Assembly: GCA_002293685.1 (NCBI GenBank)
Contig: DBDS01000002.1
Span: 31,742-95,741 of the forward strand
Source: Patescibacteria group bacterium UBA926
Lineage (GTDB): Bacteria; Patescibacteriota; Doudnabacteria; UBA920
Direction of reading: 5' to 3'
Length of the DNA stretch: 64,000 nt
This document shows, one piece after another, positions 1-64,000 of this stretch. Every line of letters begins with the position of its first letter. Within the stretch, counting starts at the first letter, position 1. Below the pieces are notes generated by a model that had not been told where the DNA came from, did not search any database, and saw nothing but the letters and a program-made list of their open reading frames with translations. Position numbers and translations under genes: made by a program.

Positions 1-1127
1 ATCGCCGCCACAGTTTCGCCACCGCCCGCCACCGTATATGCTTTTCGCTTTCCAATTCCACCAATTACTTTAGCTAAAGCCATTGTGCCAGATCGATAGG
101 GTTTTTCCTCAAAATAACCCATAGGTCCATTCCAGCAAACTGTTCCGGCTGTTTGTAAAATTTTGGTATAAGCTAAAATAGTTTTAGGTCCGATGTCGTA
201 TACTTTATCTGTCTGAGATATTTGTGTTAAGTTCTTTGCCACAATCTTGATCCCTGTTCGTTTCTGAGGTGAGTAAACAATTACATCATCGGGAAAAACT
301 AATTTATGTTTTAGATTTAATAATAATTGTTTTGATAACTGGGACCCGGCTTTATCAAGCTGATCACTTCCAACATTATAACCTTTAGCATGTAAAAATA
401 AGTTTGCCAAACCGCCGCCAATCAAAATTTGATCAGCGCGCTTTCCAAGGCTCATTAACGTTTTGGCTTTATCAGAAATTTTTATTCCGCCCATCATTAA
501 CACAAATGGCTTTTTGATTCTTCCAGAAATCAATATATCTAGCGCGGCTATTTCTTTGGAAAGCAATGGACCCGCATAGCTTGGCAAATATTTTGTAATG
601 GCTGAGTTAGAAGCCTCCGCTCTATGAGAAACACTAAACGCATCATTCACATAGACATCACCTAGCTCAGCAAGTTGGCGTGCAAACTTGTCTTGGTTTT
701 TTTCTTCACCTTCATAAAAACGAATGTTCTCGAGCATAACAATATCGGCAGGAGTTTGATGAATCAATTGCTGACGAACAGTGGCATCGGTAAGATCCCC
801 TGTAAACAAAATAAAATGCTTCACTGCGTACTCTGGTAACTTGGCATCAGCTTTAACAAATTTATAGTTCAGTTTTTCTGCTAGTGATTTTGCAATTGGT
901 TCCAGGGATAGCGACTTAACCACTTTCCCTTCCGGTCTTCCTAAATGCGAAATTATCACGAGCTTATTTCCATTTTTTTGAAGTTGCGAGGTGGTAGGTA
1001 AAGCAGCTTGGATTCTGTAATCATCAAGCAGTTTTCCCGACTTATCAATAGACTCATTTAAATCTAAGCGAAGAATTATTCGCTTATTTTTGAGGCTTTT
1101 ATTTGTGGATATCTGCTTTATTGACAA
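1..1127 (-). CDS. pgk: phosphoglycerate kinase. The C-terminus lies beyond the window edge. The start is uncertain: TTG at 1127, or ATG at 1277 which adds a non-PGK-like 50-aa extension.
   Basis: The minus-strand translation has the PGK motifs ISHLGRPEG, ENIRFYEGEEKN, DAFSVSHRA, GGGLANLFL, WNGPMGYFE and GGGETVAA. No in-frame ATG lies near the conserved N-terminus. Confidence 0.85.
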   Translation of the reverse strand, partial: MSIKQISTNKSLKNKRIILRLDLNESIDKSGKLLDDYRIQAALPTTSQLQKNGNKLVIISHLGRPEGKVVKSLSLEPIAKSLAEKLNYKFVKADAKLPEYAVKHFILFTGDLTDATVRQQLIHQTPADIVMLENIRFYEGEEKNQDKFARQLAELGDVYVNDAFSVSHRAEASNSAITKYLPSYAGPLLSKEIAALDILISGRIKKPFVLMMGGIKISDKAKTLMSLGKRADQILIGGGLANLFLHAKGYNVGSDQLDKAGSQLSKQLLLNLKHKLVFPDDVIVYSPQKRTGIKIVAKNLTQISQTDKVYDIGPKTILAYTKILQTAGTVCWNGPMGYFEEKPYRSGTMALAKVIGGIGKRKAYTVAGGGETVAA

Positions 1128-1307
1128 TGTTTCTAAATTATGGTTTAATACAGAGGTCTGAAATTTAGACAAGTCGCGTACCGAAGGAGGTGTTATGGCT
1201 TTTTTTAAATGGATGGCGAATGCCCATGTCGGCGAAGATGCTCTGTTTGTAAGTCCAGGCACAACGATGATAATCATTATCGCAATGCTTGTAACTGGAG
1301 GTGCATT

Positions 1308-1436
1308 ATGGCTAATCGGCTAGATAAGCCGCAAACAACGAGTTGGTTCGAAACTACCTCCCCCAAAACATTCCTGTTCACTCTAGTAGTGTTTGGACTG
1401 GTATTTCTGATCACAATCTTCTACAACATAGCTTAA
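1308..1436 (+). CDS. hypothetical 42-aa single-pass membrane peptide
   Basis: GGAGGTG lies 4 nt upstream of the ATG. The peptide has a hydrophobic C-terminal helix (FLFTLVVFGLVFLITIF). It is followed directly by a hairpin plus T-run. A TTGTAA-N16-GATAAT promoter-like sequence lies upstream. Confidence 0.45.
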   Translation: MANRLDKPQTTSWFETTSPKTFLFTLVVFGLVFLITIFYNIA

Positions 1437-1448
1437 CCTCAAGCCCGA

Positions 1449-1480
1449 CCGAACGCTCCCACGTTCGGTTTTTATTTTTT
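1449..1480 (+). terminator. rho-independent terminator of the small plus-strand ORF
   Basis: Stem ccgaacg / cgttcgg is followed by tttttattttttt on the plus strand. No U-run follows it on the minus strand. Confidence 0.5.
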
Positions 1481-2503
1481 TAAAGTTTTACCAACCAACA
1501 CACACTGCTCTACCAAACGATTAGAGTAACCAAATTCGTTATCATACCATGCAATAACTTTTACCATATTACCACCAACAACTTTAGTTAGAGATAAATC
1601 TACGATTGCAGATGAAGGATTCCCGACGATATCGGAAGAAACGATTTGATCTGTTGTAACCGAAATTCTGTCTTTGTACAAAGGATGATTTGCAGCATCA
1701 GTGAAAGCCTGATTAACTTCTTCAGAGGTAACATCACGCGCCAATAACATAGTAAAGTCAGATAAGCTCCCCACTGGAGTTGGAACGCGAATCGCCATTC
1801 CATCGAACAAACCTTTTAACGCAGGTATAGTTTCGGTCGCCGAAATCGCTGCGCCAGTTGTTGTCGGTACGATATTTGTAGCCGCCGCGCGGGCGCGGCG
1901 CATATCATTACTATGACCACCTGGAGGCGGGCCATCTACTAAGTTTTGCTCTGCGGTATAACTATGAATAGTTGTCATCATTGCTTTCTGAATACCAAAC
2001 TTGTTATGCAAGACATGCGCAACTGGAGCGATACAGTTAGTGGTACACGAAGCATTGCTGATAATTGCTTCATCGGAATACTTGTCTTCATTCACACCAA
2101 GTACGAATGTTTTAGTCATTCCTTCATCTTTTGCAGGAGCAGAGATGATTACTCGTTTTGCACCAGCTTGTAAATGAGCTCCTGCTTTTTCACTATCGGT
2201 AAAGCGCCCAGTACTCTCAATGACGATATCTACATCCAAATCTTTCCATGGTAAAGCACTTGGATCCTTTTCAGCGAGCACAGTGAATTTTTTGCCATCT
2301 ACTATGATATGCTTTTCGTCAAATGAAACTTCTTTTCCATAACGACCATAGTTTGAATCATACTTTAACAATCCAGCTAAGGCTTCTGGGCTAGTTAAAT
2401 CATTAATCCCCACTACTTCTAAGTCATGGTTATCTAATGCAATTTTGAAAGCTTGGCGGCCGATGCGCCCGAAGCCATTGATGGCAATTTTAGTTTTAGA
2501 CAT
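1472..2503 (-). CDS. gap: type I glyceraldehyde-3-phosphate dehydrogenase
   Basis: INGFGRIGR NAD-binding motif and active-site SNASCTTNCIAP; full-length at 343 aa. Confidence 0.95.
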   Translation of the reverse strand: MSKTKIAINGFGRIGRQAFKIALDNHDLEVVGINDLTSPEALAGLLKYDSNYGRYGKEVSFDEKHIIVDGKKFTVLAEKDPSALPWKDLDVDIVIESTGRFTDSEKAGAHLQAGAKRVIISAPAKDEGMTKTFVLGVNEDKYSDEAIISNASCTTNCIAPVAHVLHNKFGIQKAMMTTIHSYTAEQNLVDGPPPGGHSNDMRRARAAATNIVPTTTGAAISATETIPALKGLFDGMAIRVPTPVGSLSDFTMLLARDVTSEEVNQAFTDAANHPLYKDRISVTTDQIVSSDIVGNPSSAIVDLSLTKVVGGNMVKVIAWYDNEFGYSNRLVEQCVLVGKTLKK

Positions 2504-2607
2504 TTGTTTTAAATTAATTTATTCAGATACCTGATTGACAGCGCCCCGCTCTGCGAGACTTTTAGTTTCGGGGATGACCCATTTTTAAGCTTCACCTACG
2601 AAATGGG

Positions 2608-2844
2608 TCAATTTATCGAAGGACTGGCATCGAAAGTTTCGATCTGATACCGTTCGGAGCGTAGGTTCGAGTCTGCACCGCCCCGCGAAGGCGTCGAATT
2701 AGTAAATTCAACATATTCAGCTGACTCCAAAGCCTGAGTTCGCCAATAAAGCACTGAACCAACTGCGGCAATGCCAAAAAATATATAAATTAAAAATCTT
2801 AATCTTACATTTTTATCCCTAAGCGAACCACCTTCAATTGCCAT
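2608..2844 (-). CDS. hypothetical 78-aa protein with one TM helix, tightly coupled downstream of fba. Its 3' half is GC-rich and structured, so coding status is uncertain.
   Basis: ORF-track ORF with a 1-nt gap to the fba stop. TM segment LIYIFFGIAAVGSVLYW. The C-terminal half overlaps a GC-rich region that carries a GGTTCGAGTC T-loop-like motif and an 8-bp hairpin. Confidence 0.3.
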   Translation of the reverse strand: MAIEGGSLRDKNVRLRFLIYIFFGIAAVGSVLYWRTQALESAEYVEFTNSTPSRGGADSNLRSERYQIETFDASPSIN

Positions 2845-2845
2845 A

Positions 2846-3712
2846 TTAATTTACTTGATTAATAGTTTTAAACGCCATGAGTTTTGCTTTCGCTGCTTCT
2901 GTAACTCCGGCTATAGCAGGAGATAAATATTTTCTCGGATCAACTTCATCGGGATGTTCGAGCAATGCTGCTCGTAAATTTTTGGTAAATCCGATACGAA
3001 GTTCGGTATCGATATTAATTATGCTGATACCTGCTTTAATAGCTTGATGAATGACATCGTCCGGTACACCACTCGCACCATGCAAAACAAGTGGCACGGG
3101 AACCAACTCAGCAATTCTTTGAATTCTATCTATATCTACTTTCGCCTCTGCTTCTCCTGTCATCTTTATAATGCCATGAATTGTACCTACAGAACAAGCT
3201 AAAGTGTCCACACCCGTTGCTTCCCAAAATGATTTTGCTTCTTCGGGTTCAGTTAGTAGGCTTTCTCTATCGGACACAGAAACCCAGTCTTCGCTGCCAC
3301 GAATACGTCCGATTTCACCTTGCACCCAAGCTCCTTCTTTATGAGCAAACTGAACCAACTCTTTGGTGTTTTTGATATTCTTATCTAAATCCTCACCAGA
3401 GTGATCAATCATCACCGAAGAATAGCCAAGCTCAATTCCCTGCCGCAGTTGATCAACATCTTTACCATGATCCATGTGAAGAGCGATCGGAACTTTAGCT
3501 TTGATCGCCATAGTTGCCATAACTTCAAAGATTGTTTCAAGACCCGCATATTTAATCGCGCCTTCGCTAGTTTCTAAAATTATTGGAGTATTCAATTCTT
3601 CAGCAGCAGCAATAATCCCCCGAGTGATTTCAAGGTTCATTGTGTTAAACGCGGGATATGCAAATTTCCCGCGGACAGATTGTTCGAATAGTTCTTTAAT
3701 GTGAACGAGCAT
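2846..3712 (-). CDS. fba: class II fructose-bisphosphate aldolase
   Basis: FbaA-family sequence with HMDHG metal-binding region; GAGAGG Shine-Dalgarno about 11 nt upstream. Confidence 0.9.
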   Translation of the reverse strand: MLVHIKELFEQSVRGKFAYPAFNTMNLEITRGIIAAAEELNTPIILETSEGAIKYAGLETIFEVMATMAIKAKVPIALHMDHGKDVDQLRQGIELGYSSVMIDHSGEDLDKNIKNTKELVQFAHKEGAWVQGEIGRIRGSEDWVSVSDRESLLTEPEEAKSFWEATGVDTLACSVGTIHGIIKMTGEAEAKVDIDRIQRIAELVPVPLVLHGASGVPDDVIHQAIKAGISIINIDTELRIGFTKNLRAALLEHPDEVDPRKYLSPAIAGVTEAAKAKLMAFKTINQVN

Positions 3713-3715
3713 ATT

Positions 3716-4096
3716 TTATGTTTGCCTCTCTACTTTATCTGAACTTGGTTTGGAAAAAAGATAGGACATTAAACAACCAACGATATAAGATATAAACGAA
3801 TTTACCGCAATTAATCCTAGATAAACAGGAACATATATTGAGTCATAATAATTTGGTAAATCTGGATCATAAAATAGCCGTGACTGTAAGTTTAAAAACA
3901 AAGAGTCCATGCTAACCAAAGAAAGTCTAAAATCTTCAGGGATAAATATGAGTTCTGGAACGATTAAAAATCTCTGAATACCACAAAGATTCAACCAGCC
4001 AGAAGAAGTACAAGAAACTAATGACCATTCAATAATAACCACAAATAGAAGATAGCTTATTGCAATCAAAACGGCTAATTTAGAAAAATATTTCAT
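3716..4096 (-). CDS. hypothetical 126-aa membrane protein
   Basis: Fits exactly between pfkB-like and fba with 1-3 nt gaps, which suggests translational coupling. Has hydrophobic helices. No recognised family. Confidence 0.4.
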   Translation of the reverse strand: MKYFSKLAVLIAISYLLFVVIIEWSLVSCTSSGWLNLCGIQRFLIVPELIFIPEDFRLSLVSMDSLFLNLQSRLFYDPDLPNYYDSIYVPVYLGLIAVNSFISYIVGCLMSYLFSKPSSDKVERQT

Positions 4097-4097
4097 A

Positions 4098-5138
4098 CTA
4101 ATCTTTCATTTTGCCAACCGCTGCAGCAACTTTTGATTTAATTTTTTCATCTGTCATCTCGATAACCTTGAAATGCTTCTGACGTGTGAGCTTGCTCAAA
4201 ATTTGCTTCTTAGTTAGCAATCCTTCTTGCGGACCAACATGCATTACCACATTTCCAGCATTAACTGGAGCCCATCGCATTGCGTCCTTATGAGTAAGCC
4301 CATTTGCTAAAGCACCAACATAAGCCGTAGTGAAACCATCGCCAGCACCTGTAGCTTCTATGCGAGGTCCTGGAAATTCTGGGATATAATAGTAGCCTTC
4401 CGGACCATAACTGTAAGCCCCCTTGCGGCCATCGGTAATTACCACTGTTTCTGGTCCCATTTTCTGAAGCTTTTTGCTGAGTACTTCAAAATCCTCAGAT
4501 TTTCCAACCCAGCTTTGCGCTTCTTCCTTATTAATAGAGAGCACAGTGGTGCGTTCCAGTATCAATTTATTAAACTTTGGACCTTTACGTAGTTGAAAAG
4601 TTCCTGGATTGAAAGCCAATTTAGCCTTCGTCTTGTCTAAATATTTAGCAAGGTCTTTGTAAATTTTTTCGAAACCAACTCCCATGCTAGTTAGATAGAC
4701 CCAATCGGCAGTTGCTAATTTCGGAAGAACGTACTTACGATGCTCGTGGTATACAAAAATTGTCCGTTCGCCTTCATGGCTCAAAACAGTCGAAGCATTC
4801 GTAGGATGATCTTCATCAATTACGATGTAATCTGTCGCAACTTTTTCTTTACGCATCTTGTGAGTGATTTCGCGTCCACCTGTATCATGAGCGAGTACGG
4901 TATAAAAAGCGGTTTTCAAACCCAGACGACTGGAACCAACAGCAGCATTCGCTGCATTACCAGCAACAGTGCGCGCGAATTTTTGCACAGGTAATTTATC
5001 ACCCCAGCTGATTAGAGCTTTGAGCTGACCATTAATTTTCTTAATCTCAATGTCGTCGACAAACAAAAATGTGTCTATCGTGGGATCGCCGATAGCGATA
5101 ATATCGTATTTAGATTTTGGCATATTTTCTCCCGTCAT
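4098..5138 (-). CDS. PfkB-family (ribokinase-like) carbohydrate or phosphofructo-kinase
   Basis: Ribokinase-fold signatures GAGDGFTTAYVGAL and N-terminal IIAIGDPTIDTF. Lies in a glycolysis gene context. Confidence 0.75.
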   Translation of the reverse strand: MTGENMPKSKYDIIAIGDPTIDTFLFVDDIEIKKINGQLKALISWGDKLPVQKFARTVAGNAANAAVGSSRLGLKTAFYTVLAHDTGGREITHKMRKEKVATDYIVIDEDHPTNASTVLSHEGERTIFVYHEHRKYVLPKLATADWVYLTSMGVGFEKIYKDLAKYLDKTKAKLAFNPGTFQLRKGPKFNKLILERTTVLSINKEEAQSWVGKSEDFEVLSKKLQKMGPETVVITDGRKGAYSYGPEGYYYIPEFPGPRIEATGAGDGFTTAYVGALANGLTHKDAMRWAPVNAGNVVMHVGPQEGLLTKKQILSKLTRQKHFKVIEMTDEKIKSKVAAAVGKMKD

Positions 5139-5240
5139 CCCCGGGCGAGTCGCTTGTAAAGCGGCGAGAACCGGGGATCCACTAGAAGTCTAATGGATTC
5201 CCGGTCGGCCTTCACTTCGTGAAGCCCGCCAGGAATGACA
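5135..5240. repeat. palindromic intergenic element, family-1 variant (GTCATCC...GGAATGAC termini)
   Basis: Terminal inverted repeats gtcatcc / ggaatgac with nested GC-rich hairpins (ccccgggcgag...ccgggg). Confidence 0.6.
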
Positions 5241-5242
5241 TA

Positions 5243-6253
5243 TTATTTCTTAACTTTTCTGTTAATTACTTTTTTTATTGTTTGTTTAATAGACTCAACT
5301 CCCATGCCGTATTTCTCCCATAACTCTTCTGGGGTACCACTCTCACCAAAACTATCATTCATACCAACAAATTCTTGAGGCACTGGATAATTTGTTGCCA
5401 AGCATTCAGCAACTGCGCTACCCATTCCACCATGAATTTGATGTTCTTCGAGTGTTACTACGGCTCCTGTTAATTTGGCAGCCCAGATAATTGTTTCTTC
5501 ATCCAAAGGTTTAATAGTATGAAGATTAATCACAAGAACATGAATATTTTCTTTTTCAAGCTCGATAGCAGCCTTAATACCATTATACAGCAACGGACCG
5601 CAACCAATAAGCACAACGTCTTTACCTTCTTTTAAAATATTGGCTTTGCCAATTGTAAACGGACTATCGGTGGTTGTGATAAGTGGAGTTTTTTCGCGAG
5701 TGAGACGTAGATAATGAGGACCTTTCAGATGTGCGATTGCGGTGGTTGCTTTCGCGGCTTCAATTGAATCGCAAGGCTGAATTACTGTTAGATTCGGTAG
5801 GACACGTGTAATTGCAATATCTTCTAAGGCTTGGTGAGTTGCACCGTCTGGACCAACAGAAACGCCTGTATGAGCTCCTATAACCTTCACATTGGCTTCG
5901 CTATAACAAACCGAAACACGCAGTTGATCCCAATTTCGCCCAGGGCTAAAAGTAGCGTAACTTGCCGCAAAAGGAATTTTGCCGGCGAGTGCTAAGCCTG
6001 CGGCAACGCCCATCATGTTTTGCTCAGCGACACCGCATTCAATAAATCGTTCTGGATACTTTTCCGCAAAAGGAAGCACGCGTGTGCTCTCGGCTAAATC
6101 ACCTGTTAAAGCAACAATGTTTTCGTCTTTTGCACCGAGCTCTAACAACGCCTCGCCGAAACCATCGCGAGTCGCTTTTGTTTCAATATCATTTGTTCCG
6201 ATATCTGGATTCAATTTTTGTTTAGGGTTTAGCATTTTGTCAGTTACAATCAA
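5243..6253 (-). CDS. transketolase, C-terminal (pyrimidine-binding) subunit
   Basis: Split-transketolase C-terminal subunit sequence with PDGATHQALEDIAITR and later domains. Confidence 0.9.
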   Translation of the reverse strand: MIVTDKMLNPKQKLNPDIGTNDIETKATRDGFGEALLELGAKDENIVALTGDLAESTRVLPFAEKYPERFIECGVAEQNMMGVAAGLALAGKIPFAASYATFSPGRNWDQLRVSVCYSEANVKVIGAHTGVSVGPDGATHQALEDIAITRVLPNLTVIQPCDSIEAAKATTAIAHLKGPHYLRLTREKTPLITTTDSPFTIGKANILKEGKDVVLIGCGPLLYNGIKAAIELEKENIHVLVINLHTIKPLDEETIIWAAKLTGAVVTLEEHQIHGGMGSAVAECLATNYPVPQEFVGMNDSFGESGTPEELWEKYGMGVESIKQTIKKVINRKVKK

Positions 6254-6321
6254 TGGTCGAATTATTGTGTTTGAATTTTCATCTTCTGCTGTTTGTTTGC
6301 GAGAAGTATTCCTGCTCCCAA

Positions 6322-6411
6322 TCTTTGTTCAGGCGATTATTATTTACTTGGAACGCTTCCACAGTCCCGAAGGGACGAGGACTAGTGACAAGTGAATAAT
6401 AATCGCCTGAA
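6322..6411. repeat. MITE-like element with a perfect ~17-bp TIR
   Basis: ttcaggcgattattattta ... aataataatcgcctgaa flank a gtcccgaagggac tetraloop hairpin. Confidence 0.6.
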
Positions 6412-6416
6412 CCTAT

Positions 6417-7268
6417 CTATTCATGTTCGCTTTTAATTTTCCCTTGAAGCGTACGTAATTCCTGCAAAGCAATTTTCGCTTCATCTGGTTTCGGCGGTTT
6501 ACCATGCCATTCGTACTTACCTTCCATAAACTCCACACCCTTTCCTGGAATCGTGTGTGCAATAATCACTGTTGGTTTTTCGTAAATTGCTTCAGCTTCG
6601 TGATAAGCATTGATGATTGCCGAAATATTATGACCATCAACTTCAAGTACATGCCAATTAAACGCTTCGTACTTCGCTCGCAAATCGTCGAGTGGCATCA
6701 CGTCTTCAGTATAACCATCAATCTGAATATTATTGCGATCAATAATTGCGGTAAGATTATGTAGCTTCTCTTTTCCTGCCAACATAACTGCTTCCCATGT
6801 TTGACCTTCTTGTTGTTCACCATCGCTCATAACCAAATAGACCCGATTTTTCTGCTTGTTCATGCGAAAAGCTAAAGCTACACCCACTGCTTGAGAAGAA
6901 CCCTGTGATAAAGGACCGCTGGTCGTTTCAATTCCTGGTAATGATAAATTATGAGGATGACCTTGAAGTCGCGTACCTAATTTACGCAAAGTTTTCAATT
7001 CACTGACTGGGAAGTAACCTCGCTCCGCGAGTGTTGCATAAAGCACCGGACAAATATGCCCGCAAGATAAAATTAACCAGTCACGTTCTTGCCAATCTGG
7101 TTTGTGCGGGTCGATATTCATGACATCAAAATACAACGCTGTAAAAACGTCGGCCATATCTAACGGACCAGCACTGTGACCACTCCCCGCTTCTACTAAC
7201 ATCTTGATAATGTTCTGACGAATCGAGTTTGCAGTAAGTTGTAATTCTGTTGATGATAGTTTACCCAT
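6417..7268 (-). CDS. transketolase, N-terminal (TPP-binding) subunit
   Basis: GSGHSAGPLDMADVFTALYF and SDGEQQEGQTWEA motifs. Confidence 0.9.
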   Translation of the reverse strand: MGKLSSTELQLTANSIRQNIIKMLVEAGSGHSAGPLDMADVFTALYFDVMNIDPHKPDWQERDWLILSCGHICPVLYATLAERGYFPVSELKTLRKLGTRLQGHPHNLSLPGIETTSGPLSQGSSQAVGVALAFRMNKQKNRVYLVMSDGEQQEGQTWEAVMLAGKEKLHNLTAIIDRNNIQIDGYTEDVMPLDDLRAKYEAFNWHVLEVDGHNISAIINAYHEAEAIYEKPTVIIAHTIPGKGVEFMEGKYEWHGKPPKPDEAKIALQELRTLQGKIKSEHE

Positions 7269-7902
7269 TGTTTATTGCTTCCAATAATTCTTTATAATTT
7301 TCACCGATATCACCCTGAACTAATGCCGAGCCAACAACACAATCACTTGCACCGGCATCAATTAACTTTGCAATATTTTCTGCATTAACACCACCATCGA
7401 CTTCAATGATAGAGCCATGAGTGTGATCACGTAATTCCATCAATCGCTCAATAGTATCAGGCAACATTTTCTGCCCTTGCTTGCCAGGAATAACAGATAA
7501 CAATGTAAAGTGAGTAATATTGTCTGTATAGTAGCGTAGTACAGAAATGGCTGTTTGGGGCGAAACTGCCAAAGCTGGAATCATTTTTAGTTTTCGGATT
7601 GATTCCAAGGCGGTTTCTAAATCTGTTTCGCTTTCGAATGATTCGTAATGAAGGATAATTTTATCGAACCCCACCTTTTTATAGACCGAAAAATCTTGGG
7701 GATTTTTTACCATGAGATGAGCCTCAAACTGAAGTTTGCTTTTTGGTAATTTTATTTCTCCAACAGATACGGTTTTGGTAGCAACAAATTCCCCATCAGC
7801 GAAATCGACCTGAACAGCTTTAATACCCTTAAGTGCAGTAACTTCCTTAAGCTTGCCCTGGAATTGCTTGGCATTTGTTTCCAATAAAGCAGGAATGATC
7901 AT
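7261..7902 (-). CDS. rpe: ribulose-phosphate 3-epimerase
   Basis: VDFADGEFV, HLMV, LLSVIPGKQGQ and IEVDGGVNAENIAKLIDAGASDCVVGSAL match the RPE fold motifs. Confidence 0.8.
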   Translation of the reverse strand: MIIPALLETNAKQFQGKLKEVTALKGIKAVQVDFADGEFVATKTVSVGEIKLPKSKLQFEAHLMVKNPQDFSVYKKVGFDKIILHYESFESETDLETALESIRKLKMIPALAVSPQTAISVLRYYTDNITHFTLLSVIPGKQGQKMLPDTIERLMELRDHTHGSIIEVDGGVNAENIAKLIDAGASDCVVGSALVQGDIGENYKELLEAINNG

Positions 7903-8348
7903 AAAAATTTTTCTAATCTAGTTATTTTTTGCACGCGTCTCATATGCCTGGTATCAGTTGAGAATGGGGTGTCGAGCCAAGTTTTTACGATTGCTGTAGC
8001 TTGTTTCAAATTTATAAAATCACTTGGCAAGCATAATACATTTGCCATATCATCATTGCGGCTTAAAACGGCCTGCTCGGTATTCCAAACTAAAGCCGCT
8101 CTAACTCCAGAAAATTTGTTAGCTACTATACAAACACCTTGACCGCTTCGACATAATAAAATTCCCAGATTGGTTACTGGATTCTTGGAAACTTGCTTAG
8201 CAACCTTTACGGCGTAGTCCGGATAATCATCGCCGTCTTTATATTTGGTTGGACCTAGGTCCTTAAACTCAACATTCTGCTTCCGAAGAACTGTAAGCAG
8301 CTGCTGTTTAAGTTTAAATCCGCCATGGTCTGATGCAATATATATCAT
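7899..8348 (-). CDS. rpiB: ribose-5-phosphate isomerase B
   Basis: RpiB/LacAB family: MIYIASDHGGF and CRSGQGVCIVANKFSGVRAAL. Confidence 0.9.
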   Translation of the reverse strand: MIYIASDHGGFKLKQQLLTVLRKQNVEFKDLGPTKYKDGDDYPDYAVKVAKQVSKNPVTNLGILLCRSGQGVCIVANKFSGVRAALVWNTEQAVLSRNDDMANVLCLPSDFINLKQATAIVKTWLDTPFSTDTRHMRRVQKITRLEKFL

Positions 8349-8458
8349 AATTTAATCCAAAATAGTAGTAAGTAAACAATAAGTAGCAAGGGAAGGTAAT
8401 AAAAGCAGAGTTTAGAAATAATTGTTCTTTTTACTTACTACTTCTTACTCATTACTTA

Positions 8459-9139
8459 TTAACCAATTATTTTATTGAAATCGTCTGGCAACAAACTGGC
8501 TCCGCCCACTAACAATCCACCGACGTGGTGTTGAGAAAGGAAGCTTTCGCTATTGGTACTATTCACACTTCCCCCATATAATACGCTCTTCACACCAAAT
8601 TTAGTCGTTATATATAGAGCAATTTGTTCAGCATGTTCTGGAGTTGCAGGACGGCCGCTACCAATCGCCCATACTGGTTCGTACGCAACAATTACTTTCT
8701 TTGGATCGATATCTTCCAGATCGGCTGTTAACTGCGAACCCAACACATCTGTCACCTCTAGTTCGTCCTGACTCACCGCGGTACCGTAACCCACGCACAG
8801 AATAGGCGTGATTTTGAAGTGCAACAATGCCTGAAGTTTTTGGTTAATTAACTCATCTCTTTCCCCCATTGTACGTCTTTCACTATGACCAACGATACAA
8901 TACTTCACGCCTAGACTAGAAAGATGGCTAGCAGAAATCTGACCGGTATACGCGCCCTTCACTTGTGGAGATACATCTTGCGCCCCAAGGTGTAGGTATT
9001 TAACTAATGGTAAAAACGCAATTGGCGGACAAAGTACAACTTCATGAGGGCTCACCTGATTAATTTTTTCGGCTAAACCTTCTGCCTCCTTCAATGTTAA
9101 AGGATTGAGTTTCCAGTTAGCGACTATAAGTTTGTTCAT
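8459..9139 (-). CDS. tpiA: triose-phosphate isomerase
   Basis: ANWKLN, GHSERR and YEPVWAIGSG motifs. Confidence 0.95.
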   Translation of the reverse strand: MNKLIVANWKLNPLTLKEAEGLAEKINQVSPHEVVLCPPIAFLPLVKYLHLGAQDVSPQVKGAYTGQISASHLSSLGVKYCIVGHSERRTMGERDELINQKLQALLHFKITPILCVGYGTAVSQDELEVTDVLGSQLTADLEDIDPKKVIVAYEPVWAIGSGRPATPEHAEQIALYITTKFGVKSVLYGGSVNSTNSESFLSQHHVGGLLVGGASLLPDDFNKIIG

Positions 9140-10143
9140 GATTTTTCACCTCTTAAGAATTCTGCTGTCATCTCTGGCGACATCGGATTTACTGGAATAC
9201 CGGTTGCATATTCGAACCCAGCCCAAATGGTTAACCTTGGAAATACAGTAAGGTGCCAGTGGTAACTCTTCTGCTCTTGAATTAAATGTTTATCATTCGA
9301 TTTCGGCATAGTATGAATGTAAAAATTTAAAGGAGGGTCGGACAATTTTAAATACAGCGAGCCTAAGACTTTTTTTAAAACGTGCGACAAGTGCAATAAT
9401 TCGATGTCCGAAGTTGCTTCAAATCTGGCATGATGGCGTTTTGGAATAATCCAAGTCTCGAATGGACTGCGCGAAGCATACGCCGACATCACAATAAAGT
9501 ATTCGTCTTCATACACAATTCTGTCGCGCAATTTGGTCTCCTCCTTTATAATGTCACAGTAGATGCAATGACCAGTGAGTTGATAGTGATGATAACAACC
9601 CCGCATCTCGTCGTGAATATGAGGCGGCACCATTGGCGTAGCCAGAATTTGATAATGCGGATGAATTAAAGACGCGCCAGCGTCACGACCGTGATTATGA
9701 AAAACTTGAACGTAATTAATCTTAGGATCTTTGTAAATCTCTTTGATTCTATCCTGAAACATCTTTAAACTCTGTTGAACCAACACAGCAGATTGCAGAG
9801 CAGGTGGTTCATTATGCTTTCGTGAAATAATCACCTCATGCTCACCGTATCCGGCCTGTGAGTGATAAAACTGACGATTGCGATATATGGTCGCGTTTTC
9901 AAGCGCAGAATACTTGTTCATAATAACGCGAAGTTGCCAGTTTTTATCGTTAGGGACACGGCAAACATCTTCGCAAAGATCAGGGTTCTTGTGCTCGTTC
10001 CCTGGGCAAAAAATACAAGCCGGGTCATGATCGGGCAAACCAAAACCCACGCTGTAAGTGCGGAAGTCTTCAGGGCGCTTACTACGACTTGGCGCAATCA
10101 AGACCCATTGTTTTGTTACTGGATTTTGGCGAAATTGAGACAT
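9136..10143 (-). CDS. galactose-1-phosphate uridylyltransferase-like HIT-family nucleotidyltransferase
   Basis: CxxC...H Zn motif (CIFCPGNEH) and HPHYQI HxHxQ motif. Confidence 0.7.
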   Translation of the reverse strand: MSQFRQNPVTKQWVLIAPSRSKRPEDFRTYSVGFGLPDHDPACIFCPGNEHKNPDLCEDVCRVPNDKNWQLRVIMNKYSALENATIYRNRQFYHSQAGYGEHEVIISRKHNEPPALQSAVLVQQSLKMFQDRIKEIYKDPKINYVQVFHNHGRDAGASLIHPHYQILATPMVPPHIHDEMRGCYHHYQLTGHCIYCDIIKEETKLRDRIVYEDEYFIVMSAYASRSPFETWIIPKRHHARFEATSDIELLHLSHVLKKVLGSLYLKLSDPPLNFYIHTMPKSNDKHLIQEQKSYHWHLTVFPRLTIWAGFEYATGIPVNPMSPEMTAEFLRGEKS

Positions 10144-10153
10144 AAAGTTAGTT

Positions 10154-10531
10154 TTATTGCTTGCTATTTAAATAATTTTGCAGAAAAATTTGTGCGGATA
10201 AACTGTCGATGTTTTTAGAAGAACCAGCGATTTGCTCGGCCATTGTACTGGATAATCTTTCATCTACAAGCTCTAAGGGAATTTGTAGTTTTTGTTCTAA
10301 CTGTTCTGCGAATAGTCGCGCTTCGGCAGTTTTATCGGTATCTATCCCAGCCATGTTGAGCGGTAATCCGACAATTAACTTCTCTACGCTTTCTTGATTA
10401 ACTATATCAGGAATTTTTTCCCAAAACTCATCTGGTGATAAAATTGCCAACTCTCTTGCTAACTGACCCATTTCATCGGAGATTGCTAATCCGATTCTTT
10501 TCGTCCCGTAATCGATTGCTAAAGTTTTCAA
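10154..10531 (-). CDS. ruvX: Holliday-junction resolvase-like RuvX/YqgF
   Basis: MKTLAIDYGTKRIGLAISD N-terminus typical of YqgF. Confidence 0.85.
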   Translation of the reverse strand: MKTLAIDYGTKRIGLAISDEMGQLARELAILSPDEFWEKIPDIVNQESVEKLIVGLPLNMAGIDTDKTAEARLFAEQLEQKLQIPLELVDERLSSTMAEQIAGSSKNIDSLSAQIFLQNYLNSKQ

Positions 10532-11772
10532 AGCTGTGTTTCTCCAATTGTTATGGTGACCACAATTTCGCTGCCATCACGAAAAACCTTAGCTTCGACT
10601 CTATCATTTGGTCTAAACTTTTTTAATGCACGGGCCAAAGAATTATTTTCATCCAAACGCTCGCCGTTTAATTCCAAAATTATATCGTTAGCTTGCAGTC
10701 CGGCTCGAGCAGCTGGACTATTTGGAATAACTGCAAAATCGGTCGGTCTTGTACCTGGTATTAAGAAGGCACCATAATCTTTTGATAAATTATTTACTTC
10801 AGACATAGCAGGAGTAATCATCGAATATCGAACACCCAGATACGGTCGAGCAATTTTTCCTGTTTCCTGATAAATCTCCAAAGCACTGCGCGCATCGTTG
10901 GCCGGAATAGCGAATCCAATCGATTGACCACTAACATCCACGGCTGTATTAATCCCAACCACTAAGCCAGTCATACTTAGTAGAGGTCCTCCAGAGTTTC
11001 CACGATTAATAGCCGCATCAGTTTGAATCACTCCTTCTAACTGCTCCACTACTCCACCACCCCCAGCCGAAATACTTCTACCAATTCCAGAAATAATTCC
11101 GCGAGTGACTGTGTTTTGATACTGGCCTAAAGTATTTCCGATAGCAATCACATTCTGACCTAACTTCAAACTATCTGAGTCTGCAAAGCGCAAATAAGGC
11201 GCGTTTTCAATTTCAATTTTCAATAAAGCGATGTCGTTTGCAGGATCTTTGGCAGCGACAGTCGCCTCATACGATTGACCATCATTCGTTAACACAGAAT
11301 ATGTCGCGGTCTCATCATCTACGACGTGACGGTTGGTCATTATCCAACCATCTTGCGTTACAAAAAATCCTGTACCGGCACCCACTTCTTGAACCCCAGC
11401 ACTTCCGCCAGGTATGTTATACAACCCAAAAGGACCAAAAAATAATCCGCCACGCTGATTAACCTCACGAGAAATTACAATCGAAACCACAGCATCTCCC
11501 GCAGCTTCAACAACATCGGTAATAGCCGACTCTTCATTAATTTGAACATTCTGTTCTAAGATAGCTGTTGAATTGCCACCGCCAAACATATTTTGAAAGA
11601 ATGGACGCTTAGCCAAATCTAATGAGCCGTACATTCCACCGATAATTCCAGCGACCAAAGCAAACACTACAACACCATAAGAAGTGTGATGTGGTGATGT
11701 TTCGGTTTGTGTAACTTCTGTTTCGGTGACCGATTCGTCAGGTTGAATTATTTGGTTTTCTGATTCTTTCAT
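10528..11772 (-). CDS. HtrA/DegP-family trypsin-like serine protease with PDZ domain
   Basis: GNSGGPL catalytic-serine motif, N-terminal TM helix and C-terminal PDZ-like region. Confidence 0.85.
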   Translation of the reverse strand: MKESENQIIQPDESVTETEVTQTETSPHHTSYGVVVFALVAGIIGGMYGSLDLAKRPFFQNMFGGGNSTAILEQNVQINEESAITDVVEAAGDAVVSIVISREVNQRGGLFFGPFGLYNIPGGSAGVQEVGAGTGFFVTQDGWIMTNRHVVDDETATYSVLTNDGQSYEATVAAKDPANDIALLKIEIENAPYLRFADSDSLKLGQNVIAIGNTLGQYQNTVTRGIISGIGRSISAGGGGVVEQLEGVIQTDAAINRGNSGGPLLSMTGLVVGINTAVDVSGQSIGFAIPANDARSALEIYQETGKIARPYLGVRYSMITPAMSEVNNLSKDYGAFLIPGTRPTDFAVIPNSPAARAGLQANDIILELNGERLDENNSLARALKKFRPNDRVEAKVFRDGSEIVVTITIGETQL

Positions 11773-11783
11773 AAAAGAGGATA

Positions 11784-13409
11784 TTAAGGTGTAGTGGTAA
11801 GAGGAGGGTTAGAAGTTGTTGGGGGAACGTTGGGAGATGTTGGTGTTGTGTAAGTGGTTCCGGTGATAGGAACAACTGGTTTGATTTGTGCTGTTGCTAA
11901 ACAAACATTACGCTCAGCAATAATTCCAATTCCTCCTGGTCCAGAAGTTGAACCTCCTGCCAAAGGTGTAAATATAAATTTATTGACTAAGTTTTGAACT
12001 ACAGAAGCTACCAATTGCCCTGCGATATTTTCAGAGTTGCTTGAGCCAAGGTTCATAGCTCCCGAAATAGCGCTTTCCTGAACACCCATGATCGAGGAAA
12101 TAGTTTTATTAACCTGACTGTTTACAATATCGCGGCCGGTTTTCAAGCCTGGACTAAGAACTTCTTTTGCAGCCGCAGCATCTGCTTCGGCTTTAGTTTG
12201 AGCTGCGAGACTTTGATAATATCCCTCCCACCACACTGGATAATTTTTTTCGTCGCTGCCGAGACGAGCTAGCTTTTCCAAGAAATCCGGATCACTAGGG
12301 CTAATAATTAAATCATTCCCCACATTCTGACGCGCCTTAGCAACAAAGATTTGATTAAGCTGCCTTTTATCAGGAGCAACACAAAAATACTCTGGTATGA
12401 ATTTTGTAATAATGTCTTGGTCCAAAGGATCAGAGACAAATTTCTTCATATACTCAACTGAGTAAAATCTTCCTAACTCATTCGAATAGTATAGCTGACT
12501 AGCAATAGCGAATGTTTTTTCAATATGAGAAACTAGTTTGTCTATTATTTGAATACTGAATTGCGCAAATGACCTAGCAAGGCCAGTGCGAATTCCCTCA
12601 TACAAAATTTGCTGCCAATCCGTGACCACTGTAACAGCAAACTGTGCTTGAGCGGTTTTTACTAAGCCAAATTTTGGTAATTCGTAGCCATCAGGAAGCA
12701 GTCCTGCATATGTCTGGTTGAGTTTTTGCAATTCGATGTTTGTAACTCCCAAACGGTTATCAATTACAGCGTATTTATTATAAACAGTTGGCCAAGGATT
12801 AAAATCATAGTTACCAGCGTATTCTTTCGCAGTTGAGAAAACCTGACCATATTCTTGTAAAGCAATGATAGTTGCTTTATGTAACTCAACAGCGTTAGCA
12901 GGAACTTCAGTTTGCCTCAAATTTCCAACCAGAGAATTACTCAACTCCTGTGCTCTCGCTAACTCATTTGGATTAGCGTTTGCTGCAAAAAACTGTTGTT
13001 GATCAAGCCGAGCATCACGTTGAAAATTCTCAATCATTGATTTTGTCTTCGTGAAGTAATTCACCACAAAATCAGGATCAGTTCTATTACTAATATTCAA
13101 TTCCGCATTAGCTAAAGTGGGAATAACAACCCGCTGCTTGGTCTGTAAGGTGTCTTCCACTTCTTGGCGAACCAAGTCTTCAGAAGCAACCTTCTGCAAG
13201 AACTGTTGACTTGCTGCATAATTTGGCTCAATCGATGCCAAGAACTGATTGTACTGTTCTAGTTCTTCTTGTGCGAGCCTAGCCTGCTCGGAATAATCGG
13301 TAGGATCTCTAAAACTCCACTGTCCAGGTTCCCAAATATTCACAGCAACAAGAGCGAGTACGGCCAAGCCAATCACAATCGCATATATTTTTTTATTTTT
13401 GTCTTCCAT
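11784..13409 (-). CDS. hypothetical membrane-anchored protein with Thr/Pro-rich C-terminus
   Basis: N-terminal TM helix; C-terminal low-complexity run TGTTYTTPTSPNVPPTTSNPPLTTTP. Confidence 0.5.
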   Translation of the reverse strand: MEDKNKKIYAIVIGLAVLALVAVNIWEPGQWSFRDPTDYSEQARLAQEELEQYNQFLASIEPNYAASQQFLQKVASEDLVRQEVEDTLQTKQRVVIPTLANAELNISNRTDPDFVVNYFTKTKSMIENFQRDARLDQQQFFAANANPNELARAQELSNSLVGNLRQTEVPANAVELHKATIIALQEYGQVFSTAKEYAGNYDFNPWPTVYNKYAVIDNRLGVTNIELQKLNQTYAGLLPDGYELPKFGLVKTAQAQFAVTVVTDWQQILYEGIRTGLARSFAQFSIQIIDKLVSHIEKTFAIASQLYYSNELGRFYSVEYMKKFVSDPLDQDIITKFIPEYFCVAPDKRQLNQIFVAKARQNVGNDLIISPSDPDFLEKLARLGSDEKNYPVWWEGYYQSLAAQTKAEADAAAAKEVLSPGLKTGRDIVNSQVNKTISSIMGVQESAISGAMNLGSSNSENIAGQLVASVVQNLVNKFIFTPLAGGSTSGPGGIGIIAERNVCLATAQIKPVVPITGTTYTTPTSPNVPPTTSNPPLTTTP

Positions 13410-13426
13410 TTTTTTTAATTTAATTT

Positions 13427-14986
13427 TTACTCTACTAATTCCCCTCCAAATATTTTTAAAGCATCCGACACTACGACCGCAGTATCGGTAATTTTTTCTG
13501 AAACCGACAGATTTTTATCTATTACAGCTATAAACGCAACAGAACCACCCGCTTGTTTGCTAAGATAGTCGTTAATTAAAGTGCGCATTCGAGCGCTTTC
13601 GAGTTGCTCTTTATGAAATAAATATTTTACGGATACAGCCACGCGATTACCTTCAACTTTAGAAATCGGTGCATTTTTTAGTAAGGTGGCTAATGGACTA
13701 TTAAACTTTCGGACTTCTGCAATAAGCTCTGGCCACCAACCTTTTACCTGATCTTCCGTTAAGGCAACGTTAGAATTTTCGGAAACAGCTACTTCTTCTG
13801 ATTTTTGTTCAATTTCTAATTTTTCTTCGACAACTGTTACAGGTGATTCTATAACAACTTGGGCTTTGGAAACAACTGGCTTAGTGCTATCTGGTGTGGA
13901 ATTAGCGTTATCAATGTTCTTAGAAGCTTGTCCGCCCGAGCCAGACATATACAAAGCTGCCTCAATACTTGCTAACAGTAGAGGTAATTCTGGACTTAAA
14001 GCTTTTTCAATTTCTTTATAAGCTCTTAGGTATAATCGGATAATATGTAGAATTTGAGGTAATGCAAAAGCTTGGCCTAACGAATCGGTCCGCGTCTGTC
14101 CAGCCAAAGTTTGTTCCAACAATTCCTGTAACACTCCCAAAGTTTTTCTGGTAAAACTAGAAGCGTCAAAATTTAGTTCTGTCTGTTTGGCAAAAAATTC
14201 TGGCAACGCTGCGGTCTGACCTTTTGATATAAATAATAACAATTCTTCGATAGTGGCTCGTGATGTAGTGCCGAGTAGTAAGTGAATGTCGGATTCGCTA
14301 TGATCTTTTTCTAACACGGAGATCATAGACAGTTGTGATAAAGCATCACGCAACCCACCTTCGCTATTTTCTACAATAATTTCTAAGGCGCCCGCAGGTA
14401 ATTTTAATTTTTCTTGCTTCACAATACTTTCTAGAGTTTTTAAAATCTGCGGAGCGGTAATTTTTCGGAAATCAAACCTTTGAGTTCTAGAAATTATAGT
14501 TTCCGGAACTTTATCGATATCTGTAGTAGCTAAAATGAACAATGCATGAGCTGGCGGTTCTTCCAAAGTTTTTAGTAAAGCATTGAAAGCTGCTTTCGAA
14601 AGCATGTGAACCTCGTCAATGATAAAAACTTTGGTCTTGCCTTGACTTGGCCCAAAATTGATTCGTTCGATAAGTTCGCGAATGTTATCAACGCCAGTAT
14701 GTGATGCGGCATCTATCTCTACTACATCAAGAAATGTTCCGCGGCCAATTGCAGTACACACATCACATGTCCCACACGGGTCACCGTCTTTGACTTTCGG
14801 GCAATTTACGGCTTTGGCCAAAATCCGAGCGAGGGTAGTTTTTCCAACTCCCCGACTTCCGGTAAATAAATAGGCATGACCAACCCGCCCGAGCTTCACA
14901 GCTTGCGACAAAGCCTTAACAATTGATTCTTGCCCCACAACTTCGCTAAATTTTTGAGGACGGTAGGTTTGATAGTAAACAGCCAT
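13427..14986 (-). CDS. dnaX: DNA polymerase III subunit gamma/tau
   Basis: Walker A GSRGVGKTT, zinc-module cysteines CPKVKDGDPCGTCDVC and clamp-loader boxes. Confidence 0.9.
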   Translation of the reverse strand: MAVYYQTYRPQKFSEVVGQESIVKALSQAVKLGRVGHAYLFTGSRGVGKTTLARILAKAVNCPKVKDGDPCGTCDVCTAIGRGTFLDVVEIDAASHTGVDNIRELIERINFGPSQGKTKVFIIDEVHMLSKAAFNALLKTLEEPPAHALFILATTDIDKVPETIISRTQRFDFRKITAPQILKTLESIVKQEKLKLPAGALEIIVENSEGGLRDALSQLSMISVLEKDHSESDIHLLLGTTSRATIEELLLFISKGQTAALPEFFAKQTELNFDASSFTRKTLGVLQELLEQTLAGQTRTDSLGQAFALPQILHIIRLYLRAYKEIEKALSPELPLLLASIEAALYMSGSGGQASKNIDNANSTPDSTKPVVSKAQVVIESPVTVVEEKLEIEQKSEEVAVSENSNVALTEDQVKGWWPELIAEVRKFNSPLATLLKNAPISKVEGNRVAVSVKYLFHKEQLESARMRTLINDYLSKQAGGSVAFIAVIDKNLSVSEKITDTAVVVSDALKIFGGELVE

Positions 14987-15056
14987 ATATTTGAATTATA
15001 CCATATATAAAACCGCTTATAATTAAGCGGTTTTATTAAGAAAAAATCAAGTAATT

Positions 15057-15728
15057 TTATCGCTTGAAAACAAACATTTTGTAAGCCAAAAAATTCCAAA
15101 TTAAAGATAAGCCGGTAGCAAGAATTTTAGCCACATTTTTAACGCTATCCTCGTTAATAAAGCTAGATAAGGATGGCGCGAGAGCAGAAGAAGCCAAAGC
15201 GACAATACCGCTGTTGATAAGCAAACCGATAAAGCTGACCACCATAAAACTTATAAATTGCTGAGCAACTTTACTATCATCTCCATTATTACTGGTTAAC
15301 TTTAATCCAAAGGCGTACCACACTAAAATTTCTGAAACTATGAAGACTACTAAGATAAACAGATAGTAGTTCTCCATCGCACCCTGAATACTACCTACTA
15401 TTACGAGTAAGAACGCAAATAATCCCAAACCGCCTACAATCATCAATCGGATGGCATTAGCCAGTGGGGAAATATTAAAGCTGTGGAATGTCCATGCGCG
15501 GTTCCAGAAATAACTTTGAATCATCGCCGCGGTAAAACCAATCATATTAAGAGCTCCCAATGTAACCCCTTCAGTAACACCAAAAGATTTAGTGATGTAG
15601 TTCAATATAATAAAATCCAGCGCGGTGTTGATTGTGCCAATGGCAGCAAAACGCAGGACTTGCAAAATGACTGGCCTAGCTTCTAATAATCGAGCTAAAC
15701 GCTGGTTATATAACGATAATGTAGCCAC
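15057..15728 (-). CDS. GtrA-family polysaccharide-synthesis membrane protein
   Basis: GtrA-like N-terminus (VLRFAAIGTINTALDFIILNY) and multiple TM helices. Confidence 0.6.
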   Translation of the reverse strand: MATLSLYNQRLARLLEARPVILQVLRFAAIGTINTALDFIILNYITKSFGVTEGVTLGALNMIGFTAAMIQSYFWNRAWTFHSFNISPLANAIRLMIVGGLGLFAFLLVIVGSIQGAMENYYLFILVVFIVSEILVWYAFGLKLTSNNGDDSKVAQQFISFMVVSFIGLLINSGIVALASSALAPSLSSFINEDSVKNVAKILATGLSLIWNFLAYKMFVFKR

Positions 15729-15764
15729 GTTTGTTTATTTAATAATTGGATAAAAGTTTGAAAA

Positions 15765-16406
15765 TTAAAACTCTTCGGTTTCTGGTTGCATCATTGGCTC
15801 GGCTTCCATATCCTGATCGCTGTCCATTGCACCGTTACCGATTGAACCATCGAATTCCGTGTCACCACTAGCACCGTGCTTAATTACGTTTTCGACAGCT
15901 GCCCATTGACTATCCCCTTCTTGAGGAACGACTATAGTGACTTCATCTCCCGCCGAAGCTTTAAAATAGGTTAACGATGCCAACAATACTCTGTAGGTTT
16001 TTCCATCTGCAATTACTTTGTAGTCGCCGTTTTCATCTTGCAATAAAATACCAATAATTTTCTTGCGGTCAACCGGACCAATTTGTTTATATATAAATGA
16101 ACCGTCGTCGGCGATTGTTAGTTTTAACACATCACCCTCGACTAACTTTGACTTTGAAGCGTAGTTGGCAGGAACAGGATATTGTTTGTTGTCTGGACCA
16201 ATCATATTTTGACCATCGAACACACCTTCGATGATTTTTCCACCATCAAGCACAGATAAACCGGTCGCTTTTTCGGCAAAATTAGTTGAACTACGTGAAG
16301 TCGAACCACCTGCCATTTCACGCAATAAGTGTTTCGCTGATTGAATATTCTTTTCGGCCGCCTCAATCATTTGCACAATTAAAGCGAAATTTGCATTTTT
16401 ATCCAT
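15765..16406 (-). CDS. hypothetical protein with acidic C-terminus
   Basis: ORF-track ORF with no recognisable motifs and a C-terminal D/E-rich tail. Lies in the accessory segment. Confidence 0.4.
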   Translation of the reverse strand: MDKNANFALIVQMIEAAEKNIQSAKHLLREMAGGSTSRSSTNFAEKATGLSVLDGGKIIEGVFDGQNMIGPDNKQYPVPANYASKSKLVEGDVLKLTIADDGSFIYKQIGPVDRKKIIGILLQDENGDYKVIADGKTYRVLLASLTYFKASAGDEVTIVVPQEGDSQWAAVENVIKHGASGDTEFDGSIGNGAMDSDQDMEAEPMMQPETEEF

Positions 16407-16516
16407 GAATTATTTGTTTTGTTTTTGTATATTTGAATGCCAAGTTTTTGTTTCTAAACAGACGTGAAAACTTTGTTTAATTATAACACGGTTCTCCAAA
16501 AAGGCAAGTAAATATT

Positions 16517-16831
16517 TTATTTATCCATAACTTGTTTTGCTGATTTGAGGGAATTCATCTCATGCTCAATAGCCTCTTCTATTTTGAAATGAATATTCGG
16601 AACTTCCGCGGTAAGCTGAGCGATCCCTTCATCCATTTTTTCAGCGTCATCAAGTGCAGTTAGCTGTTCGAATCTAGCTAATTGCTCAGCATTAAGATTA
16701 CTCGTTAAAGTATCAATCATGACCTGATTGAGGTGCTCGGTGATTTGAGCTATGACTTGATACTTCTCATCTTCTCCTAAAGATTCCAAGCCAAGCTCAG
16801 TAATTAATTTGTCTATAGATTCTTTTAACAT
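16517..16831 (-). CDS. hypothetical acidic helical protein
   Basis: ORF with a 5-nt gap downstream of the 1144-aa gene. Confidence 0.4.
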   Translation of the reverse strand: MLKESIDKLITELGLESLGEDEKYQVIAQITEHLNQVMIDTLTSNLNAEQLARFEQLTALDDAEKMDEGIAQLTAEVPNIHFKIEEAIEHEMNSLKSAKQVMDK

Positions 16832-16835
16832 GGCT

Positions 16836-19800
16836 TTACTTCTTAATAAAGTTTTCTACCTTGGTCAATAACTCACGCGCTTTCTTCTTATCATCATCTG
16901 AGCCTGACATCAATGATTCGATGCTATCAATAGAAGACTCTACCACGTACTGAATAATATTTTCTGATGTTATGTTTTTAGAAATATTCGGCAGTTTGTC
17001 CTTACTCTCTAAAAAATCTTCAGCTTTCATTTTGTTTCGCTTGAAATATGATTCGATATGTTTAATCCTTGTAGTGGGAAGTTTTTTCCTAAATTGCTTT
17101 TGAATTTTTTCTAATCTCTCCTTATTTTCAACTTCATCATTATCAATTACCTCTTTTGAGGATCCATGATCTAAATTAATTCCCATTTGTTTAATCACAA
17201 CATCTGCGAACCTTTCAGCAACAACTTGGTCATTAGGTTTTTTTGATTCACGAAGCACAGACATACTTGAGAACCTATTCTTTACAGCATCAGAAACCTT
17301 ACTCAATCGTTCAGGGTCTGCCCTGCGAAGCCCTTCCTCCAATTGTCTATTGAGATATGCTTCATCAGGTTTAGTTAAATCTAAATCCAATTCCCCAGGT
17401 TTCGTTTGGTATTTGTCTCCTAAAACAATTTCCACATTAGACGGAAGGCCATCTGGGAATTTCCGATTGATAATATCAAGCAAAATCTCCTCAGCTGGTA
17501 CGCGTTTAGATTCGGGTATCTTAGAAAAGGCGTCATTAGTCATTAAGTCTGGGTATTTAGCAAATTGTTCTTCACGATTCATTGGTCCTAGTACAGCAGT
17601 TCTTTCTTTGTGAGATTCGCGAAGTAATCCAATAATTTCAGCAGGTTTCAATGCATTATAAGAAATTCCCCCTTTAGAAAGTTTAATTAGCTGTAAAGTT
17701 ACTTCATCTCTCTCAACAAAGTCAGTTTCTCCAATATTTATAGCCTTTAAGCCTTTGGTAATTCTTTGCAGTTCGTTTGGCTTAATTGAGTCAAAGGCCT
17801 TCTTCACTCGACTTAGTGCACGATATTGATCTTCTGGAGATAATTGATCAAAAACCCTCTGATCAGAAAGCTTAACTTTAAAATCGTATTTTGATTCAAA
17901 CTCCAAAAACTTTTTGGCGACCTCGTTCTCGATCACTCTACCAACCAGACTTTCAATATCACTCCAGTCAACTCTTGAAAATACAGGAATCCCCACAATT
18001 ACAGAATCTCTATCTGAAACCAAAGTTCTTTCCTTATCAGAAGACATATTCAAAACTATCTTGGTGTTTATATTTAGAGTCCTTAGTTTTTTTGCTGACT
18101 TAATGAACTCATCAACGATGTATTGAATCTTATCAATTTGCTTTTCTAATTTTTTATTTCCATCAATATGAACTTCCGCATTAATTCCCGCGGCGATCAG
18201 TGCTTGATTAAATTCTGCTTCAGCCTGAGATAATTTTTCTTTTTCAGGTTCGGCTTTTTCCTTTTCCTCTCCGTCTGTTTCAGTATCTTGAGATAAAGCT
18301 TTCCCCCAATCAAAATCAACAGGAGCATCTGGAGAATCAGGTCCTTTAGGCTTATCACCGGTTCGAGGGGTAGAAGCTAGAGGTGTAGTGACCGGAGGAT
18401 TTTCAGGTCCTCTATTACCAGGAGTACCGCCTAGTGCAACCCCACCGATTACAGTACTATTCTCGTTGGTATTATTTTCACGACCTGGCCTGGAAGCAGC
18501 TTCTGATGCGAGTACAGCAGCAGCTACTACAGCAAGAGCTGCATAGTCATCTGCGGTAAGCTCAACATCTTCATAAGCTTTAGACTCAGTGATGGTTTCG
18601 GTTATAAACTGTTCCATCGCAACTGGATCAAAGTCCAACATTTTAGCTTTTGTTGCTTCAGAAAGAAAGTGCGCCTTGGTTTGAATTAACTCGCCAATGT
18701 TCTTTATTCCAGCTTCGGTTAACTTGGCGTTCTCGCCTATCACACCAGCTTTTTCTAAAGCCTCTTCAACATACCCACTAGAAACTGTAAATTCAGCTGA
18801 ATTTACATCGATTCCCTGCCTTAGCGCCTCTTTAACTAGAGTATCTTCAGCATAAACTAATTGCTCAATGGTTACCCCGCTCGCAAAATTAGCGTTTACG
18901 CCTTTATGTTCTTCGATAAAAGTGTGAATTGCATCACGGGCACCACCGGTTAAGCCGCGATGATCCAGTTTATTAGTATATGACTCTGACAAATTTGCTC
19001 GGGTTTCAACAATTGGAGTTGATTCTTGAATAACAGCACCGCTATTCCATAACTTATCTGCACTTTCAACTAACGCCGCCCCTACTGTCGAACCAAGTGC
19101 ACCATAAGCCGCGCCGCGTAAAATAGCTTTGCCAACAATTGCTTTCTTGTTCCTAAAAACATTTCCAAAATCACGCTTGTAATTAATATTGCGCTCAATT
19201 CGGTTCAATAAAACTTGAACTTCTTTACCGCGATCCGATTTAGCGTAGTTATTCTTAATGTCCTGTGATGCGCCTAATAAGTATTCAATTTTATCTTTCT
19301 CTGAATAATTCGCAAATTTTCCATCCTTTTTTGCTAACTCAGTTTGCATGTTAAGTCTTGCCGCATCTAAAGTTTGCTTAATCTGATTATATTCCTCTGG
19401 TGACGCATCGAATTTTTGGTTTTTATGAAGTTCTTCAAGCTTGGTCAGCAAAGCTGCTTTCTCAAGATAATCAGCTTGGTTAAACTTCTCCATAATTTCC
19501 TTCGACTGATACGCTTTCGACTCTCGGAACAAAGCTTTTCCACCTTCTAACAAACCACCAGCGGTGGCTCCAGCAGCGATAGCAAATGGAAGGTTCGCTC
19601 CAAAAGCTGCAACGTATCCGGCTTTGACCGCACCACGAACAGCTGCGCCTGCACCCATACCAACTAAGAATGAACTCAAACGTGGATGTTTTGCAGACCA
19701 ATCACCAACTCGATCTTTAAGTCTTCCAAAGAATCCTTGTTTTGTATTTTCGTCGAAAAGAACTGACCGAATTGCTTCAGCCTGAACAACACCGATTTGG

Positions 19801-20270
19801 CCCGTAGCAACTGCCTTTTCTATTTCTTTAGCTTGCTCATCCCGAGTTTCTTTGACGACATCTTCTGCTGTTTGAATCACTTCAACTTTGATTGCTTCTA
19901 CATCAACAGGTTTTTCCTGTTCAACTTTAACTTCGTTCTTGAGAGCTTCCGCGTTCAGTATTGCTAATTCGGCGTCGAGCTCAATCAACTCCTTTTTAGT
20001 TCTAATCTCTACTTTTCGTGTATTCACGTTCTCTTGCATCAACTCCTGCTGAGAACGAAGTTCATCGGCTTTACTGCGGTTTTTCTCTGCCCGCTGATTA
20101 TTACGAACAATCTTCCAATGTGGTTGGACTTTTTCAGAATTGTTTCCACCTTTTTTGTTTTGGTTTCCAGAATTCTGCTTTTTATTTGTATTTTTTTTAT
20201 CGGCGTTTTTCGCCCTTATGGGAGCGGCGATCTCATCTGGATTTTCAGAGGATCGTTCTCGATTTGCCAT
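16836..20270 (-). CDS. giant (1144 aa) K/E-rich coiled-coil protein with Gly/Ala-rich amphipathic (glycine-zipper-like) segments; function unknown
   Basis: Long uninterrupted ORF. Low-complexity N-terminus, heptad-like K/E stretches, segments FLVGMGAGAAVRGAVKAGYVAAFGANLPFAIAAGATAGG and AILRGAAYGALGSTVGAAL. Its own extended -10 promoter (TGGTATAAT) lies upstream. Confidence 0.6.
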   Translation of the reverse strand: MANRERSSENPDEIAAPIRAKNADKKNTNKKQNSGNQNKKGGNNSEKVQPHWKIVRNNQRAEKNRSKADELRSQQELMQENVNTRKVEIRTKKELIELDAELAILNAEALKNEVKVEQEKPVDVEAIKVEVIQTAEDVVKETRDEQAKEIEKAVATGQIGVVQAEAIRSVLFDENTKQGFFGRLKDRVGDWSAKHPRLSSFLVGMGAGAAVRGAVKAGYVAAFGANLPFAIAAGATAGGLLEGGKALFRESKAYQSKEIMEKFNQADYLEKAALLTKLEELHKNQKFDASPEEYNQIKQTLDAARLNMQTELAKKDGKFANYSEKDKIEYLLGASQDIKNNYAKSDRGKEVQVLLNRIERNINYKRDFGNVFRNKKAIVGKAILRGAAYGALGSTVGAALVESADKLWNSGAVIQESTPIVETRANLSESYTNKLDHRGLTGGARDAIHTFIEEHKGVNANFASGVTIEQLVYAEDTLVKEALRQGIDVNSAEFTVSSGYVEEALEKAGVIGENAKLTEAGIKNIGELIQTKAHFLSEATKAKMLDFDPVAMEQFITETITESKAYEDVELTADDYAALAVVAAAVLASEAASRPGRENNTNENSTVIGGVALGGTPGNRGPENPPVTTPLASTPRTGDKPKGPDSPDAPVDFDWGKALSQDTETDGEEKEKAEPEKEKLSQAEAEFNQALIAAGINAEVHIDGNKKLEKQIDKIQYIVDEFIKSAKKLRTLNINTKIVLNMSSDKERTLVSDRDSVIVGIPVFSRVDWSDIESLVGRVIENEVAKKFLEFESKYDFKVKLSDQRVFDQLSPEDQYRALSRVKKAFDSIKPNELQRITKGLKAINIGETDFVERDEVTLQLIKLSKGGISYNALKPAEIIGLLRESHKERTAVLGPMNREEQFAKYPDLMTNDAFSKIPESKRVPAEEILLDIINRKFPDGLPSNVEIVLGDKYQTKPGELDLDLTKPDEAYLNRQLEEGLRRADPERLSKVSDAVKNRFSSMSVLRESKKPNDQVVAERFADVVIKQMGINLDHGSSKEVIDNDEVENKERLEKIQKQFRKKLPTTRIKHIESYFKRNKMKAEDFLESKDKLPNISKNITSENIIQYVVESSIDSIESLMSGSDDDKKKARELLTKVENFIKK

Positions 20271-20327
20271 GTTTTTGTTTCAGTTTAAAGAAATTTTCTT
20301 AATAATATTATACCATAAATTGGTTTG

Positions 20328-20365
20328 TAAATAAAAAAGAGGGTCGAGATTATTAATCTCGACCC
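20328..20365 (-). terminator. rho-independent terminator after the Lpp-like gene
   Basis: gggtcgagattaataatctcgaccc hairpin followed by tcttttttat on the minus strand. Confidence 0.55.
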
Positions 20366-20392
20366 AACAAACTGCTTGAAGGTGCAGTAAAC

Positions 20393-21043
20393 CTAGTTAC
20401 GATCTCGAATTCGAGGTGTTAGCTCTATATCGATCGGAGTGACCGACACGTTGAGAGGCACATTGATCGACGGCGGCGCTGGCGGAACAACTGGCGCGGG
20501 TGCAACATGTGCCGGAGCCGGATACGCTGGTGGTGGAATAACCAAATACCCATTCGGGTAGTGTGGTGGAGCATGATGCCCAACGCCATTTCCGTTACCT
20601 ACGCCGCCATTTCGAGGGAAAAAATATCCCCCGATTATTGCAGCGACCAGCAATGCTCCTGCTAAGAAGAGCAGAAACCACCCGGCTGGTGAGAGAGTCC
20701 ACCAACTTTCGATAGCAGACACTCTGTTCTCCACGTGGTCAATACGGCCATTAGTATCGGCGAAAGCAGCGTTCACGTCCGCCGTATTCGCCTTGTTTGC
20801 CATCTGGCTTTTCAGGGTCGACGCGAGACCTTCGACCGAGTCCAAGCGCTTACGCGCTTCAACGTCGGTGCCGTTCATGTAGTATCTCTTCACCACAGTG
20901 GTCCGCTTAACTACCGGCTGAACTATTCGCGGCCGTTCTTGTTGGCAACCAACGTAGCAGCCGTCGGTTCCTGCAAAAGCAGTTTGCGACAGAGCGAAAA
21001 AAGAAACGACCATTACAACTATTACCGCAATATTCTTAAACAT
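20393..21043 (-). CDS. exported Lpp-like coiled-coil protein with C-terminal TM anchor and Pro-rich tail
   Basis: Signal peptide ending AFA|G. Heptad coiled coil resembling Braun lipoprotein repeats. One TM helix, then a PPAYPAPAHVAPAPVVPPAPP tail. Confidence 0.55.
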   Translation of the reverse strand: MFKNIAVIVVMVVSFFALSQTAFAGTDGCYVGCQQERPRIVQPVVKRTTVVKRYYMNGTDVEARKRLDSVEGLASTLKSQMANKANTADVNAAFADTNGRIDHVENRVSAIESWWTLSPAGWFLLFLAGALLVAAIIGGYFFPRNGGVGNGNGVGHHAPPHYPNGYLVIPPPAYPAPAHVAPAPVVPPAPPSINVPLNVSVTPIDIELTPRIRDRN

Positions 21044-21216
21044 ATTATCTTTCCTCCAAGAAGTTGTATTGTTTTAAATTCCGAGGTCATCACTGACCGC
21101 CATAATACCACCCATAAACACAGGGCAGCGCCACAACGGTCAGCTTGTGCATGACCTGTAGAAACCCACATTTACGGGCTTTTACAGGAAATTCACCATA
21201 TTTAATTTGACCTCGT

Positions 21217-21245
21217 AGTATACACTATTTTTGGTATTTTGTCAA
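21217..21245 (-). promoter_or_regulatory. sigma70-type promoter TTGACA-N17-TATACT for the Lpp-like gene (about 170-nt 5'UTR)
   Basis: On the minus strand: cTTGACAaaataccaaaaatagtgTATACTacg. Confidence 0.6.
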
Positions 21246-21261
21246 GGCCTGTCACAAATCC

Positions 21262-21294
21262 GGGCAAAAGAAAAAGGACCACTTTCGCAGTCCT
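21262..21294 (-). terminator. rho-independent terminator after the 21317-21946 gene
   Basis: aggactgcgaaagtggtcct hairpin followed by ttttcttttg on the minus strand. Confidence 0.5.
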
Positions 21295-21316
21295 GTTTTG
21301 TAACCCTTTGAAGCCT

Positions 21317-21946
21317 TTACGACTTCTCTGGGTTAATATGTAGGTTTATGACACCGCTTTCACGCTTGTCACGTGCCGACACAGACGAATATTCATCGTC
21401 ATCATCTCTGATGCCCAAAGGGTCACCGAGTTTAGAAGCATCAAACTCACCTTTATGTGAATCAGGTGCTTCTTCCTTTTCCGGCTCATCCCTGATCTCC
21501 CAATAAGCCTTCCCAAGTAGATACCCGCCTGGCAAGCCAATCATTCCTAGCAGGATAATGACGGCATACCACTGCTGTGACATTAACGGCATTGGCGTAT
21601 TCCACAAGCTGTAGCCGACCATAATACTCACCGAAATGAGAGCCGCCACGACCATGAGATACCATGCTACCTGAGCGAACCACAACAGGGACCGAGCCGA
21701 ATGATAGATCGCAGCCAGGGAAAGCAGTAACGCAGTCCCAACTGTACTGCTCAATAGGATGAAGTCCATCCTACGCCGGGTTGGCATATCCAAAAGGTAC
21801 ACCATCACCAGCATAAATGCTGCCACCCCAATGAAAAACACCATCGCATTTTTTAGGTTATACATAAACATTTCCTCCAAGAAATTTGATTTAAATAGTC
21901 GAAAAACTATTTGCGTAATAATACCACAAATAGTTCTTTTTGTCAA
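21317..21946 (-). CDS. hypothetical 4-TM membrane protein with acidic C-terminus. The true start is probably an internal Met near 21868.
   Basis: Four hydrophobic helices; a D/E-rich C-terminal tail. Confidence 0.5.
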   Translation of the reverse strand: MTKRTICGIITQIVFRLFKSNFLEEMFMYNLKNAMVFFIGVAAFMLVMVYLLDMPTRRRMDFILLSSTVGTALLLSLAAIYHSARSLLWFAQVAWYLMVVAALISVSIMVGYSLWNTPMPLMSQQWYAVIILLGMIGLPGGYLLGKAYWEIRDEPEKEEAPDSHKGEFDASKLGDPLGIRDDDDEYSSVSARDKRESGVINLHINPEKS

Positions 21947-21962
21947 TCAGGTTTTCGCTAGA

Positions 21963-24521
21963 CTACACCGACTTTTCAATACCACCAGGTCCTGCCGCCA
22001 TCATATCGGCAATCTGACTGGCTTCTAATATTTCTGCTTCGACTTCATTTCGAGGCCTACCAAATTTCAAACGAGATAACTGCCTAATAGCTTCGGCTGT
22101 TTGTCTCTGTTCAGCAGTTGCTTTGGGAAGTGGATAAGTTGCCATGTTAAACGGCTTGCTTGCTGTACCGTTAATCATTAATTTAACAAAAGCGTTGTAA
22201 CGGTCTACGTTAAGCAGATCGAACTCATTGAAAGTTGGCGCAAATTCTTTCGCCATAATTTCTGCATCTTCCACACCGATACGGAAACTGACCATACTTC
22301 CCGCATTTCCAAACACGGCGTCACGCAAATCACTACTCGCCGCACCGTGCGCACCCGCACCTTGTTGCAACTGTGCCAAAAATTGATGAGCGATAATTAA
22401 ATTAAGTTTGTATTTTCGCGCCTCGCTTAATATTGAAGAAAAAGCGTCCGTAATAAAGTTTTGAAATTCATCAACATACAAATAAAAGTCGCGGCGCTCG
22501 TCTTCAGGTTGATCGGCACGGCTTAACGCTGCCATCTGAATTTTAGACACAATAATCAAACCAAGTAGCTTAGCATTCATCTCCCCTACTTTACCTTTCG
22601 CTAAGTTCACAAGCAAGATTTTCCCACTGTCCATAACTTCTCTAAAATTGAAAGAACTCTTCGATTGACCGACAATATTTCTCATCATACTGTTCTCAAC
22701 GAAACGTCCAACTTTAGAAACCAAATAGCCAAGCATTTCAGATTTATGAAAATCAGAAGTCTTCGCCATTTCTTTTTCCCAGAATGCTTTAACAACAGGA
22801 TCATTAAGTTTTGAAACTTTGTACTTTTGAAATTCTGTGTCGGTGAAGATGCGAGGAATTTCTACTAAAGTTCCTGGATGTTGTTCATCTGCCATTAAAG
22901 TAAGCATGGCGTTGCGCATATTATGTTCGAACATTGGCCCGAGCATAGCCGGATCTGTCACTAACTTATAAAAGATAGAGATCATTTCTTGCACAGCGAA
23001 ATCTTTGTGCGAATCATGCGTAACTTCGAGCATATTCAAACCCATCGGACGTTCAGTGTCGAATGGATCGAACAAAATTACATCTTCCGCGCGGCTTTTT
23101 GGCACATGAGGAAGAACGTCTTCAATGAAGTCACCATGAGGATCGATAATACAAAGACCTTCTCCGTTCGCAATATCTTGCACGGCCATGTACTTCATCA
23201 CTTCAGTTTTACCTACACCAGTGCGTCCCAAAATATACATGTGGCGTCGCCTATCTTCGCGCGCCATATGCACTTTCGTTTCGATACCCCGATAAATATT
23301 TCTACCCAAAAGCAACCCTTCGGGAGCTAGATTAATTGGCGGAGGTGCTTTTTTCGATAATAGCCATTTGATGTTCGGCGTTTCGAGCAGCGGAGTTGGC
23401 AAGTGCCATAAACTAGTTAATTCTTCGGTGTTCAAAATCATCTTGCGACCATAACGTCTGTAAATTCTGAAGATATAGTCTTTGATAATTCGCTTTTTAT
23501 TGCGCTTCTTTATTCGGAAACCGTTAAAAGGCGGCATGTTATATTCCAAAAATGAAGAAGTTAAATTATGTAAATGGGCTTTCGCTGTGCCTGGTGTCTC
23601 GGAAGCTGTGATGATTCTAATATTAGTGAAGAATCCAGGACGACTAGCTTTTTCTTCAAAACGCTTCACCATTTCTTGCTGCATCGGGGTTAAATTAATC
23701 GCCGAGTAACGACCAGACAAATCATTGCGTTGCTGCATCTGTTCTTGAGAAGGCTTCATTCCTCCTACTACGCTGTCTTTTAAACCACCCCCGACTTCCT
23801 TAACAAACCGACCTGTTGCAGACTTCGCGACAATGTTTGGATTTTTTCCTTGTTGAATTTCCAACGCCATATGACGCGGCTTCATTTGCCAATGAACTCC
23901 TGCGGGGTATAAAATAACTTGAATTGCAGCGCCGTCTGTTTCGGACAATTTAGACATCGCGTTAGTAAGTGCATTCAAGGGATCGGTCTCCATATTCTTG
24001 TAAGTGCGGAATGGAAACATGTAGGGCTTGTTCAGTTGAAGCTCTACTGCTTCCATCTCGCCTTTTTTTGGAAATGGATTATAACCTTTGACTACTTCGA
24101 TAAACGCGTGCGGATATTGCGCTTGTATTTGCTTCTCAATTAAATCCTGAAGATGCTTGGGGCAATTGATATAAAAAGAAATTTTCTTGTTTGTGCAGGC
24201 GATTTCAAAACTAATATAATCCTTGGGCTGCCAAAACCAATTTTCGTGACTGATTCCCGACAAAGTTGTGTATAGTTGTTCACCCACGCCAATCATCTGC
24301 TTCTTTTCCTCATCCCTCATATCCCGAGAATTATCTTCACTATTTTCTTTTGGCATTTGAATTTCCAAAATTACCCAGTTCTTAGTGCGAGGTAAAATAA
24401 CCTTGCTGTAGTACCAGTGCCTGTGCGCGTAATAAGCTAGCAACGAAAAAAACACTACAAGTAGCACAATCAAAAGTAGTGTTGCGATAACTATCGTACT
24501 AATGTCTAATCCAAAAGGCAT
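21963..24521 (-). CDS. VirB4/TrbE/TraC-like FtsK-HerA superfamily ATPase (type IV secretion / conjugation-type)
   Basis: N-terminal TM helix, about 420-aa N-domain, Walker A LGRTGVGKT, IIDPHGD, Walker B LYVDEF and the RK...AHQ arginine-finger/Q motif. Confidence 0.65.
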   Translation of the reverse strand: MPFGLDISTIVIATLLLIVLLVVFFSLLAYYAHRHWYYSKVILPRTKNWVILEIQMPKENSEDNSRDMRDEEKKQMIGVGEQLYTTLSGISHENWFWQPKDYISFEIACTNKKISFYINCPKHLQDLIEKQIQAQYPHAFIEVVKGYNPFPKKGEMEAVELQLNKPYMFPFRTYKNMETDPLNALTNAMSKLSETDGAAIQVILYPAGVHWQMKPRHMALEIQQGKNPNIVAKSATGRFVKEVGGGLKDSVVGGMKPSQEQMQQRNDLSGRYSAINLTPMQQEMVKRFEEKASRPGFFTNIRIITASETPGTAKAHLHNLTSSFLEYNMPPFNGFRIKKRNKKRIIKDYIFRIYRRYGRKMILNTEELTSLWHLPTPLLETPNIKWLLSKKAPPPINLAPEGLLLGRNIYRGIETKVHMAREDRRRHMYILGRTGVGKTEVMKYMAVQDIANGEGLCIIDPHGDFIEDVLPHVPKSRAEDVILFDPFDTERPMGLNMLEVTHDSHKDFAVQEMISIFYKLVTDPAMLGPMFEHNMRNAMLTLMADEQHPGTLVEIPRIFTDTEFQKYKVSKLNDPVVKAFWEKEMAKTSDFHKSEMLGYLVSKVGRFVENSMMRNIVGQSKSSFNFREVMDSGKILLVNLAKGKVGEMNAKLLGLIIVSKIQMAALSRADQPEDERRDFYLYVDEFQNFITDAFSSILSEARKYKLNLIIAHQFLAQLQQGAGAHGAASSDLRDAVFGNAGSMVSFRIGVEDAEIMAKEFAPTFNEFDLLNVDRYNAFVKLMINGTASKPFNMATYPLPKATAEQRQTAEAIRQLSRLKFGRPRNEVEAEILEASQIADMMAAGPGGIEKSV

Positions 24522-24557
24522 TTTTTGTTGGTTTTGTTTTTGTTAAAAAATCGAGGT

Positions 24558-24941
24558 CTATAGCATGCCATTTAGGCGGTCTCGCGCTTCTTGTTCGGTT
24601 GGTTTCTCTTCAATTAAATTTGCTAAGTCCATGAGCTCACTGGCATCAGCAGCTGATTCTAATTCACTGGATGAAGCATAAACTTTTTCTCGTGCTAGTT
24701 CATGATGGCGGTCATTCAAAGTATGAGGCTCAATTCCTTCAAATTCATGTGATACAGGAGGTTGTTCTGAAGACTCCACTGATATTTCATCATCAGATTC
24801 TTCTTGAGCTGCAGTTTGAGTTTCTGGTGATTGTGTTTCTATATTATCCGCACCCACGACTTCTTGTGTAGGAATAACTTCAGGAGTATCGGGAATTTGG
24901 TCTGGGGAAAATTCTATTTTTGGCTTTATTTCTTCATTCAT
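24558..24941 (-). CDS. hypothetical highly acidic protein
   Basis: ORF immediately upstream of the ATPase gene; E/D/S/Q-rich. Confidence 0.4.
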   Translation of the reverse strand: MNEEIKPKIEFSPDQIPDTPEVIPTQEVVGADNIETQSPETQTAAQEESDDEISVESSEQPPVSHEFEGIEPHTLNDRHHELAREKVYASSSELESAADASELMDLANLIEEKPTEQEARDRLNGML

Positions 24942-25024
24942 ACTGAACTAATTATACCACAAAACGCTTTATAGTGCATAAACATTCCGTTATATATTGC
25001 GGGCTCTGTCGTCCCCGTTTACCA

Positions 25025-25132
25025 TAGGTTCAGGTTTGCACACTCGAGCTGTTGAACTACGCCCTCCTAAATTTCTACGAAATTTTGGCGGGCTGGGTTG
25101 CAAAGGCTCTCGTTTAGCAAACCTGAACCTAT
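25025..25132. repeat. MITE-like element with a perfect 16-bp TIR
   Basis: ataggttcaggtttgc ... gcaaacctgaacctat flanking 76 bp. Confidence 0.6.
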
Positions 25133-25200
25133 TAACCACCCATCATTCAGCGGGTTGTACGCTGAAACAAAAACCCGCACAAAGCGGGGTTGTAAAATAA

Positions 25201-25323
25201 AAGAAGTCAGATTTTTAGGCTAGTCCGCGAAGGAATCTGCGGCTACTTCGAGCCGTAGTGAAAGCTACGGTGAGAAGTAACGCAAAGATTCCGACAAAGG
25301 AATAGTCAAAAATCTGACTTCTT
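25201..25323. repeat. MITE-like element with a perfect 16-bp TIR enclosing a family-2 hairpin core
   Basis: aagaagtcagattttt ... aaaaatctgacttctt; internal gagccgtag-tgaaag-ctacggtgag. Confidence 0.6.
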
Positions 25324-25326
25324 CAC

Positions 25327-26604
25327 CTACTTCTGATAGTCGTGCATTGTGAGCTGTGCCTCTACTTGTTTGATACTTTCAATAACAACAGCAACAACAA
25401 TCAACAATCCAGCACCACCGAAAGTCATAGCCTGAGTTCCTGTCCAAGACTGAACAATAAACGGTAATACAGCAATTAGACCTAAGAACAAAGAGCCTGG
25501 TAAAGTAATGCGGTTCAATACTTTGTATAAGTAATCGGCAGTCATTCGACCTGGACGGATACCAGGAACAAAACCACCGCTGCGTTGCATGTTTTCAGAT
25601 ACTTCATCAGGGTTGATAACAATATTTGTGTAGAAGAAAGTAAACATTACAACCAGTACGAAGTAAGCTACACCGTACCAAATTCCTTGGTTATTGGTAA
25701 ATTCAATTGCTTTCTGAGCCCATTCAGCAACCAAAGGAGTTTTTGCATTTACAAAGAACTGCGCAATTATGGCTGGGAATAACAATAAGGAAATTGCAAA
25801 AATAATTGGAATTACACCGGCTTGGTTCAGGCGAAGTGGTAAATGTGAACTAACTCCGCCAACCTGCCTGTCCCCTTGCATACGCTTAGCATAAGTTACC
25901 GGAACATTACGCTGAGCTTCCGTCACCAGAACAACTCCGATAATTACCAATAATCCAGCAATCGCGAAACCAATCAAAGTTGGTAGCTGACTCGGATCAT
26001 ACAATTCAATGAATGAGCCGATTGAAGTTGGGATTTGAGCAACAATACCTGCGAAAATGACCAAGGAAATACCGTTACCAATTCCATATTCAGAAATAAT
26101 TTCACCAATCCACATAACAAGCATCGTACCTGCAGTCACAGCCAATAGAGTTAAGAACCATTGGAAAGGACTAAATACACCAAGCAATTCTGCACCACCC
26201 TGGCTTTGTAATAAGCGGATAGTTCCAAAACCAGATAGAATCGCTAAAGGAATAGTTAAGAAACGAGTATATTGGTTGATCTTCTGACGACCAGCTTCTC
26301 CATTCTCTTTCTGTAATTCTTTTAGAGCAGGAATAATCATTGTTAGCAACTGCATAATGATCGACGCGGTAATATAGGGACCGACACCAAGAAGTGCAAT
26401 TGAGAAGTTACTTAGACCACCACCAGAAAAGATGTTTAGTAAACTGAGGAACTGATTGCCTTCAAAGAAAGAGCGAAGCCCTTCGACACTGATTCCAGGA
26501 ATTGGGATATGAGCTAAAACACGAGTCATTAACAACAAAATCAAAACCATGAAGATTTTCTTCCGAAGGTCTTTAGTTTTCCAAATTAAGCTGAGTTTAT
26601 TCAT
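25327..26604 (-). CDS. secY: preprotein translocase subunit SecY
   Basis: Ten-TM SecY sequence; lies directly downstream of rplO. Confidence 0.95.
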   Translation of the reverse strand: MNKLSLIWKTKDLRKKIFMVLILLLMTRVLAHIPIPGISVEGLRSFFEGNQFLSLLNIFSGGGLSNFSIALLGVGPYITASIIMQLLTMIIPALKELQKENGEAGRQKINQYTRFLTIPLAILSGFGTIRLLQSQGGAELLGVFSPFQWFLTLLAVTAGTMLVMWIGEIISEYGIGNGISLVIFAGIVAQIPTSIGSFIELYDPSQLPTLIGFAIAGLLVIIGVVLVTEAQRNVPVTYAKRMQGDRQVGGVSSHLPLRLNQAGVIPIIFAISLLLFPAIIAQFFVNAKTPLVAEWAQKAIEFTNNQGIWYGVAYFVLVVMFTFFYTNIVINPDEVSENMQRSGGFVPGIRPGRMTADYLYKVLNRITLPGSLFLGLIAVLPFIVQSWTGTQAMTFGGAGLLIVVAVVIESIKQVEAQLTMHDYQK

Positions 26605-26626
26605 ATATTGATATTATACACATAAA

Positions 26627-26731
26627 GTCATCCTGAGCGAAGTCCACCTAAATCTCGTAGAGATTTTGAACGGACGAAGCGAAGGATCTCATTTTGAGAT
26701 CCTTCATCCCGTAAGCGGGATTCAGGATGAC
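26627..26731. repeat. family-1 palindromic element (composite, nested palindromes)
   Basis: gtcatcctgagcg...ggattcaggatgac termini; inner gaaggatctc/gagatccttc and aaatctc-gta-gagattt. Confidence 0.65.
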
Positions 26732-26742
26732 ATTGTATTCAT

Positions 26743-27177
26743 TTATTTAACTGAACCGCCAGCCGCTTCAATAGCAGTTTTTGCGGTAGCTGAAGCTGGT
26801 ACTTTCACAACAAGTTTCTTTTTGAGTCCACCCTTAAGTAGTTTTACTCTACCAACAGTGTTGGCGATAATACCATGCTTTTTAAGAGTTGAGATTGTAA
26901 CTTCATCACCATCATTGAAAGCATTTAGCGCATCAAGTTTGATAGCTGTAGCATTTTCGTGAATGCTCTTGAAACCACGACTCTTTGGAACTTGGCGAAC
27001 TAATGGTTGACGACCACCTTCGAAAGCCGCTGGTGATTTGGAATGACCAGTACGAGACTTTTGTCCTTTTGCTCCACGAGTAGAATAGGTTCCATGACCA
27101 CTTCCAAGACCACGGCCGACAACTTTGCGTCGCTTTGTGGATTTCGGATGACGTTTTAAATCATGTAATTTAATCAT
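26743..27177 (-). CDS. rplO: 50S ribosomal protein L15
   Basis: GRGLGSGHGTYSTRGAKGQKSR motif. Confidence 0.95.
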   Translation of the reverse strand: MIKLHDLKRHPKSTKRRKVVGRGLGSGHGTYSTRGAKGQKSRTGHSKSPAAFEGGRQPLVRQVPKSRGFKSIHENATAIKLDALNAFNDGDEVTISTLKKHGIIANTVGRVKLLKGGLKKKLVVKVPASATAKTAIEAAGGSVK

Positions 27178-27188
27178 ATATTTTATGT

Positions 27189-27245
27189 TGTCATCCTGAA
27201 CGCAGTGAAGGATCTTTTAGATTCTTCGCTTCGCTCAGAATGACA
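27189..27245. repeat. family-1 palindromic element (canonical copy)
   Basis: tgtcatcctgaacgcagtgaaggatct...agattcttcgcttcgctcagaatgaca. Confidence 0.65.
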
Positions 27246-27250
27246 TTCCT

Positions 27251-27751
27251 TTACTTGCGGCTTGCCATTATTTCTTCTTTACTGCGCATCACCTTAAATG
27301 CTTCGAACGCAGCACGAACATTGTTAGTCTTGTTGTTTGAACCAATCATTTTACTGATTACGTTCTTTACACCAGCAAGGTCTAAAACTGAACGAACCGC
27401 ACCACCGGCGATTACACCAGTACCCTGACGAGCAGGCATCATCAACAATTTACTAGACTTATATTTAATCTTAACTTCATGAGGAATAGTATCTTTTACC
27501 AAAGGAACTGTAATCATGTTTTTCTTCGCAGCATTTACTGCTTTGTTTACAGCTTCTGTTACGTCCATACCTTTGCGAAGACCAATACCGATTTTACCTT
27601 TGTGATCGCCAATTACAACTAAAGCACGGAAACGCATACGCTTACCGCCACCTGTAACACGAGTTACACGTTTAATCTCAACCACTTTCTGGTCAAATTC
27701 ACGAGGTTGTTGAGGGCCACGATTATTCGGTTTTTTAGATTTCTTATCCAT
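27251..27751 (-). CDS. rpsE: 30S ribosomal protein S5
   Basis: GGGKRMRFRALVVIGD and dsRBD/S5 C-terminal domain. Confidence 0.95.
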   Translation of the reverse strand: MDKKSKKPNNRGPQQPREFDQKVVEIKRVTRVTGGGKRMRFRALVVIGDHKGKIGIGLRKGMDVTEAVNKAVNAAKKNMITVPLVKDTIPHEVKIKYKSSKLLMMPARQGTGVIAGGAVRSVLDLAGVKNVISKMIGSNNKTNNVRAAFEAFKVMRSKEEIMASRK

Positions 27752-27799
27752 AATTATCTATTAAATATTAAACTTTCTCGTTTGTTCAAGCACGAGGCA

Positions 27800-27862
27800 T
27801 TTTCCGAGGAACTTTGGAACCGTAGTCTACCTACGGTGACAAAGTTCCGAGGAAAATAACAA
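27800..27862. repeat. family-2 hairpin element
   Basis: ttccgaggaactttg-gaaccgtag-tctac-ctacggtgac-aaagttccgaggaaaataac. Confidence 0.6.
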
Positions 27863-27867
27863 AGTGA

Positions 27868-27936
27868 TTGGACAAACCCGAAGGGTGAAGTTTGGTTGAA
27901 AGTCTGAATTTACTTCAAACTGAGACCAAACGAACG
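27868..27936. repeat. family-3 structured element (copy 1 of 3)
   Basis: ttggacaaacccgaagggtgaagtttggttgaaagtctgaatttacttcaaactgagaccaaacgaacgag. Confidence 0.65.
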
Positions 27937-27949
27937 AGGGAGTTTCATC

Positions 27950-28306
27950 TTAAAATTGAAGTCCAGCTTCGCGAGCCGCTTCAGCTAATGCTTTAACACG
28001 ACCATGATATCGATAACCACCGCGGTCAAACACGACAGCTTTTACTCCAGCAGCTTGTGCCTTAGTCGCGATTTCCTTACCGACACTTTGAGCTTGAGCA
28101 GTTTTATCGCCAGTAGCTTTCAAGTCTTTAGTAGAAGCTGCTACCAAAGTTTTACCGGCCACATCATCGATTAACTGAACAACCATATGAGCATTAGAAC
28201 GGAACACGCTTAAACGAGGACGTTCTTGAGTGCCACTGATGACACTGCGAACACGACCCTTGCGGAGTTTATGCTTTAATTGTTTATGCTTCTGTAAATT
28301 AGTCAT
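27950..28306 (-). CDS. rplR: 50S ribosomal protein L18
   Basis: [20 protein letters not shown] motif. Confidence 0.95.
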
Positions 28307-28350
28307 ATATTATCACATATTAGATTATCGCAATTTTCATGGTTGAGGCG

Positions 28351-28440
28351 AATTCGCGAAGCCGGCGAGTACCGAGCGAGTCGTAGTAGAACTACGGTGA
28401 GCAAGGAACGGAGCCGGCGACAAAGAAGTCGCTCAAAGCC
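28351..28440. repeat. family-2 hairpin element
   Basis: gaattcgcgaagccggcgag...gagtcgtagtagaactacggtgagcaagg...gacaaagaagtcgc. Confidence 0.6.
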
Positions 28441-28498
28441 ACTTTGCAAGTCCGGACTTGCTCCGGGCTAAAAAGTGGCGGCCATGGAAATTGCGGCC

Positions 28499-29080
28499 CT
28501 ACTTTCCTACAGCTTTAACAACTTTACCAGCCTTGCGCAAAATATTTTCGTCGCTGTATCGAATACCTTTACCTTTGTAAGGCTCCGGCTTCTTCAACTC
28601 GCGAATATTTGCAGCAACTTGACCAACTAAATGTTTGTCGATGCTAGTTAAGGTAATTGTTGTTTGATACTGCTGAATAGTAACTTTAGCTGGTTGCTTT
28701 TCTGCCTTTACTTCTACGCCATCAGGGATTGGAAAATCGATTGGGTGAGAAAAACCAAGGTTCAAAACTAAATCTTTACCACGAACTTCTGCCTTAAATC
28801 CAACGCCTACTACATCTAGTTCTTTAGTGAAACCGGTGGTTAAACCATCTACCATATTCTGAATCAACGAACGGAACAAACCCCAAAGAGCCTTTTCGCG
28901 CTTATCTTCTTTTTTAGCAACGTCTACCAATACTTCATTGTCTTTGACTTCAACTTTTACTTTTGGGTGAATTTCCAAAGTCAAAGTACCCTTACTACCC
29001 TTTACGGTAAGTACGTTGTCTTTCAATTCAGCAGTGATGCCGTTAGAAAGAATTACTGGTTTTTTTCCGATTCTTGACAT
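28499..29080 (-). CDS. rplF: 50S ribosomal protein L6
   Basis: MSRIGKKPV start and two L6 domains. Confidence 0.95.
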   Translation of the reverse strand: MSRIGKKPVILSNGITAELKDNVLTVKGSKGTLTLEIHPKVKVEVKDNEVLVDVAKKEDKREKALWGLFRSLIQNMVDGLTTGFTKELDVVGVGFKAEVRGKDLVLNLGFSHPIDFPIPDGVEVKAEKQPAKVTIQQYQTTITLTSIDKHLVGQVAANIRELKKPEPYKGKGIRYSDENILRKAGKVVKAVGK

Positions 29081-29181
29081 AGTGTCGTTATTAAAACTGA
29101 ATAAATAATGTTATCAAAACTTTTCCGTTTGTCCAAGTACGGCACGGATTGGTCGGGCAAAGCCCGCCCATCGCGTTCAGG

Positions 29182-29244
29182 CCATTTTCCGAGGAACTCT
29201 GGAGCCGTACTTTAGTTACGGTGACAGGGTTCCGAGGAAAATAA
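29182..29244. repeat. family-2 hairpin element
   Basis: ttccgaggaactctg-gagccgtac-tttagt-tacggtgac-agggttccgaggaaaataac. Confidence 0.6.
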
Positions 29245-29252
29245 CGAAGTAA

Positions 29253-29322
29253 TTGGACAAACCCGAAGGGTGAAGTTTGACTGAAAGTCTGAATTTACTT
29301 CAGACTGAAGTCAAACGAGCGG
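29253..29322. repeat. family-3 structured element (copy 2 of 3)
   Basis: ttggacaaacccgaagggtgaagtttgactgaaagtctgaatttacttcagactgaagtcaaacgagcg. Confidence 0.65.
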
Positions 29323-29333
29323 TAAAGTTTTAC

Positions 29334-29726
29334 CTACCAAATCTGACAAACAACTTCTCCACCAACACGATCTTTGCGGGCTTGTTTGTCTGTTAATAAT
29401 CCTTTCGAAGTTGAAACAACTGTAATACCGAAGCCACCATTAGTGCGAGGAATCTTTCCAACTGGCATGTAGATACGTTGTCCCGGAGTGCTAACACGCT
29501 TGATACCGGTAATCACAGGACTGCCTGTTTGAGCATACTTAAGATTGACTTGGAGCATTTTCACACGTCCAGGCAATTCGTTCACGCCAGATAGAAAACC
29601 TTCTTCATGAAGAACTTTTGCTAAGCTGTGCTTAAACTTTGAGTATGGCATTACCAAATCTTGCTTGCCAGCTGCAAGCGCATTACGGATTCGGGTTAAC
29701 ATGTCGGAAATTGGATCGGTATACAT
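29334..29726 (-). CDS. rpsH: 30S ribosomal protein S8
   Basis: MYTDPISDMLTRIRNA start. Confidence 0.95.
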   Translation of the reverse strand: MYTDPISDMLTRIRNALAAGKQDLVMPYSKFKHSLAKVLHEEGFLSGVNELPGRVKMLQVNLKYAQTGSPVITGIKRVSTPGQRIYMPVGKIPRTNGGFGITVVSTSKGLLTDKQARKDRVGGEVVCQIW

Positions 29727-29742
29727 GATAGTTAGTTGGTTA

Positions 29743-29937
29743 TTACCAAGAGGCCTTTGTTACGCCAGGGATTTCTCCACGGCTTGCTAATTCTCTAAAA
29801 CAGATACGGCATAAAGAAAAATCTCTCATAAAAGCTGCTTTACGACCGCACTTCAAACAACGCCTGATTACTCGAGTTGAGAACTTCGGGTTTTTTAAAC
29901 TGCGATTAGCTTTTGCGATTAAGGATTTCTTTGCCAT
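29743..29937 (-). CDS. rpsN: 30S ribosomal protein S14, Zn-binding type (64 aa)
   Basis: [12 protein letters not shown]... with the CLKCGR...CRIC zinc ribbon. The true start is the internal ATG at 29935-29937; the 101-aa track ORF is an upstream artefact. Confidence 0.9.
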
Positions 29938-29974
29938 ATGGTTGCTTGCTAAAGCGGTTTCAAATTCGGGGCAA

Positions 29975-30045
29975 GTTCGAGGCATTTCCCGAAGGGCGCT
30001 GGAGCCGTAATAAATGTTACGGTGACAGAGCCCTGAGGGAAATAA
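29975..30045. repeat. family-2 hairpin element
   Basis: catttcccgaagggcgctggagccgtaataaatgttacggtgacagagccctgagggaaataacaaag. Confidence 0.55.
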
Positions 30046-30075
30046 CAAAGAAATTGTCCGAATTTGGAAGCGCGA

Positions 30076-30615
30076 TTAATCTTTAAATGGGAACTTCATT
30101 GCCTTTAATAAGGCGTATGCTGGTTCATCTTTTCCAGCTGTAGTTGCAATCGTGACTTGAAGTCCGAAAATATGTTCGATTGCATCTTGAGAGATTTCTG
30201 GGAAAACCATGTGTTCTTTTAGACCAAGGTTGTAGTTTCCACGACCGTCGAAACCTTTTCGAGATACTCCGCGGAAATCTTTCACGCGAGGGAGACCAAT
30301 GCTGATCAATTTATCTAAGAATTCGTACATTCTTTGTCCACGCAAGGTAACGGTCATACCAACCACTTGCTGTTCACGAACTTTAAATCCAGCGATAGAT
30401 TTACGAGCCTTAGTTTCAACTGGTGCTTGACCTGCCAACTTTGTGAAGTCCTTTTTCAAAGATTCCATGAAGCGGTTATCCTTAAGGTACTTACCCACCC
30501 CAATGTTGAGGTTGATTTGCTTCACTTTAGGAACGGCCATCACGTTAGTGTAACCGAATTGCTCTTTCAAAGCAGGTGCAATCTGTTTATTATATTGTTC
30601 TTGTAAACGATTCAT
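30076..30615 (-). CDS. rplE: 50S ribosomal protein L5
   Basis: L5 sequence, 179 aa. Confidence 0.95.
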   Translation of the reverse strand: MNRLQEQYNKQIAPALKEQFGYTNVMAVPKVKQINLNIGVGKYLKDNRFMESLKKDFTKLAGQAPVETKARKSIAGFKVREQQVVGMTVTLRGQRMYEFLDKLISIGLPRVKDFRGVSRKGFDGRGNYNLGLKEHMVFPEISQDAIEHIFGLQVTIATTAGKDEPAYALLKAMKFPFKD

Positions 30616-30636
30616 AAGTGTAATTAAATACTTCTA

Positions 30637-30963
30637 TTAAACAGCTTTACCGCTTTTCTTAGCAATGCGTTGCTTGGTTCCGTTCTCTAAAATTTCATAA
30701 CCAACGCGAGTTGGTTTACCAGAACTTGGATCGATCAACATTACTTTGGATGAGGACATAGGACTTGCAAAACTCACCTTTTGAGAAACGCGCTGACGAG
30801 TACCACGTGGACGTTCATACTTAGTGTGAACATTCACATTCTCGACAACAACTTTATGGTCATCAGGAAGAACACGCAAAACTTTTCCAGTCTTACCTTT
30901 ATCTTTACCTGATAATACCTTTACGGTATCGCCTTTCTTAATTTTGAGCTTTACTTGTGTCAT
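30637..30963 (-). CDS. rplX: 50S ribosomal protein L24
   Basis: KOW motif KKGDTVKVLSGKDKGKTGKV. Confidence 0.95.
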   Translation of the reverse strand: MTQVKLKIKKGDTVKVLSGKDKGKTGKVLRVLPDDHKVVVENVNVHTKYERPRGTRQRVSQKVSFASPMSSSKVMLIDPSSGKPTRVGYEILENGTKQRIAKKSGKAV

Positions 30964-30974
30964 ATGTTTTCTAC

Positions 30975-31063
30975 GTCATCCTGAGTCCCTCGACGAGCTC
31001 GGGATAAACTCCGCAACTATGTTTCGGAGCCTGTCCTGAGCCTGCGAAGGATTCGGCATGACA
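30975..31063. repeat. family-1 palindromic element (variant)
   Basis: gtcatcctgagtccctcgacgagctcggg...ggagcctgtcctgagcctgcgaaggattcggcatgaca. Confidence 0.55.
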
Positions 31064-31069
31064 AATTAT

Positions 31070-31441
31070 TTAAATAACTTCTGGTGCTAATGATGCAATT
31101 TTGCTAAATCCAGCATCGCGAATTTCACGAGGGATTGGACCAAAGATACGAGTACCTTTTGGTTCACCTTTTTCTTTATCAACTAATACACCAGCATTTT
31201 CATCGAAACGGATGTAAGAACCATCTTTACGACGAATTTCTTTTTTCGTTCGAACAATTACCGCGTAAATCTTATCACCTTTTTTTACTGAACTGTTTGG
31301 TGCAGCTTGGCGAACAGACCCAGCAACAATATCTCCAACTCGAGCATAACGGCGTTTATTTTTTCCGTTCACGCTAAACAAGTTGACGACCTTGGCGCCA
31401 GTGTTATCTGCGATTTTAATGTAGGAACGAATCTGTAACAT
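31070..31441 (-). CDS. rplN: 50S ribosomal protein L14
   Basis: [10 protein letters not shown] motif and L14 fold. Confidence 0.95.
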
Positions 31442-31455
31442 AAATTTTGATTAGT

Positions 31456-31516
31456 TGTCATCCTGAACGCAGTGAAGGATCTATGGTTGAGATTCTTCGC
31501 TCCGCTCAGAATGACA
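31456..31516. repeat. family-1 palindromic element
   Basis: tgtcatcctgaacgcagtgaaggatct...gagattcttcgctccgctcagaatgaca. Confidence 0.65.
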
Positions 31517-31531
31517 GAGGTCAATTATTAA

Positions 31532-31774
31532 TTATACCTTCTTAAGTACAACGAATCTCTTGTCTTTGCTAATCGGACGACTTGATTCGATAATAACTTT
31601 ATCACCAATCTCACAAGTGTTTTCTTCGTCGTGTGCTTTGTAGCGGTAAGACTTAGTGTAGCTCTTGTGGTATTTTGGATGACGCTTAACTAAATCAACT
31701 TTAACAACAACGGTTTTATCCATTTTGTTAGAGATGACTGTTCCTGTAAGTTGTTGTTTAGTAGCTGTTGTCAT
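31532..31774 (-). CDS. rpsQ: 30S ribosomal protein S17
   Basis: S17 OB-fold sequence. The start is the internal ATG at 31772-31774 ([11 protein letters not shown]...); the track ORF is extended upstream. Confidence 0.9.
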
Positions 31775-31812
31775 ATAAATGTCTTGTCGTTCTGACACGT
31801 ACACCGCAGAAC

Positions 31813-31886
31813 GAGTAGAAGAATCTCTTAACAAGGGATCCTTCGACTCGGCCTTCGGCCTCGCTCAGGACGACACTTAAGTGTCG
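31813..31886. repeat. family-1-related partial element
   Basis: gaagaatctctt...gatccttcg...ccttcggcc...ctcaggacgacacttaagtgtcg matches the right half of the 36682-36761 element. Confidence 0.5.
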
Positions 31887-31887
31887 A

Positions 31888-32070
31888 TTAATTTGCTCTT
31901 AAGAAAGTTAGAATTCGAGCGATATCCTTACGAACAATTGAAAGTTGATTGGTGTTCTTAACCTGCCCCAGCTTTACTTTCATTCTGAGGTTCTCACGCT
32001 TCTCCTGCAAAGAAACTAGTTCTTTGTGAAGATCTTCAATAGGTTTTTTAGATAGGTCTGAATACTTCAT
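31888..32070 (-). CDS. rpmC: 50S ribosomal protein L29
   Basis: L29 helical hairpin MKYSDLSKKPIEDLHKELVSLQEKRENLRMK... Confidence 0.9.
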   Translation of the reverse strand: MKYSDLSKKPIEDLHKELVSLQEKRENLRMKVKLGQVKNTNQLSIVRKDIARILTFLRAN

Positions 32071-32104
32071 ATTAGTGTTATTAAACAAGCGAGAAAGTTT
32101 AGAG

Positions 32105-32512
32105 CTATTGTTTGATTAAGAATTTAGTCTTTACTGGAAGTTTGTGGGCAGCGAGTCTCATCGCTTCACGCGCTGCAGGTTCAGTAACTCCATCCATTTC
32201 GAATAGAATACGACCCTTTTTTACAACAGCTACGAAGTGAGAAACTGCACCTTTACCACTACCCATCACAGATTCATTACCATGATCAGTAATTGGCTTA
32301 TCAGGGAAAATCCGAATCCAGATCTTACCACCACGCTGTACACTGCGGGTCATGGCACGACGAGCTGCTTCAATTTGGCGAGCAGTAACGAAACGGCCTT
32401 CCATCGCTTTTAGAGCGAAGTTGCCGAACGCAATGCTGTTACCAGAAGTAGCCTTACCTTTGTTATGACCGCGATGATGTTTGCGGTGTTTGACTTTCTT
32501 TGGAATTAACAT
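32105..32512 (-). CDS. rplP: 50S ribosomal protein L16
   Basis: [15 protein letters not shown] start. Confidence 0.95.
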
Positions 32513-32525
32513 ATGTTTATTAGTC

Positions 32526-32576
32526 TGTCATCCTGAGCGCAAGCAAGAATTTTTTCTTGGCTGTGCTCAGAATGAC
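32526..32576. repeat. family-1 palindromic element
   Basis: tgtcatcctgagcgcaagcaagaattttttcttggctgtgctcagaatgaca. Confidence 0.65.
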
Positions 32577-32599
32577 AGCGGATTGATAGATGATTAAAC

Positions 32600-33253
32600 T
32601 TACTTGGTCTTATTCTCGAATACGTCGCCACGATAGATCCACACTTTGATTCCGATTGTTCCGTAAGTTGTGTGAGCAGTAGAACGAGCAAAGTCGATAT
32701 CAGCGCGTAAAGTATGAAGAGGAATCTTACCGGCTGACAAATGTTCGGTACGAGCAATTTCTGCTCCGTTCAGACGACCACCGATTGCAACCTTTACACC
32801 CTTCGCGCCTGCTTGCATAACTTGTTCTAACGCTTGCTTCATGAGTCTACGGAAAGCAACACGACGTTCGATTTGCTCAGCGATTCCGTTTGCAATAACT
32901 TGCGCATGTAAGTTGATATCGCGATCTTTAATCTCTTCGATATTAACCTTGAGTTCGCTCTTAATCTTTAGTTGTTGCTTCACTCGCTTCTTTAACTCTT
33001 CGATACCTGCGCCACCTTTACCGATAATTAAACCTGGTTTGGTGGTGTGAACTACGATAGTAATTGTACCGTCGTTGAGGCGTTCGATGTCGATACGAGA
33101 AAGTCCCGCTTTACGCAAGTGCTTTTCAAGGTATTCACGAATCTTGATGTCTTCGTGCAATTGAGCAACATAGTTGCCCTTTGAAAACCACTTGGACTTC
33201 CAAGTATCGGTAATCTTTAAACGAAATGAAGTTGGATTAATCTTATGTCCCAT
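32600..33253 (-). CDS. rpsC: 30S ribosomal protein S3
   Basis: MGHKINPTSFRLKITDTWKSKWF plus KH and S3-C domains. The start is the ATG at 33251-33253. Confidence 0.9.
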   Translation of the reverse strand: MGHKINPTSFRLKITDTWKSKWFSKGNYVAQLHEDIKIREYLEKHLRKAGLSRIDIERLNDGTITIVVHTTKPGLIIGKGGAGIEELKKRVKQQLKIKSELKVNIEEIKDRDINLHAQVIANGIAEQIERRVAFRRLMKQALEQVMQAGAKGVKVAIGGRLNGAEIARTEHLSAGKIPLHTLRADIDFARSTAHTTYGTIGIKVWIYRGDVFENKTK

Positions 33254-33271
33254 AATTTGAGAGGTGAATTC

Positions 33272-33400
33272 TGTCATCCTGAACGCAGTGAAGGATCTTT
33301 ACTTGAGATTCTTCTCGGAGTTTATCCCCGCGCAGGCGGGGACTCAGAATGACAGTTAGTGGAGATCCCTGCTTTCGCAGGGACGGCACAAAGTGCCGAT
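33272..33400. repeat. family-1 palindromic element plus adjacent extra hairpin
   Basis: tgtcatcctgaacgcagtgaaggatct...ccccgcgcaggcggggactcagaatgaca, then ggagatccctgctttcgcagggac. Confidence 0.6.
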
Positions 33401-33404
33401 TAAA

Positions 33405-33971
33405 TTACTTTTGTAAGTTTTCTGGAGAAGTTTTTACTTTAGAATCAGTCGCTTCGTTTTCGCGGTGAACTTCTTTCACTTTAGGTTCAGGCTTAAGTTT
33501 AGAAACAGATTCAGCTTCAGCTTTACCAAGTTGACCTTCTTGAGTCTGGATTGGTTCAGCTTTCTTCTTAGCCTTTGGAAGCTTAGCAGAACTTTTCGGT
33601 TTTGCATCGCGCTCTTCAAGCACTACGTTCACATGTGCCATTTTGCGTCGGATAACGAATGCGCTACCACGGGCTCTTGGGAACATACGCTGAAGTACAG
33701 GACCCATGTCAGTTGTAATACTCTTGATAAATAATTGCTCACCTTTTAATGAAAAATTATTCTCAGCATTTGCTACAGCCGAACGCAATAATTTGGATAC
33801 CATTCCAGCAGCCTTTTTATTGGTGAACTGGAGTTGAACCAAAGCGTCTGCAACGCGCATGTTCTTCACCAAGTTTGTAACTAGGCGAATCTTGCGAGGA
33901 GAGATGCGGAGATTGCGTGCATGAGCTCTCACTTGAGGCTTGTTATTCGGTTGTGCGACTTTTTCTGCCAT
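33405..33971 (-). CDS. rplV: 50S ribosomal protein L22 with long C-terminal K/E-rich extension
   Basis: L22 core (RISPRKIRLVTNLVKNMRVADALVQLQF) plus about 70 extra C-terminal residues. Confidence 0.9.
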   Translation of the reverse strand: MAEKVAQPNNKPQVRAHARNLRISPRKIRLVTNLVKNMRVADALVQLQFTNKKAAGMVSKLLRSAVANAENNFSLKGEQLFIKSITTDMGPVLQRMFPRARGSAFVIRRKMAHVNVVLEERDAKPKSSAKLPKAKKKAEPIQTQEGQLGKAEAESVSKLKPEPKVKEVHRENEATDSKVKTSPENLQK

Positions 33972-33982
33972 ATGATTTCATC

Positions 33983-34044
33983 GTTATCCTGAGCACAGCG
34001 AAGGATCTTTCTAGAAAAGACACTTCACAGCACTCAGCATAACA
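33983..34044. repeat. family-1 palindromic element (variant)
   Basis: gttatcctgagcacagcgaaggatct...cacttcacagcactcagcataac. Confidence 0.5.
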
Positions 34045-34052
34045 TTACATTA

Positions 34053-34331
34053 TTATTTTCCTGCCTTTTGTTCCTTCGCAAGTTTACCACCGTGACCGAT
34101 GAACTTACGAGTCGGAGCGAATTCGCCCAACTTATGTCCCACCATGTTTTCTGTAACGAAAACTTCGGTGTGCTGTTTGCCATTGTGTACGAGGAAAGTA
34201 AAACCAACCATTTCTGGGGCAATGGCACAAGCTCGTGACCAAGTCTTGATGCGATCGCCAGGTTTGCCGGCAAGCACTTTCTTGAGTACACGAGGATCGA
34301 TGTATGGACCTTTTTTTAAACTTCTAGACAT
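34053..34331 (-). CDS. rpsS: 30S ribosomal protein S19
   Basis: [19 protein letters not shown] start. Confidence 0.95.
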
Positions 34332-34354
34332 ATATATAGATAAATTTTCTATCC

Positions 34355-34415
34355 TGTCATCCTGAACGCAGTGAAGGATCTATAATTGAGATTCTTCGCT
34401 CCGCTCAGAATGACA
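34355..34415. repeat. family-1 palindromic element
   Basis: tgtcatcctgaacgcagtgaaggatctataattgagattcttcgctccgctcagaatgaca. Confidence 0.65.
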
Positions 34416-34430
34416 GAGAGAATTGTATAA

Positions 34431-35273
34431 TTAACGCTTCTTCACGCGACGCTTAACAATAAACTTACCAGACGGTTTCTTCTTATCGCGGGTTTTCACA
34501 CCGAGCGCATGCTTACCCCAAGGAGTCTTAGGATATTTCAAACCGATTGAGTTACTACCTTCACCACCACCATGAGGGTGATCTACTGGGTTCATAACTT
34601 TACCTCGAACGCTTGGTCTCCATCCCATGTGGCGCTTACGACCAGCTGTTCCGATTCGTACGTTCATCCAGTCTGAGTTAGACATCGAGCCGATTGTAGC
34701 GCAAGCAGTTTCGCGAACTTTACGGATTTCACCAGAAGGAAGTTTAAGGAATGCATAACCACCTTCTAAGTTTTGCAACAACACACTAGCACCTGCACTG
34801 CGAGCTAACTTACCACCATGACCAGGAATTAATTCCACATCATGGATGAAGCTTCCAACTGGAATGCTTGCAAGTGACATTCTGTTACCAGGATGGATTT
34901 CGGCTGTTTCACTATACACTACTTTATCGCCAACTTTTAAGCCAGCAGGTGTTAAGATGAAACGCTTAACTCCATCGTTGTAAGTAATAAGAGAAATAAA
35001 TGCGGTGCGAGTTGGATCGTATTCAACTGTTTTCACTGTACCAGGAATGTTCTTTCGGTCGGCACGGTTGAAATCAACAATACGAACTTTCTTGTTAGCA
35101 CCACCACCACGGTGTCGAACAGTAATCTTACCAGAGTTATTACGACCGGCGTTCTTCGCTTTGCTCATTATCAAAGACTTCGGAGTTTTCTCAGTCTTTT
35201 TTAAAACGGAATAATCGGTCACACTTTGCTTGCGACGTCCCGGTGTAGTTGGTTTGTATACTTTTACTGCCAT
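34431..35273 (-). CDS. rplB: 50S ribosomal protein L2
   Basis: L2 sequence with GRNNSGKITVRHRGGG. Confidence 0.95.
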   Translation of the reverse strand: MAVKVYKPTTPGRRKQSVTDYSVLKKTEKTPKSLIMSKAKNAGRNNSGKITVRHRGGGANKKVRIVDFNRADRKNIPGTVKTVEYDPTRTAFISLITYNDGVKRFILTPAGLKVGDKVVYSETAEIHPGNRMSLASIPVGSFIHDVELIPGHGGKLARSAGASVLLQNLEGGYAFLKLPSGEIRKVRETACATIGSMSNSDWMNVRIGTAGRKRHMGWRPSVRGKVMNPVDHPHGGGEGSNSIGLKYPKTPWGKHALGVKTRDKKKPSGKFIVKRRVKKR

Positions 35274-35274
35274 A

Positions 35275-35356
35275 TTGTTAGTTAGTAGTGGGTAGATTGT
35301 AGTGAGCAGGATACAGGAATGTTCTATATTCTACTTACTACAATCTACTTACTAAT
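35275..35356. repeat. intergenic inverted repeat (gtagattgtagt / actacaatctac)
   Basis: 12-bp perfect IR in the rplW-rplB spacer. Confidence 0.45.
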
Positions 35357-35764
35357 TTAGGTAGGTTCTACTATATTAATCTTCTTACTGTCTTTGGTTA
35401 AGGTAATCATAGCTTTCTTGAAACCGCTGCGTTGTCCAACTTTACGACCGAATGTACGGCTCTTGCCTTGGACTTGAATCATGTTAACGTTGGCAACTTT
35501 TACACCATACATTTTTTCAACCGCGCGACGAACTTCGATTTTGTTCAACTTACCATAAACAGTGAAAATGTATTGATTGAAACGATCTACGAAACCAGCT
35601 TTTTCAGAAATTCTTGGAACTATTAAACCTTTGTTACCAAGACCACTATGAGGCACGTCTAACATCGCAGGAGCTTCAGCTTCTTTTTTCGGTTCATCAG
35701 ACGCAGTAGTAGTTTCTACCTTGATTTCGTCTTCTGTATTTTCTTTTTTAGAAAATAATGCCAT
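35357..35764 (-). CDS. rplW: 50S ribosomal protein L23 with N-terminal acidic extension
   Basis: L23 core KIEVRRAVEKMYGVKVANVNMIQVQGK; about 40 extra N-terminal residues. Confidence 0.9.
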   Translation of the reverse strand: MALFSKKENTEDEIKVETTTASDEPKKEAEAPAMLDVPHSGLGNKGLIVPRISEKAGFVDRFNQYIFTVYGKLNKIEVRRAVEKMYGVKVANVNMIQVQGKSRTFGRKVGQRSGFKKAMITLTKDSKKINIVEPT

Positions 35765-35781
35765 GTGGGTTAGTTAAGGGT

Positions 35782-35901
35782 TGTCATTCCTGGGACCGAG
35801 TTCGAGAATCGAACGAGGTAACCGGGAATCTATTAATTAATATGTTGCTCTAGTGGATCCCCGGTTCTCATCTCGCTTCGCGAGCTGAGCCCAGGGACGA
35901 C
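35782..35901. repeat. family-1 palindromic element (long variant)
   Basis: tgtcattcctgggac...gagcccagggacgac termini with inner hairpins. Confidence 0.55.
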
Positions 35902-35904
35902 TAC

Positions 35905-36663
35905 TTACGCAGTCAATTTCTTATCAGCAACTGCTTTCTTAGGAGTTTCTTTCTGTTCAGAGTTCCCTGATAGCCCGCGCGACTTCGTCGCTTGTGGCTT
36001 CTGGGACGACTGCTCCGCAGTCGCTTTAAGATAAGTTTTTTCGATTACTGGTAGGCTATCTTTTAGAATAAACATACTATCAGCTTTGAGAATATCGGTA
36101 ACATTTAGACTTGTGGCTAGAGTTGTAGTAACAGCTTGTAAATTACGGGAAGCTCGGACTAAAGAATCATCTTTCTTTGGAAGAACAAGCATTTGCCTTT
36201 TGCCCAAAATATCCATCTTAGATTGAAACGCTTGCATGAACTTAATAAATTCTTTGGTCTTCGGTGTTTCTAAATTCACACCTTCGACAACAATCAAGCG
36301 ACCATCTTTTGCTTTATCCGAAAGGGACATAAACAAAGCTTTAGTCTTAGCTTTCTTGTTAATCTTGAGCGACCAGTTGCGGTCTGAGCGAGGTCCGAAA
36401 GTGACTCCACCATGTCGCCACAATGGGCTACGAGTAGAACCAGCACGAGCTCGTCCAGTACCTTTTTGGCGCCAAGGCTTCTTACCACCACCAGATACAT
36501 CGCCGCGGGTCTTAGTGTGAGCCAAACCTTTACGAGCGTTGTTTGCTTGAGCACGAACCGCTTCGGCTAGCAAGTGCAAAGATGGCTTAACAGCAAAGAT
36601 TTGATCGCTAATTTCGATCTCGCCAGTGCTTTCCGCGTTCTGATTGTAAACTTGAATTTTCAT
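35905..36663 (-). CDS. rplD: 50S ribosomal protein L4 with C-terminal extension
   Basis: L4 core plus about 45 aa K/A/E-rich tail. Confidence 0.9.
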   Translation of the reverse strand: MKIQVYNQNAESTGEIEISDQIFAVKPSLHLLAEAVRAQANNARKGLAHTKTRGDVSGGGKKPWRQKGTGRARAGSTRSPLWRHGGVTFGPRSDRNWSLKINKKAKTKALFMSLSDKAKDGRLIVVEGVNLETPKTKEFIKFMQAFQSKMDILGKRQMLVLPKKDDSLVRASRNLQAVTTTLATSLNVTDILKADSMFILKDSLPVIEKTYLKATAEQSSQKPQATKSRGLSGNSEQKETPKKAVADKKLTA

Positions 36664-36681
36664 CTGTAAATAAAATTATTA

Positions 36682-36761
36682 TGTCATTCTGAGGCGACAG
36701 CCGAAGAATCTCTTTGAGAGATCCTTCGTCCCTTCGGGACTCAGGACGACACTTCGTGTCG
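36682..36761. repeat. family-1 palindromic element (variant)
   Basis: tgtcattctgaggcgacagccgaagaatctctttgagagatccttcgtcccttcgggactcaggacgacacttcgtgtcg. Confidence 0.6.
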
Positions 36762-36762
36762 T

Positions 36763-37431
36763 TTACTTTTTCTTCTTAGTTTCTACAACTTCTTGGAATA
36801 ACGGTTTAGTAACTCCGGTTGTAGATATTTTTACCATTCCATTTGGGTGTCCTGGTACAGCGCCCTTAACAAGAATTAAACCTTTATCTGCGTCTACGTC
36901 TACAATCTGTAAGTTCTTAACAGTAACTTGGGAATTGCCCATGTGACCAGCCATGCGGCGGCCTTTGTTAACGTGTTGTGGATAACGAGAACCGATAGAA
37001 CCAACACTGCGAGGCTTATCGTGACCATGACTTCCAGGGAATCCAGCAAAGTTATGACGCTTCATAACACCAGTGAATCCTCGGCCCTTCATAGTACCGG
37101 TTACGTTAATAATTTCTCCAACTTCGAAAGTAGAAACATCAATCTTTTGGCCAATTTGGAATTCGCTAGAATTTTCTAGGCGGAATTCTACAAATTTACC
37201 GAAAGTTCCAAGATCTTTTGAGTGACCAGTCTTCGCCTTGTTTGAATGACGACTTCCTGCCACTTGAGGACTGACACCAACCTGAACGGCATTGTAGCCA
37301 TCTTTAGTTTCGCCAGTTTTGACTTGAGTTACCACAATTTCTGGAGCTTTCACAACAGTAACTGGGATTACTTCGCCGTTTTCGGCAAAGTACTGAGTCA
37401 TATTTAATTTCTTACCTACAATAAATTTCAT
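36763..37431 (-). CDS. rplC: 50S ribosomal protein L3
   Basis: MKFIVGKKLNMTQYF... The start is the ATG at 37429-37431; the track ORF is extended upstream. Confidence 0.9.
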   Translation of the reverse strand: MKFIVGKKLNMTQYFAENGEVIPVTVVKAPEIVVTQVKTGETKDGYNAVQVGVSPQVAGSRHSNKAKTGHSKDLGTFGKFVEFRLENSSEFQIGQKIDVSTFEVGEIINVTGTMKGRGFTGVMKRHNFAGFPGSHGHDKPRSVGSIGSRYPQHVNKGRRMAGHMGNSQVTVKNLQIVDVDADKGLILVKGAVPGHPNGMVKISTTGVTKPLFQEVVETKKKK

Positions 37432-37557
37432 ACAGTTTTGATTGGTCCATATCTTGGTCGCAAATGCGGCAAGCCGCCCTGCTCCGCGTTCGTACTGGCA
37501 AAGCCAGATACTCACTCGCTAAAGAAATAGGGACATCACTTTCATAAATAATTGTTT

Positions 37558-37621
37558 TGTCATCCTGAGGCCAAAGGCCGAAGGATCTCGAATGAGATTC
37601 TTCGCTTCGCTCAGAATGACA
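37558..37621. repeat. family-1 palindromic element
   Basis: tgtcatcctgaggccaaaggccgaaggatctcgaatgagattcttcgcttcgctcagaatgaca. Confidence 0.65.
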
Positions 37622-37764
37622 TGAAAATAAAAAAATGTGGCTACTCACCACATAAAAACAAGTCATAAGGCCGGAGGCCATGCTTTGCTTATATTTGGCG
37701 AATAGTTATCTGAATCGCCAAGCTTTTTGGGCTTTTGCGGTTCAGAACCAACTCACTCTAGTAT

Positions 37765-38088
37765 TTAACTCATTTTAATTTCTACATCAACCCCAGCTGG
37801 AAGGCTTAAGTTGGTGAGAGAATCGATGGTTTTAGGCGTAGCTTCTGTGATATCGATCATACGCTTGTGTGTGCGCATTTCGAACTGTTCACGGCTATCT
37901 TTGTGCACGAAAGTTGAACGCAATACAGTGTATTTGCGCTTCGCGGTCGGCAAAGGAACTGGTCCCGAAATGGTTGCCCCAGTGCGCTTAGCTGTTTCAA
38001 CGATCTGCTTTGCGCTTTGATCAATTAACTTGTGATCGTACGCGCGGATCTTGATGCGAATTTTCGGCTTGTGTTCGCCTTTTTCCAT
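37765..38088 (-). CDS. rpsJ: 30S ribosomal protein S10
   Basis: [16 protein letters not shown] motif. The probable start is the ATG at 38086-38088 (MEKGEHKPK...); the track ORF starts at an upstream TTG. Confidence 0.9.
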
Positions 38089-38180
38089 AAAATGAATTGA
38101 CAATATGCTTGTTTCTCGCTTATTTATGCGTTAAACAGCAATTAAAATTGCTTAGCTACTTAGCTAGCAAACTAAGACCA

Positions 38181-38209
38181 ATTTTATCTGATATTTCAAC
38201 TAATGTCAA
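38181..38209 (-). promoter_or_regulatory. sigma70-type promoter for the S10 operon (TTGACA-N17-TAAAAT)
   Basis: On the minus strand: catTTGACAttagttgaaatatcagaTAAAATtgg; a leader hairpin cagcaattaaaattgc lies downstream. Confidence 0.55.
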
Positions 38210-38244
38210 ATGTTTTTTAAAGAAAATCGTTGTTTTTGTATAGG

Positions 38245-38273
38245 TTTGACAAAAAGTGCTATAAATAGTATAA
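38245..38273 (+). promoter_or_regulatory. perfect-consensus sigma70 promoter TTGACA-N17-TATAAT
   Basis: gtTTGACAaaaagtgctataaatagTATAATgtg, about 35 bp from and divergent to the S10 promoter. Confidence 0.7.
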
Positions 38274-38309
38274 TGTGTAAAGTAAATTTCAGTATCTATG
38301 GAGGATATA

Positions 38310-38734
38310 TGTTGAAAAGTATCGTATTTGGAGGCATGAGCAGCCAAGAGTTTGTAATCGTCTACACTATTATGAATTCAAGATGTGTCTTTACACAAGC
38401 TGTGCCGCGCAACAATTGCATTACCATAAATTGGGCCGAAGAAATTATCGGAGAGATTATGGATAACGAAAAGCGTAGATATGACCGATTTTATAACTTA
38501 CTGATTATCAGGAAGCATCGGCCATTCGTACCTGTTCACGAGTCAAGGCCTCATCTGGAGTTTTGCGAAGTGATTAGCAAGCTTGAAGATAAGCCCGATC
38601 ATTCCACTGATTTCAAACACACCCGATTCCCCGATCAACTTCGCGAAGTTTTCAATGGGTTGATACCGAATAACGTGAAGCAGAAATCAAAGATGGTCGC
38701 TTCAGGATTCGGACAAAAGATCCATTCTTGGTAA
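38310..38734 (+). CDS. orphan 141-aa hypothetical protein
   Basis: GGAGG 6 nt upstream of the ATG. Preceded by the consensus promoter and followed by a strong terminator. No recognisable domain. Confidence 0.55.
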
Positions 38735-38767
38735 ATTTCAGGATTTCCTCAACGATAACTAATTAGA

Positions 38768-38793
38768 AGAGCCGCTCCCCGGCTCTTTTTTAT
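38768..38793 (+). terminator. rho-independent terminator
   Basis: agagccg-ctccc-cggctct followed by ttttttatt. Confidence 0.7.
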
Positions 38794-38832
38794 TATCCCA
38801 ACAAAAAACTCCCCAATTTCTGGGGGAGTTTT

Positions 38833-38863
38833 TAAGATCCTTCGGCTTCGCCTCAGGATGACA
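38833..38863. repeat. solo right arm of a family-1 element
   Basis: taagatccttcggcttcgcctcaggatgaca. Confidence 0.45.
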
Positions 38864-38866
38864 TAG

Positions 38867-40048
38867 TTATTTGTTGATTTTAACAACAACACCTGCACCT
38901 ACAGTTCGGCCACCTTCACGGATAGCGAACTTACCTTTTTCTTCCAAAGCGATCGGAGTGATCAACTTTACGTCGATGGTAACGGTGTCACCAGGCATAA
39001 CCATTTCTTGGCCTTCTGGCAAGATTACTTCACCAGTCACGTCGGTTGTACGAACGTAGAACTGTGGCTTGTAACCCTTGAAGAATGGAGTGTGACGTCC
39101 ACCTTCTTCTTTGGTCAAGATGTAAACTTCAGCAGAGAACTCAGTGTGAGGAGTGATAGAACCAGGCTTAGCCAAAACTTGGCCGCGCTCAACTTCTTCT
39201 TTCTTAACACCACGGAGCAATAGACCAGCGTTGTCACCAGCCATACCCTTGTCGAGCTGCTTGTTGAACATTTCAACACCAGTTACAACGGTCTTTGAAG
39301 TAGGTTTGATACCAACAATTTCAACTTCTTCGTTGATATTGATAACACCACGTTCGATACGACCTGTAACTACAGTACCGCGACCTTCAATTGTGAAGAT
39401 ATCTTCGATAGGCATTAAGAAAGGCTTATCGGTTTCGCGGGTTGGTTCAGGGATGAAAGTATCCAATGCTTCTACAAGCTTAAGGATAGTTTCTTCGTTT
39501 GCAGCATCTCCTTCGAGAGCTTTCAACGCAGAACCACGGATGATAGGAGTTTCAGCTCCTGGGAATTCGTACTTGCTTAGAAGATCACGAATTTCTTCTT
39601 CCACAAGATCCAAAAGTTCTGGATCGGAAACTTGGTCTACCTTGTTCATGTAAACAACGATAGAAGGTACACCTACCTGACGAGCGAGCAAGATGTGTTC
39701 GCGAGTCTGAGGCATAGGACCGTCTGCAGCTGATACTACAAGAATCGCACCATCCATTTGAGCAGCACCGGTAATCATGTTTTTGATGTAGTCGGCGTGA
39801 CCTGGACAGTCAACGTGAGCGTAGTGACGCTTGTCGGATTCGTATTCGCTGTGTGAGGTATTAATAGTAATACCACGAGCTTTTTCTTCTGGCGCGTTGT
39901 CGATTTGGTCGTAAGCCTTAGCTTTTGCCTTACCAGACTTCGCAAGCACAGTAGTGATAGCAGCGGTCAAAGTTGTCTTACCATGGTCAACGTGGCCGAT
40001 GGTTCCCACATTCAAATGGGGCTTTGAGCGATCAAATTGTTCTGCCAT
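38867..40048 (-). CDS. tuf: elongation factor Tu
   Basis: [23 protein letters not shown] and NKVD G-domain motifs; full-length at 393 aa. Confidence 0.97.
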
Positions 40049-40295
40049 TTGATGCCTTTCGAGCTATAAAAAGTTTTCAATTCTTGTCCCGAGATACCCT
40101 CGCTCCTTCCCCTATCGATGCGAGGAAAAAGAGAGGGTTTCTCTTTTTTTCACGTAGGAATCCAGAAACAAAAAGAGGTGAATTTATAGCGGTTAATTAT
40201 TATTTACCGTTATGTGCCGAAGTCGTTTGGCCAAGTTCGATACGAGCTTACTCGGGCCAAGCCCGAGTATCGCAAGCAGGAAAAAGTTGAGCAAG

Positions 40296-40335
40296 TTGCG
40301 AGCCGTACTAATAGTACGGTGAGCGACTAGCGGAA
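40296..40335. repeat. family-2 hairpin element
   Basis: gcgagccgtactaatagtacggtgagcgactagcgg. Confidence 0.55.
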
Positions 40336-40351
40336 ACTTTTGACAAAGAAA

Positions 40352-40422
40352 TTGGGCAAACCCGGAGGGCGAGTTTGATTGAAAGTCTGAATTTACTTCA
40401 GACTGAGATCAAACGAGCGACG
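40352..40422. repeat. family-3 structured element (copy 3 of 3)
   Basis: ttgggcaaacccggagggcgagtttgattgaaagtctgaatttacttcagactgagatcaaacgagcg. Confidence 0.65.
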
Positions 40423-40564
40423 AGGTACATACGATTATAAAATTGGCGGCCGCAAAGCGCGCCAATCAATAAGTATTCTAAGTCTTTTTACGTATCGCGT
40501 CAAGTTGCCAACCAGCCGGAAACGTGCCACAATGTAGGCATCATACACATAGGGGGTATTATAT

Positions 40565-40834
40565 ATGCCATACCGAACCTTGAAGGTGCATTGGATTCAA
40601 TATTTAAACGAAGAGAAGGTGTCTGATCTTTATTCATACCACTCTTCGCCAGAAACTTTTGAATTCTTTCGCATGAGATTCCTGAGAGAAAATAGAACCA
40701 AACAATCACCGTACCAATATTCCATTGGTTTGACAGGTTGGGTTCTGGTCTCTGATACTAAGGGCACAGCAATAAAAAATTCCATCTTTGGAATTTGGCA
40801 TGTTGATGACATGGAGGTGAAGCAGTCTGTTTAA
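40565..40834 (+). CDS. orphan 89-aa hypothetical protein
   Basis: AGGGGG 8 nt upstream of the ATG; TTGCCA-N17-(TGc)CACAAT promoter-like sequence; a terminator hairpin overlaps the stop codon. Confidence 0.45.
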   Translation: MPYRTLKVHWIQYLNEEKVSDLYSYHSSPETFEFFRMRFLRENRTKQSPYQYSIGLTGWVLVSDTKGTAIKNSIFGIWHVDDMEVKQSV

Positions 40835-40852
40835 CAGACTGCTTTTTCTTTT
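40821..40852 (+). terminator. rho-independent terminator
   Basis: agcagtctg-tttaa-cagactgct followed by ttttcttttt. Confidence 0.6.
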
Positions 40853-40856
40853 TACA

Positions 40857-41249
40857 TTAAACCTTAAGTCGAATTAACTTACCTTTGCGTTTGACAATGT
40901 TTTTATAATCCCATTGGACTGTCTTTGATTCTTTCAACCAAAGTCTTAAATCCTTTAATTTGATTTCATCTGCTGAAGTGTAATTTTTTTGAGCAGCTTT
41001 AAAGCTTCCTTCTTTTTCTAGACCTTTGGCTTTAAAAGATTGCCCACTCCAGAATAATAATGTTACCCCAACTTTTCTTTTGGAATATCCAGCGACTGGA
41101 TTTCCTTCGATAAACCAAACTGGGCCGCCGTGCCAAAGTTTGCTTTCTGCTTTTTTGAGAGACTTATCGATTTCTTCGGCTAACTTTTTACTAATAGCTT
41201 TGTCTTCGCCTTTGAGCGCGTTGTTATATTTTTGAATGTCTTTGTGCAT
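40857..41249 (-). CDS. DUF1801 (YdhG/YdeI)-like protein
   Basis: Shape and motifs resemble DUF1801. The start is probably the internal Met (MHKDIQKY...), which avoids overlap with the upstream gene. Confidence 0.45.
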   Translation of the reverse strand: MHKDIQKYNNALKGEDKAISKKLAEEIDKSLKKAESKLWHGGPVWFIEGNPVAGYSKRKVGVTLLFWSGQSFKAKGLEKEGSFKAAQKNYTSADEIKLKDLRLWLKESKTVQWDYKNIVKRKGKLIRLKV

Positions 41250-41253
41250 AGAT

Positions 41254-41694
41254 TTAAATATCATCAAAGTTTGGTTTGATTTCTTCGTCGTCCATTGAGA
41301 CGCGCGGCGCTCCCAAACGACCATAATTTGGATCCATCACTTCTTCGCGCGGATCGTAATCAATTTCTTCAATGCGAGATGCTGCGGGATGAGACACAAA
41401 TAAATTCCGCGCTCTATCTTGAAGAATCTGGCCGATTGGCTCAGGCATTTTAATTGGCCCACCGATTGTCTCTAAATTACTCTCTCCCAAATCCATATTC
41501 TCACGGAGTTGAGCTTCAAGAATTTCGCGATTGATTTTTTCTCTATCAACTTCTTCGACCTGTGGTTTTTCGGAACCACTCATTTTTCGATACTCTGCCT
41601 CACCAAGAAAAACACCTTTCACTTCCCCTTCACCATTAACAATCACCACTTTCCCCTGCTGGCCTGCTAAATTGATTAAGTCTTTGAGATTCAT
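41254..41694 (-). CDS. hypothetical protein with Phd/YefM-like N-terminal fold and long acidic tail
   Basis: N-terminus LKDLINLAGQQGKVVIVNGEGEVKGVFLGEAEYRKM resembles antitoxin Phd/YefM. No partner toxin is evident. Confidence 0.4.
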   Translation of the reverse strand: MNLKDLINLAGQQGKVVIVNGEGEVKGVFLGEAEYRKMSGSEKPQVEEVDREKINREILEAQLRENMDLGESNLETIGGPIKMPEPIGQILQDRARNLFVSHPAASRIEEIDYDPREEVMDPNYGRLGAPRVSMDDEEIKPNFDDI

Positions 41695-41747
41695 AATCGC
41701 ATCTTAGCACAAAAAAACCACCTTTTAGAAGATGGTCTTATTATTTA

Positions 41748-42968
41748 TTACATTTTGAGCTCAAACACCCTAACGGTAAAGCTTCCATCAATCATCTCAG
41801 TTCCCACGCATCGGATGAATTTGGTCAAAGGTACTACTGCACAAGCTCGAAATTCTCCACCAAATTCGAATGACTCTCGCCATGTCGCGCCACCATTTTC
41901 AGAAACTATAATACCGCCACCCTGTTCACCAATAAATACAGCGTTACCACCAGATGCGTAAATCAAACCATTATCCACGGGCAAGACATGTCTAATTGGC
42001 CATTTGGGTTCAGCTAATCTCTGTCCCCAGGTTGCTCCACCATCTGTAGTTTTATATATCCAGCCCTGTGATTCTGGAAAGATCATTCCTCCAGCTACGA
42101 AGCCTGTATTGTTGTCCAAAAACTGAACCGATCCATCAAATATTGGGTCAATTGATTCACGACACGACCAACCAAAACCGTTATTATTGCTAGTACAAAA
42201 ATTTATCCCTGCTAAATGTGCAGTTGTACCAATAAAACTGGATTGATGACCAAACCAACCATCTTGGTTAGGGTGAGGTTCAACTCGACGCAACTCGCTC
42301 GAACCACGACCATAAAATACCGAAGGGACTCCATCCACCACACTCATAGCTGGGCTGATTACATTACTACCATTCCCTACCACATCCATTAGCCAATCTT
42401 CATTAGACAATATTGACTTAGGGTTCCAGATTATACCACCATCATAAGAGCTATAAATGAATCCCTGTGAGGCATCAGAAGCATTGCTATAACCAGAAAC
42501 CATTAAGTGATTTCCAGGACCGAGGTATAATCCTGAAAAGAATTCGGGTGGATTATTGGTAGCTGTCCAAGAAACAATCCATGTACGTCCTCCATCAAGA
42601 GTCCGGTAAATATTTTTCTCAGTCAATAAGTAACCTCTATTTTGATCAACGAATACTATTCTTTGCGCAAAATTATCGCTTATACTGCTAATTAATTCCC
42701 AATCATCTTCACCCTTCTCAATATCAAGAGCTGGTACTTGAACGGCTCTCAAAGCACTCAGGTCTCTAAAAGCAGAAGCCTTCTGACCACCAGCAACACT
42801 AGCTGGGAAGATGGCCGTCACCACTTCCTCATCACCACCTTTTTGCGAAGCTGAACTCAATAATCCTCGCAAAGTGCCATTCTCAGCCAAAATCATGGTT
42901 GATACTAATACCAACACTGCCACACCAGCCAGGATAAAGGGTGATTTATTTTGTCGTTTTTGTTTCAT
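41748..42968 (-). CDS. exported BNR/Asp-box repeat protein (Ycf48-like / sialidase-like beta-propeller)
   Basis: Signal peptide; repeated DGGRTW, DGGIIW, DGGATWG and NGGATW Asp-box motifs. Confidence 0.7.
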   Translation of the reverse strand: MKQKRQNKSPFILAGVAVLVLVSTMILAENGTLRGLLSSASQKGGDEEVVTAIFPASVAGGQKASAFRDLSALRAVQVPALDIEKGEDDWELISSISDNFAQRIVFVDQNRGYLLTEKNIYRTLDGGRTWIVSWTATNNPPEFFSGLYLGPGNHLMVSGYSNASDASQGFIYSSYDGGIIWNPKSILSNEDWLMDVVGNGSNVISPAMSVVDGVPSVFYGRGSSELRRVEPHPNQDGWFGHQSSFIGTTAHLAGINFCTSNNNGFGWSCRESIDPIFDGSVQFLDNNTGFVAGGMIFPESQGWIYKTTDGGATWGQRLAEPKWPIRHVLPVDNGLIYASGGNAVFIGEQGGGIIVSENGGATWRESFEFGGEFRACAVVPLTKFIRCVGTEMIDGSFTVRVFELKM

Positions 42969-43053
42969 AAATATTGCTCAATTAAGATAAGTATAACATA
43001 AAACCGCCCTTTCGAGCGGTTTTTTATTTAGGTCCAAGTTTACAAGCACAGAG

Positions 43054-43896
43054 TTATTTAGATTTTTTCTGTATAAAAGTAATCTGTTCTGAACCGTCTT
43101 TTCTATCTAATCGATATATTTCCAATAGACCGTTTTCTCTTATTTCCACTAACTCGCCGAAATTACTTGTCAGGTTAAAAACTTGTCCGTTTTCTGGTTT
43201 TGTAATTTTGGGAGGTGGAATTATACCATCCGTATGATCTATATATTTCGCCATCATATTTGTTAAATCTGTAACATCAGGGTCCTGCTGACGCTTGATT
43301 TGGGTTTGATCACTTTGCCATGTCATATATTTCATACAGCTGTCAGTGCCATCCTTATACCTATAATCCAAACCTGAAGACCATCCCATATATTGACAAA
43401 GTAGCTTATTTCTCCAAAAGACATTACCGAAAACTGATGTTTTATCAAAGAGCGCACCATCATTAAAGATGAAAAGTGCATCAGTGATGTGCCCAGAATC
43501 AGGGATATGGCCGTAAGTCCCTAAGGCTAACACACCATAATCGGGATCATTAATTGTACAAAAATTCATGTATCCAACATATATAAAACACTCTTCAGAC
43601 TCATCCCCTGGCACAATACTAAAATTTAAAGCTCCGTTACTTTCCCAATTAGCTATTGCTCTAGTAAAATGTATGTCCCAACCTCTGGAAGCGCTATCTA
43701 AAAGTGCAACCTGGCCATGAGCCCAATGCGGTGATGGTTCTTCATTGGCACTTGAGCTTAATGGTTGCGGTGCATAAGAACTGTAATAGCGAACGTAGAC
43801 TAAACCTGCGGCGGCAGTTATCACGAATAGAGCAAGTAATAAATTGATTCTGTGCTTGGAATTCCATTTTTTTAGGAACTTTGACATATTTTTCAT
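43054..43896 (-). CDS. hypothetical membrane-anchored protein
   Basis: N-terminal TM helix; no recognised motifs. Confidence 0.45.
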   Translation of the reverse strand: MKNMSKFLKKWNSKHRINLLLALFVITAAAGLVYVRYYSSYAPQPLSSSANEEPSPHWAHGQVALLDSASRGWDIHFTRAIANWESNGALNFSIVPGDESEECFIYVGYMNFCTINDPDYGVLALGTYGHIPDSGHITDALFIFNDGALFDKTSVFGNVFWRNKLLCQYMGWSSGLDYRYKDGTDSCMKYMTWQSDQTQIKRQQDPDVTDLTNMMAKYIDHTDGIIPPPKITKPENGQVFNLTSNFGELVEIRENGLLEIYRLDRKDGSEQITFIQKKSK

Positions 43897-43999
43897 GAAT
43901 TATTTTAACTCACCTTAAGTATAAGTAAATGAGACTGAACGAAGAAATGACTTATCCACAAAAAAAACCGCCCCGAAGGGCGGTTTTTATAAACAGATA

Positions 44000-46123
44000 T
44001 TATTGCCCCTTACGAACATTCATGCCCGCGCGAGATTCAATAATATTAGCAGCAACATTTTTTGGAACTTCTTCGTAGTGATCGAATTCCATAATAGAAG
44101 ATGCTTGACCTTGGGTCATAGAGCGAAGTTGTGTCGCGTAACCAAACATTTCGGCTAGCGGTACAAAGGCAGTCACAACTTTGCGACCAGTGATATCTTC
44201 CATATCTTGTACTTTCGCGCGCTTAGAGTTCAAGTCACCGATAACGTCTCCCATGTTCGCTTCTGGGGTAGTTACTACAACTTTCATCACCGGTTCAAGT
44301 AGTACAGGATCACCTTTCTTGACGGCTTCTTGTAAACACTTGGATGCAGCAATTTTGAAAGCCATTTCCGAAGAGTCAACTTCGTGATAGCTACCATCAT
44401 AAACAGCAGCTCGGAAGTCTACTAATGGGTAACCAGCGATCACACCGTTAGCAGCAGATTCTTGAATACCTTTATCAATTGGCTTGATGTATTCTTTTGG
44501 AATTACACCACCCACAATCTCATCAACGAATTCATAACCCTTACCTTGTTCAAGAGGTTCAACACGCAAGTAAACGTGACCATATTGACCGCGTCCACCA
44601 GACTGACGAATATACTTTACTTCTGCTGTTGCAGTTTTCTTGAAAGATTCTTTGTAAGCAACTTCTGGCTTACCAACGTTCGCTTCAACTTTGAATTCTC
44701 GCTTCATACGATCGACAAGAATTTCCAAGTGAAGCTCGCCCATACCAGCAATAATAGTTTGCTGAGTTTCATCGTTGGAAGAAACTTTGAAAGTTGGATC
44801 TTCTTCCGCAAGCTTTTGCATCGCGATACCCATTTTTTCTTGGTCCGCTTTAGTCTTCGGTTCAATCGCCATCGAAATAACTGGATCAGCGAATTTAATC
44901 TTTTCTAATTCGATTGGAGAGTTCTCGGCACAAAGAGTGTCGGCTGTGATTGTGTCCTTTGGACCAACCAACGCACAAATGTCTCCGGCGAAAACCTCTT
45001 TTACTTCGTCACGTTGATCGGCGCGCATACGCACAATACGACCAACACGTTCACGGTTACCAGTACGACCGTTAAGTACGTAAGAACCAGCGGTCAAAGT
45101 TCCAGAGTAAACACGGAAGAAAGCAAGGCGTCCTACGAAAGGATCGGTTGCGATTTTGAAAGCAAGCGCTGTAAATGGTTCATCATCACTTGGATTGCGA
45201 AGTAGCTCTTCACCAGTTTTTGGATTGTGGCCTTTAACAGGACCCTTGTCCAAAGGAGATGGTAAGAAGTTTGTAACAGCATCGAGCAATGTGCGTACGA
45301 TAATTCCGCGACCATCACCACCGAATACAGGATAGAAGTCGCCGGATCGAGTAGCTTTACGAATGGCTTGTAAAATTTCCTCTTCGGAAAGTTCTTTACC
45401 TTCTAAGTATTTCTCCATTAACTCATCGTCAAACTCTACAATTTTTTCGATTAGTTCATGGCGGTATTTCTCGGCCTTTTCTTTCATATCAGCTGGAACT
45501 TCACCGATTGTAAATTCTTTGTCTGTGAAATCCTTATAAGTGTAAGACTTCATAGTTACTAAGTCGACAACACCAACAATGTCTTTTTCGAAACCAATCG
45601 GCAGTTGAACTGGAAAAGCGTTCTTGGTTAAGCGGTTATGAATTGAATCCAAAGACTTGTAGAAGTCGCCGCCAGTTTGGTTAATCTTATTGATGAAGCA
45701 CATGCGTGGTACGCCATACTTGTCGGCTTGGCGCCAGACAGTTTCGGATTGAGGTTCAACACCCATTTTACCGTCAAATACGGTAATCGCACCGTCGAGT
45801 ACGCGCAAAGAGCGCTCTACTTCTACTGTGAAGTCTACGTGACCTGGAGTGTCGATAATGTTGATTTTATATTCCTTGTCACCTTCAATCTTGATGTATT
45901 GAGGTTTCCAGTAACAAGTAACAGCCGCGGAAGTGATAGTGATACCACGTTCGCGTTCTTGTTCCATCCAATCGGTAACGGTTTCACCTTCGTGAACTGC
46001 ACCGATCTTGTGGATCATACCGGTGTTGTACAAAATACCTTCGGTAGTTGTAGTTTTGCCGGCGTCGATGTGAGCGATAATCCCGATATTACGGGTCGCT
46101 TCTATTGGATATTCTCTGGGCAT
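44000..46123 (-). CDS. fusA: elongation factor G
   Basis: [20 protein letters not shown] and NKMD motifs; 707 aa. Confidence 0.97.
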
Positions 46124-46129
46124 GTTAAT

Positions 46130-46158
46130 TTGAATAAATACTAATTTTTAAATATAAT
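46130..46158 (+). promoter_or_regulatory. promoter-like TTGAAT-N17-TATAAT
   Basis: tTTGAATaaatactaatttttaaaTATAATtg, upstream of the 46177 ORF. Confidence 0.5.
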
Positions 46159-46176
46159 TGAATTAAGGAGGTGGAG

Positions 46177-46398
46177 ATGGTACTGGTTAAAGGCAAAATT
46201 CGACAAATGGGCTCTGAGGAATGGGAATCATTCGAAGAAAGTGTCGAACCCAGGATTGATACCAAACCTGAGAACATGCGTAGACAAATGAAAATGCATT
46301 TTCATTTGGTAGATGGCGAGGAGATCGAAATCGAATCGATCATATCTCATGCTGTTATTGCGTTCAGTAATGAACCGCAAACAGAGATTAGCTTTTAG
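46177..46398 (+). CDS. orphan 73-aa acidic hypothetical protein between fusA and rpsG
   Basis: AGGAGG 6 nt upstream of the ATG; own promoter; the stop lies in the loop of a plus-strand-specific terminator. Confidence 0.5.
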   Translation: MVLVKGKIRQMGSEEWESFEESVEPRIDTKPENMRRQMKMHFHLVDGEEIEIESIISHAVIAFSNEPQTEISF

Positions 46399-46420
46399 CT
46401 GGTCTCTTTTTTATTTTCTC
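46384..46420 (+). terminator. rho-independent terminator (plus-strand specific, has U.G pairs)
   Basis: agagattagc-tttta-gctggtctct followed by tttttatttt. Confidence 0.55.
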
Positions 46421-46968
46421 TTATTTCCGAAACGGGCGAAGTGAGCAAATGCTTTGTTTGCTTCAGCCATACGGTGAGTATCATCGCGCTTCTTCACAGC
46501 AGTTCCCTGCTTGTTGAACGCATCCATGATTTCTTGCGCAAGCTTTTGCGCCATAGGAGCGCCTTTGCGTGAACGCGCTGCAGCAATCATCCATTTCATA
46601 CCTAATGCTGTGCGACGTGGCTCTTGCACTTCCATAGGAACTTGGTAGTTTGAACCACCAATGCGACGACCTTTAATTTCCATAATTGGAGATACATTTT
46701 TCAATGCGATATCAAAAATCTGGCGAGGGTCGGTAATTTTTGCATCTGCAACTTCAGCAACAGAACCATCTTGTTCTTTGCTAGCTGGTGCAGAATTTTT
46801 AGACATCTTTTCTTCAACGATATCTAGCGCAGTGTAGAAAATTTTCTGTGAAGTTGTCTTCTTACCGCGTTCCATCAAATAGTTGATGAATTTTGCATAC
46901 TTAACACTGCTGAACTTTGGATCTGGTTCAGGTACGTGCTTTTCAAAACTTCTTGCTCTTCGTGGCAT
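46411..46968 (-). CDS. rpsG: 30S ribosomal protein S7
   Basis: MPRRARSFEKHVPEPDPKF start. Confidence 0.95.
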   Translation of the reverse strand: MPRRARSFEKHVPEPDPKFSSVKYAKFINYLMERGKKTTSQKIFYTALDIVEEKMSKNSAPASKEQDGSVAEVADAKITDPRQIFDIALKNVSPIMEIKGRRIGGSNYQVPMEVQEPRRTALGMKWMIAAARSRKGAPMAQKLAQEIMDAFNKQGTAVKKRDDTHRMAEANKAFAHFARFGNKRK

Positions 46969-47049
46969 CTTAGTTTTTCCTTTCAGAATTCCCGGAAGCG
47001 AAGCTATCCGGGATCTAGACCCCGGCTCTTCGGCCGGGTATACTTTTTT

Positions 47050-47475
47050 CTAAGCGGCGGCTGATGGACGCTTAGTTCCATACTTTGAACGAGAGCGTTT
47101 TCGACCGTCAACGCCTAGGGTGTCCAATTTACCACGAACAATGTGGTAGCGCACACCAGGTAAATCTTTTACACGACCACCGCGGATCATTACCACACTG
47201 TGTTCCTGTAAATTGTGACCAACACCAGGAATGTACGCGAGTACTTCCATGCCGTTAGTTAATTTAATCTTGGCTACTTTACGCAAAGCCGAGTTCGGCT
47301 TCTTTGGAGTAGTTGTATAAACTTTTAGACAAACCCCTCGCATGAACGGGCTACCTGTCTTGATGAACAATGTCTTGTTCTTGATTAAGTTCTGACGGCG
47401 TTGTAGGGCCGGAGACTTACTCTTGGTTTGGGCAAGTTTTCTTGGCTTGCGAACCAACTGGTTAATAGTAGGCAC
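47050..47475 (-). CDS. rpsL: 30S ribosomal protein S12
   Basis: [13 protein letters not shown] start and the [11 protein letters not shown] region. Confidence 0.97.
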
Positions 47476-47543
47476 TTCTTTGACCTTTCGTGGGATGACA
47501 CGTCCCTATTAATTTTTTACTAAGCTACTTATGTGATTGAGGT

Positions 47544-47672
47544 GAATTCGCGAAGAAATACGCGGCTATTTCGAGCCGTACTAAAGGTACGGTGAGAAAT
47601 AACGTAAGTATTTCGACAAAGAATTCGCCCAAAGCTTTATGTAAGTCCAAACTTGCTTTGGACTGCATAAAG
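47544..47672. repeat. family-2 hairpin element plus adjacent nested hairpin
   Basis: gaattcgcgaagaaatacgcggctatttcgagccgtactaaaggtacggtgagaaataacgtaag...gacaaagaattcgccc, then ctttatgtaagtccaaacttgctttggactgcataaag. Confidence 0.6.
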
Positions 47673-47899
47673 GGTTCACATAATGTAGCTAAAACAAAAA
47701 CTGACCTAAGAGTCAGTCTCTTTGGCTCACGCACGCGGTACTCTGACGAAGCCTTATCAGATAACTTCCCGCTTAACGCGACAATGTGTCAGTAATTCCT
47801 TAAGTTGGGGCTTCTAATGAATTATGAGAATATTATAGAAGATTGTTCAGGTTTAGTCAACACTTATTATTCAATGGAATAATTCTAAATCAAGGAGTT

Positions 47900-48508
47900 T
47901 TAAATATTAAATATTCGAAAGAAGATGCCTGTAACTAAACTATAGATAGGTGTGAATAGGCCTGAAAGAACAAAGATCATAACAAGAATAAAACCAAATC
48001 GCTCTAGTTCCAAAAATTTATACATATACTTATCCGGAAGTAGAGTTGCTAAAATCTTACTTCCGTCTAACGGTGGGATAGGTAATAGATTAAATACACC
48101 AAGTACTAGATTAAGAACCACGGCAATTTTCCAAATCTCAGCCATAAATCCATCGATCAAACCAAATGTTAATGGTAAGGCGAAAATAATCGCTAAAATA
48201 AAATTGGATGCGGAACCAGAGATCGAAACAAGGACCATTCCTAGTTTACGGGGTCGTAAATTCTCAAATTGCACTGGCACAGGATTTGCATATCCAAACA
48301 GAAACGGACTGCCTAAAAAGAGCAGTAATCCTGGTAAAAGAATCGAGCCGATCGGATCAATGTGAGGAATTGGATTAAGTGTAATGCGACCTGCATCACG
48401 GGCTGTACTGTCCCCTAATTTTTCTGCAACTAATGCATGGCAAATTTCATGTACTATAACTGAGAATAATAAAATTGGGAGGAAAATTAAAATACTATAT
48501 ATATCCAT
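47900..48508 (-). CDS. site-2 protease family (M50) intramembrane zinc metalloprotease
   Basis: HEICHAL HExxH motif in a TM helix; multi-TM. Confidence 0.85.
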   Translation of the reverse strand: MDIYSILIFLPILLFSVIVHEICHALVAEKLGDSTARDAGRITLNPIPHIDPIGSILLPGLLLFLGSPFLFGYANPVPVQFENLRPRKLGMVLVSISGSASNFILAIIFALPLTFGLIDGFMAEIWKIAVVLNLVLGVFNLLPIPPLDGSKILATLLPDKYMYKFLELERFGFILVMIFVLSGLFTPIYSLVTGIFFRIFNI

Positions 48509-48599
48509 TTCTTAATTTTAGCATAATCAAATATGCTAAGAAAGTTGATCATTTTTAAGGATTACTCATTAGTGAGTCTGGTGCCCAAACACCCTACAC

Positions 48600-48628
48600 T
48601 TGCCAATTCTTTTATATTCCAGTATACT
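48600..48628 (+). promoter_or_regulatory. promoter-like TTGCCA-N17-TATACT for rpmB
   Basis: cTTGCCAattcttttatattccagTATACTtag. Confidence 0.5.
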
Positions 48629-48686
48629 TAGCAAGTATCATTTTTATAACCAAATCGGCACATCGCCGAATTAACAAAGGATTACT

Positions 48687-48884
48687 ATGCCAAGAATGTG
48701 TACCACTTGCGGCAAAACTTACTCTAAAACTATCAAGCGTTCTCACTCAATGAGAGCATCTATTGTCCGATTGAAATCCAATCTCCAATGGACACGCAAT
48801 GAAGATGGAAATCGAGTGAAAGCTTGTACCAGCTGCATTAAAGCAAAAACCAAGAAAGCTACTAAAGCCAAAATCGCTGCATAA
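48687..48884 (+). CDS. rpmB: 50S ribosomal protein L28
   Basis: MPRMCTTCGKT...RSHSMRAS...NLQ...C-x2-C L28 pattern; AAGGA Shine-Dalgarno; terminator follows. Confidence 0.85.
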   Translation: MPRMCTTCGKTYSKTIKRSHSMRASIVRLKSNLQWTRNEDGNRVKACTSCIKAKTKKATKAKIAA

Positions 48885-48892
48885 GAAATACC

Positions 48893-48925
48893 CCCGCTTA
48901 CGCGGGGGTATTTTGTTTATGAGCG
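48893..48925 (+). terminator. rho-independent terminator of rpmB
   Basis: atacccccgc-tta-cgcgggggtat followed by tttgtttat. Confidence 0.7.
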
Positions 48926-49038
48926 GCACAAGTGATATCTTTCGTCGAGCCGCAGGGCTACGCTTCAAGTAATTTTCTTTAGAAAATTACTTGAGCTGGG
49001 CCCAGAGCCTCTCCTTTAAGATATCACTTGTGCCGCTT
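48921..49038. repeat. palindromic unit with a perfect 20-bp TIR and nested 11-bp palindrome
   Basis: gagcggcacaagtgatatctt ... aagatatcacttgtgccgctt; inner caagtaatttt-ctttag-aaaattacttg. Confidence 0.6.
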
Positions 49039-49084
49039 AAAAATGGGGTGGAATGAGAGATACATTCCTGCTCTGATTCGCTAC

Positions 49085-49190
49085 TTAAGAAAGGCTGGGG
49101 TGATTTGCCGTATCCACCCAATCGCTACGCTCCGCTTGCAGCGGAGCTGGGCGAATGGGTTCCACTTACAAACCACCTCAGCCTTTCTTA
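49085..49190. repeat. palindromic unit with a 23-bp imperfect TIR and inner GC hairpins
   Basis: ttaagaaaggctggggtgatttg ... caaaccacctcagcctttcttaa; inner gctccgc-ttgca-gcggagc. Confidence 0.55.
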
Positions 49191-49240
49191 AAATATAGGG
49201 AAGAAGAAAAATGCATTCCATTCTTCCCATTCCATTTTCA

Positions 49241-49327
49241 CTGGCGGGTGGTGCCGCCTGGAGGCCCTCCGACCGCCCGCACGGAGGAGGACGGTTGGAG
49301 GTAGGCGGCGACAGGACCCGCCGAGTC
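49241..49327. repeat. GC-rich hairpin unit
   Basis: actggcgggtggtgccgcctggaggccctccgaccgcccg...gacaggacccgccgagt. Confidence 0.45.
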
Positions 49328-49330
49328 ATA

Positions 49331-49358
49331 CTAAAACCCCGCCATAAGGCGGGGTTTG
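49331..49358 (-). terminator. rho-independent terminator of the cupin gene
   Basis: On the minus strand: aaaccccgcc-ttat-ggcggggtttt. Confidence 0.6.
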
Positions 49359-49362
49359 TAAT

Positions 49363-49728
49363 TTAGTGGTGTTCAGCTTCATCAGCTTCGGCTTTGGTTT
49401 TATGAACAGTTGCGTTCTCGTGTTCAGGTGGACTGTAAATCGTAAATAGCTTTAGAGGTGAATCCCCTGTATTAATAAAGTTATGCTTAGTGGTAGCAGG
49501 AACATTTGCTACATCCCCGGCAGCAAACTCTTCTTCGCGTCCTTCAAATACAGCTTTACCTGAACCGGCTACAAAATATAAAATTTGGTCTAAGTCATGT
49601 TCTTCTTCGCCGATCTCTTCGCCTGGGTTGATACACATCAACACAAGTTGTGAATGAGAATTAGTAATTAAGACTCGACGAAAATCGGTGTTATCAAGGG
49701 TAAGTTTGTGAAGATTTTTTGTAATCAT
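49363..49728 (-). CDS. cupin-domain protein
   Basis: Small beta-barrel cupin motifs (GEEIGEEEHD...GSGKAVFEG). Confidence 0.7.
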   Translation of the reverse strand: MITKNLHKLTLDNTDFRRVLITNSHSQLVLMCINPGEEIGEEEHDLDQILYFVAGSGKAVFEGREEEFAAGDVANVPATTKHNFINTGDSPLKLFTIYSPPEHENATVHKTKAEADEAEHH

Positions 49729-49741
49729 AAAATCCTTTCAG

Positions 49742-52390
49742 TTAATCTCTCTGCCAATACAATACCAGACGACGGAGCACCTTAACAAGCTCTTCCCAGA
49801 TTAAGATTGAAGATGCGGCCGCAAGTGTGATTAACCATTCATTAAGAGTTAAATCTACAGTTCCTAAAATTTTCTGCATCGGTCCCCAGTGTACAGCCGC
49901 CCATTGCAATAATGCAACTGCAGCAATTGCTGCCCATAGCCATTTATTTGTGAATGCCTGACTGAACGCAGAACGAGTTTCGCTTCGACAATTAAAAGCA
50001 TTATACCACTGGTAAATTGCTAAAACTGTAAGAGAAATGGTTTGTGCTTTAGCAATATCGCCATCGCGATAAAAATCAAACAACCACAGAGTTCCGATTG
50101 CCATGATTAACGCTAGTGGAATCATTCTTAGCACCATGAATCTATCGATCATGTACTTGGCCGGTTTTCGGTAAGGCTCTCGGAGTAAATTTCCCTCTTT
50201 CGGTTCCGCGGCAAAAGCGATTGTTAAGAATCCATCAGTAACTAAGTTCAACCAAAGGATTTGCACGGCTGTAACTGGAAGCGGCCATGCCAACAACAAT
50301 GCACCGACAATTGTAAACAATTCACCGAAACTGGTAGAGGTCAAATATAGAATAGCGCGTTTAATAGTTTTATAAATGTTTCTCCCCTCTTCAACTGCGG
50401 CAGCAATAGTAGAAAAGTTATCATCGAGTAAAATAATATCTGCGGATTCTTTGGTTACTTCTGTACCGGTTTTACCCATCGCTATTCCTAAATCAGCAGC
50501 CACTAATGAAGGAACATCATTAACTCCATCCCCGGTCATTGCAGTAACTTTTCCTAACTCTTGATACCCCTGAACGATGCGAAGCTTATTGTCTGGTGTA
50601 ATGCGAGCAAATACCGAAGTTGTCGGAAGAACACCTAATAACTCATTTTTAGAAAGTTTCTCCATGTCTGCGCCCGTCAAAACTTGATCGCCTTCCTCAA
50701 AAATCCCCGCTTGCCTGGCGATTGCCTTGGCTGTTTCAGGCCAGTCTCCTGTTATCATAACAACTTTCATCCCTGCAGATTTCACATCAGCAACAGCACC
50801 AGGGACTTCTCGATGCAAAGTATCTTGCATGCCATACAAACCACCGAAGTGAAGCTTTGGAATTTTTTCAGGATCAACTGCACCCTCAACAGTAGCAAAT
50901 CCAAACGCGATGATACGCAAGCCCTCACCCGCCATTTCTGTCATCGCGTGCTCAAATTCATTATGATCACGGCCGGCCAAACTAGCCACTGCTTCTGGCG
51001 CACCAATCACGGCCAGAGTATGTTTGCCATTTTCTTCAAATACAACCGCACGATATTTTGTACGATAATCAAATGGAATTTCTTGGATCAATCGGTGGTT
51101 TACCAATATGGCCTTCTTTCCAAATCCTAATTTTTCGGCTAGTACTAGCATCGCAGCTTCAGTTGGATCGCCTTGAACAATCCAAGCTTTGGTTTTAGGG
51201 TCAAAAATTAGTTCTGCAGAAGCGAACGCAGCAAATTTTGCTGCAAGTAATAATTCGGCTGTGTGATCTGGCGCCACTACTTTTCCATGATAACTCGCCT
51301 CTCCCTTTGGCTCATAACCACGACCACTAATTTCAAAAGTTTTACCCGCTACAAAAACCTTTTTCACAACTAATTGATTGCGGGTAATAGTTCCCGTTTT
51401 ATCGACAGCGATTACATTCGCATGACCCAATGCTTCCACAGCTGCAAGTTTTTTCACCAAAGCTTTACGTTGACTCATTCGCCAAACACCATTCGCCAAA
51501 ATTAAAGTCATGATGATTGGCAGACCTGAAGGAATCAATGATACTGCTAAAGCAACAGAAGTTTTTACCATTACCAATAACTCAAGCCCAAGCCATAAAC
51601 CCAAACCAACAAATCCTACGCAGAAAATCGTTACAGCGATAACTATTATGCGAGATAGATAACGAACATTTTTCTGCAAAGGGATTTCTGTATCCAGACC
51701 CATCACCTTAACAGAGAGCTGGCCAATTTGAGTATTCACACCTGTAGCAGTCACAACAAAATTTGCATTACCAGAAACGATACTTGTTCCTTTAAAAACC
51801 ATGTTCAACTGATCTGCCGGATTCAATGTAGATAAACCTTTTTGTTCAGTGATTGGATCAATCGTTTTTGCAACCGCGTTTGATTCACCAGTTAATGAAG
51901 CTTCATCTACAGTCGCACCTACTACTTCGATTAATCTACCATCAGCCGGTATCCGACCACCTTCATGTAGAACAACGATATCACCGACGACTAACTCTTT
52001 ATCAGAAATCACTGTTTCTTTACCATCACGGACAACCAAAGCTTGAGTCTGAATGAAATTCTTTAAAGCTGCCAAAGTATTATTGGCGCGACCTTCTTGA
52101 ACTGTTCCGATTACAGCATTAAACAAGAGTACAATTGAAATCACAATACTGTCTGCAATATCTCCCAACAGCAAGACAATTACGCTGACGATCAACAAAA
52201 TGTAAACTAGAGGACTTTTAAATTGTGAAATAAAAACTTGAACAAGCGAAGGTTGCTTCGCTTCAGGTAAAGCATTAACTCCGTCCCGCTTCAAACGTAA
52301 AGAAGCCTCTTGTTCTGAGAGGCCGTTTATAGTTGTACCATGAGCTTCTAGTACTTCATCAATTGTTTTTTGATACCAGTTTTGTTTCAT
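49742..52390 (-). CDS. P-type (type IIA, SERCA/PacL-like) calcium-transporting ATPase
   Basis: DKTGTIT phosphorylation site; TGES, MITGD and GDGVNDVPSL motifs; 10 TM helices. Confidence 0.9.
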   Translation of the reverse strand: MKQNWYQKTIDEVLEAHGTTINGLSEQEASLRLKRDGVNALPEAKQPSLVQVFISQFKSPLVYILLIVSVIVLLLGDIADSIVISIVLLFNAVIGTVQEGRANNTLAALKNFIQTQALVVRDGKETVISDKELVVGDIVVLHEGGRIPADGRLIEVVGATVDEASLTGESNAVAKTIDPITEQKGLSTLNPADQLNMVFKGTSIVSGNANFVVTATGVNTQIGQLSVKVMGLDTEIPLQKNVRYLSRIIVIAVTIFCVGFVGLGLWLGLELLVMVKTSVALAVSLIPSGLPIIMTLILANGVWRMSQRKALVKKLAAVEALGHANVIAVDKTGTITRNQLVVKKVFVAGKTFEISGRGYEPKGEASYHGKVVAPDHTAELLLAAKFAAFASAELIFDPKTKAWIVQGDPTEAAMLVLAEKLGFGKKAILVNHRLIQEIPFDYRTKYRAVVFEENGKHTLAVIGAPEAVASLAGRDHNEFEHAMTEMAGEGLRIIAFGFATVEGAVDPEKIPKLHFGGLYGMQDTLHREVPGAVADVKSAGMKVVMITGDWPETAKAIARQAGIFEEGDQVLTGADMEKLSKNELLGVLPTTSVFARITPDNKLRIVQGYQELGKVTAMTGDGVNDVPSLVAADLGIAMGKTGTEVTKESADIILLDDNFSTIAAAVEEGRNIYKTIKRAILYLTSTSFGELFTIVGALLLAWPLPVTAVQILWLNLVTDGFLTIAFAAEPKEGNLLREPYRKPAKYMIDRFMVLRMIPLALIMAIGTLWLFDFYRDGDIAKAQTISLTVLAIYQWYNAFNCRSETRSAFSQAFTNKWLWAAIAAVALLQWAAVHWGPMQKILGTVDLTLNEWLITLAAASSILIWEELVKVLRRLVLYWQRD

Positions 52391-52440
52391 TTAGAGCACA
52401 ATCAATACCTGTTTGCTCAATTATAACGCAATTAACAGAT

Positions 52441-53304
52441 TTATTGAATTAAATCTTGAAAATTAAACTTAGATAAAAATATATACCAAAATAGTAACAA
52501 GCCGATTATTCCATTAATGTATGGGAACCACCAATACACGCGATGGATTACGGAAGGTTTTATTAATAATAGTAGGCTTGAAAGTGGGTAAACATATGCG
52601 AGGTAAGTTAGAATTGTGCCTGGAAAGTTCTGTGTGAATAAAATTGCAGTGATAACCCAAAGCACAGTACATAGAACTAACGACCATTTTTCCTTAAGTA
52701 GCACTGCCGTGGTTGTGAGATTTGCTTGCTTATCACTAGCAATATCAGGAACGGCGGAAAAGATATGCATCGAAGCTGTCCAGCTCCATGCTGCGATGAT
52801 TGCCCAAAGCGGTGGAAATTCACCGCTAAGCAGAGCATAGGCCACAAATCCAATTACTGCATAATGAACATTTGAAATTGCGTCGATAAAGGGCTTGGCC
52901 TTAAAACGGAATGGTAATGAACTGTATGCCCATGCTAAAAATAAAAAAATTAGAAATAGAATTGTCGCTTTTATATTCGGAGTTAAAATTGCCAATACAA
53001 TTCCTAGTACTAAAGAGCCATAAACTAAGCTTTGCAGCCAGGAACGTTCTGTGTTTTGCAAGCGATGTTCTTTATCGTCTTTTTTAGAATTGAACTCGTC
53101 GGTGTCGCCGTCGAACATATCATTGATTCCATAAATAAAAATATTTGCAGGAATCATGAAATAAATTAGCAACAACAAAACCAGAGGCGATGCTAATTGG
53201 CTAAGTTCGCTCGCACCAGCAATCGCTCCAACCCAAAACGTCCCACCCGCGTACAGCCAAAATCTTGGTCTGGAAATTTTAATTAGGGTTTTTAATTTGT
53301 TCAT
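52441..53304 (-). CDS. UbiA-family prenyltransferase (candidate carotenoid elongase or other membrane prenyltransferase)
   Basis: NDMFDGDTD Asp-rich motif in a multi-TM protein, adjacent to polyprenyl synthase/crtB/crtI. Confidence 0.7.
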   Translation of the reverse strand: MNKLKTLIKISRPRFWLYAGGTFWVGAIAGASELSQLASPLVLLLLIYFMIPANIFIYGINDMFDGDTDEFNSKKDDKEHRLQNTERSWLQSLVYGSLVLGIVLAILTPNIKATILFLIFLFLAWAYSSLPFRFKAKPFIDAISNVHYAVIGFVAYALLSGEFPPLWAIIAAWSWTASMHIFSAVPDIASDKQANLTTTAVLLKEKWSLVLCTVLWVITAILFTQNFPGTILTYLAYVYPLSSLLLLIKPSVIHRVYWWFPYINGIIGLLLFWYIFLSKFNFQDLIQ

Positions 53305-54362
53305 TATTTTTCCCTTGAAACAAGGTATACAGTTAAATCAATTAGTCCTTGTTTTGATAATTTTGAAAATGGGAGTTTATCAATATCTTTGATAACAATT
53401 TTTTGATGCTTAGCTATTTCTTTATTAGCCAGTTCTTCAATTTTGTATTTATGTAGAAGGTCCATAATCTTTACTTGCTGCTCGTCTGAAATAATAGCTT
53501 GTCCATTATATAACTTTTTTAATAAGGCAGTGTCAGCGGCCGAGCATTTTTTAAGCAACTCAAAGTAAAGCCAAGTTTGTTTTTTCTCGCGAATATCACC
53601 ACCGACTGATTTTCCTGTTTTTGTAGAATTTCCAAACACACCCAAACAGTCATCCTTGAGTTGAAAAATTACTCCTAGACTTTTAGCTAGCTGGTAAACA
53701 AGTTTTTCTGTTTTGTTATCTAGCTTGTTCTGCAAAATCAATCCAGCCAACAGTGGTAATGCAAATGTGTAACGGCCAGTCTTTTGCTCATAAATACGCA
53801 AAATTGCTTCTTTATTGATATAGCCTTTATTAGTCGAACTGTTCACGTCGTCCATCTGCGCTAAACCAAGTACAGTCATTTCTGAACTGAATAAATTAAT
53901 TAGTTTCGGAGTGACTTTTGAATTTTTCAATTCTGCAAATTGATTGATCGCTAAAAAATAAGCAACAATTGCCACACAACTAGCCATGCTTTCACCGTAA
54001 TGCAAGCTTTCATTTCTATCACGTGAGTCTAGTAATTTTTGATATTGAGCATGGACTGTTGGAATACCGCGTCGCTTTTGATCGCGATCCATAATATCAT
54101 CATGAACTAATATTCCTGTGTGCATGATCTCGAGCATAGCACCCATTTTCACAGCATCAGCTAACTGGTTTTTAGTTTTTGGTTCCGCTGCAAACACAAC
54201 CAACAATCCGCGAATCAACTTTCCCGCCAAAGCAAACTCTTCCAAACGCTCAAGTGCATCTTTACTCCAAATATGCGATGACTTGGAAAAAGTCTTGGCT
54301 TTACTAACCATGCTTTTGATTTCTTTTTCTAAATGTATTCGATTACTATAAAAATTTTTCAT
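53304..54362 (-). CDS. polyprenyl diphosphate synthase (CrtE/IdsA-like trans-isoprenyl diphosphate synthase)
   Basis: First and second Asp-rich motifs HDDIMD and KDDCLG. Confidence 0.85.
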   Translation of the reverse strand: MKNFYSNRIHLEKEIKSMVSKAKTFSKSSHIWSKDALERLEEFALAGKLIRGLLVVFAAEPKTKNQLADAVKMGAMLEIMHTGILVHDDIMDRDQKRRGIPTVHAQYQKLLDSRDRNESLHYGESMASCVAIVAYFLAINQFAELKNSKVTPKLINLFSSEMTVLGLAQMDDVNSSTNKGYINKEAILRIYEQKTGRYTFALPLLAGLILQNKLDNKTEKLVYQLAKSLGVIFQLKDDCLGVFGNSTKTGKSVGGDIREKKQTWLYFELLKKCSAADTALLKKLYNGQAIISDEQQVKIMDLLHKYKIEELANKEIAKHQKIVIKDIDKLPFSKLSKQGLIDLTVYLVSREK

Positions 54363-54365
54363 AAA

Positions 54366-55181
54366 TTAAAATATACTTTTCACTAGACTTACTACGACTT
54401 CAGGTTTTGTTGGCTTCACTTTGGAATTGAATACCAACATTGGATTATCAGAAATCTTTCGGATAGTTGTGTCGAACATCAACGCCGCCGCTTCAACAGG
54501 AATTCGCAACCGCTTTGGAATGAACTTAAATCCTTGCTCAGCTTCTTTACGCCACACCCAGTATCGTTCGATCTCACTCTGAATAAATTTCTGAAATTGT
54601 TCTGACTTTGCATTTACTTCTTCAAAAGTTAAATTTTGCAAACCAAACTGCTTATAGTGATTGGCTGGTAAATAAGTTCGGGCAAATTTTTGATCTTCGT
54701 TGATATCACGAATCATGTTCATATACTGAAAAGCTTTCCCTAAAGCTTTGGCATATGGGTATGACTCGGGCGCGAGCTTCATTATCTTCGCCATCATCAG
54801 TCCAATTACTTCAGCTGACCCGTAGATGTAATCCAAAGTTTCCGAGAGTTCATTATAATCATGTTTAGTAATATCCTGCTCCATCGACTTGAAAAACGCA
54901 TCAATCCAAGGTTGTTCGAACTGGCGTTGGTTTTGTAATTCTACAAATCGCATCACAATGGAATTATCGACTACCCCACCTTTAACAGCTTTGTAGTATT
55001 CAGACTTCAAATTATAGTATTCCGCAGTCTGCTGAGGAACCGAATCAATAAAATCATCGAACACTCTCACGAAAGCGTATAAATCAAACACGTCTTCCTG
55101 AATTTTTTTCGGGAAAAATAAACTAGCGGTGAAAAAAGTCACGCTACCGTTTTTGAATATTTTGTAAGATAACTTATCCAT
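54366..55181 (-). CDS. crtB: phytoene/squalene synthase family (CrtB/CrtM-like)
   Basis: YAFVRVFDDFID and the MIRDINEDQKFARTYLP region. The start is probably the internal MDKLSY, which keeps overlap with crtI small. Confidence 0.8.
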   Translation of the reverse strand: MDKLSYKIFKNGSVTFFTASLFFPKKIQEDVFDLYAFVRVFDDFIDSVPQQTAEYYNLKSEYYKAVKGGVVDNSIVMRFVELQNQRQFEQPWIDAFFKSMEQDITKHDYNELSETLDYIYGSAEVIGLMMAKIMKLAPESYPYAKALGKAFQYMNMIRDINEDQKFARTYLPANHYKQFGLQNLTFEEVNAKSEQFQKFIQSEIERYWVWRKEAEQGFKFIPKRLRIPVEAAALMFDTTIRKISDNPMLVFNSKVKPTKPEVVVSLVKSIF

Positions 55182-56652
55182 TTTGCTCCTTCCCAATTTT
55201 CTCAGAAACAATCTGCCCTGAGATTACAACCATCGGTACACCCACGCCAGGCTGAGTATGATGACCAACATAATACAGATTACTAAGCTTTTTACTTCTC
55301 ATACGTGGTCGAAAATAAGCTGTTTGCCATAACGTATGAGCCAAGCCCAAGCCTGTACCACGAAAAGCATTATAATCACCAGAAAAATCTTTAAGACTGA
55401 AAACTCTCTCCACTACAATGTTTTCCTTAAACTTCTGTCCTGTGATTTTCTCCAAACGGTCGTAGAGATTATTTTTTAATCGCTCGTGTACTTCAGGAGT
55501 ATCATCCAAACCAGATGCGATTGGTGCTAAGAAAAACAAATTTTCACTTCCCTCAGGTGCTACAGAATCATCTGTTTGAGATGGTGTGCAAAGATAAAAG
55601 GAAGGTTGGTCTGGCCAAGCAGGTTTATTAAATATGGTATTGAAATGTTCAGTCCAATCTTTGTCTAAAAATAAAGTATGATGCAACAAACCAGACAATT
55701 TCTTATTTACGCCAACATACACAATGAAAGCTGACGGGGCAACAACTCGTTTATTCCACCAACGTGGAGAGTAGTCGCGATATTGTTTTTCTAATAAAGT
55801 TTGGTCTACAAAATGATAGTCAGCGTTAGCAACAACAAGATCGGCTTCGAAGTCCCCGCTAGAAGTTTTCACTTTTCGGATTTGGTTTTTTTCATATTCA
55901 AAGCCGGTTACAGTTTGTTCAAATTCAAACTTAACACCTTGCTCTTCGGCAAGTTTTTGAAACGCGCTTGCCACCGCACCAAACCCACCCTGTGGATACC
56001 AAACACCTAGATTTAAATCAGCGTGGTTAATCACCGAGTACAAAGCAGGTGTATTGTCCGGTGCGCCGCCTAAAAAGACCATACTGTACTCAAGTAATTT
56101 TCTAAGACGTTCGTTTTTAAAATATCGTTTCGTGAATGAAGATAATTTTTCGAAGACGTGAAGCTTACGGCCTTCGGTTATCATTCGCTTTGTAAAGAAA
56201 TCAAAAATCGAATTGAAGTCTTTATAAATAAACTCCTTCATCGAAACTTCATACTGATATTCTGCCTGGGCTAAATATTCGCGGAGCTTTTCTCCTGCTC
56301 CAGTTTCAATTGATTCAAAGAGTTTATACGTCTCTTCAACATCCGACGGCATGTCTACTTTATCACTTTCTCCAAAGTAAGCGCGATAAGAAGGACTAAG
56401 TCTTTTCAAAGAATAATAGTCACTCGGTTTTTTGCCAAACAATGAAAAATAGCGCTCGTAGATTTCAGGCATCATGTACCAAGACGGACCCATATCAAAA
56501 CTAAAGCCGCGCTCTTGCCAAACCCGAGCACGTCCACCAACCATATTATGTTTTTCCAGTACTGTAACCTGATGTCCGTCTTTCGCCAACAATGCCGCTG
56601 CTGACAGCCCTCCAAAACCTGCTCCGATTACAACGATTTTTTTCGTTGTCAT
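55174..56652 (-). CDS. crtI: phytoene desaturase family (CrtI/CrtN-like)
   Basis: N-terminal FAD fold IVVIGAGFGGLSAAALLAKDG. The start is the ATG at 56650-56652 (MTTKKIVV...). Confidence 0.85.
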   Translation of the reverse strand: MTTKKIVVIGAGFGGLSAAALLAKDGHQVTVLEKHNMVGGRARVWQERGFSFDMGPSWYMMPEIYERYFSLFGKKPSDYYSLKRLSPSYRAYFGESDKVDMPSDVEETYKLFESIETGAGEKLREYLAQAEYQYEVSMKEFIYKDFNSIFDFFTKRMITEGRKLHVFEKLSSFTKRYFKNERLRKLLEYSMVFLGGAPDNTPALYSVINHADLNLGVWYPQGGFGAVASAFQKLAEEQGVKFEFEQTVTGFEYEKNQIRKVKTSSGDFEADLVVANADYHFVDQTLLEKQYRDYSPRWWNKRVVAPSAFIVYVGVNKKLSGLLHHTLFLDKDWTEHFNTIFNKPAWPDQPSFYLCTPSQTDDSVAPEGSENLFFLAPIASGLDDTPEVHERLKNNLYDRLEKITGQKFKENIVVERVFSLKDFSGDYNAFRGTGLGLAHTLWQTAYFRPRMRSKKLSNLYYVGHHTQPGVGVPMVVISGQIVSEKIGKEQNG

Positions 56653-57752
56653 TAAGTCAAATAATTTTGCACCAGATACCAAGCTAGCAGGAACAGTGCT
56701 CCCCACCAGCCAAAGAATGAAATTCCAAAACTTAGGGCTATCTTGTTTCGCATTCCAACAGAAAGAGGTTCTGAAATACGTCCTTCCCGTTCTTGCGCCA
56801 ATAGTTTTGGACTAATATAAAAAGTAAGAAACAACCCATTCGCTATTAATAATAGCAATAAAATAGCTTGGTAGAAAGCCACGCCATTCAGCCAACTTTC
56901 GCGGTAAGTTATGGCAGCGCCAATCAATAATAACAATAATCCTAACCAGATCAATGGCTTTGTTACTTTATGCGCGCGGATAGTACTCTCAGTCCAATAA
57001 GATGAATGGCGTCCTAAAAAGCCATGAACATCTATTACTGTTACAGCACCAAGCCCAACCACAAAACCTGCCATGAACAAAAATAACCCAATAATGTCTA
57101 GCCAAGGAATTTTTTGGCCATCAAATATTCCTAATTTAATTTTACCCACATCACCGAGCAATCCAGTAACGCTTGTATTTGAAAAATCTTCTACTGTACC
57201 AACACCAATAACATAATCCCCTATCTGCGAGTTAGGTTCATAAACAATTATAAAGTAATTTTGTTTAGCTTCAACAGTTATTTCTTTTTTATCACCAACC
57301 CAATATCTTTCAAAACTAAATGGTTCATACCAAAATCCATTTTCGTGATTGTTGGATAACTTAATACCACCATAACCTTCAGGAATAGCTATGGGTAAAA
57401 TCTCCATGTCTACTGAATTTTCATCAGAAATATTCCGAGCAATTAAATAAATATCTGGCTTAAATTGACTATTTCTCGGAGAAACAGGGACGAGAATCTC
57501 TAATGGAATAGTCGCATCCTGCTCAGGTACGAATACATAGGAATCTAATTCGCCCACGGTTGATAATTGGCCATACACTGCTTGTGAAGAAGATGTAGGG
57601 TCAGAGATCTGAGTTGATCCCAAAAATATCCCATCAGCGACAGAGCTAAAACTAGACTCTGTTTCTAAAAATGGTTGATGAGCAAAAACGATCAGAGGTG
57701 AAAACAAAAATACAACTGCCGATAATATAGTTAACTTCGATTTAATTTCCAT
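56652..57752 (-). CDS. hypothetical signal-peptide protein with about 200-aa extracytoplasmic domain and C-terminal 3-4 TM helices, translationally coupled to crtI
   Basis: Its stop overlaps the crtI start. Signal peptide LTILSAVVFLFSPLIVFA; hydrophobic C-terminal third. Confidence 0.5.
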   Translation of the reverse strand: MEIKSKLTILSAVVFLFSPLIVFAHQPFLETESSFSSVADGIFLGSTQISDPTSSSQAVYGQLSTVGELDSYVFVPEQDATIPLEILVPVSPRNSQFKPDIYLIARNISDENSVDMEILPIAIPEGYGGIKLSNNHENGFWYEPFSFERYWVGDKKEITVEAKQNYFIIVYEPNSQIGDYVIGVGTVEDFSNTSVTGLLGDVGKIKLGIFDGQKIPWLDIIGLFLFMAGFVVGLGAVTVIDVHGFLGRHSSYWTESTIRAHKVTKPLIWLGLLLLLIGAAITYRESWLNGVAFYQAILLLLLIANGLFLTFYISPKLLAQEREGRISEPLSVGMRNKIALSFGISFFGWWGALFLLAWYLVQNYLT

Positions 57753-58201
57753 ATTTCTTTCGTTAGTTTAGTTGCGATTCCTACCCAAATTACATATGGG
57801 ATTAATAATAATGCTGGTAATAAATAAATTGGCCAGATAATGATTATCGCAATCACAGTAGTAATATTTAGATAAATCATGCGCTTATACGCTTTGCTAA
57901 AATTATGTTCAACAAAAAATACTTTGTTCCAGTTTGCATTTAAATAAGCGTTTAGCAAAAGCACAACAGCTAATATATAGTGCCAAACTCCAGGAATTGT
58001 AACAATCCAAAACAACATAACTGCCACAGTCACTAAAATATACAAAAATATCCAAATTTCTTTAATTAATTTTCCACTTGGAGTCCAGCTTGGCTTGTGT
58101 AAACCACTATACCAAGTCTTTAAACCAACTTTGGTATAACCGACTCCTATGTAAGCAGTAAAAGCTACGATTAAAGGAATAATTATAGAACTAATTTTCA
58201 T
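57731..58201 (-). CDS. tspO: TspO/MBR (CrtK) tryptophan-rich sensory protein
   Basis: WYSGLHKPSWTPSG motif and five TM helices. Confidence 0.85.
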   Translation of the reverse strand: MKISSIIIPLIVAFTAYIGVGYTKVGLKTWYSGLHKPSWTPSGKLIKEIWIFLYILVTVAVMLFWIVTIPGVWHYILAVVLLLNAYLNANWNKVFFVEHNFSKAYKRMIYLNITTVIAIIIIWPIYLLPALLLIPYVIWVGIATKLTKEIWKLNRS

Positions 58202-58826
58202 ACGATTGATAGTTAATTTCTTCGTAAAATTTTATGTCACGATCAGTACACCACTGTTTAATCATACTATAAAATGGTCCGCCAAATTTCAAAAATCCGT
58301 CATGAACCGGAATTACTACTTTTGCACTACTGGCTGCAACAAAATCCATCGTTTCACTTATTTTAGACCAAGGCGCTACAATCGGCAAAAGTAAAATTTC
58401 GGCTGGTTTTGGTAAAACTGTGAGACTATCCCCTGGATACCACAACTTTTGATTTACTAAATAGCCCGTGTTTGAAATAGTTGGAATACTTGAATGAATC
58501 ACAGCGTGATCTTTACCAAACGCTTCTACTAATAAATTATCTAATTCAAAACTTTGGCCTTGTTCGACAATCTCAATTTTAAAATTTAGATTAGAAATTT
58601 CTGCAGCAACTTCGGAATTGCATACAATCTTTACTCCAGGGCTATTATGAGCTAGTAAACTTAAATTTTCTACATTTAAATGGTCGAAGTGTTTATGTGT
58701 AATCGCAACAATGTCTACATGAGGCAGTTGTTCTGGTAACTCCGAAAACGCACCAGGATCAAACATTAAAGCCAATCCATGCTCTTCGACTAACACACAA
58801 GAATGTCCGTACTTTGTTATTTTCAT
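58191..58826 (-). CDS. MBL-fold metallo-hydrolase
   Basis: HKHFDH HxHxDH motif. Confidence 0.8.
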   Translation of the reverse strand: MKITKYGHSCVLVEEHGLALMFDPGAFSELPEQLPHVDIVAITHKHFDHLNVENLSLLAHNSPGVKIVCNSEVAAEISNLNFKIEIVEQGQSFELDNLLVEAFGKDHAVIHSSIPTISNTGYLVNQKLWYPGDSLTVLPKPAEILLLPIVAPWSKISETMDFVAASSAKVVIPVHDGFLKFGGPFYSMIKQWCTDRDIKFYEEINYQSYEN

Positions 58827-58845
58827 TAAAAGTAATACTCATTTA

Positions 58846-59304
58846 CTATTCTATAAACTCAATTTTATGGGATGTGAAAGTATTACCCACTTCGGTATCA
58901 AAAGCAAAGTATGCTTTAAATTTTTTGCCTTCTAACACATGTGGCAGCCAAACAGCATCATCAGACCACATCTCTGCATAAGGAATTTCATGATGGGCAA
59001 ACCATTGAGGTTTCATTTCTTCCGATTCCACTGGCTCACCATCAACTTCGTTAGTAGTGAAAATGTGACACATTAAATGATTATCGTCCACGAATGTGAA
59101 TTCAATCTCACCTTTATACTCTAAAGATTTTGCGACTAATCCACTTTCTTCTTGAAGCTCACGCATTGCTGCTTGCTCTAAGGTTTCACCCTCTTCAACT
59201 TTTCCACCGAAGCCATTCCATCGCCCACTTCCAAAACCACGTTTCTTGTAACCAAGTAAGACTTTCTCGTCATCATGAACAAAAACTAATGTGACTATTT
59301 TCAT
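58846..59304 (-). CDS. NUDIX hydrolase
   Basis: Nudix box GGKVEEGETLEQAAMRELQEESGL. Confidence 0.85.
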   Translation of the reverse strand: MKIVTLVFVHDDEKVLLGYKKRGFGSGRWNGFGGKVEEGETLEQAAMRELQEESGLVAKSLEYKGEIEFTFVDDNHLMCHIFTTNEVDGEPVESEEMKPQWFAHHEIPYAEMWSDDAVWLPHVLEGKKFKAYFAFDTEVGNTFTSHKIEFIE

Positions 59305-59808
59305 TTAAAACCTTTCTGCTATTTGCCCCACAACAATTCCCACCAAGATTGCTATACCTCCCATTAAAAAAGTGAATAGACCATCTCGCCAAACTTTACT
59401 GCGGAACATTTTTGCACTAACTGCGCCAAGCAAGAACAATGCAACCAACGTAAGAATTACTGAAGCAATTACCGCATTAGTGTTCGTAGAATAGAAATAT
59501 GGTGACAACGGAATGAACCCAGCTGCTATATAAGACAGTAACATTATGACTCCGCCTTTGAATGGTTTTGAGTAAGAAGTATTTTCTCCTGTCTCATAAG
59601 TTTCAACTGAGCGTTCTGAAATCAAACTTCCAACAGCCATTGAAAAAGCTTCAACAAAAATTAAAACTAACCCGGTGATAATAATACTTTTTTGATCTAG
59701 GCCAGCCACAGCGATACCTGCCAATAACCCAACAGTCGAAACCAAACTATCTTCTACACCGAAAGTGAAGTTACGAATAAAAATTGTGTAATCTTTTTTT
59801 ATACTCAT
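59305..59808 (-). CDS. VIT1/CCC1-family metal transporter
   Basis: VIT1-like TM pattern. The start is probably the internal MSIKKDYTI. Confidence 0.7.
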   Translation of the reverse strand: MSIKKDYTIFIRNFTFGVEDSLVSTVGLLAGIAVAGLDQKSIIITGLVLIFVEAFSMAVGSLISERSVETYETGENTSYSKPFKGGVIMLLSYIAAGFIPLSPYFYSTNTNAVIASVILTLVALFLLGAVSAKMFRSKVWRDGLFTFLMGGIAILVGIVVGQIAERF

Positions 59809-59809
59809 T

Positions 59810-60241
59810 TTATTTTCCAGTGCTCCCAAAACCACCATCACCACGATGAGTTTCTTCTAGTTCATCTACGAATTCTGGCTCTGGAGTAATAATTGCTTCA
59901 ATTATAAGTTGTGCCACCCTATCGCCTTTGTTCACAGAAAAGTCTTTGTCGGTGTGATTGGATAAAAGAATTAATATTTCCCCGCGATAATCCGCATCAA
60001 TTACACCGGCTAATGTATCAATTCCAAATTTCACAGCCAGACCTGAACGTGGTGCAATTCGCCCGTAATAATTTTCTGGGATTGCTGTAGAAATTCCCGT
60101 ACTCACCGAGGCAAAGCCACGGGCGGGTATAGTTTGCTCCTCTGAAGCATACAAATCCAAGCCAGCAGCCAAACCACTACCTCTTGTGGGTAATATGGCT
60201 TGTTCGTTCAATTTTTTAAAGGCTAACTTGGGAATACTCAT
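59810..60241 (-). CDS. dut: dUTP diphosphatase
   Basis: dUTPase motifs [16 protein letters not shown] and GGFGSTG. Confidence 0.9.
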
Positions 60242-60301
60242 ATTGATAGTATAAATATTATAGCACTATTAAACCCGCCTTTGGGCGGGTTGTTAAATTG
60301 A

Positions 60302-61300
60302 TTATACTACGAGATAACCGTCGTCTGTGTCCTTTTTCTCTTCGGCGATTCTATGCAAAATATCGTTAAGATCCTCGTCGCTGAAAAATTCAATGGTAAT
60401 CTTTCCACCCCGGCCTTGTCTTTGAATTTTCACTTGAGTACCAAGTTTTCCGCGCAGTTCACTTTCAATTGCAATGAGCTTTGGATCCGGCATTGCTGCA
60501 TCCATTTTTCGACGCTGAACTAGTTCTCGAACCTTGGCTTCAACTTGTCTTACATTTAGGCCTTGTTCCAAAACTTGTTTGTACATTAACAACTGTCTTT
60601 CAATATCCGGCAAACTTAAAATGGCACGACCATGCCCTTCACTAATTTTTCCTTCAATAATTGCTCGCTGAATTTCGGCTGGCAAGTTTAACAAGCGCAA
60701 AGTGTTTGCCACACTCGGACGAGACTTTCCAACTTTTTGCGCAACTTGTTCTTGAGTTAAATTGAATTTATCGATTAAACGTTGAAACGCCTGAGCTTCT
60801 TCAATCGCGTTTAATTCTTGGCGTTGAATATTTTCAATTAAAGCAACTTCCAGTTTAGTCTGGTCGTGCAGAGTTTGTTTAACAATCGCAGGAACTTTTA
60901 GAAGTCCCGCTAATTGTGATGCGCGAAATCTTCGCTCACCAACCACCAACTCATAACCATCCGCTACCTGAGTTACAACAATAGGTTGAATCACTCCGTG
61001 TTCTTTTATCGAACTAGCTAATTCCTGAAGTGCTTCTTGATTAAATACTTTTCTTGGTTGAAAAGGGTTTGGTACAACTTTTGAAACTTCAATTTCCTGA
61101 ATACTGCTATCAGCGTAAGAAACTTTTTCTGATAAATCTACGGTTGGTACAAAAATTTCCTGAGTAGTGCTTTGTGGTTCTGAGGTTGCTTCTTGTTGTG
61201 AAATAATCTCTGCTTCCGGATATGAAATAACCCCAGCGTCGTTATCAGACTGCTCGGGAGTCGGTTCAGAAATATTCGGATTGATATTGAATTGGTTCAT
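60302..61300 (-). CDS. parB: ParB/Spo0J-family partition / nucleoid-associated protein
   Basis: ParB box GERRFRAS and HTH region; N-terminal acidic low-complexity extension. Confidence 0.85.
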   Translation of the reverse strand: MNQFNINPNISEPTPEQSDNDAGVISYPEAEIISQQEATSEPQSTTQEIFVPTVDLSEKVSYADSSIQEIEVSKVVPNPFQPRKVFNQEALQELASSIKEHGVIQPIVVTQVADGYELVVGERRFRASQLAGLLKVPAIVKQTLHDQTKLEVALIENIQRQELNAIEEAQAFQRLIDKFNLTQEQVAQKVGKSRPSVANTLRLLNLPAEIQRAIIEGKISEGHGRAILSLPDIERQLLMYKQVLEQGLNVRQVEAKVRELVQRRKMDAAMPDPKLIAIESELRGKLGTQVKIQRQGRGGKITIEFFSDEDLNDILHRIAEEKKDTDDGYLVV

Positions 61301-61423
61301 GATCTTGTGTTTTGTACTGCTTCGCCAAGGCTTCGCAGTACACTTCTTCGCAAATACGAAGGTGCCTGCACTTCGAAGCTTTCTTGTACTCCGAAGCTTT
61401 AAGCGAAGGAGGAAGCGAAGAAG

Positions 61424-61443
61424 TGGTGCCGATGGTGGGAGTT
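61424..61443. repeat. 20-bp direct repeat of the tRNA-Leu 3' end (att-like)
   Basis: tggtgccgatggtgggagtt is identical to 61607-61626. Confidence 0.7.
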
Positions 61444-61606
61444 CTCTTCACCCGAGCTCACGGCGGACTATGTCCGCTTCCGCTCGCTCTCCTTCAGAGC
61501 CGGCCGCTCTGCGAACGTACCACAGGTACGTTCTCGAGTCGGCTTCAACTCCTTTACCACATCAATAGATTTGTCAGCCTTGCAAGAAGCAAGGCTATCA
61601 AATCTA

Positions 61607-61691
61607 TGGTGCCGATGGTGGGAGTTGAACCCACACACCCGAAGGTACACGATTTTGAGTCGTGCGCGTCTGCCAGTTCCGCCACATCGGC
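61607..61691 (-). tRNA. tRNA-Leu (anticodon CAA), type II with long variable arm; CCA encoded
   Basis: Minus-strand GCCGATG acceptor stem; anticodon stem CACGA / TCGTG with loop CTCAAAA; variable arm; T arm GTGGG-TTCAACT-CCCAC; CATCGGC-A-CCA. Confidence 0.9.
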
Positions 61692-61727
61692 ATGCAATAA
61701 CCAACTAATTCTATCAAAATCTATGGT

Positions 61728-62267
61728 CTAGGTAAAGAACACGTTTAAACCATAAATGGTCAGTAAATAGCCAGTTATAGAGCCTAATGTGAGTCCTGTC
61801 AGGATGTCTGAAGGCCAGTGATAACTCAAAATCACCCGTGCCACACCAGTTACCACTGTTACAATTAGTAAGGCAATTCCAACAATTGGATTGAACACTA
61901 AAATCGAGCCGGCAACAGAAGCGTAAGCAATGCTATGTCTAGATGGAAATGAATTAAAGTTCACATCTCTCATTGAGAAAAATCGAGAAGTAATCACATT
62001 AAAATTAAATTTCTGATACGGGCGTTGTTTTTTATAAACGGAATTAATTGCAACTGTAATAATCATACGCGCTACAACAAATGATGTAAGTCCCAAAATA
62101 ATTATCGCCACTAGATTATCTTCAAAAAGTAAAATAAATCCAGCGATTAAATAAAACACAAAAGAGTAGTTACTCCAAAATTGCCACCAATATCGAAACA
62201 ATTTATTCGTTTCTAATTTTCTTTGCCAGTTCTGATAAGTCGCTTGATTCGGATTCATTATCGCCAT
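61728..62267 (-). CDS. PAP2-family phosphatase
   Basis: KKQRPY, PSRHS and SYHWPSD PAP2 motifs. The start is probably an internal Met (62258 or 62267), not the track start. Confidence 0.75.
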   Translation of the reverse strand: MAIMNPNQATYQNWQRKLETNKLFRYWWQFWSNYSFVFYLIAGFILLFEDNLVAIIILGLTSFVVARMIITVAINSVYKKQRPYQKFNFNVITSRFFSMRDVNFNSFPSRHSIAYASVAGSILVFNPIVGIALLIVTVVTGVARVILSYHWPSDILTGLTLGSITGYLLTIYGLNVFFT

Positions 62268-63064
62268 AAGTAAACTATTAACACCAAAGTTGCCAAACCT
62301 AATCGATACCACGCAAAGATTGCAAACGAGCGAGTTGCAACATACTTAAGCAAAAAGTGAATGGCTATAAATCCAAAAATTGCTGCGGAGAAAAATCCTA
62401 TAAGAACAGAATTCAGATTCGGTTCATCGAAGATTGCAGGAAGTTCTAACAGACCTGCCCCCAAAATTATCGGAGCCGAAAGTAAAAAGCTAAACCGCGC
62501 CGCTTGTTCACGTGTTAAACCCAGCCCTAATCCAGCCATTATCGTTGCTCCACTTCGAGATACTCCAGGAATTATAGAAATCGCCTGAGCCAATCCAATC
62601 ATCAAAGCATTCTTCCATGTTAATTCTGTAAGTTGTTTTAACTTACTTCCCCATCTATCGACTGCGAAAATAATTAACGCTCCCACACTCAAAGTAATTA
62701 TCACAGTAACCGGGCTTCGCAAAACTGTCGCCACTTGTTCTTCAAAAAGTTTGCCAGCAATTGCCGCAGGGATTGAAGCTAGAACAATTAGCCATGCCAA
62801 TCGCTGATTCAAATCACCTCGAATATTTTGCCGAGATGGAATAAGTGAAGCCAAAAACCCTTTCGCTAAGGCTAAAATTTCATGTCGGAAATAGATAACT
62901 ACAGCCACCAAAGTCCCCCAATGAAGAGCCACATCAAACGCAAGACCTTGATCTTGCCACTGAAATAACCACGAAGTCACTATTAGATGCCCTGAAGACG
63001 AAATCGGCAAAAATTCGCCGAGCCCTTGTACTAATCCTAATATGATTGGTTGAATAATTCCCAT
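62258..63064 (-). CDS. uppP: undecaprenyl-diphosphate phosphatase
   Basis: BacA/UppP family: ISRSGATI motif and eight TM helices. Confidence 0.9.
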   Translation of the reverse strand: MGIIQPIILGLVQGLGEFLPISSSGHLIVTSWLFQWQDQGLAFDVALHWGTLVAVVIYFRHEILALAKGFLASLIPSRQNIRGDLNQRLAWLIVLASIPAAIAGKLFEEQVATVLRSPVTVIITLSVGALIIFAVDRWGSKLKQLTELTWKNALMIGLAQAISIIPGVSRSGATIMAGLGLGLTREQAARFSFLLSAPIILGAGLLELPAIFDEPNLNSVLIGFFSAAIFGFIAIHFLLKYVATRSFAIFAWYRLGLATLVLIVYLWR

Positions 63065-63471
63065 TATGAAAGTTCTTTTTCAAAAATTATTTGCAAATCT
63101 TGTATTGTCTCATAAGGCAAAACTGTAAACGCTTTATTCCCCAAAACCATTGCTGAAATCCGTTTTTCTTGTGGTCTATATAAACAAATCACTTTCTTGC
63201 CTAGTTTCTCTGCAATACCGAGTTCGTATCCAACCCCCATACTAACTTGAGTTACCTCTGCGACAACCATATCTGATGATTCTAACCAACCTACATCTCT
63301 ATTAAATATAGAGAACACATCGGATTCTTCCCCACCATCCCCGAGTAAACTATCGCCTATATGTTCGGTAAGAACTTCCCCATAGTGATTAAGCACTTCG
63401 ATGATTTGTAAATACAAACCTTGATCAGCTCGACCACCTGTGATAGAGCCTGCGAAATAAATCTTCATCAC
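63064..63471 (-). CDS. nucleoside 2-deoxyribosyltransferase-like protein
   Basis: MKIYFAGSITGG N-terminus typical of the NDT / YtoQ-like fold. Confidence 0.55.
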   Translation of the reverse strand: MMKIYFAGSITGGRADQGLYLQIIEVLNHYGEVLTEHIGDSLLGDGGEESDVFSIFNRDVGWLESSDMVVAEVTQVSMGVGYELGIAEKLGKKVICLYRPQEKRISAMVLGNKAFTVLPYETIQDLQIIFEKELS

Positions 63472-64000
63472 TAGATTCCCGGTACTGGAAATTGGGTGCT
63501 AAAATCACGCACTTCCGATTTAATTTTTTCATGCAAAGTGGTGTCGTCTGGATTTTGCAAAACTTGGACCAACCAATCGGCAATTTTTGTCATGTCATCT
63601 TCTTTTGCACCGCGTGTTGTAATCGCTGGCGTTCCCAAACGAATCCCACTCGGATCCATCGGACTACGCGGATCGTTTGCAATCATGTTCATATTTAATG
63701 TAATTCCAACTGTATCTAATAACTCCTGAGCCTGCTTACCGGTAACATTCCAAGAGCTCATTACATCTACTAACATCAAGTGATTACTTGTTCCGCCAGT
63801 TATTAATTTTCCACCGCGCGCCATTAACTCTTCCGCGAGTTTAGCAGCATTACGAATAACCTGAGAAGAATATTCAATGAACTCCGGTTTTAAAGCTTCA
63901 CCAAACGCTACAGCTTTCGCAGCAATGTTATTCATATGTGGACCACCTTGAAAACCAGGAAAGACCGATTTATCGATAACAGAAGTAAATTCTTCCTTAC
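63471..64000 (-). CDS. glyA: serine hydroxymethyltransferase (C-terminal part; the N-terminus lies beyond the window)
   Basis: C-terminal SHMT sequence KLITGGTSNHLMLVDV...RLGTPAITTRG; the ORF continues to the window edge. Confidence 0.9.
   Translation of the reverse strand, partial: KEEFTSVIDKSVFPGFQGGPHMNNIAAKAVAFGEALKPEFIEYSSQVIRNAAKLAEELMARGGKLITGGTSNHLMLVDVMSSWNVTGKQAQELLDTVGITLNMNMIANDPRSPMDPSGIRLGTPAITTRGAKEDDMTKIADWLVQVLQNPDDTTLHEKIKSEVRDFSTQFPVPGI

Follow-up and report, generated by a model that had tools for sequence, protein, structure and literature searches.

The spacer between gap and pgk in the genome of a Patescibacteria (CPR) bacterium probably encodes, antisense to both genes, two single-pass membrane microproteins with coupled translation, here named sORF-A and sORF-B. 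They would belong to a new lineage-specific family housed in a variable accessory slot, and the function proposed for them was deduced from sequence and genomic context. Opposite the two glycolytic genes, a promoter-like site, a leader, the two ORFs and a one-way terminator would form a compact, self-contained operon, and each ORF is predicted to yield a microprotein in which a short polar N-terminal stretch precedes a single C-terminal transmembrane (TM) helix. Small membrane proteins are a recognised and poorly charted class of which almost nothing is known in CPR/Patescibacteria, organisms with minimal genomes and a cell surface that is essential to their host-attached life.

Genomic context and gene content

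The tiny genome of the host (0.9 Mb) was available in 8 contigs. Among named records, those nearest to its gap by C-terminal sequence were Candidatus Doudnabacteria MAGs (63–71% identity), and the genome is accordingly regarded as a CPR/Patescibacteria member of that neighbourhood. In the window, i.e., the whole 64-kb stretch of DNA that was analysed, nearly all long ORFs were found on the minus strand. These included both flanks of the spacer, which had been reported earlier as two minus-strand glycolytic genes and were confirmed as pgk and gap by the ORF calls and, for gap, by the Pfam domains of an identical gene (Table 1). The order gap then pgk was found in 30 of the 30 loci first taken from the family. 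The true start of pgk is a TTG codon (1125–1127) that carries no Shine–Dalgarno sequence (SD), and the N-terminus that it opens is common to relatives. Upstream of this TTG, the pgk frame remains open for 64 codons in this genome, up to an ATG at 1275–1277, and closes within 0–7 codons in all four of the closest relatives; from this comparison the extension to the ATG is regarded as incidental.

The gap–pgk spacer measures 345 nt and contains two ORFs on the plus strand, sORF-A and sORF-B. The earlier note had claimed a single small membrane-peptide gene here, a 42-aa plus-strand ORF with a hydrophobic C-terminal half, preceded by a GGAGGTG SD. Sequence and translation bear out this ORF, which is sORF-B, and the SD was found 4 nt ahead of its ATG. 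An opposite-strand gene for a small membrane peptide between gap and pgk is thus supported, its membrane helix being predicted and its signals being candidates. The ORF is real; it is the second of two genes, preceded by sORF-A, and the idea of a single gene was abandoned. Gene callers miss or mis-call the pair: public assemblies call one gene each, namely sORF-A in the ENA version and sORF-B in the JGI version, the latter with pgk extended over sORF-A.

Table 1. Features of the gap–pgk spacer and its flanks, and further antisense ORFs in the window.
Feature	Position	Strand	Description
pgk (phosphoglycerate kinase)	3..1127	−	Homologous N-terminus MSIKQISTNK; runs past the left window edge
Promoter-like site of the cassette	1121..1149	+	−35 TTGACA (1121–1126), N17, −10 TTTAAT (1144–1149); TATG (TRTG) at 1139–1142
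SD of sORF-A	1186..1192	+	GGAGGTG
sORF-A	1195..1323	+	42 aa; polar N-terminal part, predicted C-terminal TM helix
SD of sORF-B	1297..1303	+	GGAGGTG, within sORF-A
sORF-B	1308..1436	+	42 aa; basic/polar N-terminal part, SP motif, predicted C-terminal TM helix with invariant Gly
Intrinsic terminator	1447..1480	+	Hairpin 1447–1470 (9-bp stem, 6-nt loop), then TTTTTATTTTTT
gap (glyceraldehyde-3-phosphate dehydrogenase)	1472..2503	−	Pfam Gp_dh_N and Gp_dh_C recorded on an identical gene
ORF in rpsJ–tuf	38309..38734	+	141 aa; perfect TTGACA-N17-TATAAT (38246–38274), GGAGG, terminator
ORF at 40565	40565..40834	+	89 aa; SD-like GGGGG, terminator
ORF in rpsG–fusA	46177..46398	+	73 aa, acidic; TTGAAT-N17-TATAAT, GGAGG (46167–46171), hairpin and T-run

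Properties of the two microproteins

The two ORFs share the same SD and both begin with ATGGCT. They overlap by 16 nt, with sORF-B in the −1 frame relative to sORF-A; across genomes with both genes the overlap was 16 nt in four and 13 nt in the fifth. The C-terminal GGALW codons of sORF-A (GGA GGT GCA TTA TGG) contain the SD and the ATG of sORF-B. Because the start signals of the second gene thus lie within the last codons of the first, translation of the two is probably coupled.

One long C-terminal helix was predicted by AlphaFold for each peptide, at residues 21–41 in sORF-A and at residues 19–41 in sORF-B (pLDDT 93–95 within the helix of the latter). All members of both families, which were 27–48 aa long, reached a hydropathy of 2.0–3.0 over a window of 17 residues. 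The net charge of the N-terminal part ranged from 0 to +3 in sORF-B and from −3 to +2 in sORF-A. One glycine of the sORF-B helix was invariant in 9/9 members, and an SP motif was common ahead of the helix. Since the predicted TM helix occupies the very C-terminal end of peptides that are only some 40 residues long, their insertion into the membrane would be post-translational. Co-translational targeting by the signal recognition particle (SRP) has a lower limit of about 45–50 residues, and shorter peptides are SRP-targeted post-translationally (PMC12648545).

Coding potential and selection

Conservation of the peptide in relatives, on which the earlier note had staked its claim, was found: sORF-B was intact in nine genomes of the same genus, lay in the gap–pgk spacer every time, and bore a signature of purifying selection. 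Between two close species (G011 and G021), sORF-B differed at 4, 1 and 13 sites in codon positions 1, 2 and 3, respectively, with 13 synonymous vs. 5 non-synonymous differences where neutrality would give about 4 vs. 14. The corresponding values were pN 0.077 and pS 0.70, compared to pN 0.012 and pS 0.42 for gap in the same pair. These counts show purifying selection on the protein that sORF-B encodes.

For sORF-A, the SD-led frame was open over 36–48 codons in six genomes, and GGAGG was located 4–13 nt upstream of it in all six. The chance that 40 codons remain open at the local composition is about 0.09–0.13 per genome, and synonymous sites are saturated between the A-bearing species (gap pS of approximately 0.7). 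A stretch GxAGANLxNK is common to the sORF-A of G024 and G016, although the downstream gene of G016 is a different one. Outside its C-terminus sORF-A evolves fast (pN 0.33–0.59 between species), and conservation of its end, GGxLW, cannot be told apart from that of the start signals (SD and ATG) of sORF-B. The strain-level variants L046 and L047 differ by one codon and are therefore useless for dN/dS. Taken from these comparisons, sORF-A and sORF-B are considered genuine genes maintained by selection.

It would be most surprising if they were chance ORFs in a non-coding spacer from which no protein is made. Short hydrophobic ORFs do arise readily in AT-rich DNA, and the peptides have almost no relatives in protein databases. 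Against this stand the frames, SDs and overlap, which have been kept even though synonymous sites are saturated, the 13 to 5 ratio in sORF-B, and the promoter and terminator described below, which bracket exactly the two ORFs.

Promoter and leader

The promoter-like site ahead of sORF-A, a candidate of the extended −10 (TRTG) type of sigma-70 promoter, combines a −35 element matching at 6/6 positions, a spacer of 17 nt, a TATG in register and a −10 element, TTTAAT, which matches at 5/6 positions and lacks the A at position 2. Its −35 hexamer is the reverse complement of codons 1–2 of pgk and overlaps the TTG start. Exact matches to TTGAC-N17–19-TWTAAT numbered three in the 64 kb, the cassette site among them. 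Across the 21 cassettes sampled for such signals, one of which (G049) came from another genus, TTGAC(A/T)-N17-hexamer was present in 21/21 and TRTG stood in register in 20/21, whereas the pattern occurred in 0/9 cassette-free spacers. TTGAC-N12-TRTG was not enriched genome-wide (22 found vs. about 26 in shuffles). Because the motif is not enriched and the −10 element lacks its second-position A, it is solely the cross-species position of the site that carries the promoter call.

Transcription of the cassette would start at about 1156, which would leave a leader of about 30–40 nt before sORF-A. The SD of sORF-A was unsequestered in the centroid fold, and the z-score of the whole transcript was −1.7.

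A different promoter, TTGTAA-N16-GATAAT (1247–1274), had been put forward by the earlier note. The sequence exists, with a 9/12 match; it falls within sORF-A and shows no conservation, as no counterpart was found in the four closest relatives. Such 9/12 matches were no commoner than in shuffles (6 found vs. 5.1 expected). As a chance-level match within sORF-A that has no counterpart in these four relatives, it was rejected as the promoter of the cassette.

Terminator and transcription of pgk

The hairpin that follows sORF-B holds 5 GC pairs in its stem and is followed by the U-tract TTTTTATTTTTT. It had been described earlier as terminating on the plus strand only, and this reading stands: it is the sole terminator-like site in the spacer, with none on the minus strand. 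A hairpin and T-run followed the stop codon in 18 of the 18 cassettes that were folded, with stem sequences unrelated to each other. The T-run is the complement of the last two Lys codons and the stop codon of gap. Both ends of the cassette therefore overlap codons of its neighbours, the −35 element at the start of pgk and the U-tract at the end of gap.

Because the terminator halts transcription on the plus strand only, read-through from gap to pgk stays possible. No conserved pgk promoter was found inside the cassette and, together with the lack of a minus-strand terminator in the spacer, this indicates that pgk is probably still transcribed from gap, antisense across the cassette. With such read-through, the two RNAs would be complementary over approximately 300 nt, and an effect of the cassette on pgk expression is possible. 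The antisense orientation probably allows a terminator-bearing insert to survive inside the operon. Placed on the same strand, such an insert would exert polarity on pgk. The cassette would thus illustrate how an accessory gene with its own terminator can persist in an essential operon, through antisense placement, a one-way terminator and signals that overlap neighbouring codons.

Distribution across the genus and family

An antisense cassette was present in the gap–pgk spacer of 20 of the 26 genomes that made up the genus sample and absent from the other six. Its cargo varied. Both sORF-A and sORF-B were found in five genomes (G000, G024, G020, G023, and G013), sORF-A together with a Cys-rich 78-aa protein in one (G016), the Cys-rich protein alone in two, sORF-B alone, with 27–38 aa, in four, and unrelated two-helix proteins of 62–87 aa in eight. 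Overall, sORF-B occurred in nine and sORF-A in six of the 26 genomes, and GGAGG preceded the start codon in every cassette. On the sequences compared, the gap–pgk spacer is a hotspot for accessory genes across the family.

In a tree of gap and pgk, the genomes with both genes were monophyletic (support 100) and shared an unresolved group with the clade that has only sORF-B and with G016, which carries sORF-A. This grouping indicates that both genes are older than the clade that carries the pair. Cassette-free genomes were scattered on the tree, which points to repeated loss, and the loss from six genomes indicates that the cassette is dispensable. In the cassette-free genomes, as read by eye, the stop of gap and the start of pgk were adjacent or a few nt apart.

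Other kinds of cargo were seen in the same spacer outside the genus. In other genera it contained same-strand ORFs of about 125–157 aa, GxxExxY-like by eye only, and one other genus held a HicA/HicB-like pair. In genus g22 the spacer contained an antisense gene for a two-helix protein, with promoter, SD and terminator.

The two-helix cargo invites the reading that sORF-A and sORF-B are halves of an ancestral two-helix hairpin protein, split by a frameshift and reassembling in the membrane. In a sister clade this slot is filled by lone two-helix proteins behind the same promoter layout, sORF-B is in the −1 frame relative to sORF-A with a short overlap, and together the two sum to about 80 aa, which matches the two-helix proteins. 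We nevertheless consider such a split very unlikely. No sequence similarity linking sORF-A or sORF-B to the two-helix proteins could be demonstrated. Even among themselves the two-helix proteins show no demonstrable kinship, and they share no Pfam match. A two-helix look-alike elsewhere in the same genome (C4:55270–55521) likewise had no alignable similarity to two of the two-helix proteins from the slot. Furthermore, the basic N-terminal part of sORF-B fits a location inside the cell rather than an outside loop, and sORF-B stands alone in four genomes.

Homology searches

Searches against Pfam, NCBIfam, PADLOC, PHROGs, and PDB sequences gave no match at threshold (best E-values 0.07–1.7), and searches with the single peptides returned only the peptides themselves or strain variants. 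A profile of sORF-B recovered only the nine known members of the genus among 146 genomes of the order, and three proteins in each of two collections, of 5.8 billion and 1.84 billion sequences. No relatives outside the genus were found in approximately 1.8 billion representative proteins. Since no family matched and the members of the profile were confined to the genus, both peptides appear to be new, genus-restricted microprotein families; within the bacterial small membrane proteins they are classed, by these searches, as new lineage-specific families.

Comparison with known systems

Small membrane proteins of up to 50 aa, such as YohP, YkgR, AcrZ, MgrB, KdpF, and CydX, have been reviewed as a group (PMC12648545). 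Like these, sORF-A and sORF-B are about 30–50 residues long with one TM helix, are missed by annotation, are too short for co-translational targeting and belong to a class that is often lineage-restricted. Unlike them, they are encoded antisense between cytoplasmic glycolytic genes rather than beside a membrane-protein partner, by two overlapping genes, and in an uncultured CPR host; they have no sequence relationship to the described families. The antisense position is unusual but explicable.

Class IIb bacteriocins (lactococcin G, plantaricin EF/JK) consist of two co-transcribed small helical peptides, whose pairing is thought to occur via small-residue motifs in the helices. The pair described here resembles them in comprising two small helical peptides on one predicted transcript. 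It differs in topology, which is signal-anchor-like, whereas the bacteriocins are secreted amphipathic peptides. A class IIb bacteriocin locus was rejected, as no double-glycine leader and no immunity or ABC-exporter gene was found and the flanks are only pgk and gap. The GG near the C-terminal end of sORF-A is the SD of sORF-B rather than a leader.

A further resemblance is that to type I toxins (Hok, TisB, Fst, TxpA, BsrG), which are likewise small, hydrophobic, single-helix peptides encoded at accessory spots, from loci with convergent or overlapping transcription and complementary RNA, the latter being predicted in the present case. The cassette could accordingly be read as a type I toxin–antitoxin-like unit, in which one or both peptides depolarise the membrane, the read-through RNA from gap to pgk represses them, and a drop in transcription of the glycolytic operon releases them. 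Most type I toxins are membrane proteins of small size, and their mRNAs normally need processing or refolding before translation (PMC12648545). The predicted structure of sORF-A and sORF-B suits such a role, and a complementary RNA is likely, given convergent transcription with gap and no minus-strand terminator. The HicA/HicB-like pair in the spacer of another genus also suggests that this spot accepts addiction-type cargo.

Several features speak against it, and we regard a toxin–antitoxin role as unlikely. The cassette has neither a dedicated antisense RNA gene nor a long structured leader, and in 5/5 genomes with both ORFs no conserved minus-strand promoter was found within it. Its predicted leader is short and its SD is free in the centroid fold, unlike in typical toxin mRNAs; a strong, exposed SD combined with a consensus-like −35 element would mean constitutive expression. 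There are two coupled peptides, not one, and the genus shows six losses of the cassette. Nor do sORF-A and sORF-B have a charged tail at the C-terminus, as Fst and certain other type I toxins do.

Proposed function

As an accessory pair of membrane microproteins, sORF-A and sORF-B would act jointly in the cytoplasmic membrane, most likely as an accessory to, or modulator of, either some membrane protein or the envelope. This reading is preferred because the pair is dispensable, as judged by the six losses, evolves fast, and has neither the RNA locks of type I systems nor the features of a bacteriocin locus. From their rapid evolution and dispensability, the two would not be housekeeping parts. 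The neighbouring genes give no hint of a partner protein.

Antisense genes in other core operons

The earlier note had also described small, independently transcribed opposite-strand genes as a pattern within essential operons, with the same architecture recurring at 38310, 40565 and 46177. As an arrangement of small antisense genes with candidate signals of their own, the pattern is real in the genus and wider than had been stated, as it extends to the rpsG–fusA and rpsJ–tuf spacers of other genomes. As to the three sites themselves, the plus-strand orientation, the SD and the terminator were found (Table 1); a membrane peptide is encoded at none of them, and their cargo is unrelated. No homologue in the genus was found for the ORFs in rpsG–fusA and rpsJ–tuf. 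A rough scan of the whole genome for antisense cassettes with all their parts missed known positives and was discarded.

In the rpsG–fusA spacer, 8 of the 23 genomes in which the spacer was captured had an antisense cassette, with a consensus promoter by the start of fusA, GGAGG, a variable cargo and a terminator by rpsG. The cargo consisted mostly of proteins with 2–3 hydrophobic stretches. In rpsJ–tuf, G023 and G016 had the same promoter in the same position but carried different cargo.

These arrangements bear on whether the antisense transcription itself, rather than its products, is selected in gap–pgk. It could lower pgk expression or uncouple it from that of gap, through polymerase collision or cleavage of the RNA duplex, with the ORFs as passengers. 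Convergent antisense units of this type, known as excludons, were first described in Listeria. In these, one strand gives rise to RNA that is complementary to the transcript of the opposite operon, and the arrangement could set the relative expression of neighbouring genes. The cassette, as read from its sequence alone, differs in being about 330 nt long, filled with SD-led coding sequence and closed by a terminator of its own.

Consistent with selection on transcription, the promoter and terminator are conserved while the cargo varies (both ORFs, sORF-B, sORF-A with the Cys-rich protein, that protein alone, or two-helix proteins), and the promoter always lies directly against the point where the downstream core gene begins, in rpsG–fusA and rpsJ–tuf as well. 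The cassette, moreover, breaks the stop–start coupling of gap and pgk that is seen in cassette-free genomes, and an SD is lacking ahead of pgk. A conserved promoter motif is, however, weak evidence that the promoter is the selected part, since any strong promoter resembles the consensus. The purifying selection on sORF-B acts at the protein level, every cargo is preceded by a properly spaced GGAGG SD, a feature for which transcription by itself would have no use, and six genomes do without the cassette. Selection for antisense transcription itself is thus judged improbable, and the accessory microprotein pair remains our preferred reading of the gap–pgk cassette.

A broader, tentative proposal, which we think rather unlikely, is that in this genus (probably Candidatus Doudnabacteria) the gap–pgk, rpsG–fusA and rpsJ–tuf spacers are standing antisense "expression slots". 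Each would have a fixed consensus promoter by the start of the downstream gene and a one-way terminator by the upstream gene, and genes for microproteins, mostly membrane peptides, would be born, replaced and lost in it within the genus, while transcription of the slot may set the ratio of the core genes. If true, the gap–pgk pair would capture one moment of a general mechanism that drives microprotein turnover in streamlined genomes. The conserved promoter and terminator, the changing cargo and the two further spacers offer a tractable system for studying the birth and turnover of microproteins. The ORF at 40565 had homologues with 45% identity in G024 and G023.

Antisense cassettes in other spacers

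Antisense cassettes, each comprising a promoter-like site, an ORF led by a Shine-Dalgarno (SD) sequence and a terminator, were located in the rpsJ-tuf and rpsG-fusA spacers, and an additional antisense ORF was found upstream of tuf (table below). The rpsJ-tuf promoter, a perfect match at sequence level, was retained at the identical place in two relatives (G016 and G023) with differing cargo; the G016 ORF downstream of this promoter has a hydrophobic segment at its start. Among the 23 genomes of the genus with the rpsG-fusA spacer captured, 8 carried an antisense cassette there, again with differing cargo, mainly proteins with two to three hydrophobic stretches. Homologues of the 141-aa rpsJ-tuf ORF and of the acidic 73-aa rpsG-fusA ORF were sought in the genus and none were found. 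Relatives G023 and G024 conserve the 89-aa ORF upstream of tuf at 45% identity (E about 1e-20), G014 and G015 less strongly, and searches gave no match to any family.

Features of the antisense cassettes and Cys-rich genes (L, gap-pgk loci)
Feature	Location	Strand	Remarks
rpsJ-tuf antisense cassette	window 38246-38795	+	promoter-like site, GGAGG, ORF, terminator
TTGACA-N17-TATAAT promoter	window 38246-38274	+	rpsJ-tuf spacer
141-aa ORF	window 38309-38734	+	GGAGG before, terminator after
89-aa ORF upstream of tuf	window 40565-40850	+	antisense, non-membrane (ORF itself 40565-40834); SD-like GGGGG, clean terminator
rpsG-fusA antisense cassette	window 46129-46410	+	promoter-like site, GGAGG, ORF, hairpin and T-run
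TTGAAT-N17-TATAAT, promoter-like		+	rpsG-fusA cassette; from sequence
GGAGG (SD)	window 46167-46171	+	rpsG-fusA cassette
Acidic 73-aa ORF	window 46177-46398	+	rpsG-fusA cassette; hairpin and T-run downstream
Cys-rich protein gene	L021:1768-1992	-	gap-pgk slot
Cys-rich protein gene	L022:1213-1446	+	gap-pgk slot
Cys-rich protein gene	L045:1787-2008	-	gap-pgk slot

The gap-pgk junction

In three genomes of the genus, the gap-pgk slot holds a Cys-rich protein of 74-78 aa whose N-terminus is basic and which contains a CxxC(C/H) motif; a Pfam search with this protein returned no match. In G016, its gene follows sORF-A, the first of the membrane-peptide ORFs. The start codon of pgk is a TTG without a Shine-Dalgarno sequence (window 1125-1127, minus strand), upstream of which the frame is open for 64 more codons by happenstance (stretch 1125-1277); gene callers run pgk over sORF-A (482 aa in the JGI call). 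In cassette-free relatives, the gap stop codon is followed by pgk directly or after a few nucleotides.

In other genera of the family (gap-pgk spacers of L076, L082, L085, L087, L091 and L093; also L077), two kinds of content were seen in this spacer: ORFs on the same strand, about 125-157 aa long and sharing a motif set, which by eye look like the GxxExxY type, and, in one genome, a HicA/HicB-like pair. The gap-pgk junction is thus an insertion hotspot across the family.

Additional observations

Between fba and gap, window 2504-2845 is GC-richer, with a T-loop-like GGTTCGAGTC and a minus-strand 78-aa ORF, where JGI annotates a gene; neither ARAGORN nor Rfam (gathering thresholds) detected a tRNA, a tmRNA or any further RNA family in this stretch. 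Across the 0.9-Mb UBA926 genome (G000), the sequence outside long ORFs contains about a dozen small hydrophobic ORFs preceded by an SD, and a second overlapping pair of ORFs, both small, hydrophobic and SD-led (43 and 50 aa, 4-nt overlap), lies at C8:258458-258738 (plus strand).

Follow-up and report, generated by a model that had tools for sequence, protein, structure and literature searches.

Gene organization downstream of secY

The window, i.e. the whole stretch of 64,000 nt that was analysed (GCA_002293685.1 DBDS01000002.1:31742-95741), contains a ribosomal operon followed by a block of seven genes at positions 15765-24941. The seven ORFs that a preliminary description had placed after secY were confirmed, including their coordinates, and all lie on the minus strand, as do all other features described here. 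In the order of transcription, they are g127, the ATPase gene, g209TM, g216, g1144, g104, and g213. The context region that follows (13427-15728) encodes a GtrA-family membrane protein (15057-15728) and dnaX (13427-14986), both identified with Pfam. The genes from L2 through secY are ribosomal-operon genes, and the superoperon does stop at secY; its beginning, S10-L23, was assigned from ORF size and position alone.

A Pfam scan of window ORFs of at least 90 aa yielded no match for adk, map, infA, rpsM, rpsK, rpsD, rpoA, and rplQ, in agreement with their reported absence, with infA and rpmJ being small enough to be missed by such a scan. The same set of ORFs contains neither an integrase nor a relaxase, as had been described. 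VirB4, VirB3/PrgI, VirB6/PrgH, VirB8/PrgL, and VirB2/pilin were undetected in the block and in the rest of the 64-kb window. The composition is not that of a canonical type IV secretion system (T4SS), as had been noted. Neither flanking repeats nor a tRNA gene were found.

In the spacer between secY and g127, a terminator-like hairpin (25174-25188, CCCGCTTTGTGCGGG followed by a T run) is flanked by two long hairpins whose predicted folds are very stable. An extended -10 promoter-like element, TGTGGTATAAT (24951-24961), precedes the g127 start codon by about 10 nt. Its conservation extends to the sister genome L089, with TTTTGTGGTATAATTAG identical in both sequences of the alignment. The gene itself (24558-24941) encodes an acidic low-complexity protein of 127 aa with a pI of 4.1. 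In 73 of 73 relatives, the ATPase start is preceded by an acidic ORF at a distance of no more than about 180 nt, and in most of them no more than 55 nt. The encoded proteins have pI values of about 4.1-6.3 and lengths of about 80-210 aa, mostly 110-140 aa. Sequence similarity to g127 is detectable between close relatives only, and the comparison with L089 gives 91% identity and a dN/dS of 0.37. The position of g127 is conserved and its sequence is fast-evolving; the protein may act as a partner of the ATPase.

Each gene of the block had been thought to have its own promoter and terminator, which is true for some of them. The best promoter-like sites are found upstream of g127, g209TM (21918-21946, TTGACA-17-TATTAT with TG, 11 of 12 matches), g216 (21217-21245), g1144 (20302-20331), and g213 (16480-16507, TTGCCT-16-TATAAT with TG). 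Terminator-like hairpins are located 3′ of secY, g209TM (21275-21294), and g216 (20341-20365). The totals do not exceed the expectation from shuffled sequences, neither for promoter-like sites (40 versus 30.7 ± 5.2) nor for terminator-like sites (10 versus 12.1). Likely gene pairs are g127-ATPase, with a spacing of 36 nt, and g1144-g104, with a spacing of 4 nt.

The ATPase is related to type IV coupling proteins

The ATPase gene (21963-24521) encodes a protein of 852 aa, which was characterized using Pfam, NCBIfam, PDB sequences, an AF2 model, and Foldseek. It has one predicted transmembrane (TM) helix (residues ~9-33), a DUF8128 N-terminal domain (~45-400), and a TrwB/VirD4-like P-loop domain containing a helical insert (~405-800); PF26449 is listed for the protein. 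The Pfam profiles TrwB_AAD_bind (41.8 bits) and T4SS-DNA_transf (31.4 bits) both exceed their cut-offs, and these type IV coupling protein (T4CP) matches span the whole nucleotide-binding domain. In contrast, the Pfam profiles CagE_TrbE_VirB, AAA_10, and P-loop_TraG gave no match. The best matches among PDB sequences are TrwB (2.8e-6) and DotL (2.9e-5). The Walker A (G432-K438) and Walker B (D684/E685) residues are invariant in the alignment, and NCBI names the family members [quoted passage not shown]. The NCBIfam scores of the protein fall far short of the equivalog cut-offs; CedD and CedB are matched weakly, around Walker A. On this basis, the protein is classified by sequence as a membrane-anchored VirD4/TrwB-type coupling protein with a DUF8128 domain. 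Its earlier assignment as VirB4/TrbE-like holds for the T4SS-associated family and the single N-terminal TM helix, but VirB4 itself is rejected by sequence, since the T4CP profiles score above cut-off and the VirB4-type profiles are silent. A grouping with HerA or another non-T4SS clade was not found.

The AF2 model has moderate confidence (pLDDT 67). Foldseek retrieved TrwK/VirB4 and TrwB (TMt 0.55 to TrwB), and the top matches of the full-length model were VirB4 (TrwK); the N-terminal domain could be similar to that of VirB4.

Compared with L089, the ATPase shows 99.3% identity and a dN/dS of 0.018, and its codon usage is native, as is that of g213. These values bear on the idea that the ATPase is a domesticated or decaying phage, plasmid, or defence gene, with the genes between it and g213 as island debris. 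The protein does match phrog_5156 over its full length (1e-94), has homologues in Bacillus phages and in plasmids, and matches the MADS component mad8 in PADLOC (6e-15). However, the mad8 match covers the generic P-loop domain only, no further phage, plasmid, or defence genes lie nearby, and the low dN/dS value is accompanied by a stable synteny (see below), which makes such an origin of the locus scarcely credible.

g213 encodes a conserved partner of the ATPase

The last gene of the block, g213 (15765-16406), was characterized by synteny, homologue searches, and AF2. Its homologues number more than 8000, and a cut-off of E ≤ 1e-10 retrieves 956 representative clusters, so that the designation of the block genes as orphans is ruled out for g213, and yet it belongs to no Pfam family. 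The core (residues 57-176) is near-invariant, and the protein is 99.5% identical to its counterpart in L089 with a dN/dS of 0.023. The AF2 model, again of moderate confidence (pLDDT 73), predicts an N-terminal helix, two small β-barrel (OB-like) domains, and a disordered acidic tail ending in EEF.

The Foldseek matches of g213 are weak, but all are OB-fold proteins (best E 2.8e-3), including the two-OB SSB of Deinococcus radiodurans. Together with an SSB-like architecture, they suggest the OB-like assignment. The likeness to SSB is one of architecture only, i.e. β-barrel(s), a variable disordered linker, and an acidic C-terminal tip with a hydrophobic end. This tip recurs throughout the g213 family, as EEF, EEL, ELEI, or ELDI, and some members have no tail. 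Unlike SSB, g213 has an extra N-terminal helix. In the comparison with SSB, the hhalign probability is 0.2%, no Pfam SSB match was obtained, and the fold matches are not significant. The lack of a sequence relation to SSB and of a significant fold match counts against the explanation favoured below.

Conservation of the gene order in Doudnabacteria

Synteny was analysed in about 80 species of Candidatus Doudnabacteria, and the conserved order is L15-secY-[small acidic ORF]-ATPase-[slot]-g213-GtrA-dnaX, the slot being the region between the ATPase gene and g213. Among the 56 relatives with at least 5 kb of upstream sequence, secY is located 0.5-3.4 kb upstream of the ATPase gene in 46. The g213 gene is adjacent to the ATPase gene in 52 of the 62 loci that have enough downstream sequence, and it is followed by GtrA in 45 of 47 loci and by dnaX in 47 of 47. 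More distant Doudnabacteria keep the string ATPase-g213-GtrA-dnaX without secY. Cross-species identities are 59-91% for the ATPase (80 species) and 61-89% for g213, comparable to SecY. Hence the ATPase and g213 belong to a core cassette that is lineage-wide in Doudnabacteria, which are ultrasmall bacteria. The stop after secY dates back to the ancestor of a large Doudnabacteria clade and is not a recent interruption, because secY precedes the ATPase gene in 46 of 56 relatives and g213-GtrA-dnaX follows in essentially all of them. In a distant lineage (L092, ATPase 47% identical), a g213 homologue directly follows the ATPase gene, and the dnaX linkage is lost while that to g213 is retained; the ATPase-g213 link beyond Doudnabacteria is represented by one locus. 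The pairing of g213 with the ATPase appears to be undescribed so far.

The constant linkage to dnaX, the class-wide conservation, the strong purifying selection, and the membership of the ATPase in the FtsK-HerA superfamily could indicate that the ATPase and g213 form a housekeeping DNA translocase, an analogue of FtsK/SpoIIIE that acts in chromosome segregation, division, or DNA handling linked to replication and has no role in secretion or in transfer between cells. We consider this distinctly unlikely, as FtsK_SpoIIIE gave no Pfam match in the ATPase while the T4CP profiles cover the whole domain, the L092 locus has lost dnaX and kept g213, and the homologues outside the CPR are found in conjugation-type or phage settings.

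A hypervariable slot between the ATPase gene and g213

The whole block had been regarded as accessory. This applies only to the four genes between the ATPase gene and g213; purifying selection on the ATPase and g213, both of them core genes, is strong. In the relatives, the slot measures between 102 nt and more than 10 kb, with a median of 839 nt where the ATPase identity is below 75% and 4-10 kb in closer relatives. Its content is a mosaic of orphans: 353 slot ORFs form 197 clusters, 154 of which are singletons, and no representative tested against Pfam belongs to a family. TM segments are present in 62 of 133 slot ORFs of close relatives. The slot also appears to be undescribed so far.

The first slot gene, g209TM (21317-21865), encodes a protein of 182 aa with four hydrophobic segments, consistent with the 4-TM protein of the preliminary description. 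Translation probably starts at the ATG at 21865, because the TTG start overlaps the gene's own promoter. Homologues are found in L011, L013, and L089 only, and the identity to L089 is 51% (aa) or 63-66% (nt), compared with about 98% in the flanks. Its GC3 is 0.505 (background 0.334 ± 0.05). The exported coiled-coil protein that had been described corresponds to g216 (20393-21043), which combines a coiled coil and a TM segment with a signal-like N-terminus and a tail rich in Gly and Pro, and has a GC of 0.53 and a GC3 of 0.507. Its identity is 87.5% with L089 and 32% with the gene at the equivalent position in L091; no homologue was found among 80 related loci.

The largest slot gene, g1144 (16836-20270), is lineage-restricted, with 14 homologues among 5.8 billion proteins and no match in Pfam, NCBIfam, PHROG, PADLOC, or PDB sequences. 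The 1144-aa protein has a K/E/N-rich N-terminus, coiled coils, three Gly/Ala-rich hydrophobic segments, in line with its description as a coiled-coil/Gly-zipper protein, a G/N/P-rich linker, and a C-terminal domain. Its C-terminal part (residues ~760-1144, 16836-17993) is hypervariable: the identity to L089 decreases from ~95-100% (residues 1-750) to 60-72% (760-1000) and 17-35% (1000-1120), with nucleotide identities of 58-73% in this part versus ~98% in the flanks. A g1144-like gene is always followed by a gene similar to its partner gene g104 (16517-16831), whose product is small, acidic, and helical and matches DUF5663 below threshold (21.5 bits, cut-off 23.7); the two co-occur in L011, L013, L022, L033, L089, and L091. 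Hyper-divergence from L089 is localized at g209TM and the g1144 C-terminus.

It had been proposed that the whole 9 kb is an accessory T4SS-like secretion, conjugation, or surface module inserted at a secY-adk junction. It is true that the operon ends at secY with a T4SS-family ATPase next, that the middle genes are accessory, with many envelope proteins among their products, and that g209TM and g216 have an atypical GC3. However, the order secY-ATPase-g213-GtrA-dnaX recurs in dozens of species, with the gene order being shared for the core genes, and the ATPase and g213 combine housekeeping-level constraint with native codon usage. VirB4, VirB3, VirB6, VirB8, pilin, relaxase, and integrase genes are absent from the window, and there are neither flanking repeats nor a tRNA gene. 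The insertion is thus largely refuted and highly improbable, and the 9-kb block is not one inserted accessory or secretion module.

Comparison with known systems

Orphan T4CP homologues are already known in Patescibacteria. According to Quinonero-Coronel et al. 2025, 5,713 VirD4-like T4CP homologues are encoded in 2,918 Patescibacteria genomes, 148 of them near virB4, and an exaptation has been suggested (PMC12102498). The Doudnabacteria ATPase resembles these orphans in being chromosomal, from the CPR, not beside virB4, and without a relaxase. Unlike the present data, that study gives homologue counts only; its accessible part makes no mention of the DUF8128 N-terminal domain, g213, the acidic ORF preceding the ATPase gene, the variable slot, or a linkage with secY and dnaX, and the word Doudnabacteria is absent from the main text.

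The ATPase shares the P-loop domain with a helical insert and the N-terminal anchor with TrwB (R388), VirD4, TraD, and DotL, but differs from them in that it has a single TM helix where they have two, carries an additional DUF8128 domain of ~350 aa, and lacks a relaxosome or T4SS partner in cis. Similarity over the full length, with the N-terminal domain included, and a shared two-domain architecture link it to DUF8128-T4CP proteins of mobile elements from monoderms, namely an Embleya plasmid (NZ_CP108778, WP_331738717.1; 25% identity at 81% query coverage, E 2e-54), Bacillus phage G (gp156; 23% identity at 89% query coverage, Foldseek E 2.5e-38 against BFVD), and phage D6E (gp23). The Embleya and phage G genes directly adjoin a gene for a VirB4/TraC-like ATPase, and the conjugation-type Embleya cluster also holds PrgI, a replication-relaxation protein, and NlpC/P60, whereas gp23 adjoins a partition protein and an integrase. 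None of these genes adjoins the one in Doudnabacteria, which, unlike the plasmid and phage homologues, is a core gene present in single copy and is paired with g213. Thermus TdtA (PMC5365140) and the archaeal Ced ATPases are membrane-associated FtsK-HerA-type hexameric DNA motors without a full T4SS, and their likeness to the ATPase is a functional analogy only. TdtA is encoded on an ICE that excises and has an integrase, 47-bp repeats, and a tRNA target; the Doudnabacteria locus lacks all of these.

Small acidic proteins near T4CPs are often adaptors or regulators, e.g. CagZ with Cagβ, and the structure of this pair (PDB 8dol) is among the Foldseek matches of the ATPase model. The ATPase might be the substrate receptor of a chromosomal VirB4-type T4SS encoded elsewhere and might recruit proteins instead of DNA, possibly g127 or slot proteins, with g213 as an adaptor or chaperone. 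The family membership, the pairing of homologues with VirB4, and the small acidic ORF agree with such a role, and T4CP genes are often far from virB4, while Patescibacteria T4SS clusters mostly lack relaxases (PMC12102498). Nevertheless, we regard it as rather unlikely, because the 64-kb window is free of T4SS genes, g213 is a predicted β-barrel whose weak fold matches are all nucleic-acid-binding OB folds, a conservation at the level of SecY is unusual for T4CPs, and several slot proteins have signal or TM segments of their own and would use Sec.

A putative exapted motor

The explanation that we favour, with a probability of about 0.55, is a native cassette of g127, a T4CP-type ATPase, and g213, in which the motor has been exapted, combined with a hypervariable slot that in this species contains four envelope or orphan genes of restricted distribution. 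A published observation counts against it: the T4CP homologue of a cultured Saccharibacterium, which is not necessarily orthologous to the Doudnabacteria ATPase, is not essential.

What the ATPase transports, in which direction, and what its partners contribute is inferred as follows. The ATPase would be an exapted “orphan” T4CP, i.e. a hexamer-type motor with a single-TM anchor and both domains in the cytoplasm. It would spend ATP on feeding a polymer, most likely DNA, to or from a membrane channel whose genes lie elsewhere. The g213 protein would be its nucleic-acid-binding partner and may dock via the acidic tip, and g127, acidic and fast-evolving, may serve as a regulator or adaptor. The slot would encode membrane or surface proteins shaped by diversifying selection or by frequent replacement through recombination, and these may or may not cooperate with the ATPase motor.

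Gene content of the region

All genes of the window lie on the minus strand. Upstream of the block at 15765-24941 are the genes for the ribosomal proteins L2 through L15 and SecY, with tuf, fusA, rpsG, and rpsL beyond them; downstream follow the gene for a GtrA-family protein, dnaX, and the genes for a 541-aa orphan, an HtrA-like protease, RuvX, and GalT, as well as genes of glycolysis and the pentose-phosphate pathway. The seven ORFs claimed for the block in the preliminary description are all present, i.e. the acidic g127 (24558-24941), the gene for an ATPase of 852 aa (21963-24521), g209TM for a 4-TM protein (21317-21946, more likely 21317-21865), g216 for a coiled-coil/TM protein (20393-21043), g1144 for a protein of 1144 aa (16836-20270), the small acidic g104 (16517-16831), and g213 for a protein with two beta-barrels and an acidic tail (15765-16406). 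A Pfam scan of the window ORFs of at least 90 aa detected neither adk, map, infA, rpsM, rpsK, rpsD, rpoA, or rplQ nor an integrase, a relaxase, or a further T4SS component; the earlier observations that the ribosomal continuation is missing and that no integrase or relaxase is visible therefore hold for this set of ORFs.

The interval between fusA (44000-46123) and tuf (38867-40048) is a second site of lineage-specific genes inside a classical translation operon. It contains four orphan or weakly annotated ORFs (40857-43896) of 280 aa, 406 aa (with weak BNR repeats), 146 aa, and 155 aa (with a weak DUF1801 match). A carotenoid-type cluster at 52441-58201, unusual for such a reduced metabolism, encodes a UbiA prenyltransferase, a polyprenyl synthetase, a phytoene/squalene synthase, a phytoene-desaturase-like amine oxidase, a 366-aa orphan, and TspO, and is followed by the gene for a P-type cation ATPase (49742-52390).

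Conservation of the gene order in relatives

Relatives of the ATPase of the block are encoded in at least 539 stretches of the genome collection, and the identical protein occurs on more than 20 metagenome contigs with unchanged gene order. We mapped the window proteins onto 80 loci from different species, each with an ATPase relative. The genes for SecY and L15 are located 0.5-3.4 kb upstream of the ATPase gene in 46 of the 56 loci with at least 5 kb of upstream sequence. A g213 homologue is found downstream in 52 of the 62 loci with at least 3 kb of downstream sequence, and in the remaining ten the ATPase gene is followed by more than 8-10 kb of other genes. After g213, the GtrA gene is present in 45 of 47 loci and dnaX in all 47. 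The most distant Doudnabacteria, with ATPase identities of 59-66%, keep the order ATPase-g213-GtrA-dnaX without secY upstream of it. Across species, the identities are 59-91% for the ATPase, 61-89% for g213, and 63-92% for SecY. Because the order secY-ATPase-g213-GtrA-dnaX is conserved in relatives, the end of the ribosomal operon at secY, the ATPase, and g213 are ancestral and do not reflect a recent insertion. The proposal of a segment inserted at the secY-adk junction is thus contradicted by the order that the relatives share.

The linkage of ATPase and g213 was also observed once outside Doudnabacteria (n=1), on the only locus obtained in a metagenome scan with one distant g213 homologue. 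On this unrelated contig (Ga0172370_10000440, 5156-8480), an ATPase homologue of 862 aa, only 47% identical, is followed after 110 nt by a g213 homologue. The latter has an N-terminal extension and no acidic tail, and neither GtrA nor dnaX follows. In one group of relatives (L036-L050), the spacer between secY and the ATPase gene, up to 3.4 kb long, contains small conserved genes. Reading of the sequences by eye revealed an HExxH-like motif (WHEIGHHFG) in one of them and an N-terminal DxD motif typical of HAD hydrolases in another, and no adk-like gene was seen among them.

The GC skew shows no switch at the block. With a background GC3 of 0.334 +/- 0.05, the values for the ATPase gene (0.40) and g213 (0.36) are normal, and those for g209TM and g216 (0.51) are raised. 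An inserted T4SS-like island, as envisaged in the preliminary description, would be in line with these raised values and with the family of the ATPase described below; the shared gene order argues against it, and we consider it very improbable.

No recombinase family was found among the window ORFs with Pfam, a search for att-like boundaries and flanking direct repeats gave only short repeats at chance level, and the sole tRNA gene of the window, at 61.6 kb, is away from the block. Rfam gave tRNA as the only structured RNA in the window. PADLOC, applied in search of a defence system, returned only a generic mad8 P-loop match without partner genes. By these searches and by sequence profiles, the block is neither an integrative element, nor a T4SS gene cluster, nor a defence system. 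A remnant of a mobile element or of a defence system, with which the ATPase homologues on phages and plasmids would be compatible, is the least probable of all explanations considered here.

By sequence, the ATPase is a member of the T4CP family

The Pfam families TrwB_AAD_bind (residues 417-729, 41.8 bits, cut-off 20.5) and T4SS-DNA_transf (residues 426-730, 31.4 bits, cut-off 20.1) exceed their cut-offs in the ATPase; TraG-D_C is just above it (22.6 bits, cut-off 22), and DUF87 is also matched. Among the NCBIfam models, TraD and VirD4-like families come first, all far below their cut-offs, and the VirB4 and HerA models align around Walker A only (VirB4_plasma, 5e-4). The best PDB matches in the profile search are TrwB and DotL. 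The profiles CagE_TrbE_VirB, AAA_10, P-loop_TraG, and TraC match neither the ATPase nor any other ORF of the window; as a control, the VirB4 profiles do match a VirB4-like ATPase of Embleya. The only FtsK-HerA ATPase of the window is this protein, which matches T4CP profiles. The N-terminal part is assigned to PF26449 (DUF8128) in the precomputed annotation, a family that is not mentioned in the searchable literature; the N-domain alone gave no Pfam match and no meaningful PDB sequence match.

Walker A (G432-K438) and Walker B (D684/E685) are invariant. One hydrophobic helix (residues 9-33) followed by a basic stretch forms an N-terminal membrane anchor, whereas classical T4CPs have two TM helices. 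The AF2 model (pLDDT 67) comprises a single long TM helix, an N-domain of the alpha/beta type, and a RecA-like domain that carries a helical insert. With Foldseek, the C-terminal half matches TrwB, Cagbeta, and DotL (TMt about 0.5-0.55). The top match is full-length TrwK/VirB4 with an E value of 5.6e-12, but with a TM of 0.28 and an rmsd of some 19-20 A. The N-domain may resemble that of VirB4, to which the preliminary description had likened the ATPase.

Outside CPR, homologues over the full length are encoded by Bacillus phage G (gp156, Foldseek E 2.5e-38), further phages of the Bacillus group, phage D6E, replicons of Streptomyces and Embleya, and plasmids of haloarchaea. On the Embleya plasmid NZ_CP108778, the gene is preceded by those for a PrgI-family protein and a VirB4/TraC-like ATPase and followed by those for a replication-relaxation protein and an NlpC/P60 hydrolase; in phage G (89194-93336), the VirB4-like gp155 immediately precedes gp156. 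In haloarchaeal plasmids, such as one of Haladaptatus, two neighboring ORFs share the match, and the N-terminal region aligns to a separate 355-aa ORF upstream of the T4CP-like gene. The proximity to VirB4-like ATPases in Embleya and phage G argues that the family probably comprises the coupling proteins of monoderm conjugation-type systems, with the member in Doudnabacteria apparently standing alone.

Neither a relaxosome nor a VirB4 T4SS is encoded in cis within 64 kb, and sequence profiles revealed no VirB4, channel, pilin, or relaxase in the window, confirming that the canonical T4SS composition is lacking. Quinonero-Coronel et al. 2025 (PMC12102498) report 5,713 VirD4-like T4CP homologues from 2,918 genomes of Patescibacteria, with virB4 nearby in only 148 cases. 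They add that a cultured Saccharibacterium has a non-essential T4CP homologue, for which exaptation is possible. The stand-alone ATPase of Doudnabacteria agrees with the orphan T4CPs described there. The family of the ATPase is thus known, and its orphan status in CPR has already been published. As functional precedents only, Thermus TdtA is a stand-alone DNA-pumping relative (PMC5365140), and T4CPs working with non-T4SS machines have been reviewed (PMC12857230).

A canonical T4CP that serves a distant T4SS and handles protein substrates would be compatible with the profile matches and with the neighborhoods in Embleya and phage G; the lack of T4SS genes in the window and the weak OB-fold matches of g213 fit it less well, and we regard this explanation as possible, though rather unlikely.

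g213, the constant partner of the ATPase

The word-indexed search gave more than 8000 homologues of g213, and the exhaustive search 956 representative clusters at E <= 1e-10. No Pfam family was found in 44 diverse members, and the PDB sequence search yielded nothing meaningful. Residues 57-176 are almost invariant within Doudnabacteria, with many aromatic and basic residues among the conserved ones. The AF2 model (pLDDT 73, core about 85-92) has an N-terminal helix and two small beta-barrels. Its Foldseek matches are weak (best E 2.8e-3), and all of them are OB-fold nucleic-acid binders, i.e. RNase R, RNase II, the two-OB SSB of D. radiodurans, EF-P, aIF1A, RsgA, and RecO. The protein ends in a disordered acidic tail that varies in length and has a conserved acidic-hydrophobic tip, EEF or EEL here and ELEI or ELDI in other lineages, a design shared with bacterial SSB. 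No sequence relation to SSB was detectable: hhalign against E. coli SSB gave a probability of 0.2%, and no Pfam match was obtained.

A hypervariable slot between the ATPase and g213

In species whose ATPase is less than 75% identical, 102-1964 nt (median 839) separate the ATPase gene from g213; in closer relatives, the separation is 4.1-9.9 kb or more than 10 kb (5.6 kb in the window). The 353 ORFs from these slots and from the secY-ATPase spacers formed 197 clusters, including 154 singletons. None of six larger slot representatives has a Pfam family, and 62 of the 133 slot ORFs of close relatives contain TM segments, including tandem proteins with 8-10 of them. Only 14 homologues of g1144 were found among 5.8 billion proteins, with a g104-like gene always after it; no meaningful PDB sequence match was obtained for g1144. 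In L007, the closest other species (ATPase 91% identical), the slot genes are unrelated. The label of an accessory block is thus appropriate for g209TM, g216, g1144, and g104, which are patchy or absent among relatives, but not for the ATPase, g213, and the position of g127, which are constant. None of the four slot proteins matched VirB3/PrgI, VirB6/PrgH, VirB8/PrgL, or VirB2-like families in the Pfam, NCBIfam, and PHROG profiles, and neither did any other ORF of the window, although very remote homologues may escape such profiles.

In 32 species (L029-L084), a short slot is filled by a conserved helical protein of about 147 aa (e.g. L029, 13040-13489), which is absent from the window. It has 39 members and no Pfam family, and its gene is usually located 90-900 nt upstream of g213. 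A relationship of g104 with this protein was not supported by hhalign.

Divergence was analyzed with a sister genome (GCA_022842405.1), in which housekeeping proteins are 97-100% identical and which was fetched separately from the 80 loci. The ATPase and g213 are 99.3% and 99.5% identical, with dN/dS values of 0.018 and 0.023, respectively. The sister genome contains orthologues of g127 (91%, dN/dS 0.37) and g216 (87.5%, 0.22); in the 80 loci, g216 has no detectable homologue and g127 a single one, in L007. g1144 is 82% identical (dN/dS 0.31) and g209TM 51% (dN/dS not computable). In a sliding nucleotide comparison, the identity is about 93-100% except for two sharp islands of hyper-divergence, i.e. 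g209TM (63-66%) and the last ~400 codons of g1144 (58-73%), the protein identity near the C-terminus of g1144 being 17-35%. Slot proteins, especially g209TM and the g1144 C-terminus, would be comparable to surface determinants that undergo diversifying selection or an exchange of cassettes; they may or may not work with the ATPase.

The ATPase gene has a dS of 0.32, which exceeds the values for secY, g213, and dnaX (0.02-0.09) 4- to 18-fold. Such a value in a gene whose protein is nearly identical suggests that the ATPase gene and the slot belong to one divergent haplotype, either recombined or maintained over a long time.

A FtsK-like housekeeping translocase would be compatible with the strong purifying pattern of the ATPase and its constant linkage to dnaX; the family profiles point to T4CPs, and we judge it decidedly unlikely.

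The acidic upstream ORF and its spacer

All 73 relatives with upstream sequence have an acidic ORF whose end is no more than about 180 nt, and mostly no more than 55 nt, away from the start of the ATPase gene. These ORFs have a pI of about 4.1-6.3 and are mostly 110-140 aa long. They are too divergent to be united in one family by phmmer clustering and iterated HMMs, with 74 sequences distributed over 46 clusters; what is conserved is only their position, size, and charge. Upstream of g127 is a conserved extended -10 element.

The spacer between secY and g127 (24942-25326, minus strand) contains two long hairpins of very high stability, at 25196-25328 (-57 kcal/mol, z -9.4) and 25019-25137 (-55.7 kcal/mol, z -8.3), each with a perfect outer stem of 16 nt. 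They flank the secY terminator and have no Rfam match. Both are absent from the sister genome, with a spacer ~180 nt shorter, and L007 has a shortened form of the first. In appearance, they are inserted hairpin elements of a variable kind or processing sites.

Interpretation

The block is a conserved native cassette of an acidic ORF, a T4CP-family ATPase, and g213, which in this subclade is split by a hypervariable slot of envelope and orphan genes. The observation of the preliminary description was largely right, and its interpretation partly so. As far as the searchable literature shows, the constant pairing with g213, the acidic ORF with its conserved position, and the hypervariable slot have not been described.

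Because of its family and its OB-like partner, the ATPase would be a motor that is anchored in the membrane and moves a polymer, most likely DNA. Its channel would be encoded elsewhere, for instance by a distant VirB4 T4SS or as a competence channel. g213 may bind the substrate and dock through its acidic tip, and g127 could be a regulator or adaptor. A further-reaching idea, which we consider speculative and quite unlikely, is that the ATPase, g213, and the acidic ORF constitute a CPR-wide, VirB4-independent nucleic-acid translocation device with a T4CP-derived motor and an SSB-like OB adaptor, and that the slot, with the 4-TM protein and the g1144 C-terminal domain, supplies strain-specific surface parts that define the specificity for a partner or host or on which phages or hosts exert pressure.

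A "break" of the ribosomal operon after secY can be ancestral in a lineage and does not necessarily signal an insertion. The slot is a defined recombination or diversification hotspot for envelope proteins in Doudnabacteria, and it could serve as a strain marker and as a source of host-interaction candidates. CPR/Patescibacteria depend on other cells, with which they exchange DNA and proteins in ways that are little understood; their genomes contain thousands of orphan T4CP genes without an assigned function or partner. The locus gives such an orphan T4CP a testable context, with a constant partner whose large family lacks annotation, an acidic ORF that is always upstream, and a degree of conservation like that of housekeeping genes.

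Follow-up and report, generated by a model that had tools for sequence, protein, structure and literature searches.

Integron attC sites and the end hairpins of IS200/IS605 elements are single-stranded DNA hairpins recognised by their structure; both are strand-specific and show an orientation bias relative to replication. In group II introns, domain V of ai5-gamma carries the sequence GAGCCGUAU...GUACGGUUC. MITEs are intergenic, measure about 100-200 nt and vary in presence among relatives. REP/REPIN sequences, associated with RAYT (TnpA-REP), are short, extragenic, multi-copy imperfect palindromes that form long hairpins and are non-autonomous. They often lie within operons or near terminators, their copy number varies between relatives, and their arms are conserved in sequence within a genome and differ between RAYT lineages (PMC3116915). 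The SDR4-6 modules (Elhai et al. 2008, Genome Res 18:1484), described in papers that cite them (PMC4390886, PMC5861425), reportedly measure 21-27 nt, are nested in hairpins, have no known enzyme and are reported in Nostocaceae only. TIGR units of the TIGR-Tas systems, which include a CPR clade, form regular tandem arrays beside a Tas (Nop-domain) gene, their loops being variable spacers flanked by conserved boxes (PMC12045711).

Small palindromic repeats have been well studied in Proteobacteria, but they are hardly described in CPR/Patescibacteria. Here we analyse a 64-kb stretch of DNA (the window) from a Candidatus Doudnabacteria-like CPR bacterium, and not from a cyanobacterium. It carries seven copies of a structured element, the GA-rod, of which we found no description in the papers searched.

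Results

Copies in the window

The motif GAGCCGTA occurs eight times in the window against 0.98 expected, and TACGGTGAG six times against 0.23; no shuffle equalled either count. We scanned the window, unfiltered and on both strands, with a covariance model trained mostly on copies from other genomes, four of the seven window copies being left out of the training set. Exactly seven matches were obtained, all on the + strand and all intergenic (50-72 bits, E <= 3e-11), the next best match scoring 13.5 bits. They are the same seven positions at which an earlier note on this DNA had reported a hairpin and suggested such a scan; copies in other genomes were recovered as well. The gene neighbours named in that note were also broadly right: the copies lie 3' of secY, in the L18-S5, L6-L18, S8-L6 and L5-S14 spacers, and 5' of tuf and rpsL. 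They are dispersed, 0.5-12 kb apart, with housekeeping genes between them.

25220..25305, + strand: copy 1, CGCGAA/GACAAAG loop type, 57 bits
25201-25323, + strand: whole rod of copy 1 with its outer 16-bp stem, beginning 3 nt past the secY stop codon
27787..27870, + strand: copy 2, L18-S5 spacer, CGAGGC/AACAAAG type with A-U replacing G.U, 71.8 bits
28349..28431, + strand: copy 3, L6-L18 spacer, CGCGAA/GACAAAG type with core GUCGUAG, 52.6 bits, outside the training set
29172..29255, + strand: copy 4, S8-L6 spacer, 50 bits
29972..30056, + strand: copy 5, L5-S14 spacer, 68.5 bits, full rod at about 29954-30074
40273..40354, + strand: copy 6, upstream of tuf, GCAGGA/GACAAAG, 55.2 bits
47543..47627, + strand: copy 7, gap between an M50-type peptidase gene and rpsL, CGCGAA/GACAAAG type, 63.5 bits, outside the training set
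27889..27937, 29274-29322 and 40372-40420, + strand: hairpin X, accompanying the rod in copies 2, 4 and 6 (repeat family D5)

Copy 5 is intergenic because the true start of S14 is the MAK near 29934. With Rfam 15 at gathering thresholds, tRNA-Leu was the only match in the window and the GA-rod remained unmatched. A search of 27700-30150, which holds four copies, with all families including the intron models at E <= 5 gave no match.

Architecture of the rod

The hairpin of the earlier note is the mere tip of a rod of 85-125 nt. The purine-rich strand forms one continuous rod of fixed geometry, in the order outer stem, asymmetric purine loop, 18-nt variable arm, tandem G.A and G.U-CCGUA hairpin, followed by the mirror image. 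The apical helix, G.U-CCGUA-N, has 7 bp, is nearly invariant, is closed by the tandem G.A and carries a loop of 4-7 nt; the tandem G.A and the adjacent G.U closing the helix are present in the copies as first described, as is the single exchange of G.U for A-U (at 27817). In the 18-nt arm the sequence is free and pairing is required, usually with a second GA/GA or GA/GNA loop, and the outer stem often includes a further tandem G.A. The asymmetric purine loop is of two types, CNAGGC/AACNAAG or CGCGAA/GACAAAG. Its 3' half corresponds to the motifs AAUAAC(R)AAG and GACAAAG, which had been taken for single-stranded and are not free tails; the 5' half, CGAGGC or CGCGAA, precedes the core by exactly 18 nt. 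In 42 of 128 pattern matches, the distance between the 5' motif and the core was exactly 18 nt; that of the 3' motif peaked at 19 nt. The G.A loops are either GA/GA, which is symmetric, or GA/GNA, which has a 1-nt bulge. A resemblance to k-turns had been suggested, but the GA-rod is not a k-turn, because the 3-nt bulge beside the G.A pairs is present in none of the copies.

Some copies are part of larger structures. The rod of copy 1 (-65.7 kcal/mol, z -10.3) has an outer hairpin that is followed by a T-run, alone among the copies. Copies 2 and 4 each form an arm of a multibranch unit, which for copy 2 is closed, measures about 180 nt and lies within 27752-27949, and for copy 4 measures about 215 nt and lies within 29081-29333 (-103 kcal/mol, z -9.1). 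In copies 2, 4 and 6 a CCCGGAGGG hairpin and then hairpin X follow downstream, the same in all three (repeat families D5 and D6). Hairpin X contains the UGA/GAG purine loop of the rod, but flipped.

Covariation and the folded strand

Covariation was assessed on 43 copies from about 35 genomes. Stem cells were paired at 82.3%, against 60.6% after shuffling, and the covariation score was 0.555 against 0.172 for shuffled alignments (0 of 500 shuffles reached it) and 0.07-0.16 for slid controls. The compensatory changes noticed earlier in the flanking stems are thus strong; two-sided changes were found in 20 of the 28 stem pairs. A non-canonical pair of the outer loop covaries too, being (C,A) in 33 copies and (A,G) in 8. 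Copies 7 and 1 share 78% identity, and all three of their stem differences are compensated.

The + strand, antisense to the genes, had been proposed as the structured one, and it is indeed the more stable in all seven copies with both RNA and DNA parameters (in copy 5, -67.5 kcal/mol, its complement reaching -48.4). In the variable stems read on this strand, G.U outnumbers A.C by 45 to 21 and G.A outnumbers C.U by 108 to 15. This excess of G.U and G.A marks out the + strand as the one that folds. The sense strand, too, gives good folds (-29 to -55 kcal/mol, z -2.7 to -8.3), in which the conserved loops would be U.C, C.U and A.C mismatches.

Presence and absence in close relatives

We compared the window with four close relatives (L238, L239, L240 and L241) whose L6 is 87-92% identical to its own. 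Spacers filled by a GA-rod measure about 140-250 nt in the window, against 1-22 nt where relatives lack the rod. In two genomes (the window and L240, which has an orthologous copy 4) the S8-L6 spacer measures 253 or 249 nt, as against 10-17 nt in the three others, one of which, L241, carries a rod near-identical to copy 4 in its L2-S19 spacer. The L6-L18 spacer has 192 nt in the window and 1-22 nt in the four relatives; the L18-S5 spacer, the site of copy 2, has 11-20 nt in L238, L239 and L241. The L5-S14 spacer is reduced to 9 nt in L238, while the orthologue of copy 5 shows four compensated pairs against the window in L239 and is decayed, loops included, in L240. Further GA-rod sites were found in the S10-L3, L3-L4 and L4-L23 spacers.

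Copy 1 has an orthologue in L238 with four double compensatory changes. In L240, the secY terminator hairpin consists of the outer hairpin alone; the inner module, about 70 nt at the apex, is missing. The filled and empty forms of this site (window and L238 versus L240) involve a 7-nt AAGGAAT repeat, which a slippage deletion fits equally well. No clear target-site duplication was found, the sites other than the secY pair being too diverged to tell.

Distribution and orientation

The model gave 74 matches among 100 loci. Many CPR classes carry this design, Proteobacteria and Myxococcota have weaker variants of it, and an Acidoferrum copy (an acidobacterium, 71% GC) has the same loops with GC-rich stems; hosts range from about 32% to 71% GC. 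Some genomes hold several copies per 8 kb, and one public contig is chimeric at a GA-rod copy. A set of 80 more distant ribosomal-protein operon loci (586 kb) contained none. The design is the same across distant bacterial phyla, without a match to a catalogued RNA family. The earlier note had named identical copies restricted to one genome, a recent MITE burst, as what would refute its reading; the copies are clearly not of that kind. A MITE-like repeat is nearer the truth, but not a recent burst, as the family is old, diverse and spread over several phyla.

In translation operons the rod is antisense at 15 of 15 independent sites. Elsewhere, between co-directional genes, we counted 16 antisense and 7 sense copies (34 and 14 in a cruder count), and in other genomes sense, convergent and divergent contexts all occur.

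Discussion

Comparison with described elements

The GA-rod shares with REP/REPIN sequences the traits listed above (PMC3116915), down to their position in operons and near terminators. In their arms the two are unlike: those of the GA-rod are free, differ completely from copy to copy and covary, and it is the mismatched loops and the apical helix that are conserved across phyla. We found no RAYT or Y1 transposase gene among the unknown proteins of the window. As in MITEs, size, intergenic location and variable presence agree, and inverted repeats (AAAACTTTNCCG...CGGNAAAGTTTT) terminate the larger composite units. However, we found no demonstrable target-site duplication around the GA-rod and, in about 0.85 Mb of flanking sequence, no related autonomous IS, and its copies are highly diverged with the structure kept, unlike a burst of near-identical copies.

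Like attC sites and IS200/IS605 ends, the GA-rod combines a conserved structure, variable stems and conserved unpaired or mismatched bases with strand specificity and an orientation bias. In contrast to attC, it has no integrase, cassette context or RYYYAAC/GTTRRRY boxes, its outer motifs, CNAGGC and AACNAAG, do not complement each other, and its flanking genes encode ribosomal proteins. It differs from IS200/IS605 in having one central hairpin with symmetric arms in place of two different ends, and from both in the place of its purine strand, the inferred leading-strand template. The resemblance to group II intron domain V lies in the 5' strand GAGCCGUA and the 3' strand UACGGU, which match the basal helix with the G.U wobble at the same position. 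However, the GA-rod lacks the distal helix, the 2-nt bulge and the flanking intron domains, and its two basal pairs are G.A and A.G. We rejected this assignment, since the 7-bp apical helix is closed directly by a loop of 4-7 nt and no Rfam intron model matched.

SDR4-6 are likewise very small non-coding modules; the GA-rod, with 85-125 nt and occurrence in CPR and other phyla, differs from them in size and reported hosts. TIGR units resemble it in being small stem-loops with internal loops that occur in CPR genomes, and in their similarity to box C/D-type RNAs, but a TIGR array was rejected, since GA-rod copies are dispersed, their loops conserved and their stems variable (PMC12045711).

Nature of the GA-rod

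We consider it somewhat more probable than not (roughly 55%) that the GA-rod is a non-autonomous, structure-recognised, interspersed palindromic repeat of the REP/MITE type residing in the spacers of translation operons. Its presence varies by spacer among close relatives, and one of the places it occupies is the tip of a terminator hairpin that was already there. The invariant non-Watson-Crick loops and their fixed spacing would form the recognition surface for a trans-acting factor that gauges the distance from the apical hairpin to the outer loop. Copying may proceed via a single-stranded intermediate of the purine strand, either ssDNA at the fork or RNA. Stem diversity with pairing kept would reflect selection for foldability, which acts in the replicating lineage and to some extent on copies in situ. 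The antisense rule could arise if integration or survival were replication-strand-specific in highly expressed, leading-strand operons, because the more stable purine hairpin then stays off the lagging-strand template; alternatively, insertions placing the purine rod in mRNA may be selected against.

Several observations run against the repeat reading. The present and absent states of the secY hairpin are not polarisable as insertion or deletion. Double compensatory changes occurred in place, four between the window and L238 and four between the window and L239; these suggest local constraint, which template switching within palindromes could mimic. Loop conservation across phyla exceeds what transposon ends usually show, and if the purine strand were an active strand of the IS200/IS605 type, it should lie on the lagging-strand template, contrary to our observation. 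We found neither a transposase nor a reverse transcriptase or HUH enzyme in the window, and in the DNA flanking 120 copies (up to about 4 kb away, about 0.85 Mb in all) no gene recurs and no partner autonomous IS appeared.

Since every copy lies in a spacer between co-transcribed genes, the hairpins could instead act in the operon mRNAs as intercistronic stabilisers, RNase III-type processing sites or terminator extensions that tune cistron expression. That the sense strand folds well, that copy 1 sits inside the secY-ending hairpin with a U-tract after it, and that orthologous copies keep their pairing through double changes would agree with such a role. It nevertheless appears unlikely: the rod is absent from the same spacers in relatives with so similar an L6 and from the 80 distant loci, the G.U/G.A asymmetry favours the antisense strand, other genomes show sense, convergent and divergent contexts, and the L5-S14 orthologue of L240 has decayed loops. 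Ties to particular ribosomal-protein genes were rejected, as close relatives lack the rod there or carry it in other spacers. A ribosomal-protein leader or autoregulatory RNA was likewise discarded (0 of 80 related operon loci, absence from the same spacers in relatives, structured strand antisense), and so was an intrinsic terminator, the five copies scanned showing no terminator-like site. The earlier note had favoured small protein-binding RNAs transcribed from the + strand, antisense to the operons, with the tandem G.A as putative binding sites. The purine-strand asymmetry, the strong covariation, the fixed geometry and the loops kept across phyla, with their covarying non-canonical pair, would suit structured RNAs. 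We saw no sign of their production, promoter-like and terminator-like signals occurring at chance frequency; moreover, seven antisense genes within essential operons would be needed, the copies are polymorphic between close relatives, and there is neither an Rfam match even at E <= 5 nor the 3-nt bulge of a k-turn. We regard this proposal as improbable.

A site acting at the DNA level would be a cruciform extruded by negative supercoiling behind heavy transcription and bound by topoisomerase, gyrase or a nucleoid protein, as proposed for REP/BIME. Both strands fold and, unusually for RNA helices, the core helix keeps its sequence. The copies may also be concentrated in the most-transcribed block (all seven, against 60% of intergenic bases; P about 0.02-0.03), although this test is weak and confounded because the repeats themselves make up much of the spacer DNA. 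As neither the strand asymmetry of the mismatches nor the strict orientation is explained, and we know of no protein that binds the GA-rod, we hold a cruciform to be very unlikely. Tentatively, and at shorter odds than these alternatives, the rod may be the cis-acting handle of a new system common to CPR, Acidobacteriota, Myxococcota and Proteobacteria, in which a dedicated protein would read the fixed-length tandem-G.A helix and then act on the rod, in RNA or ssDNA form, by copying, processing or using it.

Significance

In a streamlined genome, GA-rods can bring the spacer DNA of the most conserved operons to more than twice its amount. They break assemblies, give rise to spurious ORFs and would mislead searches for ribosomal-protein leader RNAs. 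As their identity resides in non-Watson-Crick loops at fixed distances and not in arm sequence, they offer a tractable case of structure-based recognition. A partner enzyme, if found, would represent a new ssDNA- or RNA-handling activity and explain the strict orientation rule. If the rod does serve as a cis-acting handle, it would constitute a new class of structured nucleic acid, beyond another REP/MITE family.

Copies of the GA-rod in the window

The strings GAGCCGTA and TACGGTGAG occur eight and six times in the window, against 0.98 and 0.23 expected, and neither count was ever reached in shuffled sequence. We then ran on the window, unfiltered and on both strands, a covariance model trained on 35 copies (32 of them from other genomes) of the rod-shaped interspersed repeat that we call the GA-rod. 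Exactly seven matches were obtained, all on the + strand, with scores of 50-72 bits, while the next-best match reached 13.5 bits (E 0.42). Four of the seven copies lie outside the training set. All seven are intergenic and antisense to their flanking genes. This recovery indicates that the seven hairpins proposed in the earlier note are real. The core described there, C-GAG-CCGUAN-loop-N'UACGG-UGA-G with two G.A pairs and one G.U, is found at every site, A-U replacing G.U in the copy at 27817.

GA-rod copies in the window, as located by the covariance model
25220-25305, + strand, copy 1, after secY
27787-27870, + strand, copy 2, L18-S5 spacer
28349-28431, + strand, copy 3, L6-L18 spacer
29172-29255, + strand, copy 4, S8-L6 spacer
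29972-30056, + strand, copy 5, L5-S14 spacer
40273-40354, + strand, copy 6, by tuf
47543-47627, + strand, copy 7, by rpsL

Over the 64 kb, 100% of the genes lie on the - strand, in the order rpsL-rpsG-fusA ... tuf-rpsJ ... rplE-rpsN-rpsH-rplF-rplR-rpsE-rplO-secY. The transketolase gene is split, L30 is absent, S14 is of the short form, the HIP1 motif occurs just once, and L6 is 90% identical to a protein named Candidatus Doudnabacteria. An identity with the SDR repeats of Nostoc was rejected, the host being a member of the CPR/Patescibacteria and not a cyanobacterium. Mechanical ORF calls pass through rods at 29743-30048 and at 47525-47734. The former is a 101-aa "S14", the real S14 beginning at MAK (about 63 aa), and public gene calls for S14 on this contig disagree likewise (80 versus 101 aa); the latter is a 69-aa ORF over copy 7. 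Two stretches, 56707-57730 (1024 nt) and 61732-62257 (526 nt, just above tRNA-Leu at 61607-61691), contain neither a - strand ORF of at least 60 aa nor a GA-rod.

Architecture of the rod

When copies from many genomes were lined up, the hairpin emerged as just the tip of a rod with a fixed design.

Order of elements in the rod
5' side: outer stem; C-N-A-G-G-C or C-G-C-G-A-A (5' half of the asymmetric loop); 18 nt; GA
Apex: GCCGUAN; loop of 4-7 nt; N'UACGGU
3' side: GA; 18-20 nt; A-A-C-N-A-A-G or G-A-C-A-A-A-G (3' half of the loop); outer stem

The two 18-nt arms form a stem with each other that is usually broken by a second loop (GA/GA, AA/GNA or GA/GNA) of variable position. Among the pattern matches listed, 42 of 128 have the 5' loop motif at a distance of exactly 18 nt from the core, and for the 3' motif the commonest distance is 19 nt. 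Covariation is seen inside the asymmetric loop, where the base ending the 5' half and the base opening the 3' half are (C,A) in 33 copies but (A,G) in eight. The outer stem often carries CA-GA-UG on both arms, a further tandem G.A. As this alignment reveals both halves of the loop, the conserved downstream motifs that had been read as single-stranded are one side of an internal loop rather than tails. The suggested likeness to a k-turn was not borne out either, since none of the copies examined has a 3-nt bulge.

At two of the spacers the rod belongs, as one arm, to a closed multibranch unit of 180-215 nt (z -9 to -10), which recurs whole at three sites. An extra hairpin (hairpin X; 27889-27937, 29274-29322 and 40372-40420) accompanies the rod at copies 2, 4 and 6. 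It carries the purine loop of the rod flipped, with UGA on the 5' arm and GAG on the 3' arm, and its copies differ by compensatory stem changes.

Covariation and the constrained strand

Because the variable position of the second loop led MAFFT to misplace gaps on full-length rods, covariation was counted on segments kept in register from either anchor, using 43 copies from about 35 genomes. As these copies were picked for an exact match to the core pattern and for the loop motifs, the invariance of those parts is partly by construction; the stems were not used. With a structure derived from the same sequences, paired cells amounted to 82.3% (60.6% in shuffles) and the covariation score to 0.555, compared with 0.172 in shuffles (none of 500 reaching the observed value) and 0.07-0.16 in slid controls. 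Both-sided changes were seen in 20 of the 28 pairs.

For all seven window copies the + strand folds more stably than the - strand, RNA parameters giving a margin of 2.3-19 kcal/mol and DNA parameters one of 2.6-8.9 kcal/mol. The variable stems hold 45 G.U against 21 A.C (p = 0.004) and 108 G.A against 15 C.U (p = 1.5e-18). Taken together, the stability margin and the excess of G.U and G.A indicate that structural constraint acts on the purine strand, which is the + strand of the window, folding as RNA or as single-stranded DNA. The structural reading of the earlier note, in its core, its covariation and its + strand folding, was thus right and comes out much strengthened.

Insertion into ribosomal-protein operons

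We compared the window with the operon loci of four close relatives (L238 to L241; L6 87-92% identical).

Length of spacers occupied by a GA-rod in the window
L6-L18: window 192 nt; 1-22 nt in all four relatives
L18-S5: window 198 nt; 11-20 nt in three relatives; 98 nt in L240, holding a different repeat
S8-L6: window 253 nt; 249 nt in L240; 10-17 nt in the other three
L5-S14: window 141 nt; filled in two relatives; 9 nt in L238

Conversely, L241 has copies in its S10-L3, L4-L23 and L2-S19 spacers and L240 has one between L3 and L4, all of them places without a copy in the window. The central 60 nt of the L241 L2-S19 copy are almost identical to the S8-L6 copy of the window. The hairpin downstream of secY is plain in L240, where a T-run follows it; in the window and in L238 its apex carries a module of about 70 nt. 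The spacer polymorphism, the new sites, the secY module and the recurring unit are marks of an interspersed repeat, mobile or recently mobile, that is not part of the operons.

These orthologous loci led us to reject a conserved ribosomal-protein leader, and the antisense protein-binding RNA tied to ribosomal-protein genes that the earlier note had favoured is unsupported, relatives lacking copies at the same spacers. Among 80 operon loci of more distant relatives (586 kb; L6 identity 86% in one short fragment and 43-59% in the others), the pattern detected no copy, and neither did the covariance model in the 22 long loci. Conservation of position near rpsL in four genomes was likewise rejected: the copies occupy different spacers and are therefore independent insertions. 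General enrichment near translation operons was discarded, with just four of the 120 loci listed, about chance level.

Other repeats were observed in the same operons. One, which takes up spacers other than those of the rods, is an ordinary palindrome, TGTCATCCTGAACGCAGTGAAGGATCT...AGATTCTTCGCTCCGCTCAGAATGACA, and is also the repeat of the L240 L18-S5 spacer; similar sequences are common in many phyla. A purine-rich repeat, CCGAGTCGTCGGGC...GGAAAGGGGAGGCAG...GGGTTTTCCCCTCCAAAG, was found in S5-L15, S14-S8 and L15-SecY spacers of the relatives and not in the window; its presence there indicates that the operons are colonised by several element families.

Other repeats in the operons
Palindrome, window: 26680-26800, 27178-27245, 31445-31543, 32515-32577, 33261-33359, 33971-34008, 34344-34442, 37592-37621
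Purine-rich repeat: L238 5850-5974; L241 11457-11623; L240 9166-9358 and 12014-12205

An 852-aa protein resembling type IV secretion coupling proteins (TrwB / T4SS-DNA_transf / DUF87) and a small unknown protein are encoded directly downstream of secY (21963-24521 and 24558-24941), and the gene for the coupling protein is found at the same place in each of the four close relatives. Between fusA and tuf, 40857-43896 holds three genes unrelated to translation, for a 155-aa DUF1801-like protein, a 406-aa BNR-repeat protein and a 280-aa unknown protein. A public contig of 1874 nt (L125, ENA NODE_1576) tracks the window up to the S8-L6 rod and continues into unrelated sequence; its rod is closer to copy 2 (95%) than to copy 4, and the contig is probably chimeric, misjoined at the repeat during assembly.

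Orientation of the insertions

In translation operons the purine strand is antisense at 15 of 15 independent sites (seven in the window, four new ones in L240 and L241, and those in L013, L015, L085 and L103), with P about 3e-5 if orientation were random. Elsewhere, between co-directional genes, 16 copies are antisense and seven sense. The + strand of the window is C-rich throughout, suggesting that the purine strand is the leading-strand template there. The bias fits biased survival or integration that keeps the more stable hairpin off the lagging-strand template. It also fits selection against insertions that place the purine rod, which is rich in GGAG- and GAGG-like strings, in abundant mRNAs. 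Of 51 copies, 35 show negative GC skew on the purine strand; this skew is confounded with gene direction, which makes a replication rule and a transcription rule inseparable in these data.

Changes after insertion

Part of the differences between orthologous copies are double compensatory changes.

Pair changes between the window and its relatives
secY copy, L238: 4 double-compensated pairs, 1 broken
L5-S14 copy, L239: 4 double-compensated pairs, 2 broken
L5-S14 copy, L240: 1 double-compensated pair, 4 broken
Whole S8-L6 spacer, L240: 0 double-compensated pairs, 6 broken

In L240 the GA loops of the L5-S14 copy are lost, and the covariance model gives this copy just 16.8 bits. These counts indicate that pairing was upheld after insertion in some copies, not in all. 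Selection on the host or on the element is a possible cause. Template switching in quasi-palindromes is a mutational process that gives coordinated changes without selection, and switching between the arms of the rod may be another.

Distribution across genomes

The genome collection was scanned with the exact core pattern; the loci listed are a lower bound and do not give frequencies. The matches listed are not chance: most have the same loops and the same spacing, with unrelated but complementary stems. A scan of viral contigs served as negative control, and its 32 core-pattern matches, devoid of the family features, were read as chance, leading us to reject a phage origin. The covariance model matched 74 times in the first 100 loci listed, and several listed loci have two or three copies per 8 kb. 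Saccharibacteria, Kaiserbacteria, Paceibacteria, Zambryskibacteria, Campbellbacteria and Peribacteria yielded the best model matches among those listed. MAGs labelled Deltaproteobacteria have others, as does one Candidatus Acidoferrum contig, whose copy, at 71% GC, retains even the CAGAUG outer stem. Among the matches listed, Burkholderiales, Myxococcota and Gammaproteobacteria have weaker variants whose arms are shorter. One of them (arms of about 14 nt), GCGAGC...CGAGGACCG-GAGCCGTAC-loop-GTACGGTGA-GGACCGCAGG...GCGCAG, is common to Variovorax, Polaromonas, Xylophilus and Rhodoferax (L011, L022, L027, L068, L076, L090, L096, L116, L120); its portion GAGGACCGGAG matches the sarcin-ricin loop sequence, probably by coincidence. 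Rfam 15 holds no family matching the GA-rod, and literature searches by sequence string and by topic returned nothing relevant to it. As a family of purine-mismatch rods, the GA-rod is old and diverse, spans phyla and has no catalogued counterpart.

Relation to known elements and possible mechanism

The GAGCCGUA and UACGGU strands of the window core (for example at 25250-25274) are identical to those of the basal helix in domain V of group II introns, and G.U occupies the same place. This resemblance is striking, but it is a lead only, because the GA-rod lacks the rest of domain V and an Rfam scan gave no match at all. The stem-loop arrays of the TIGR-Tas systems of CPR bacteria have variable loops and adjoin a Tas gene (PMC12045711); this is the opposite logic to that of the GA-rod, and the identity was rejected.

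No transposase, reverse transcriptase or HUH protein was found among the unknown proteins of the 64-kb window. Clustering all-against-all the 801 ORFs flanking 120 copies listed produced housekeeping families only, with no recurrent neighbour gene. A recurrent neighbouring transposase was rejected on these grounds, and the two L074 copies around one gene enclose rpoD. The GA-rod works like REP/REPIN sequences, MITEs, attC sites and IS200-type hairpins, although it displays the full defining features of none of them. We propose that it would be a non-autonomous repeat recognised through its structure, a trans-acting factor reading the invariant apical hairpin and the outer purine loop at a fixed distance, and that it may be propagated as a single strand. 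The chance that a new recognition system underlies the GA-rod is a real one.
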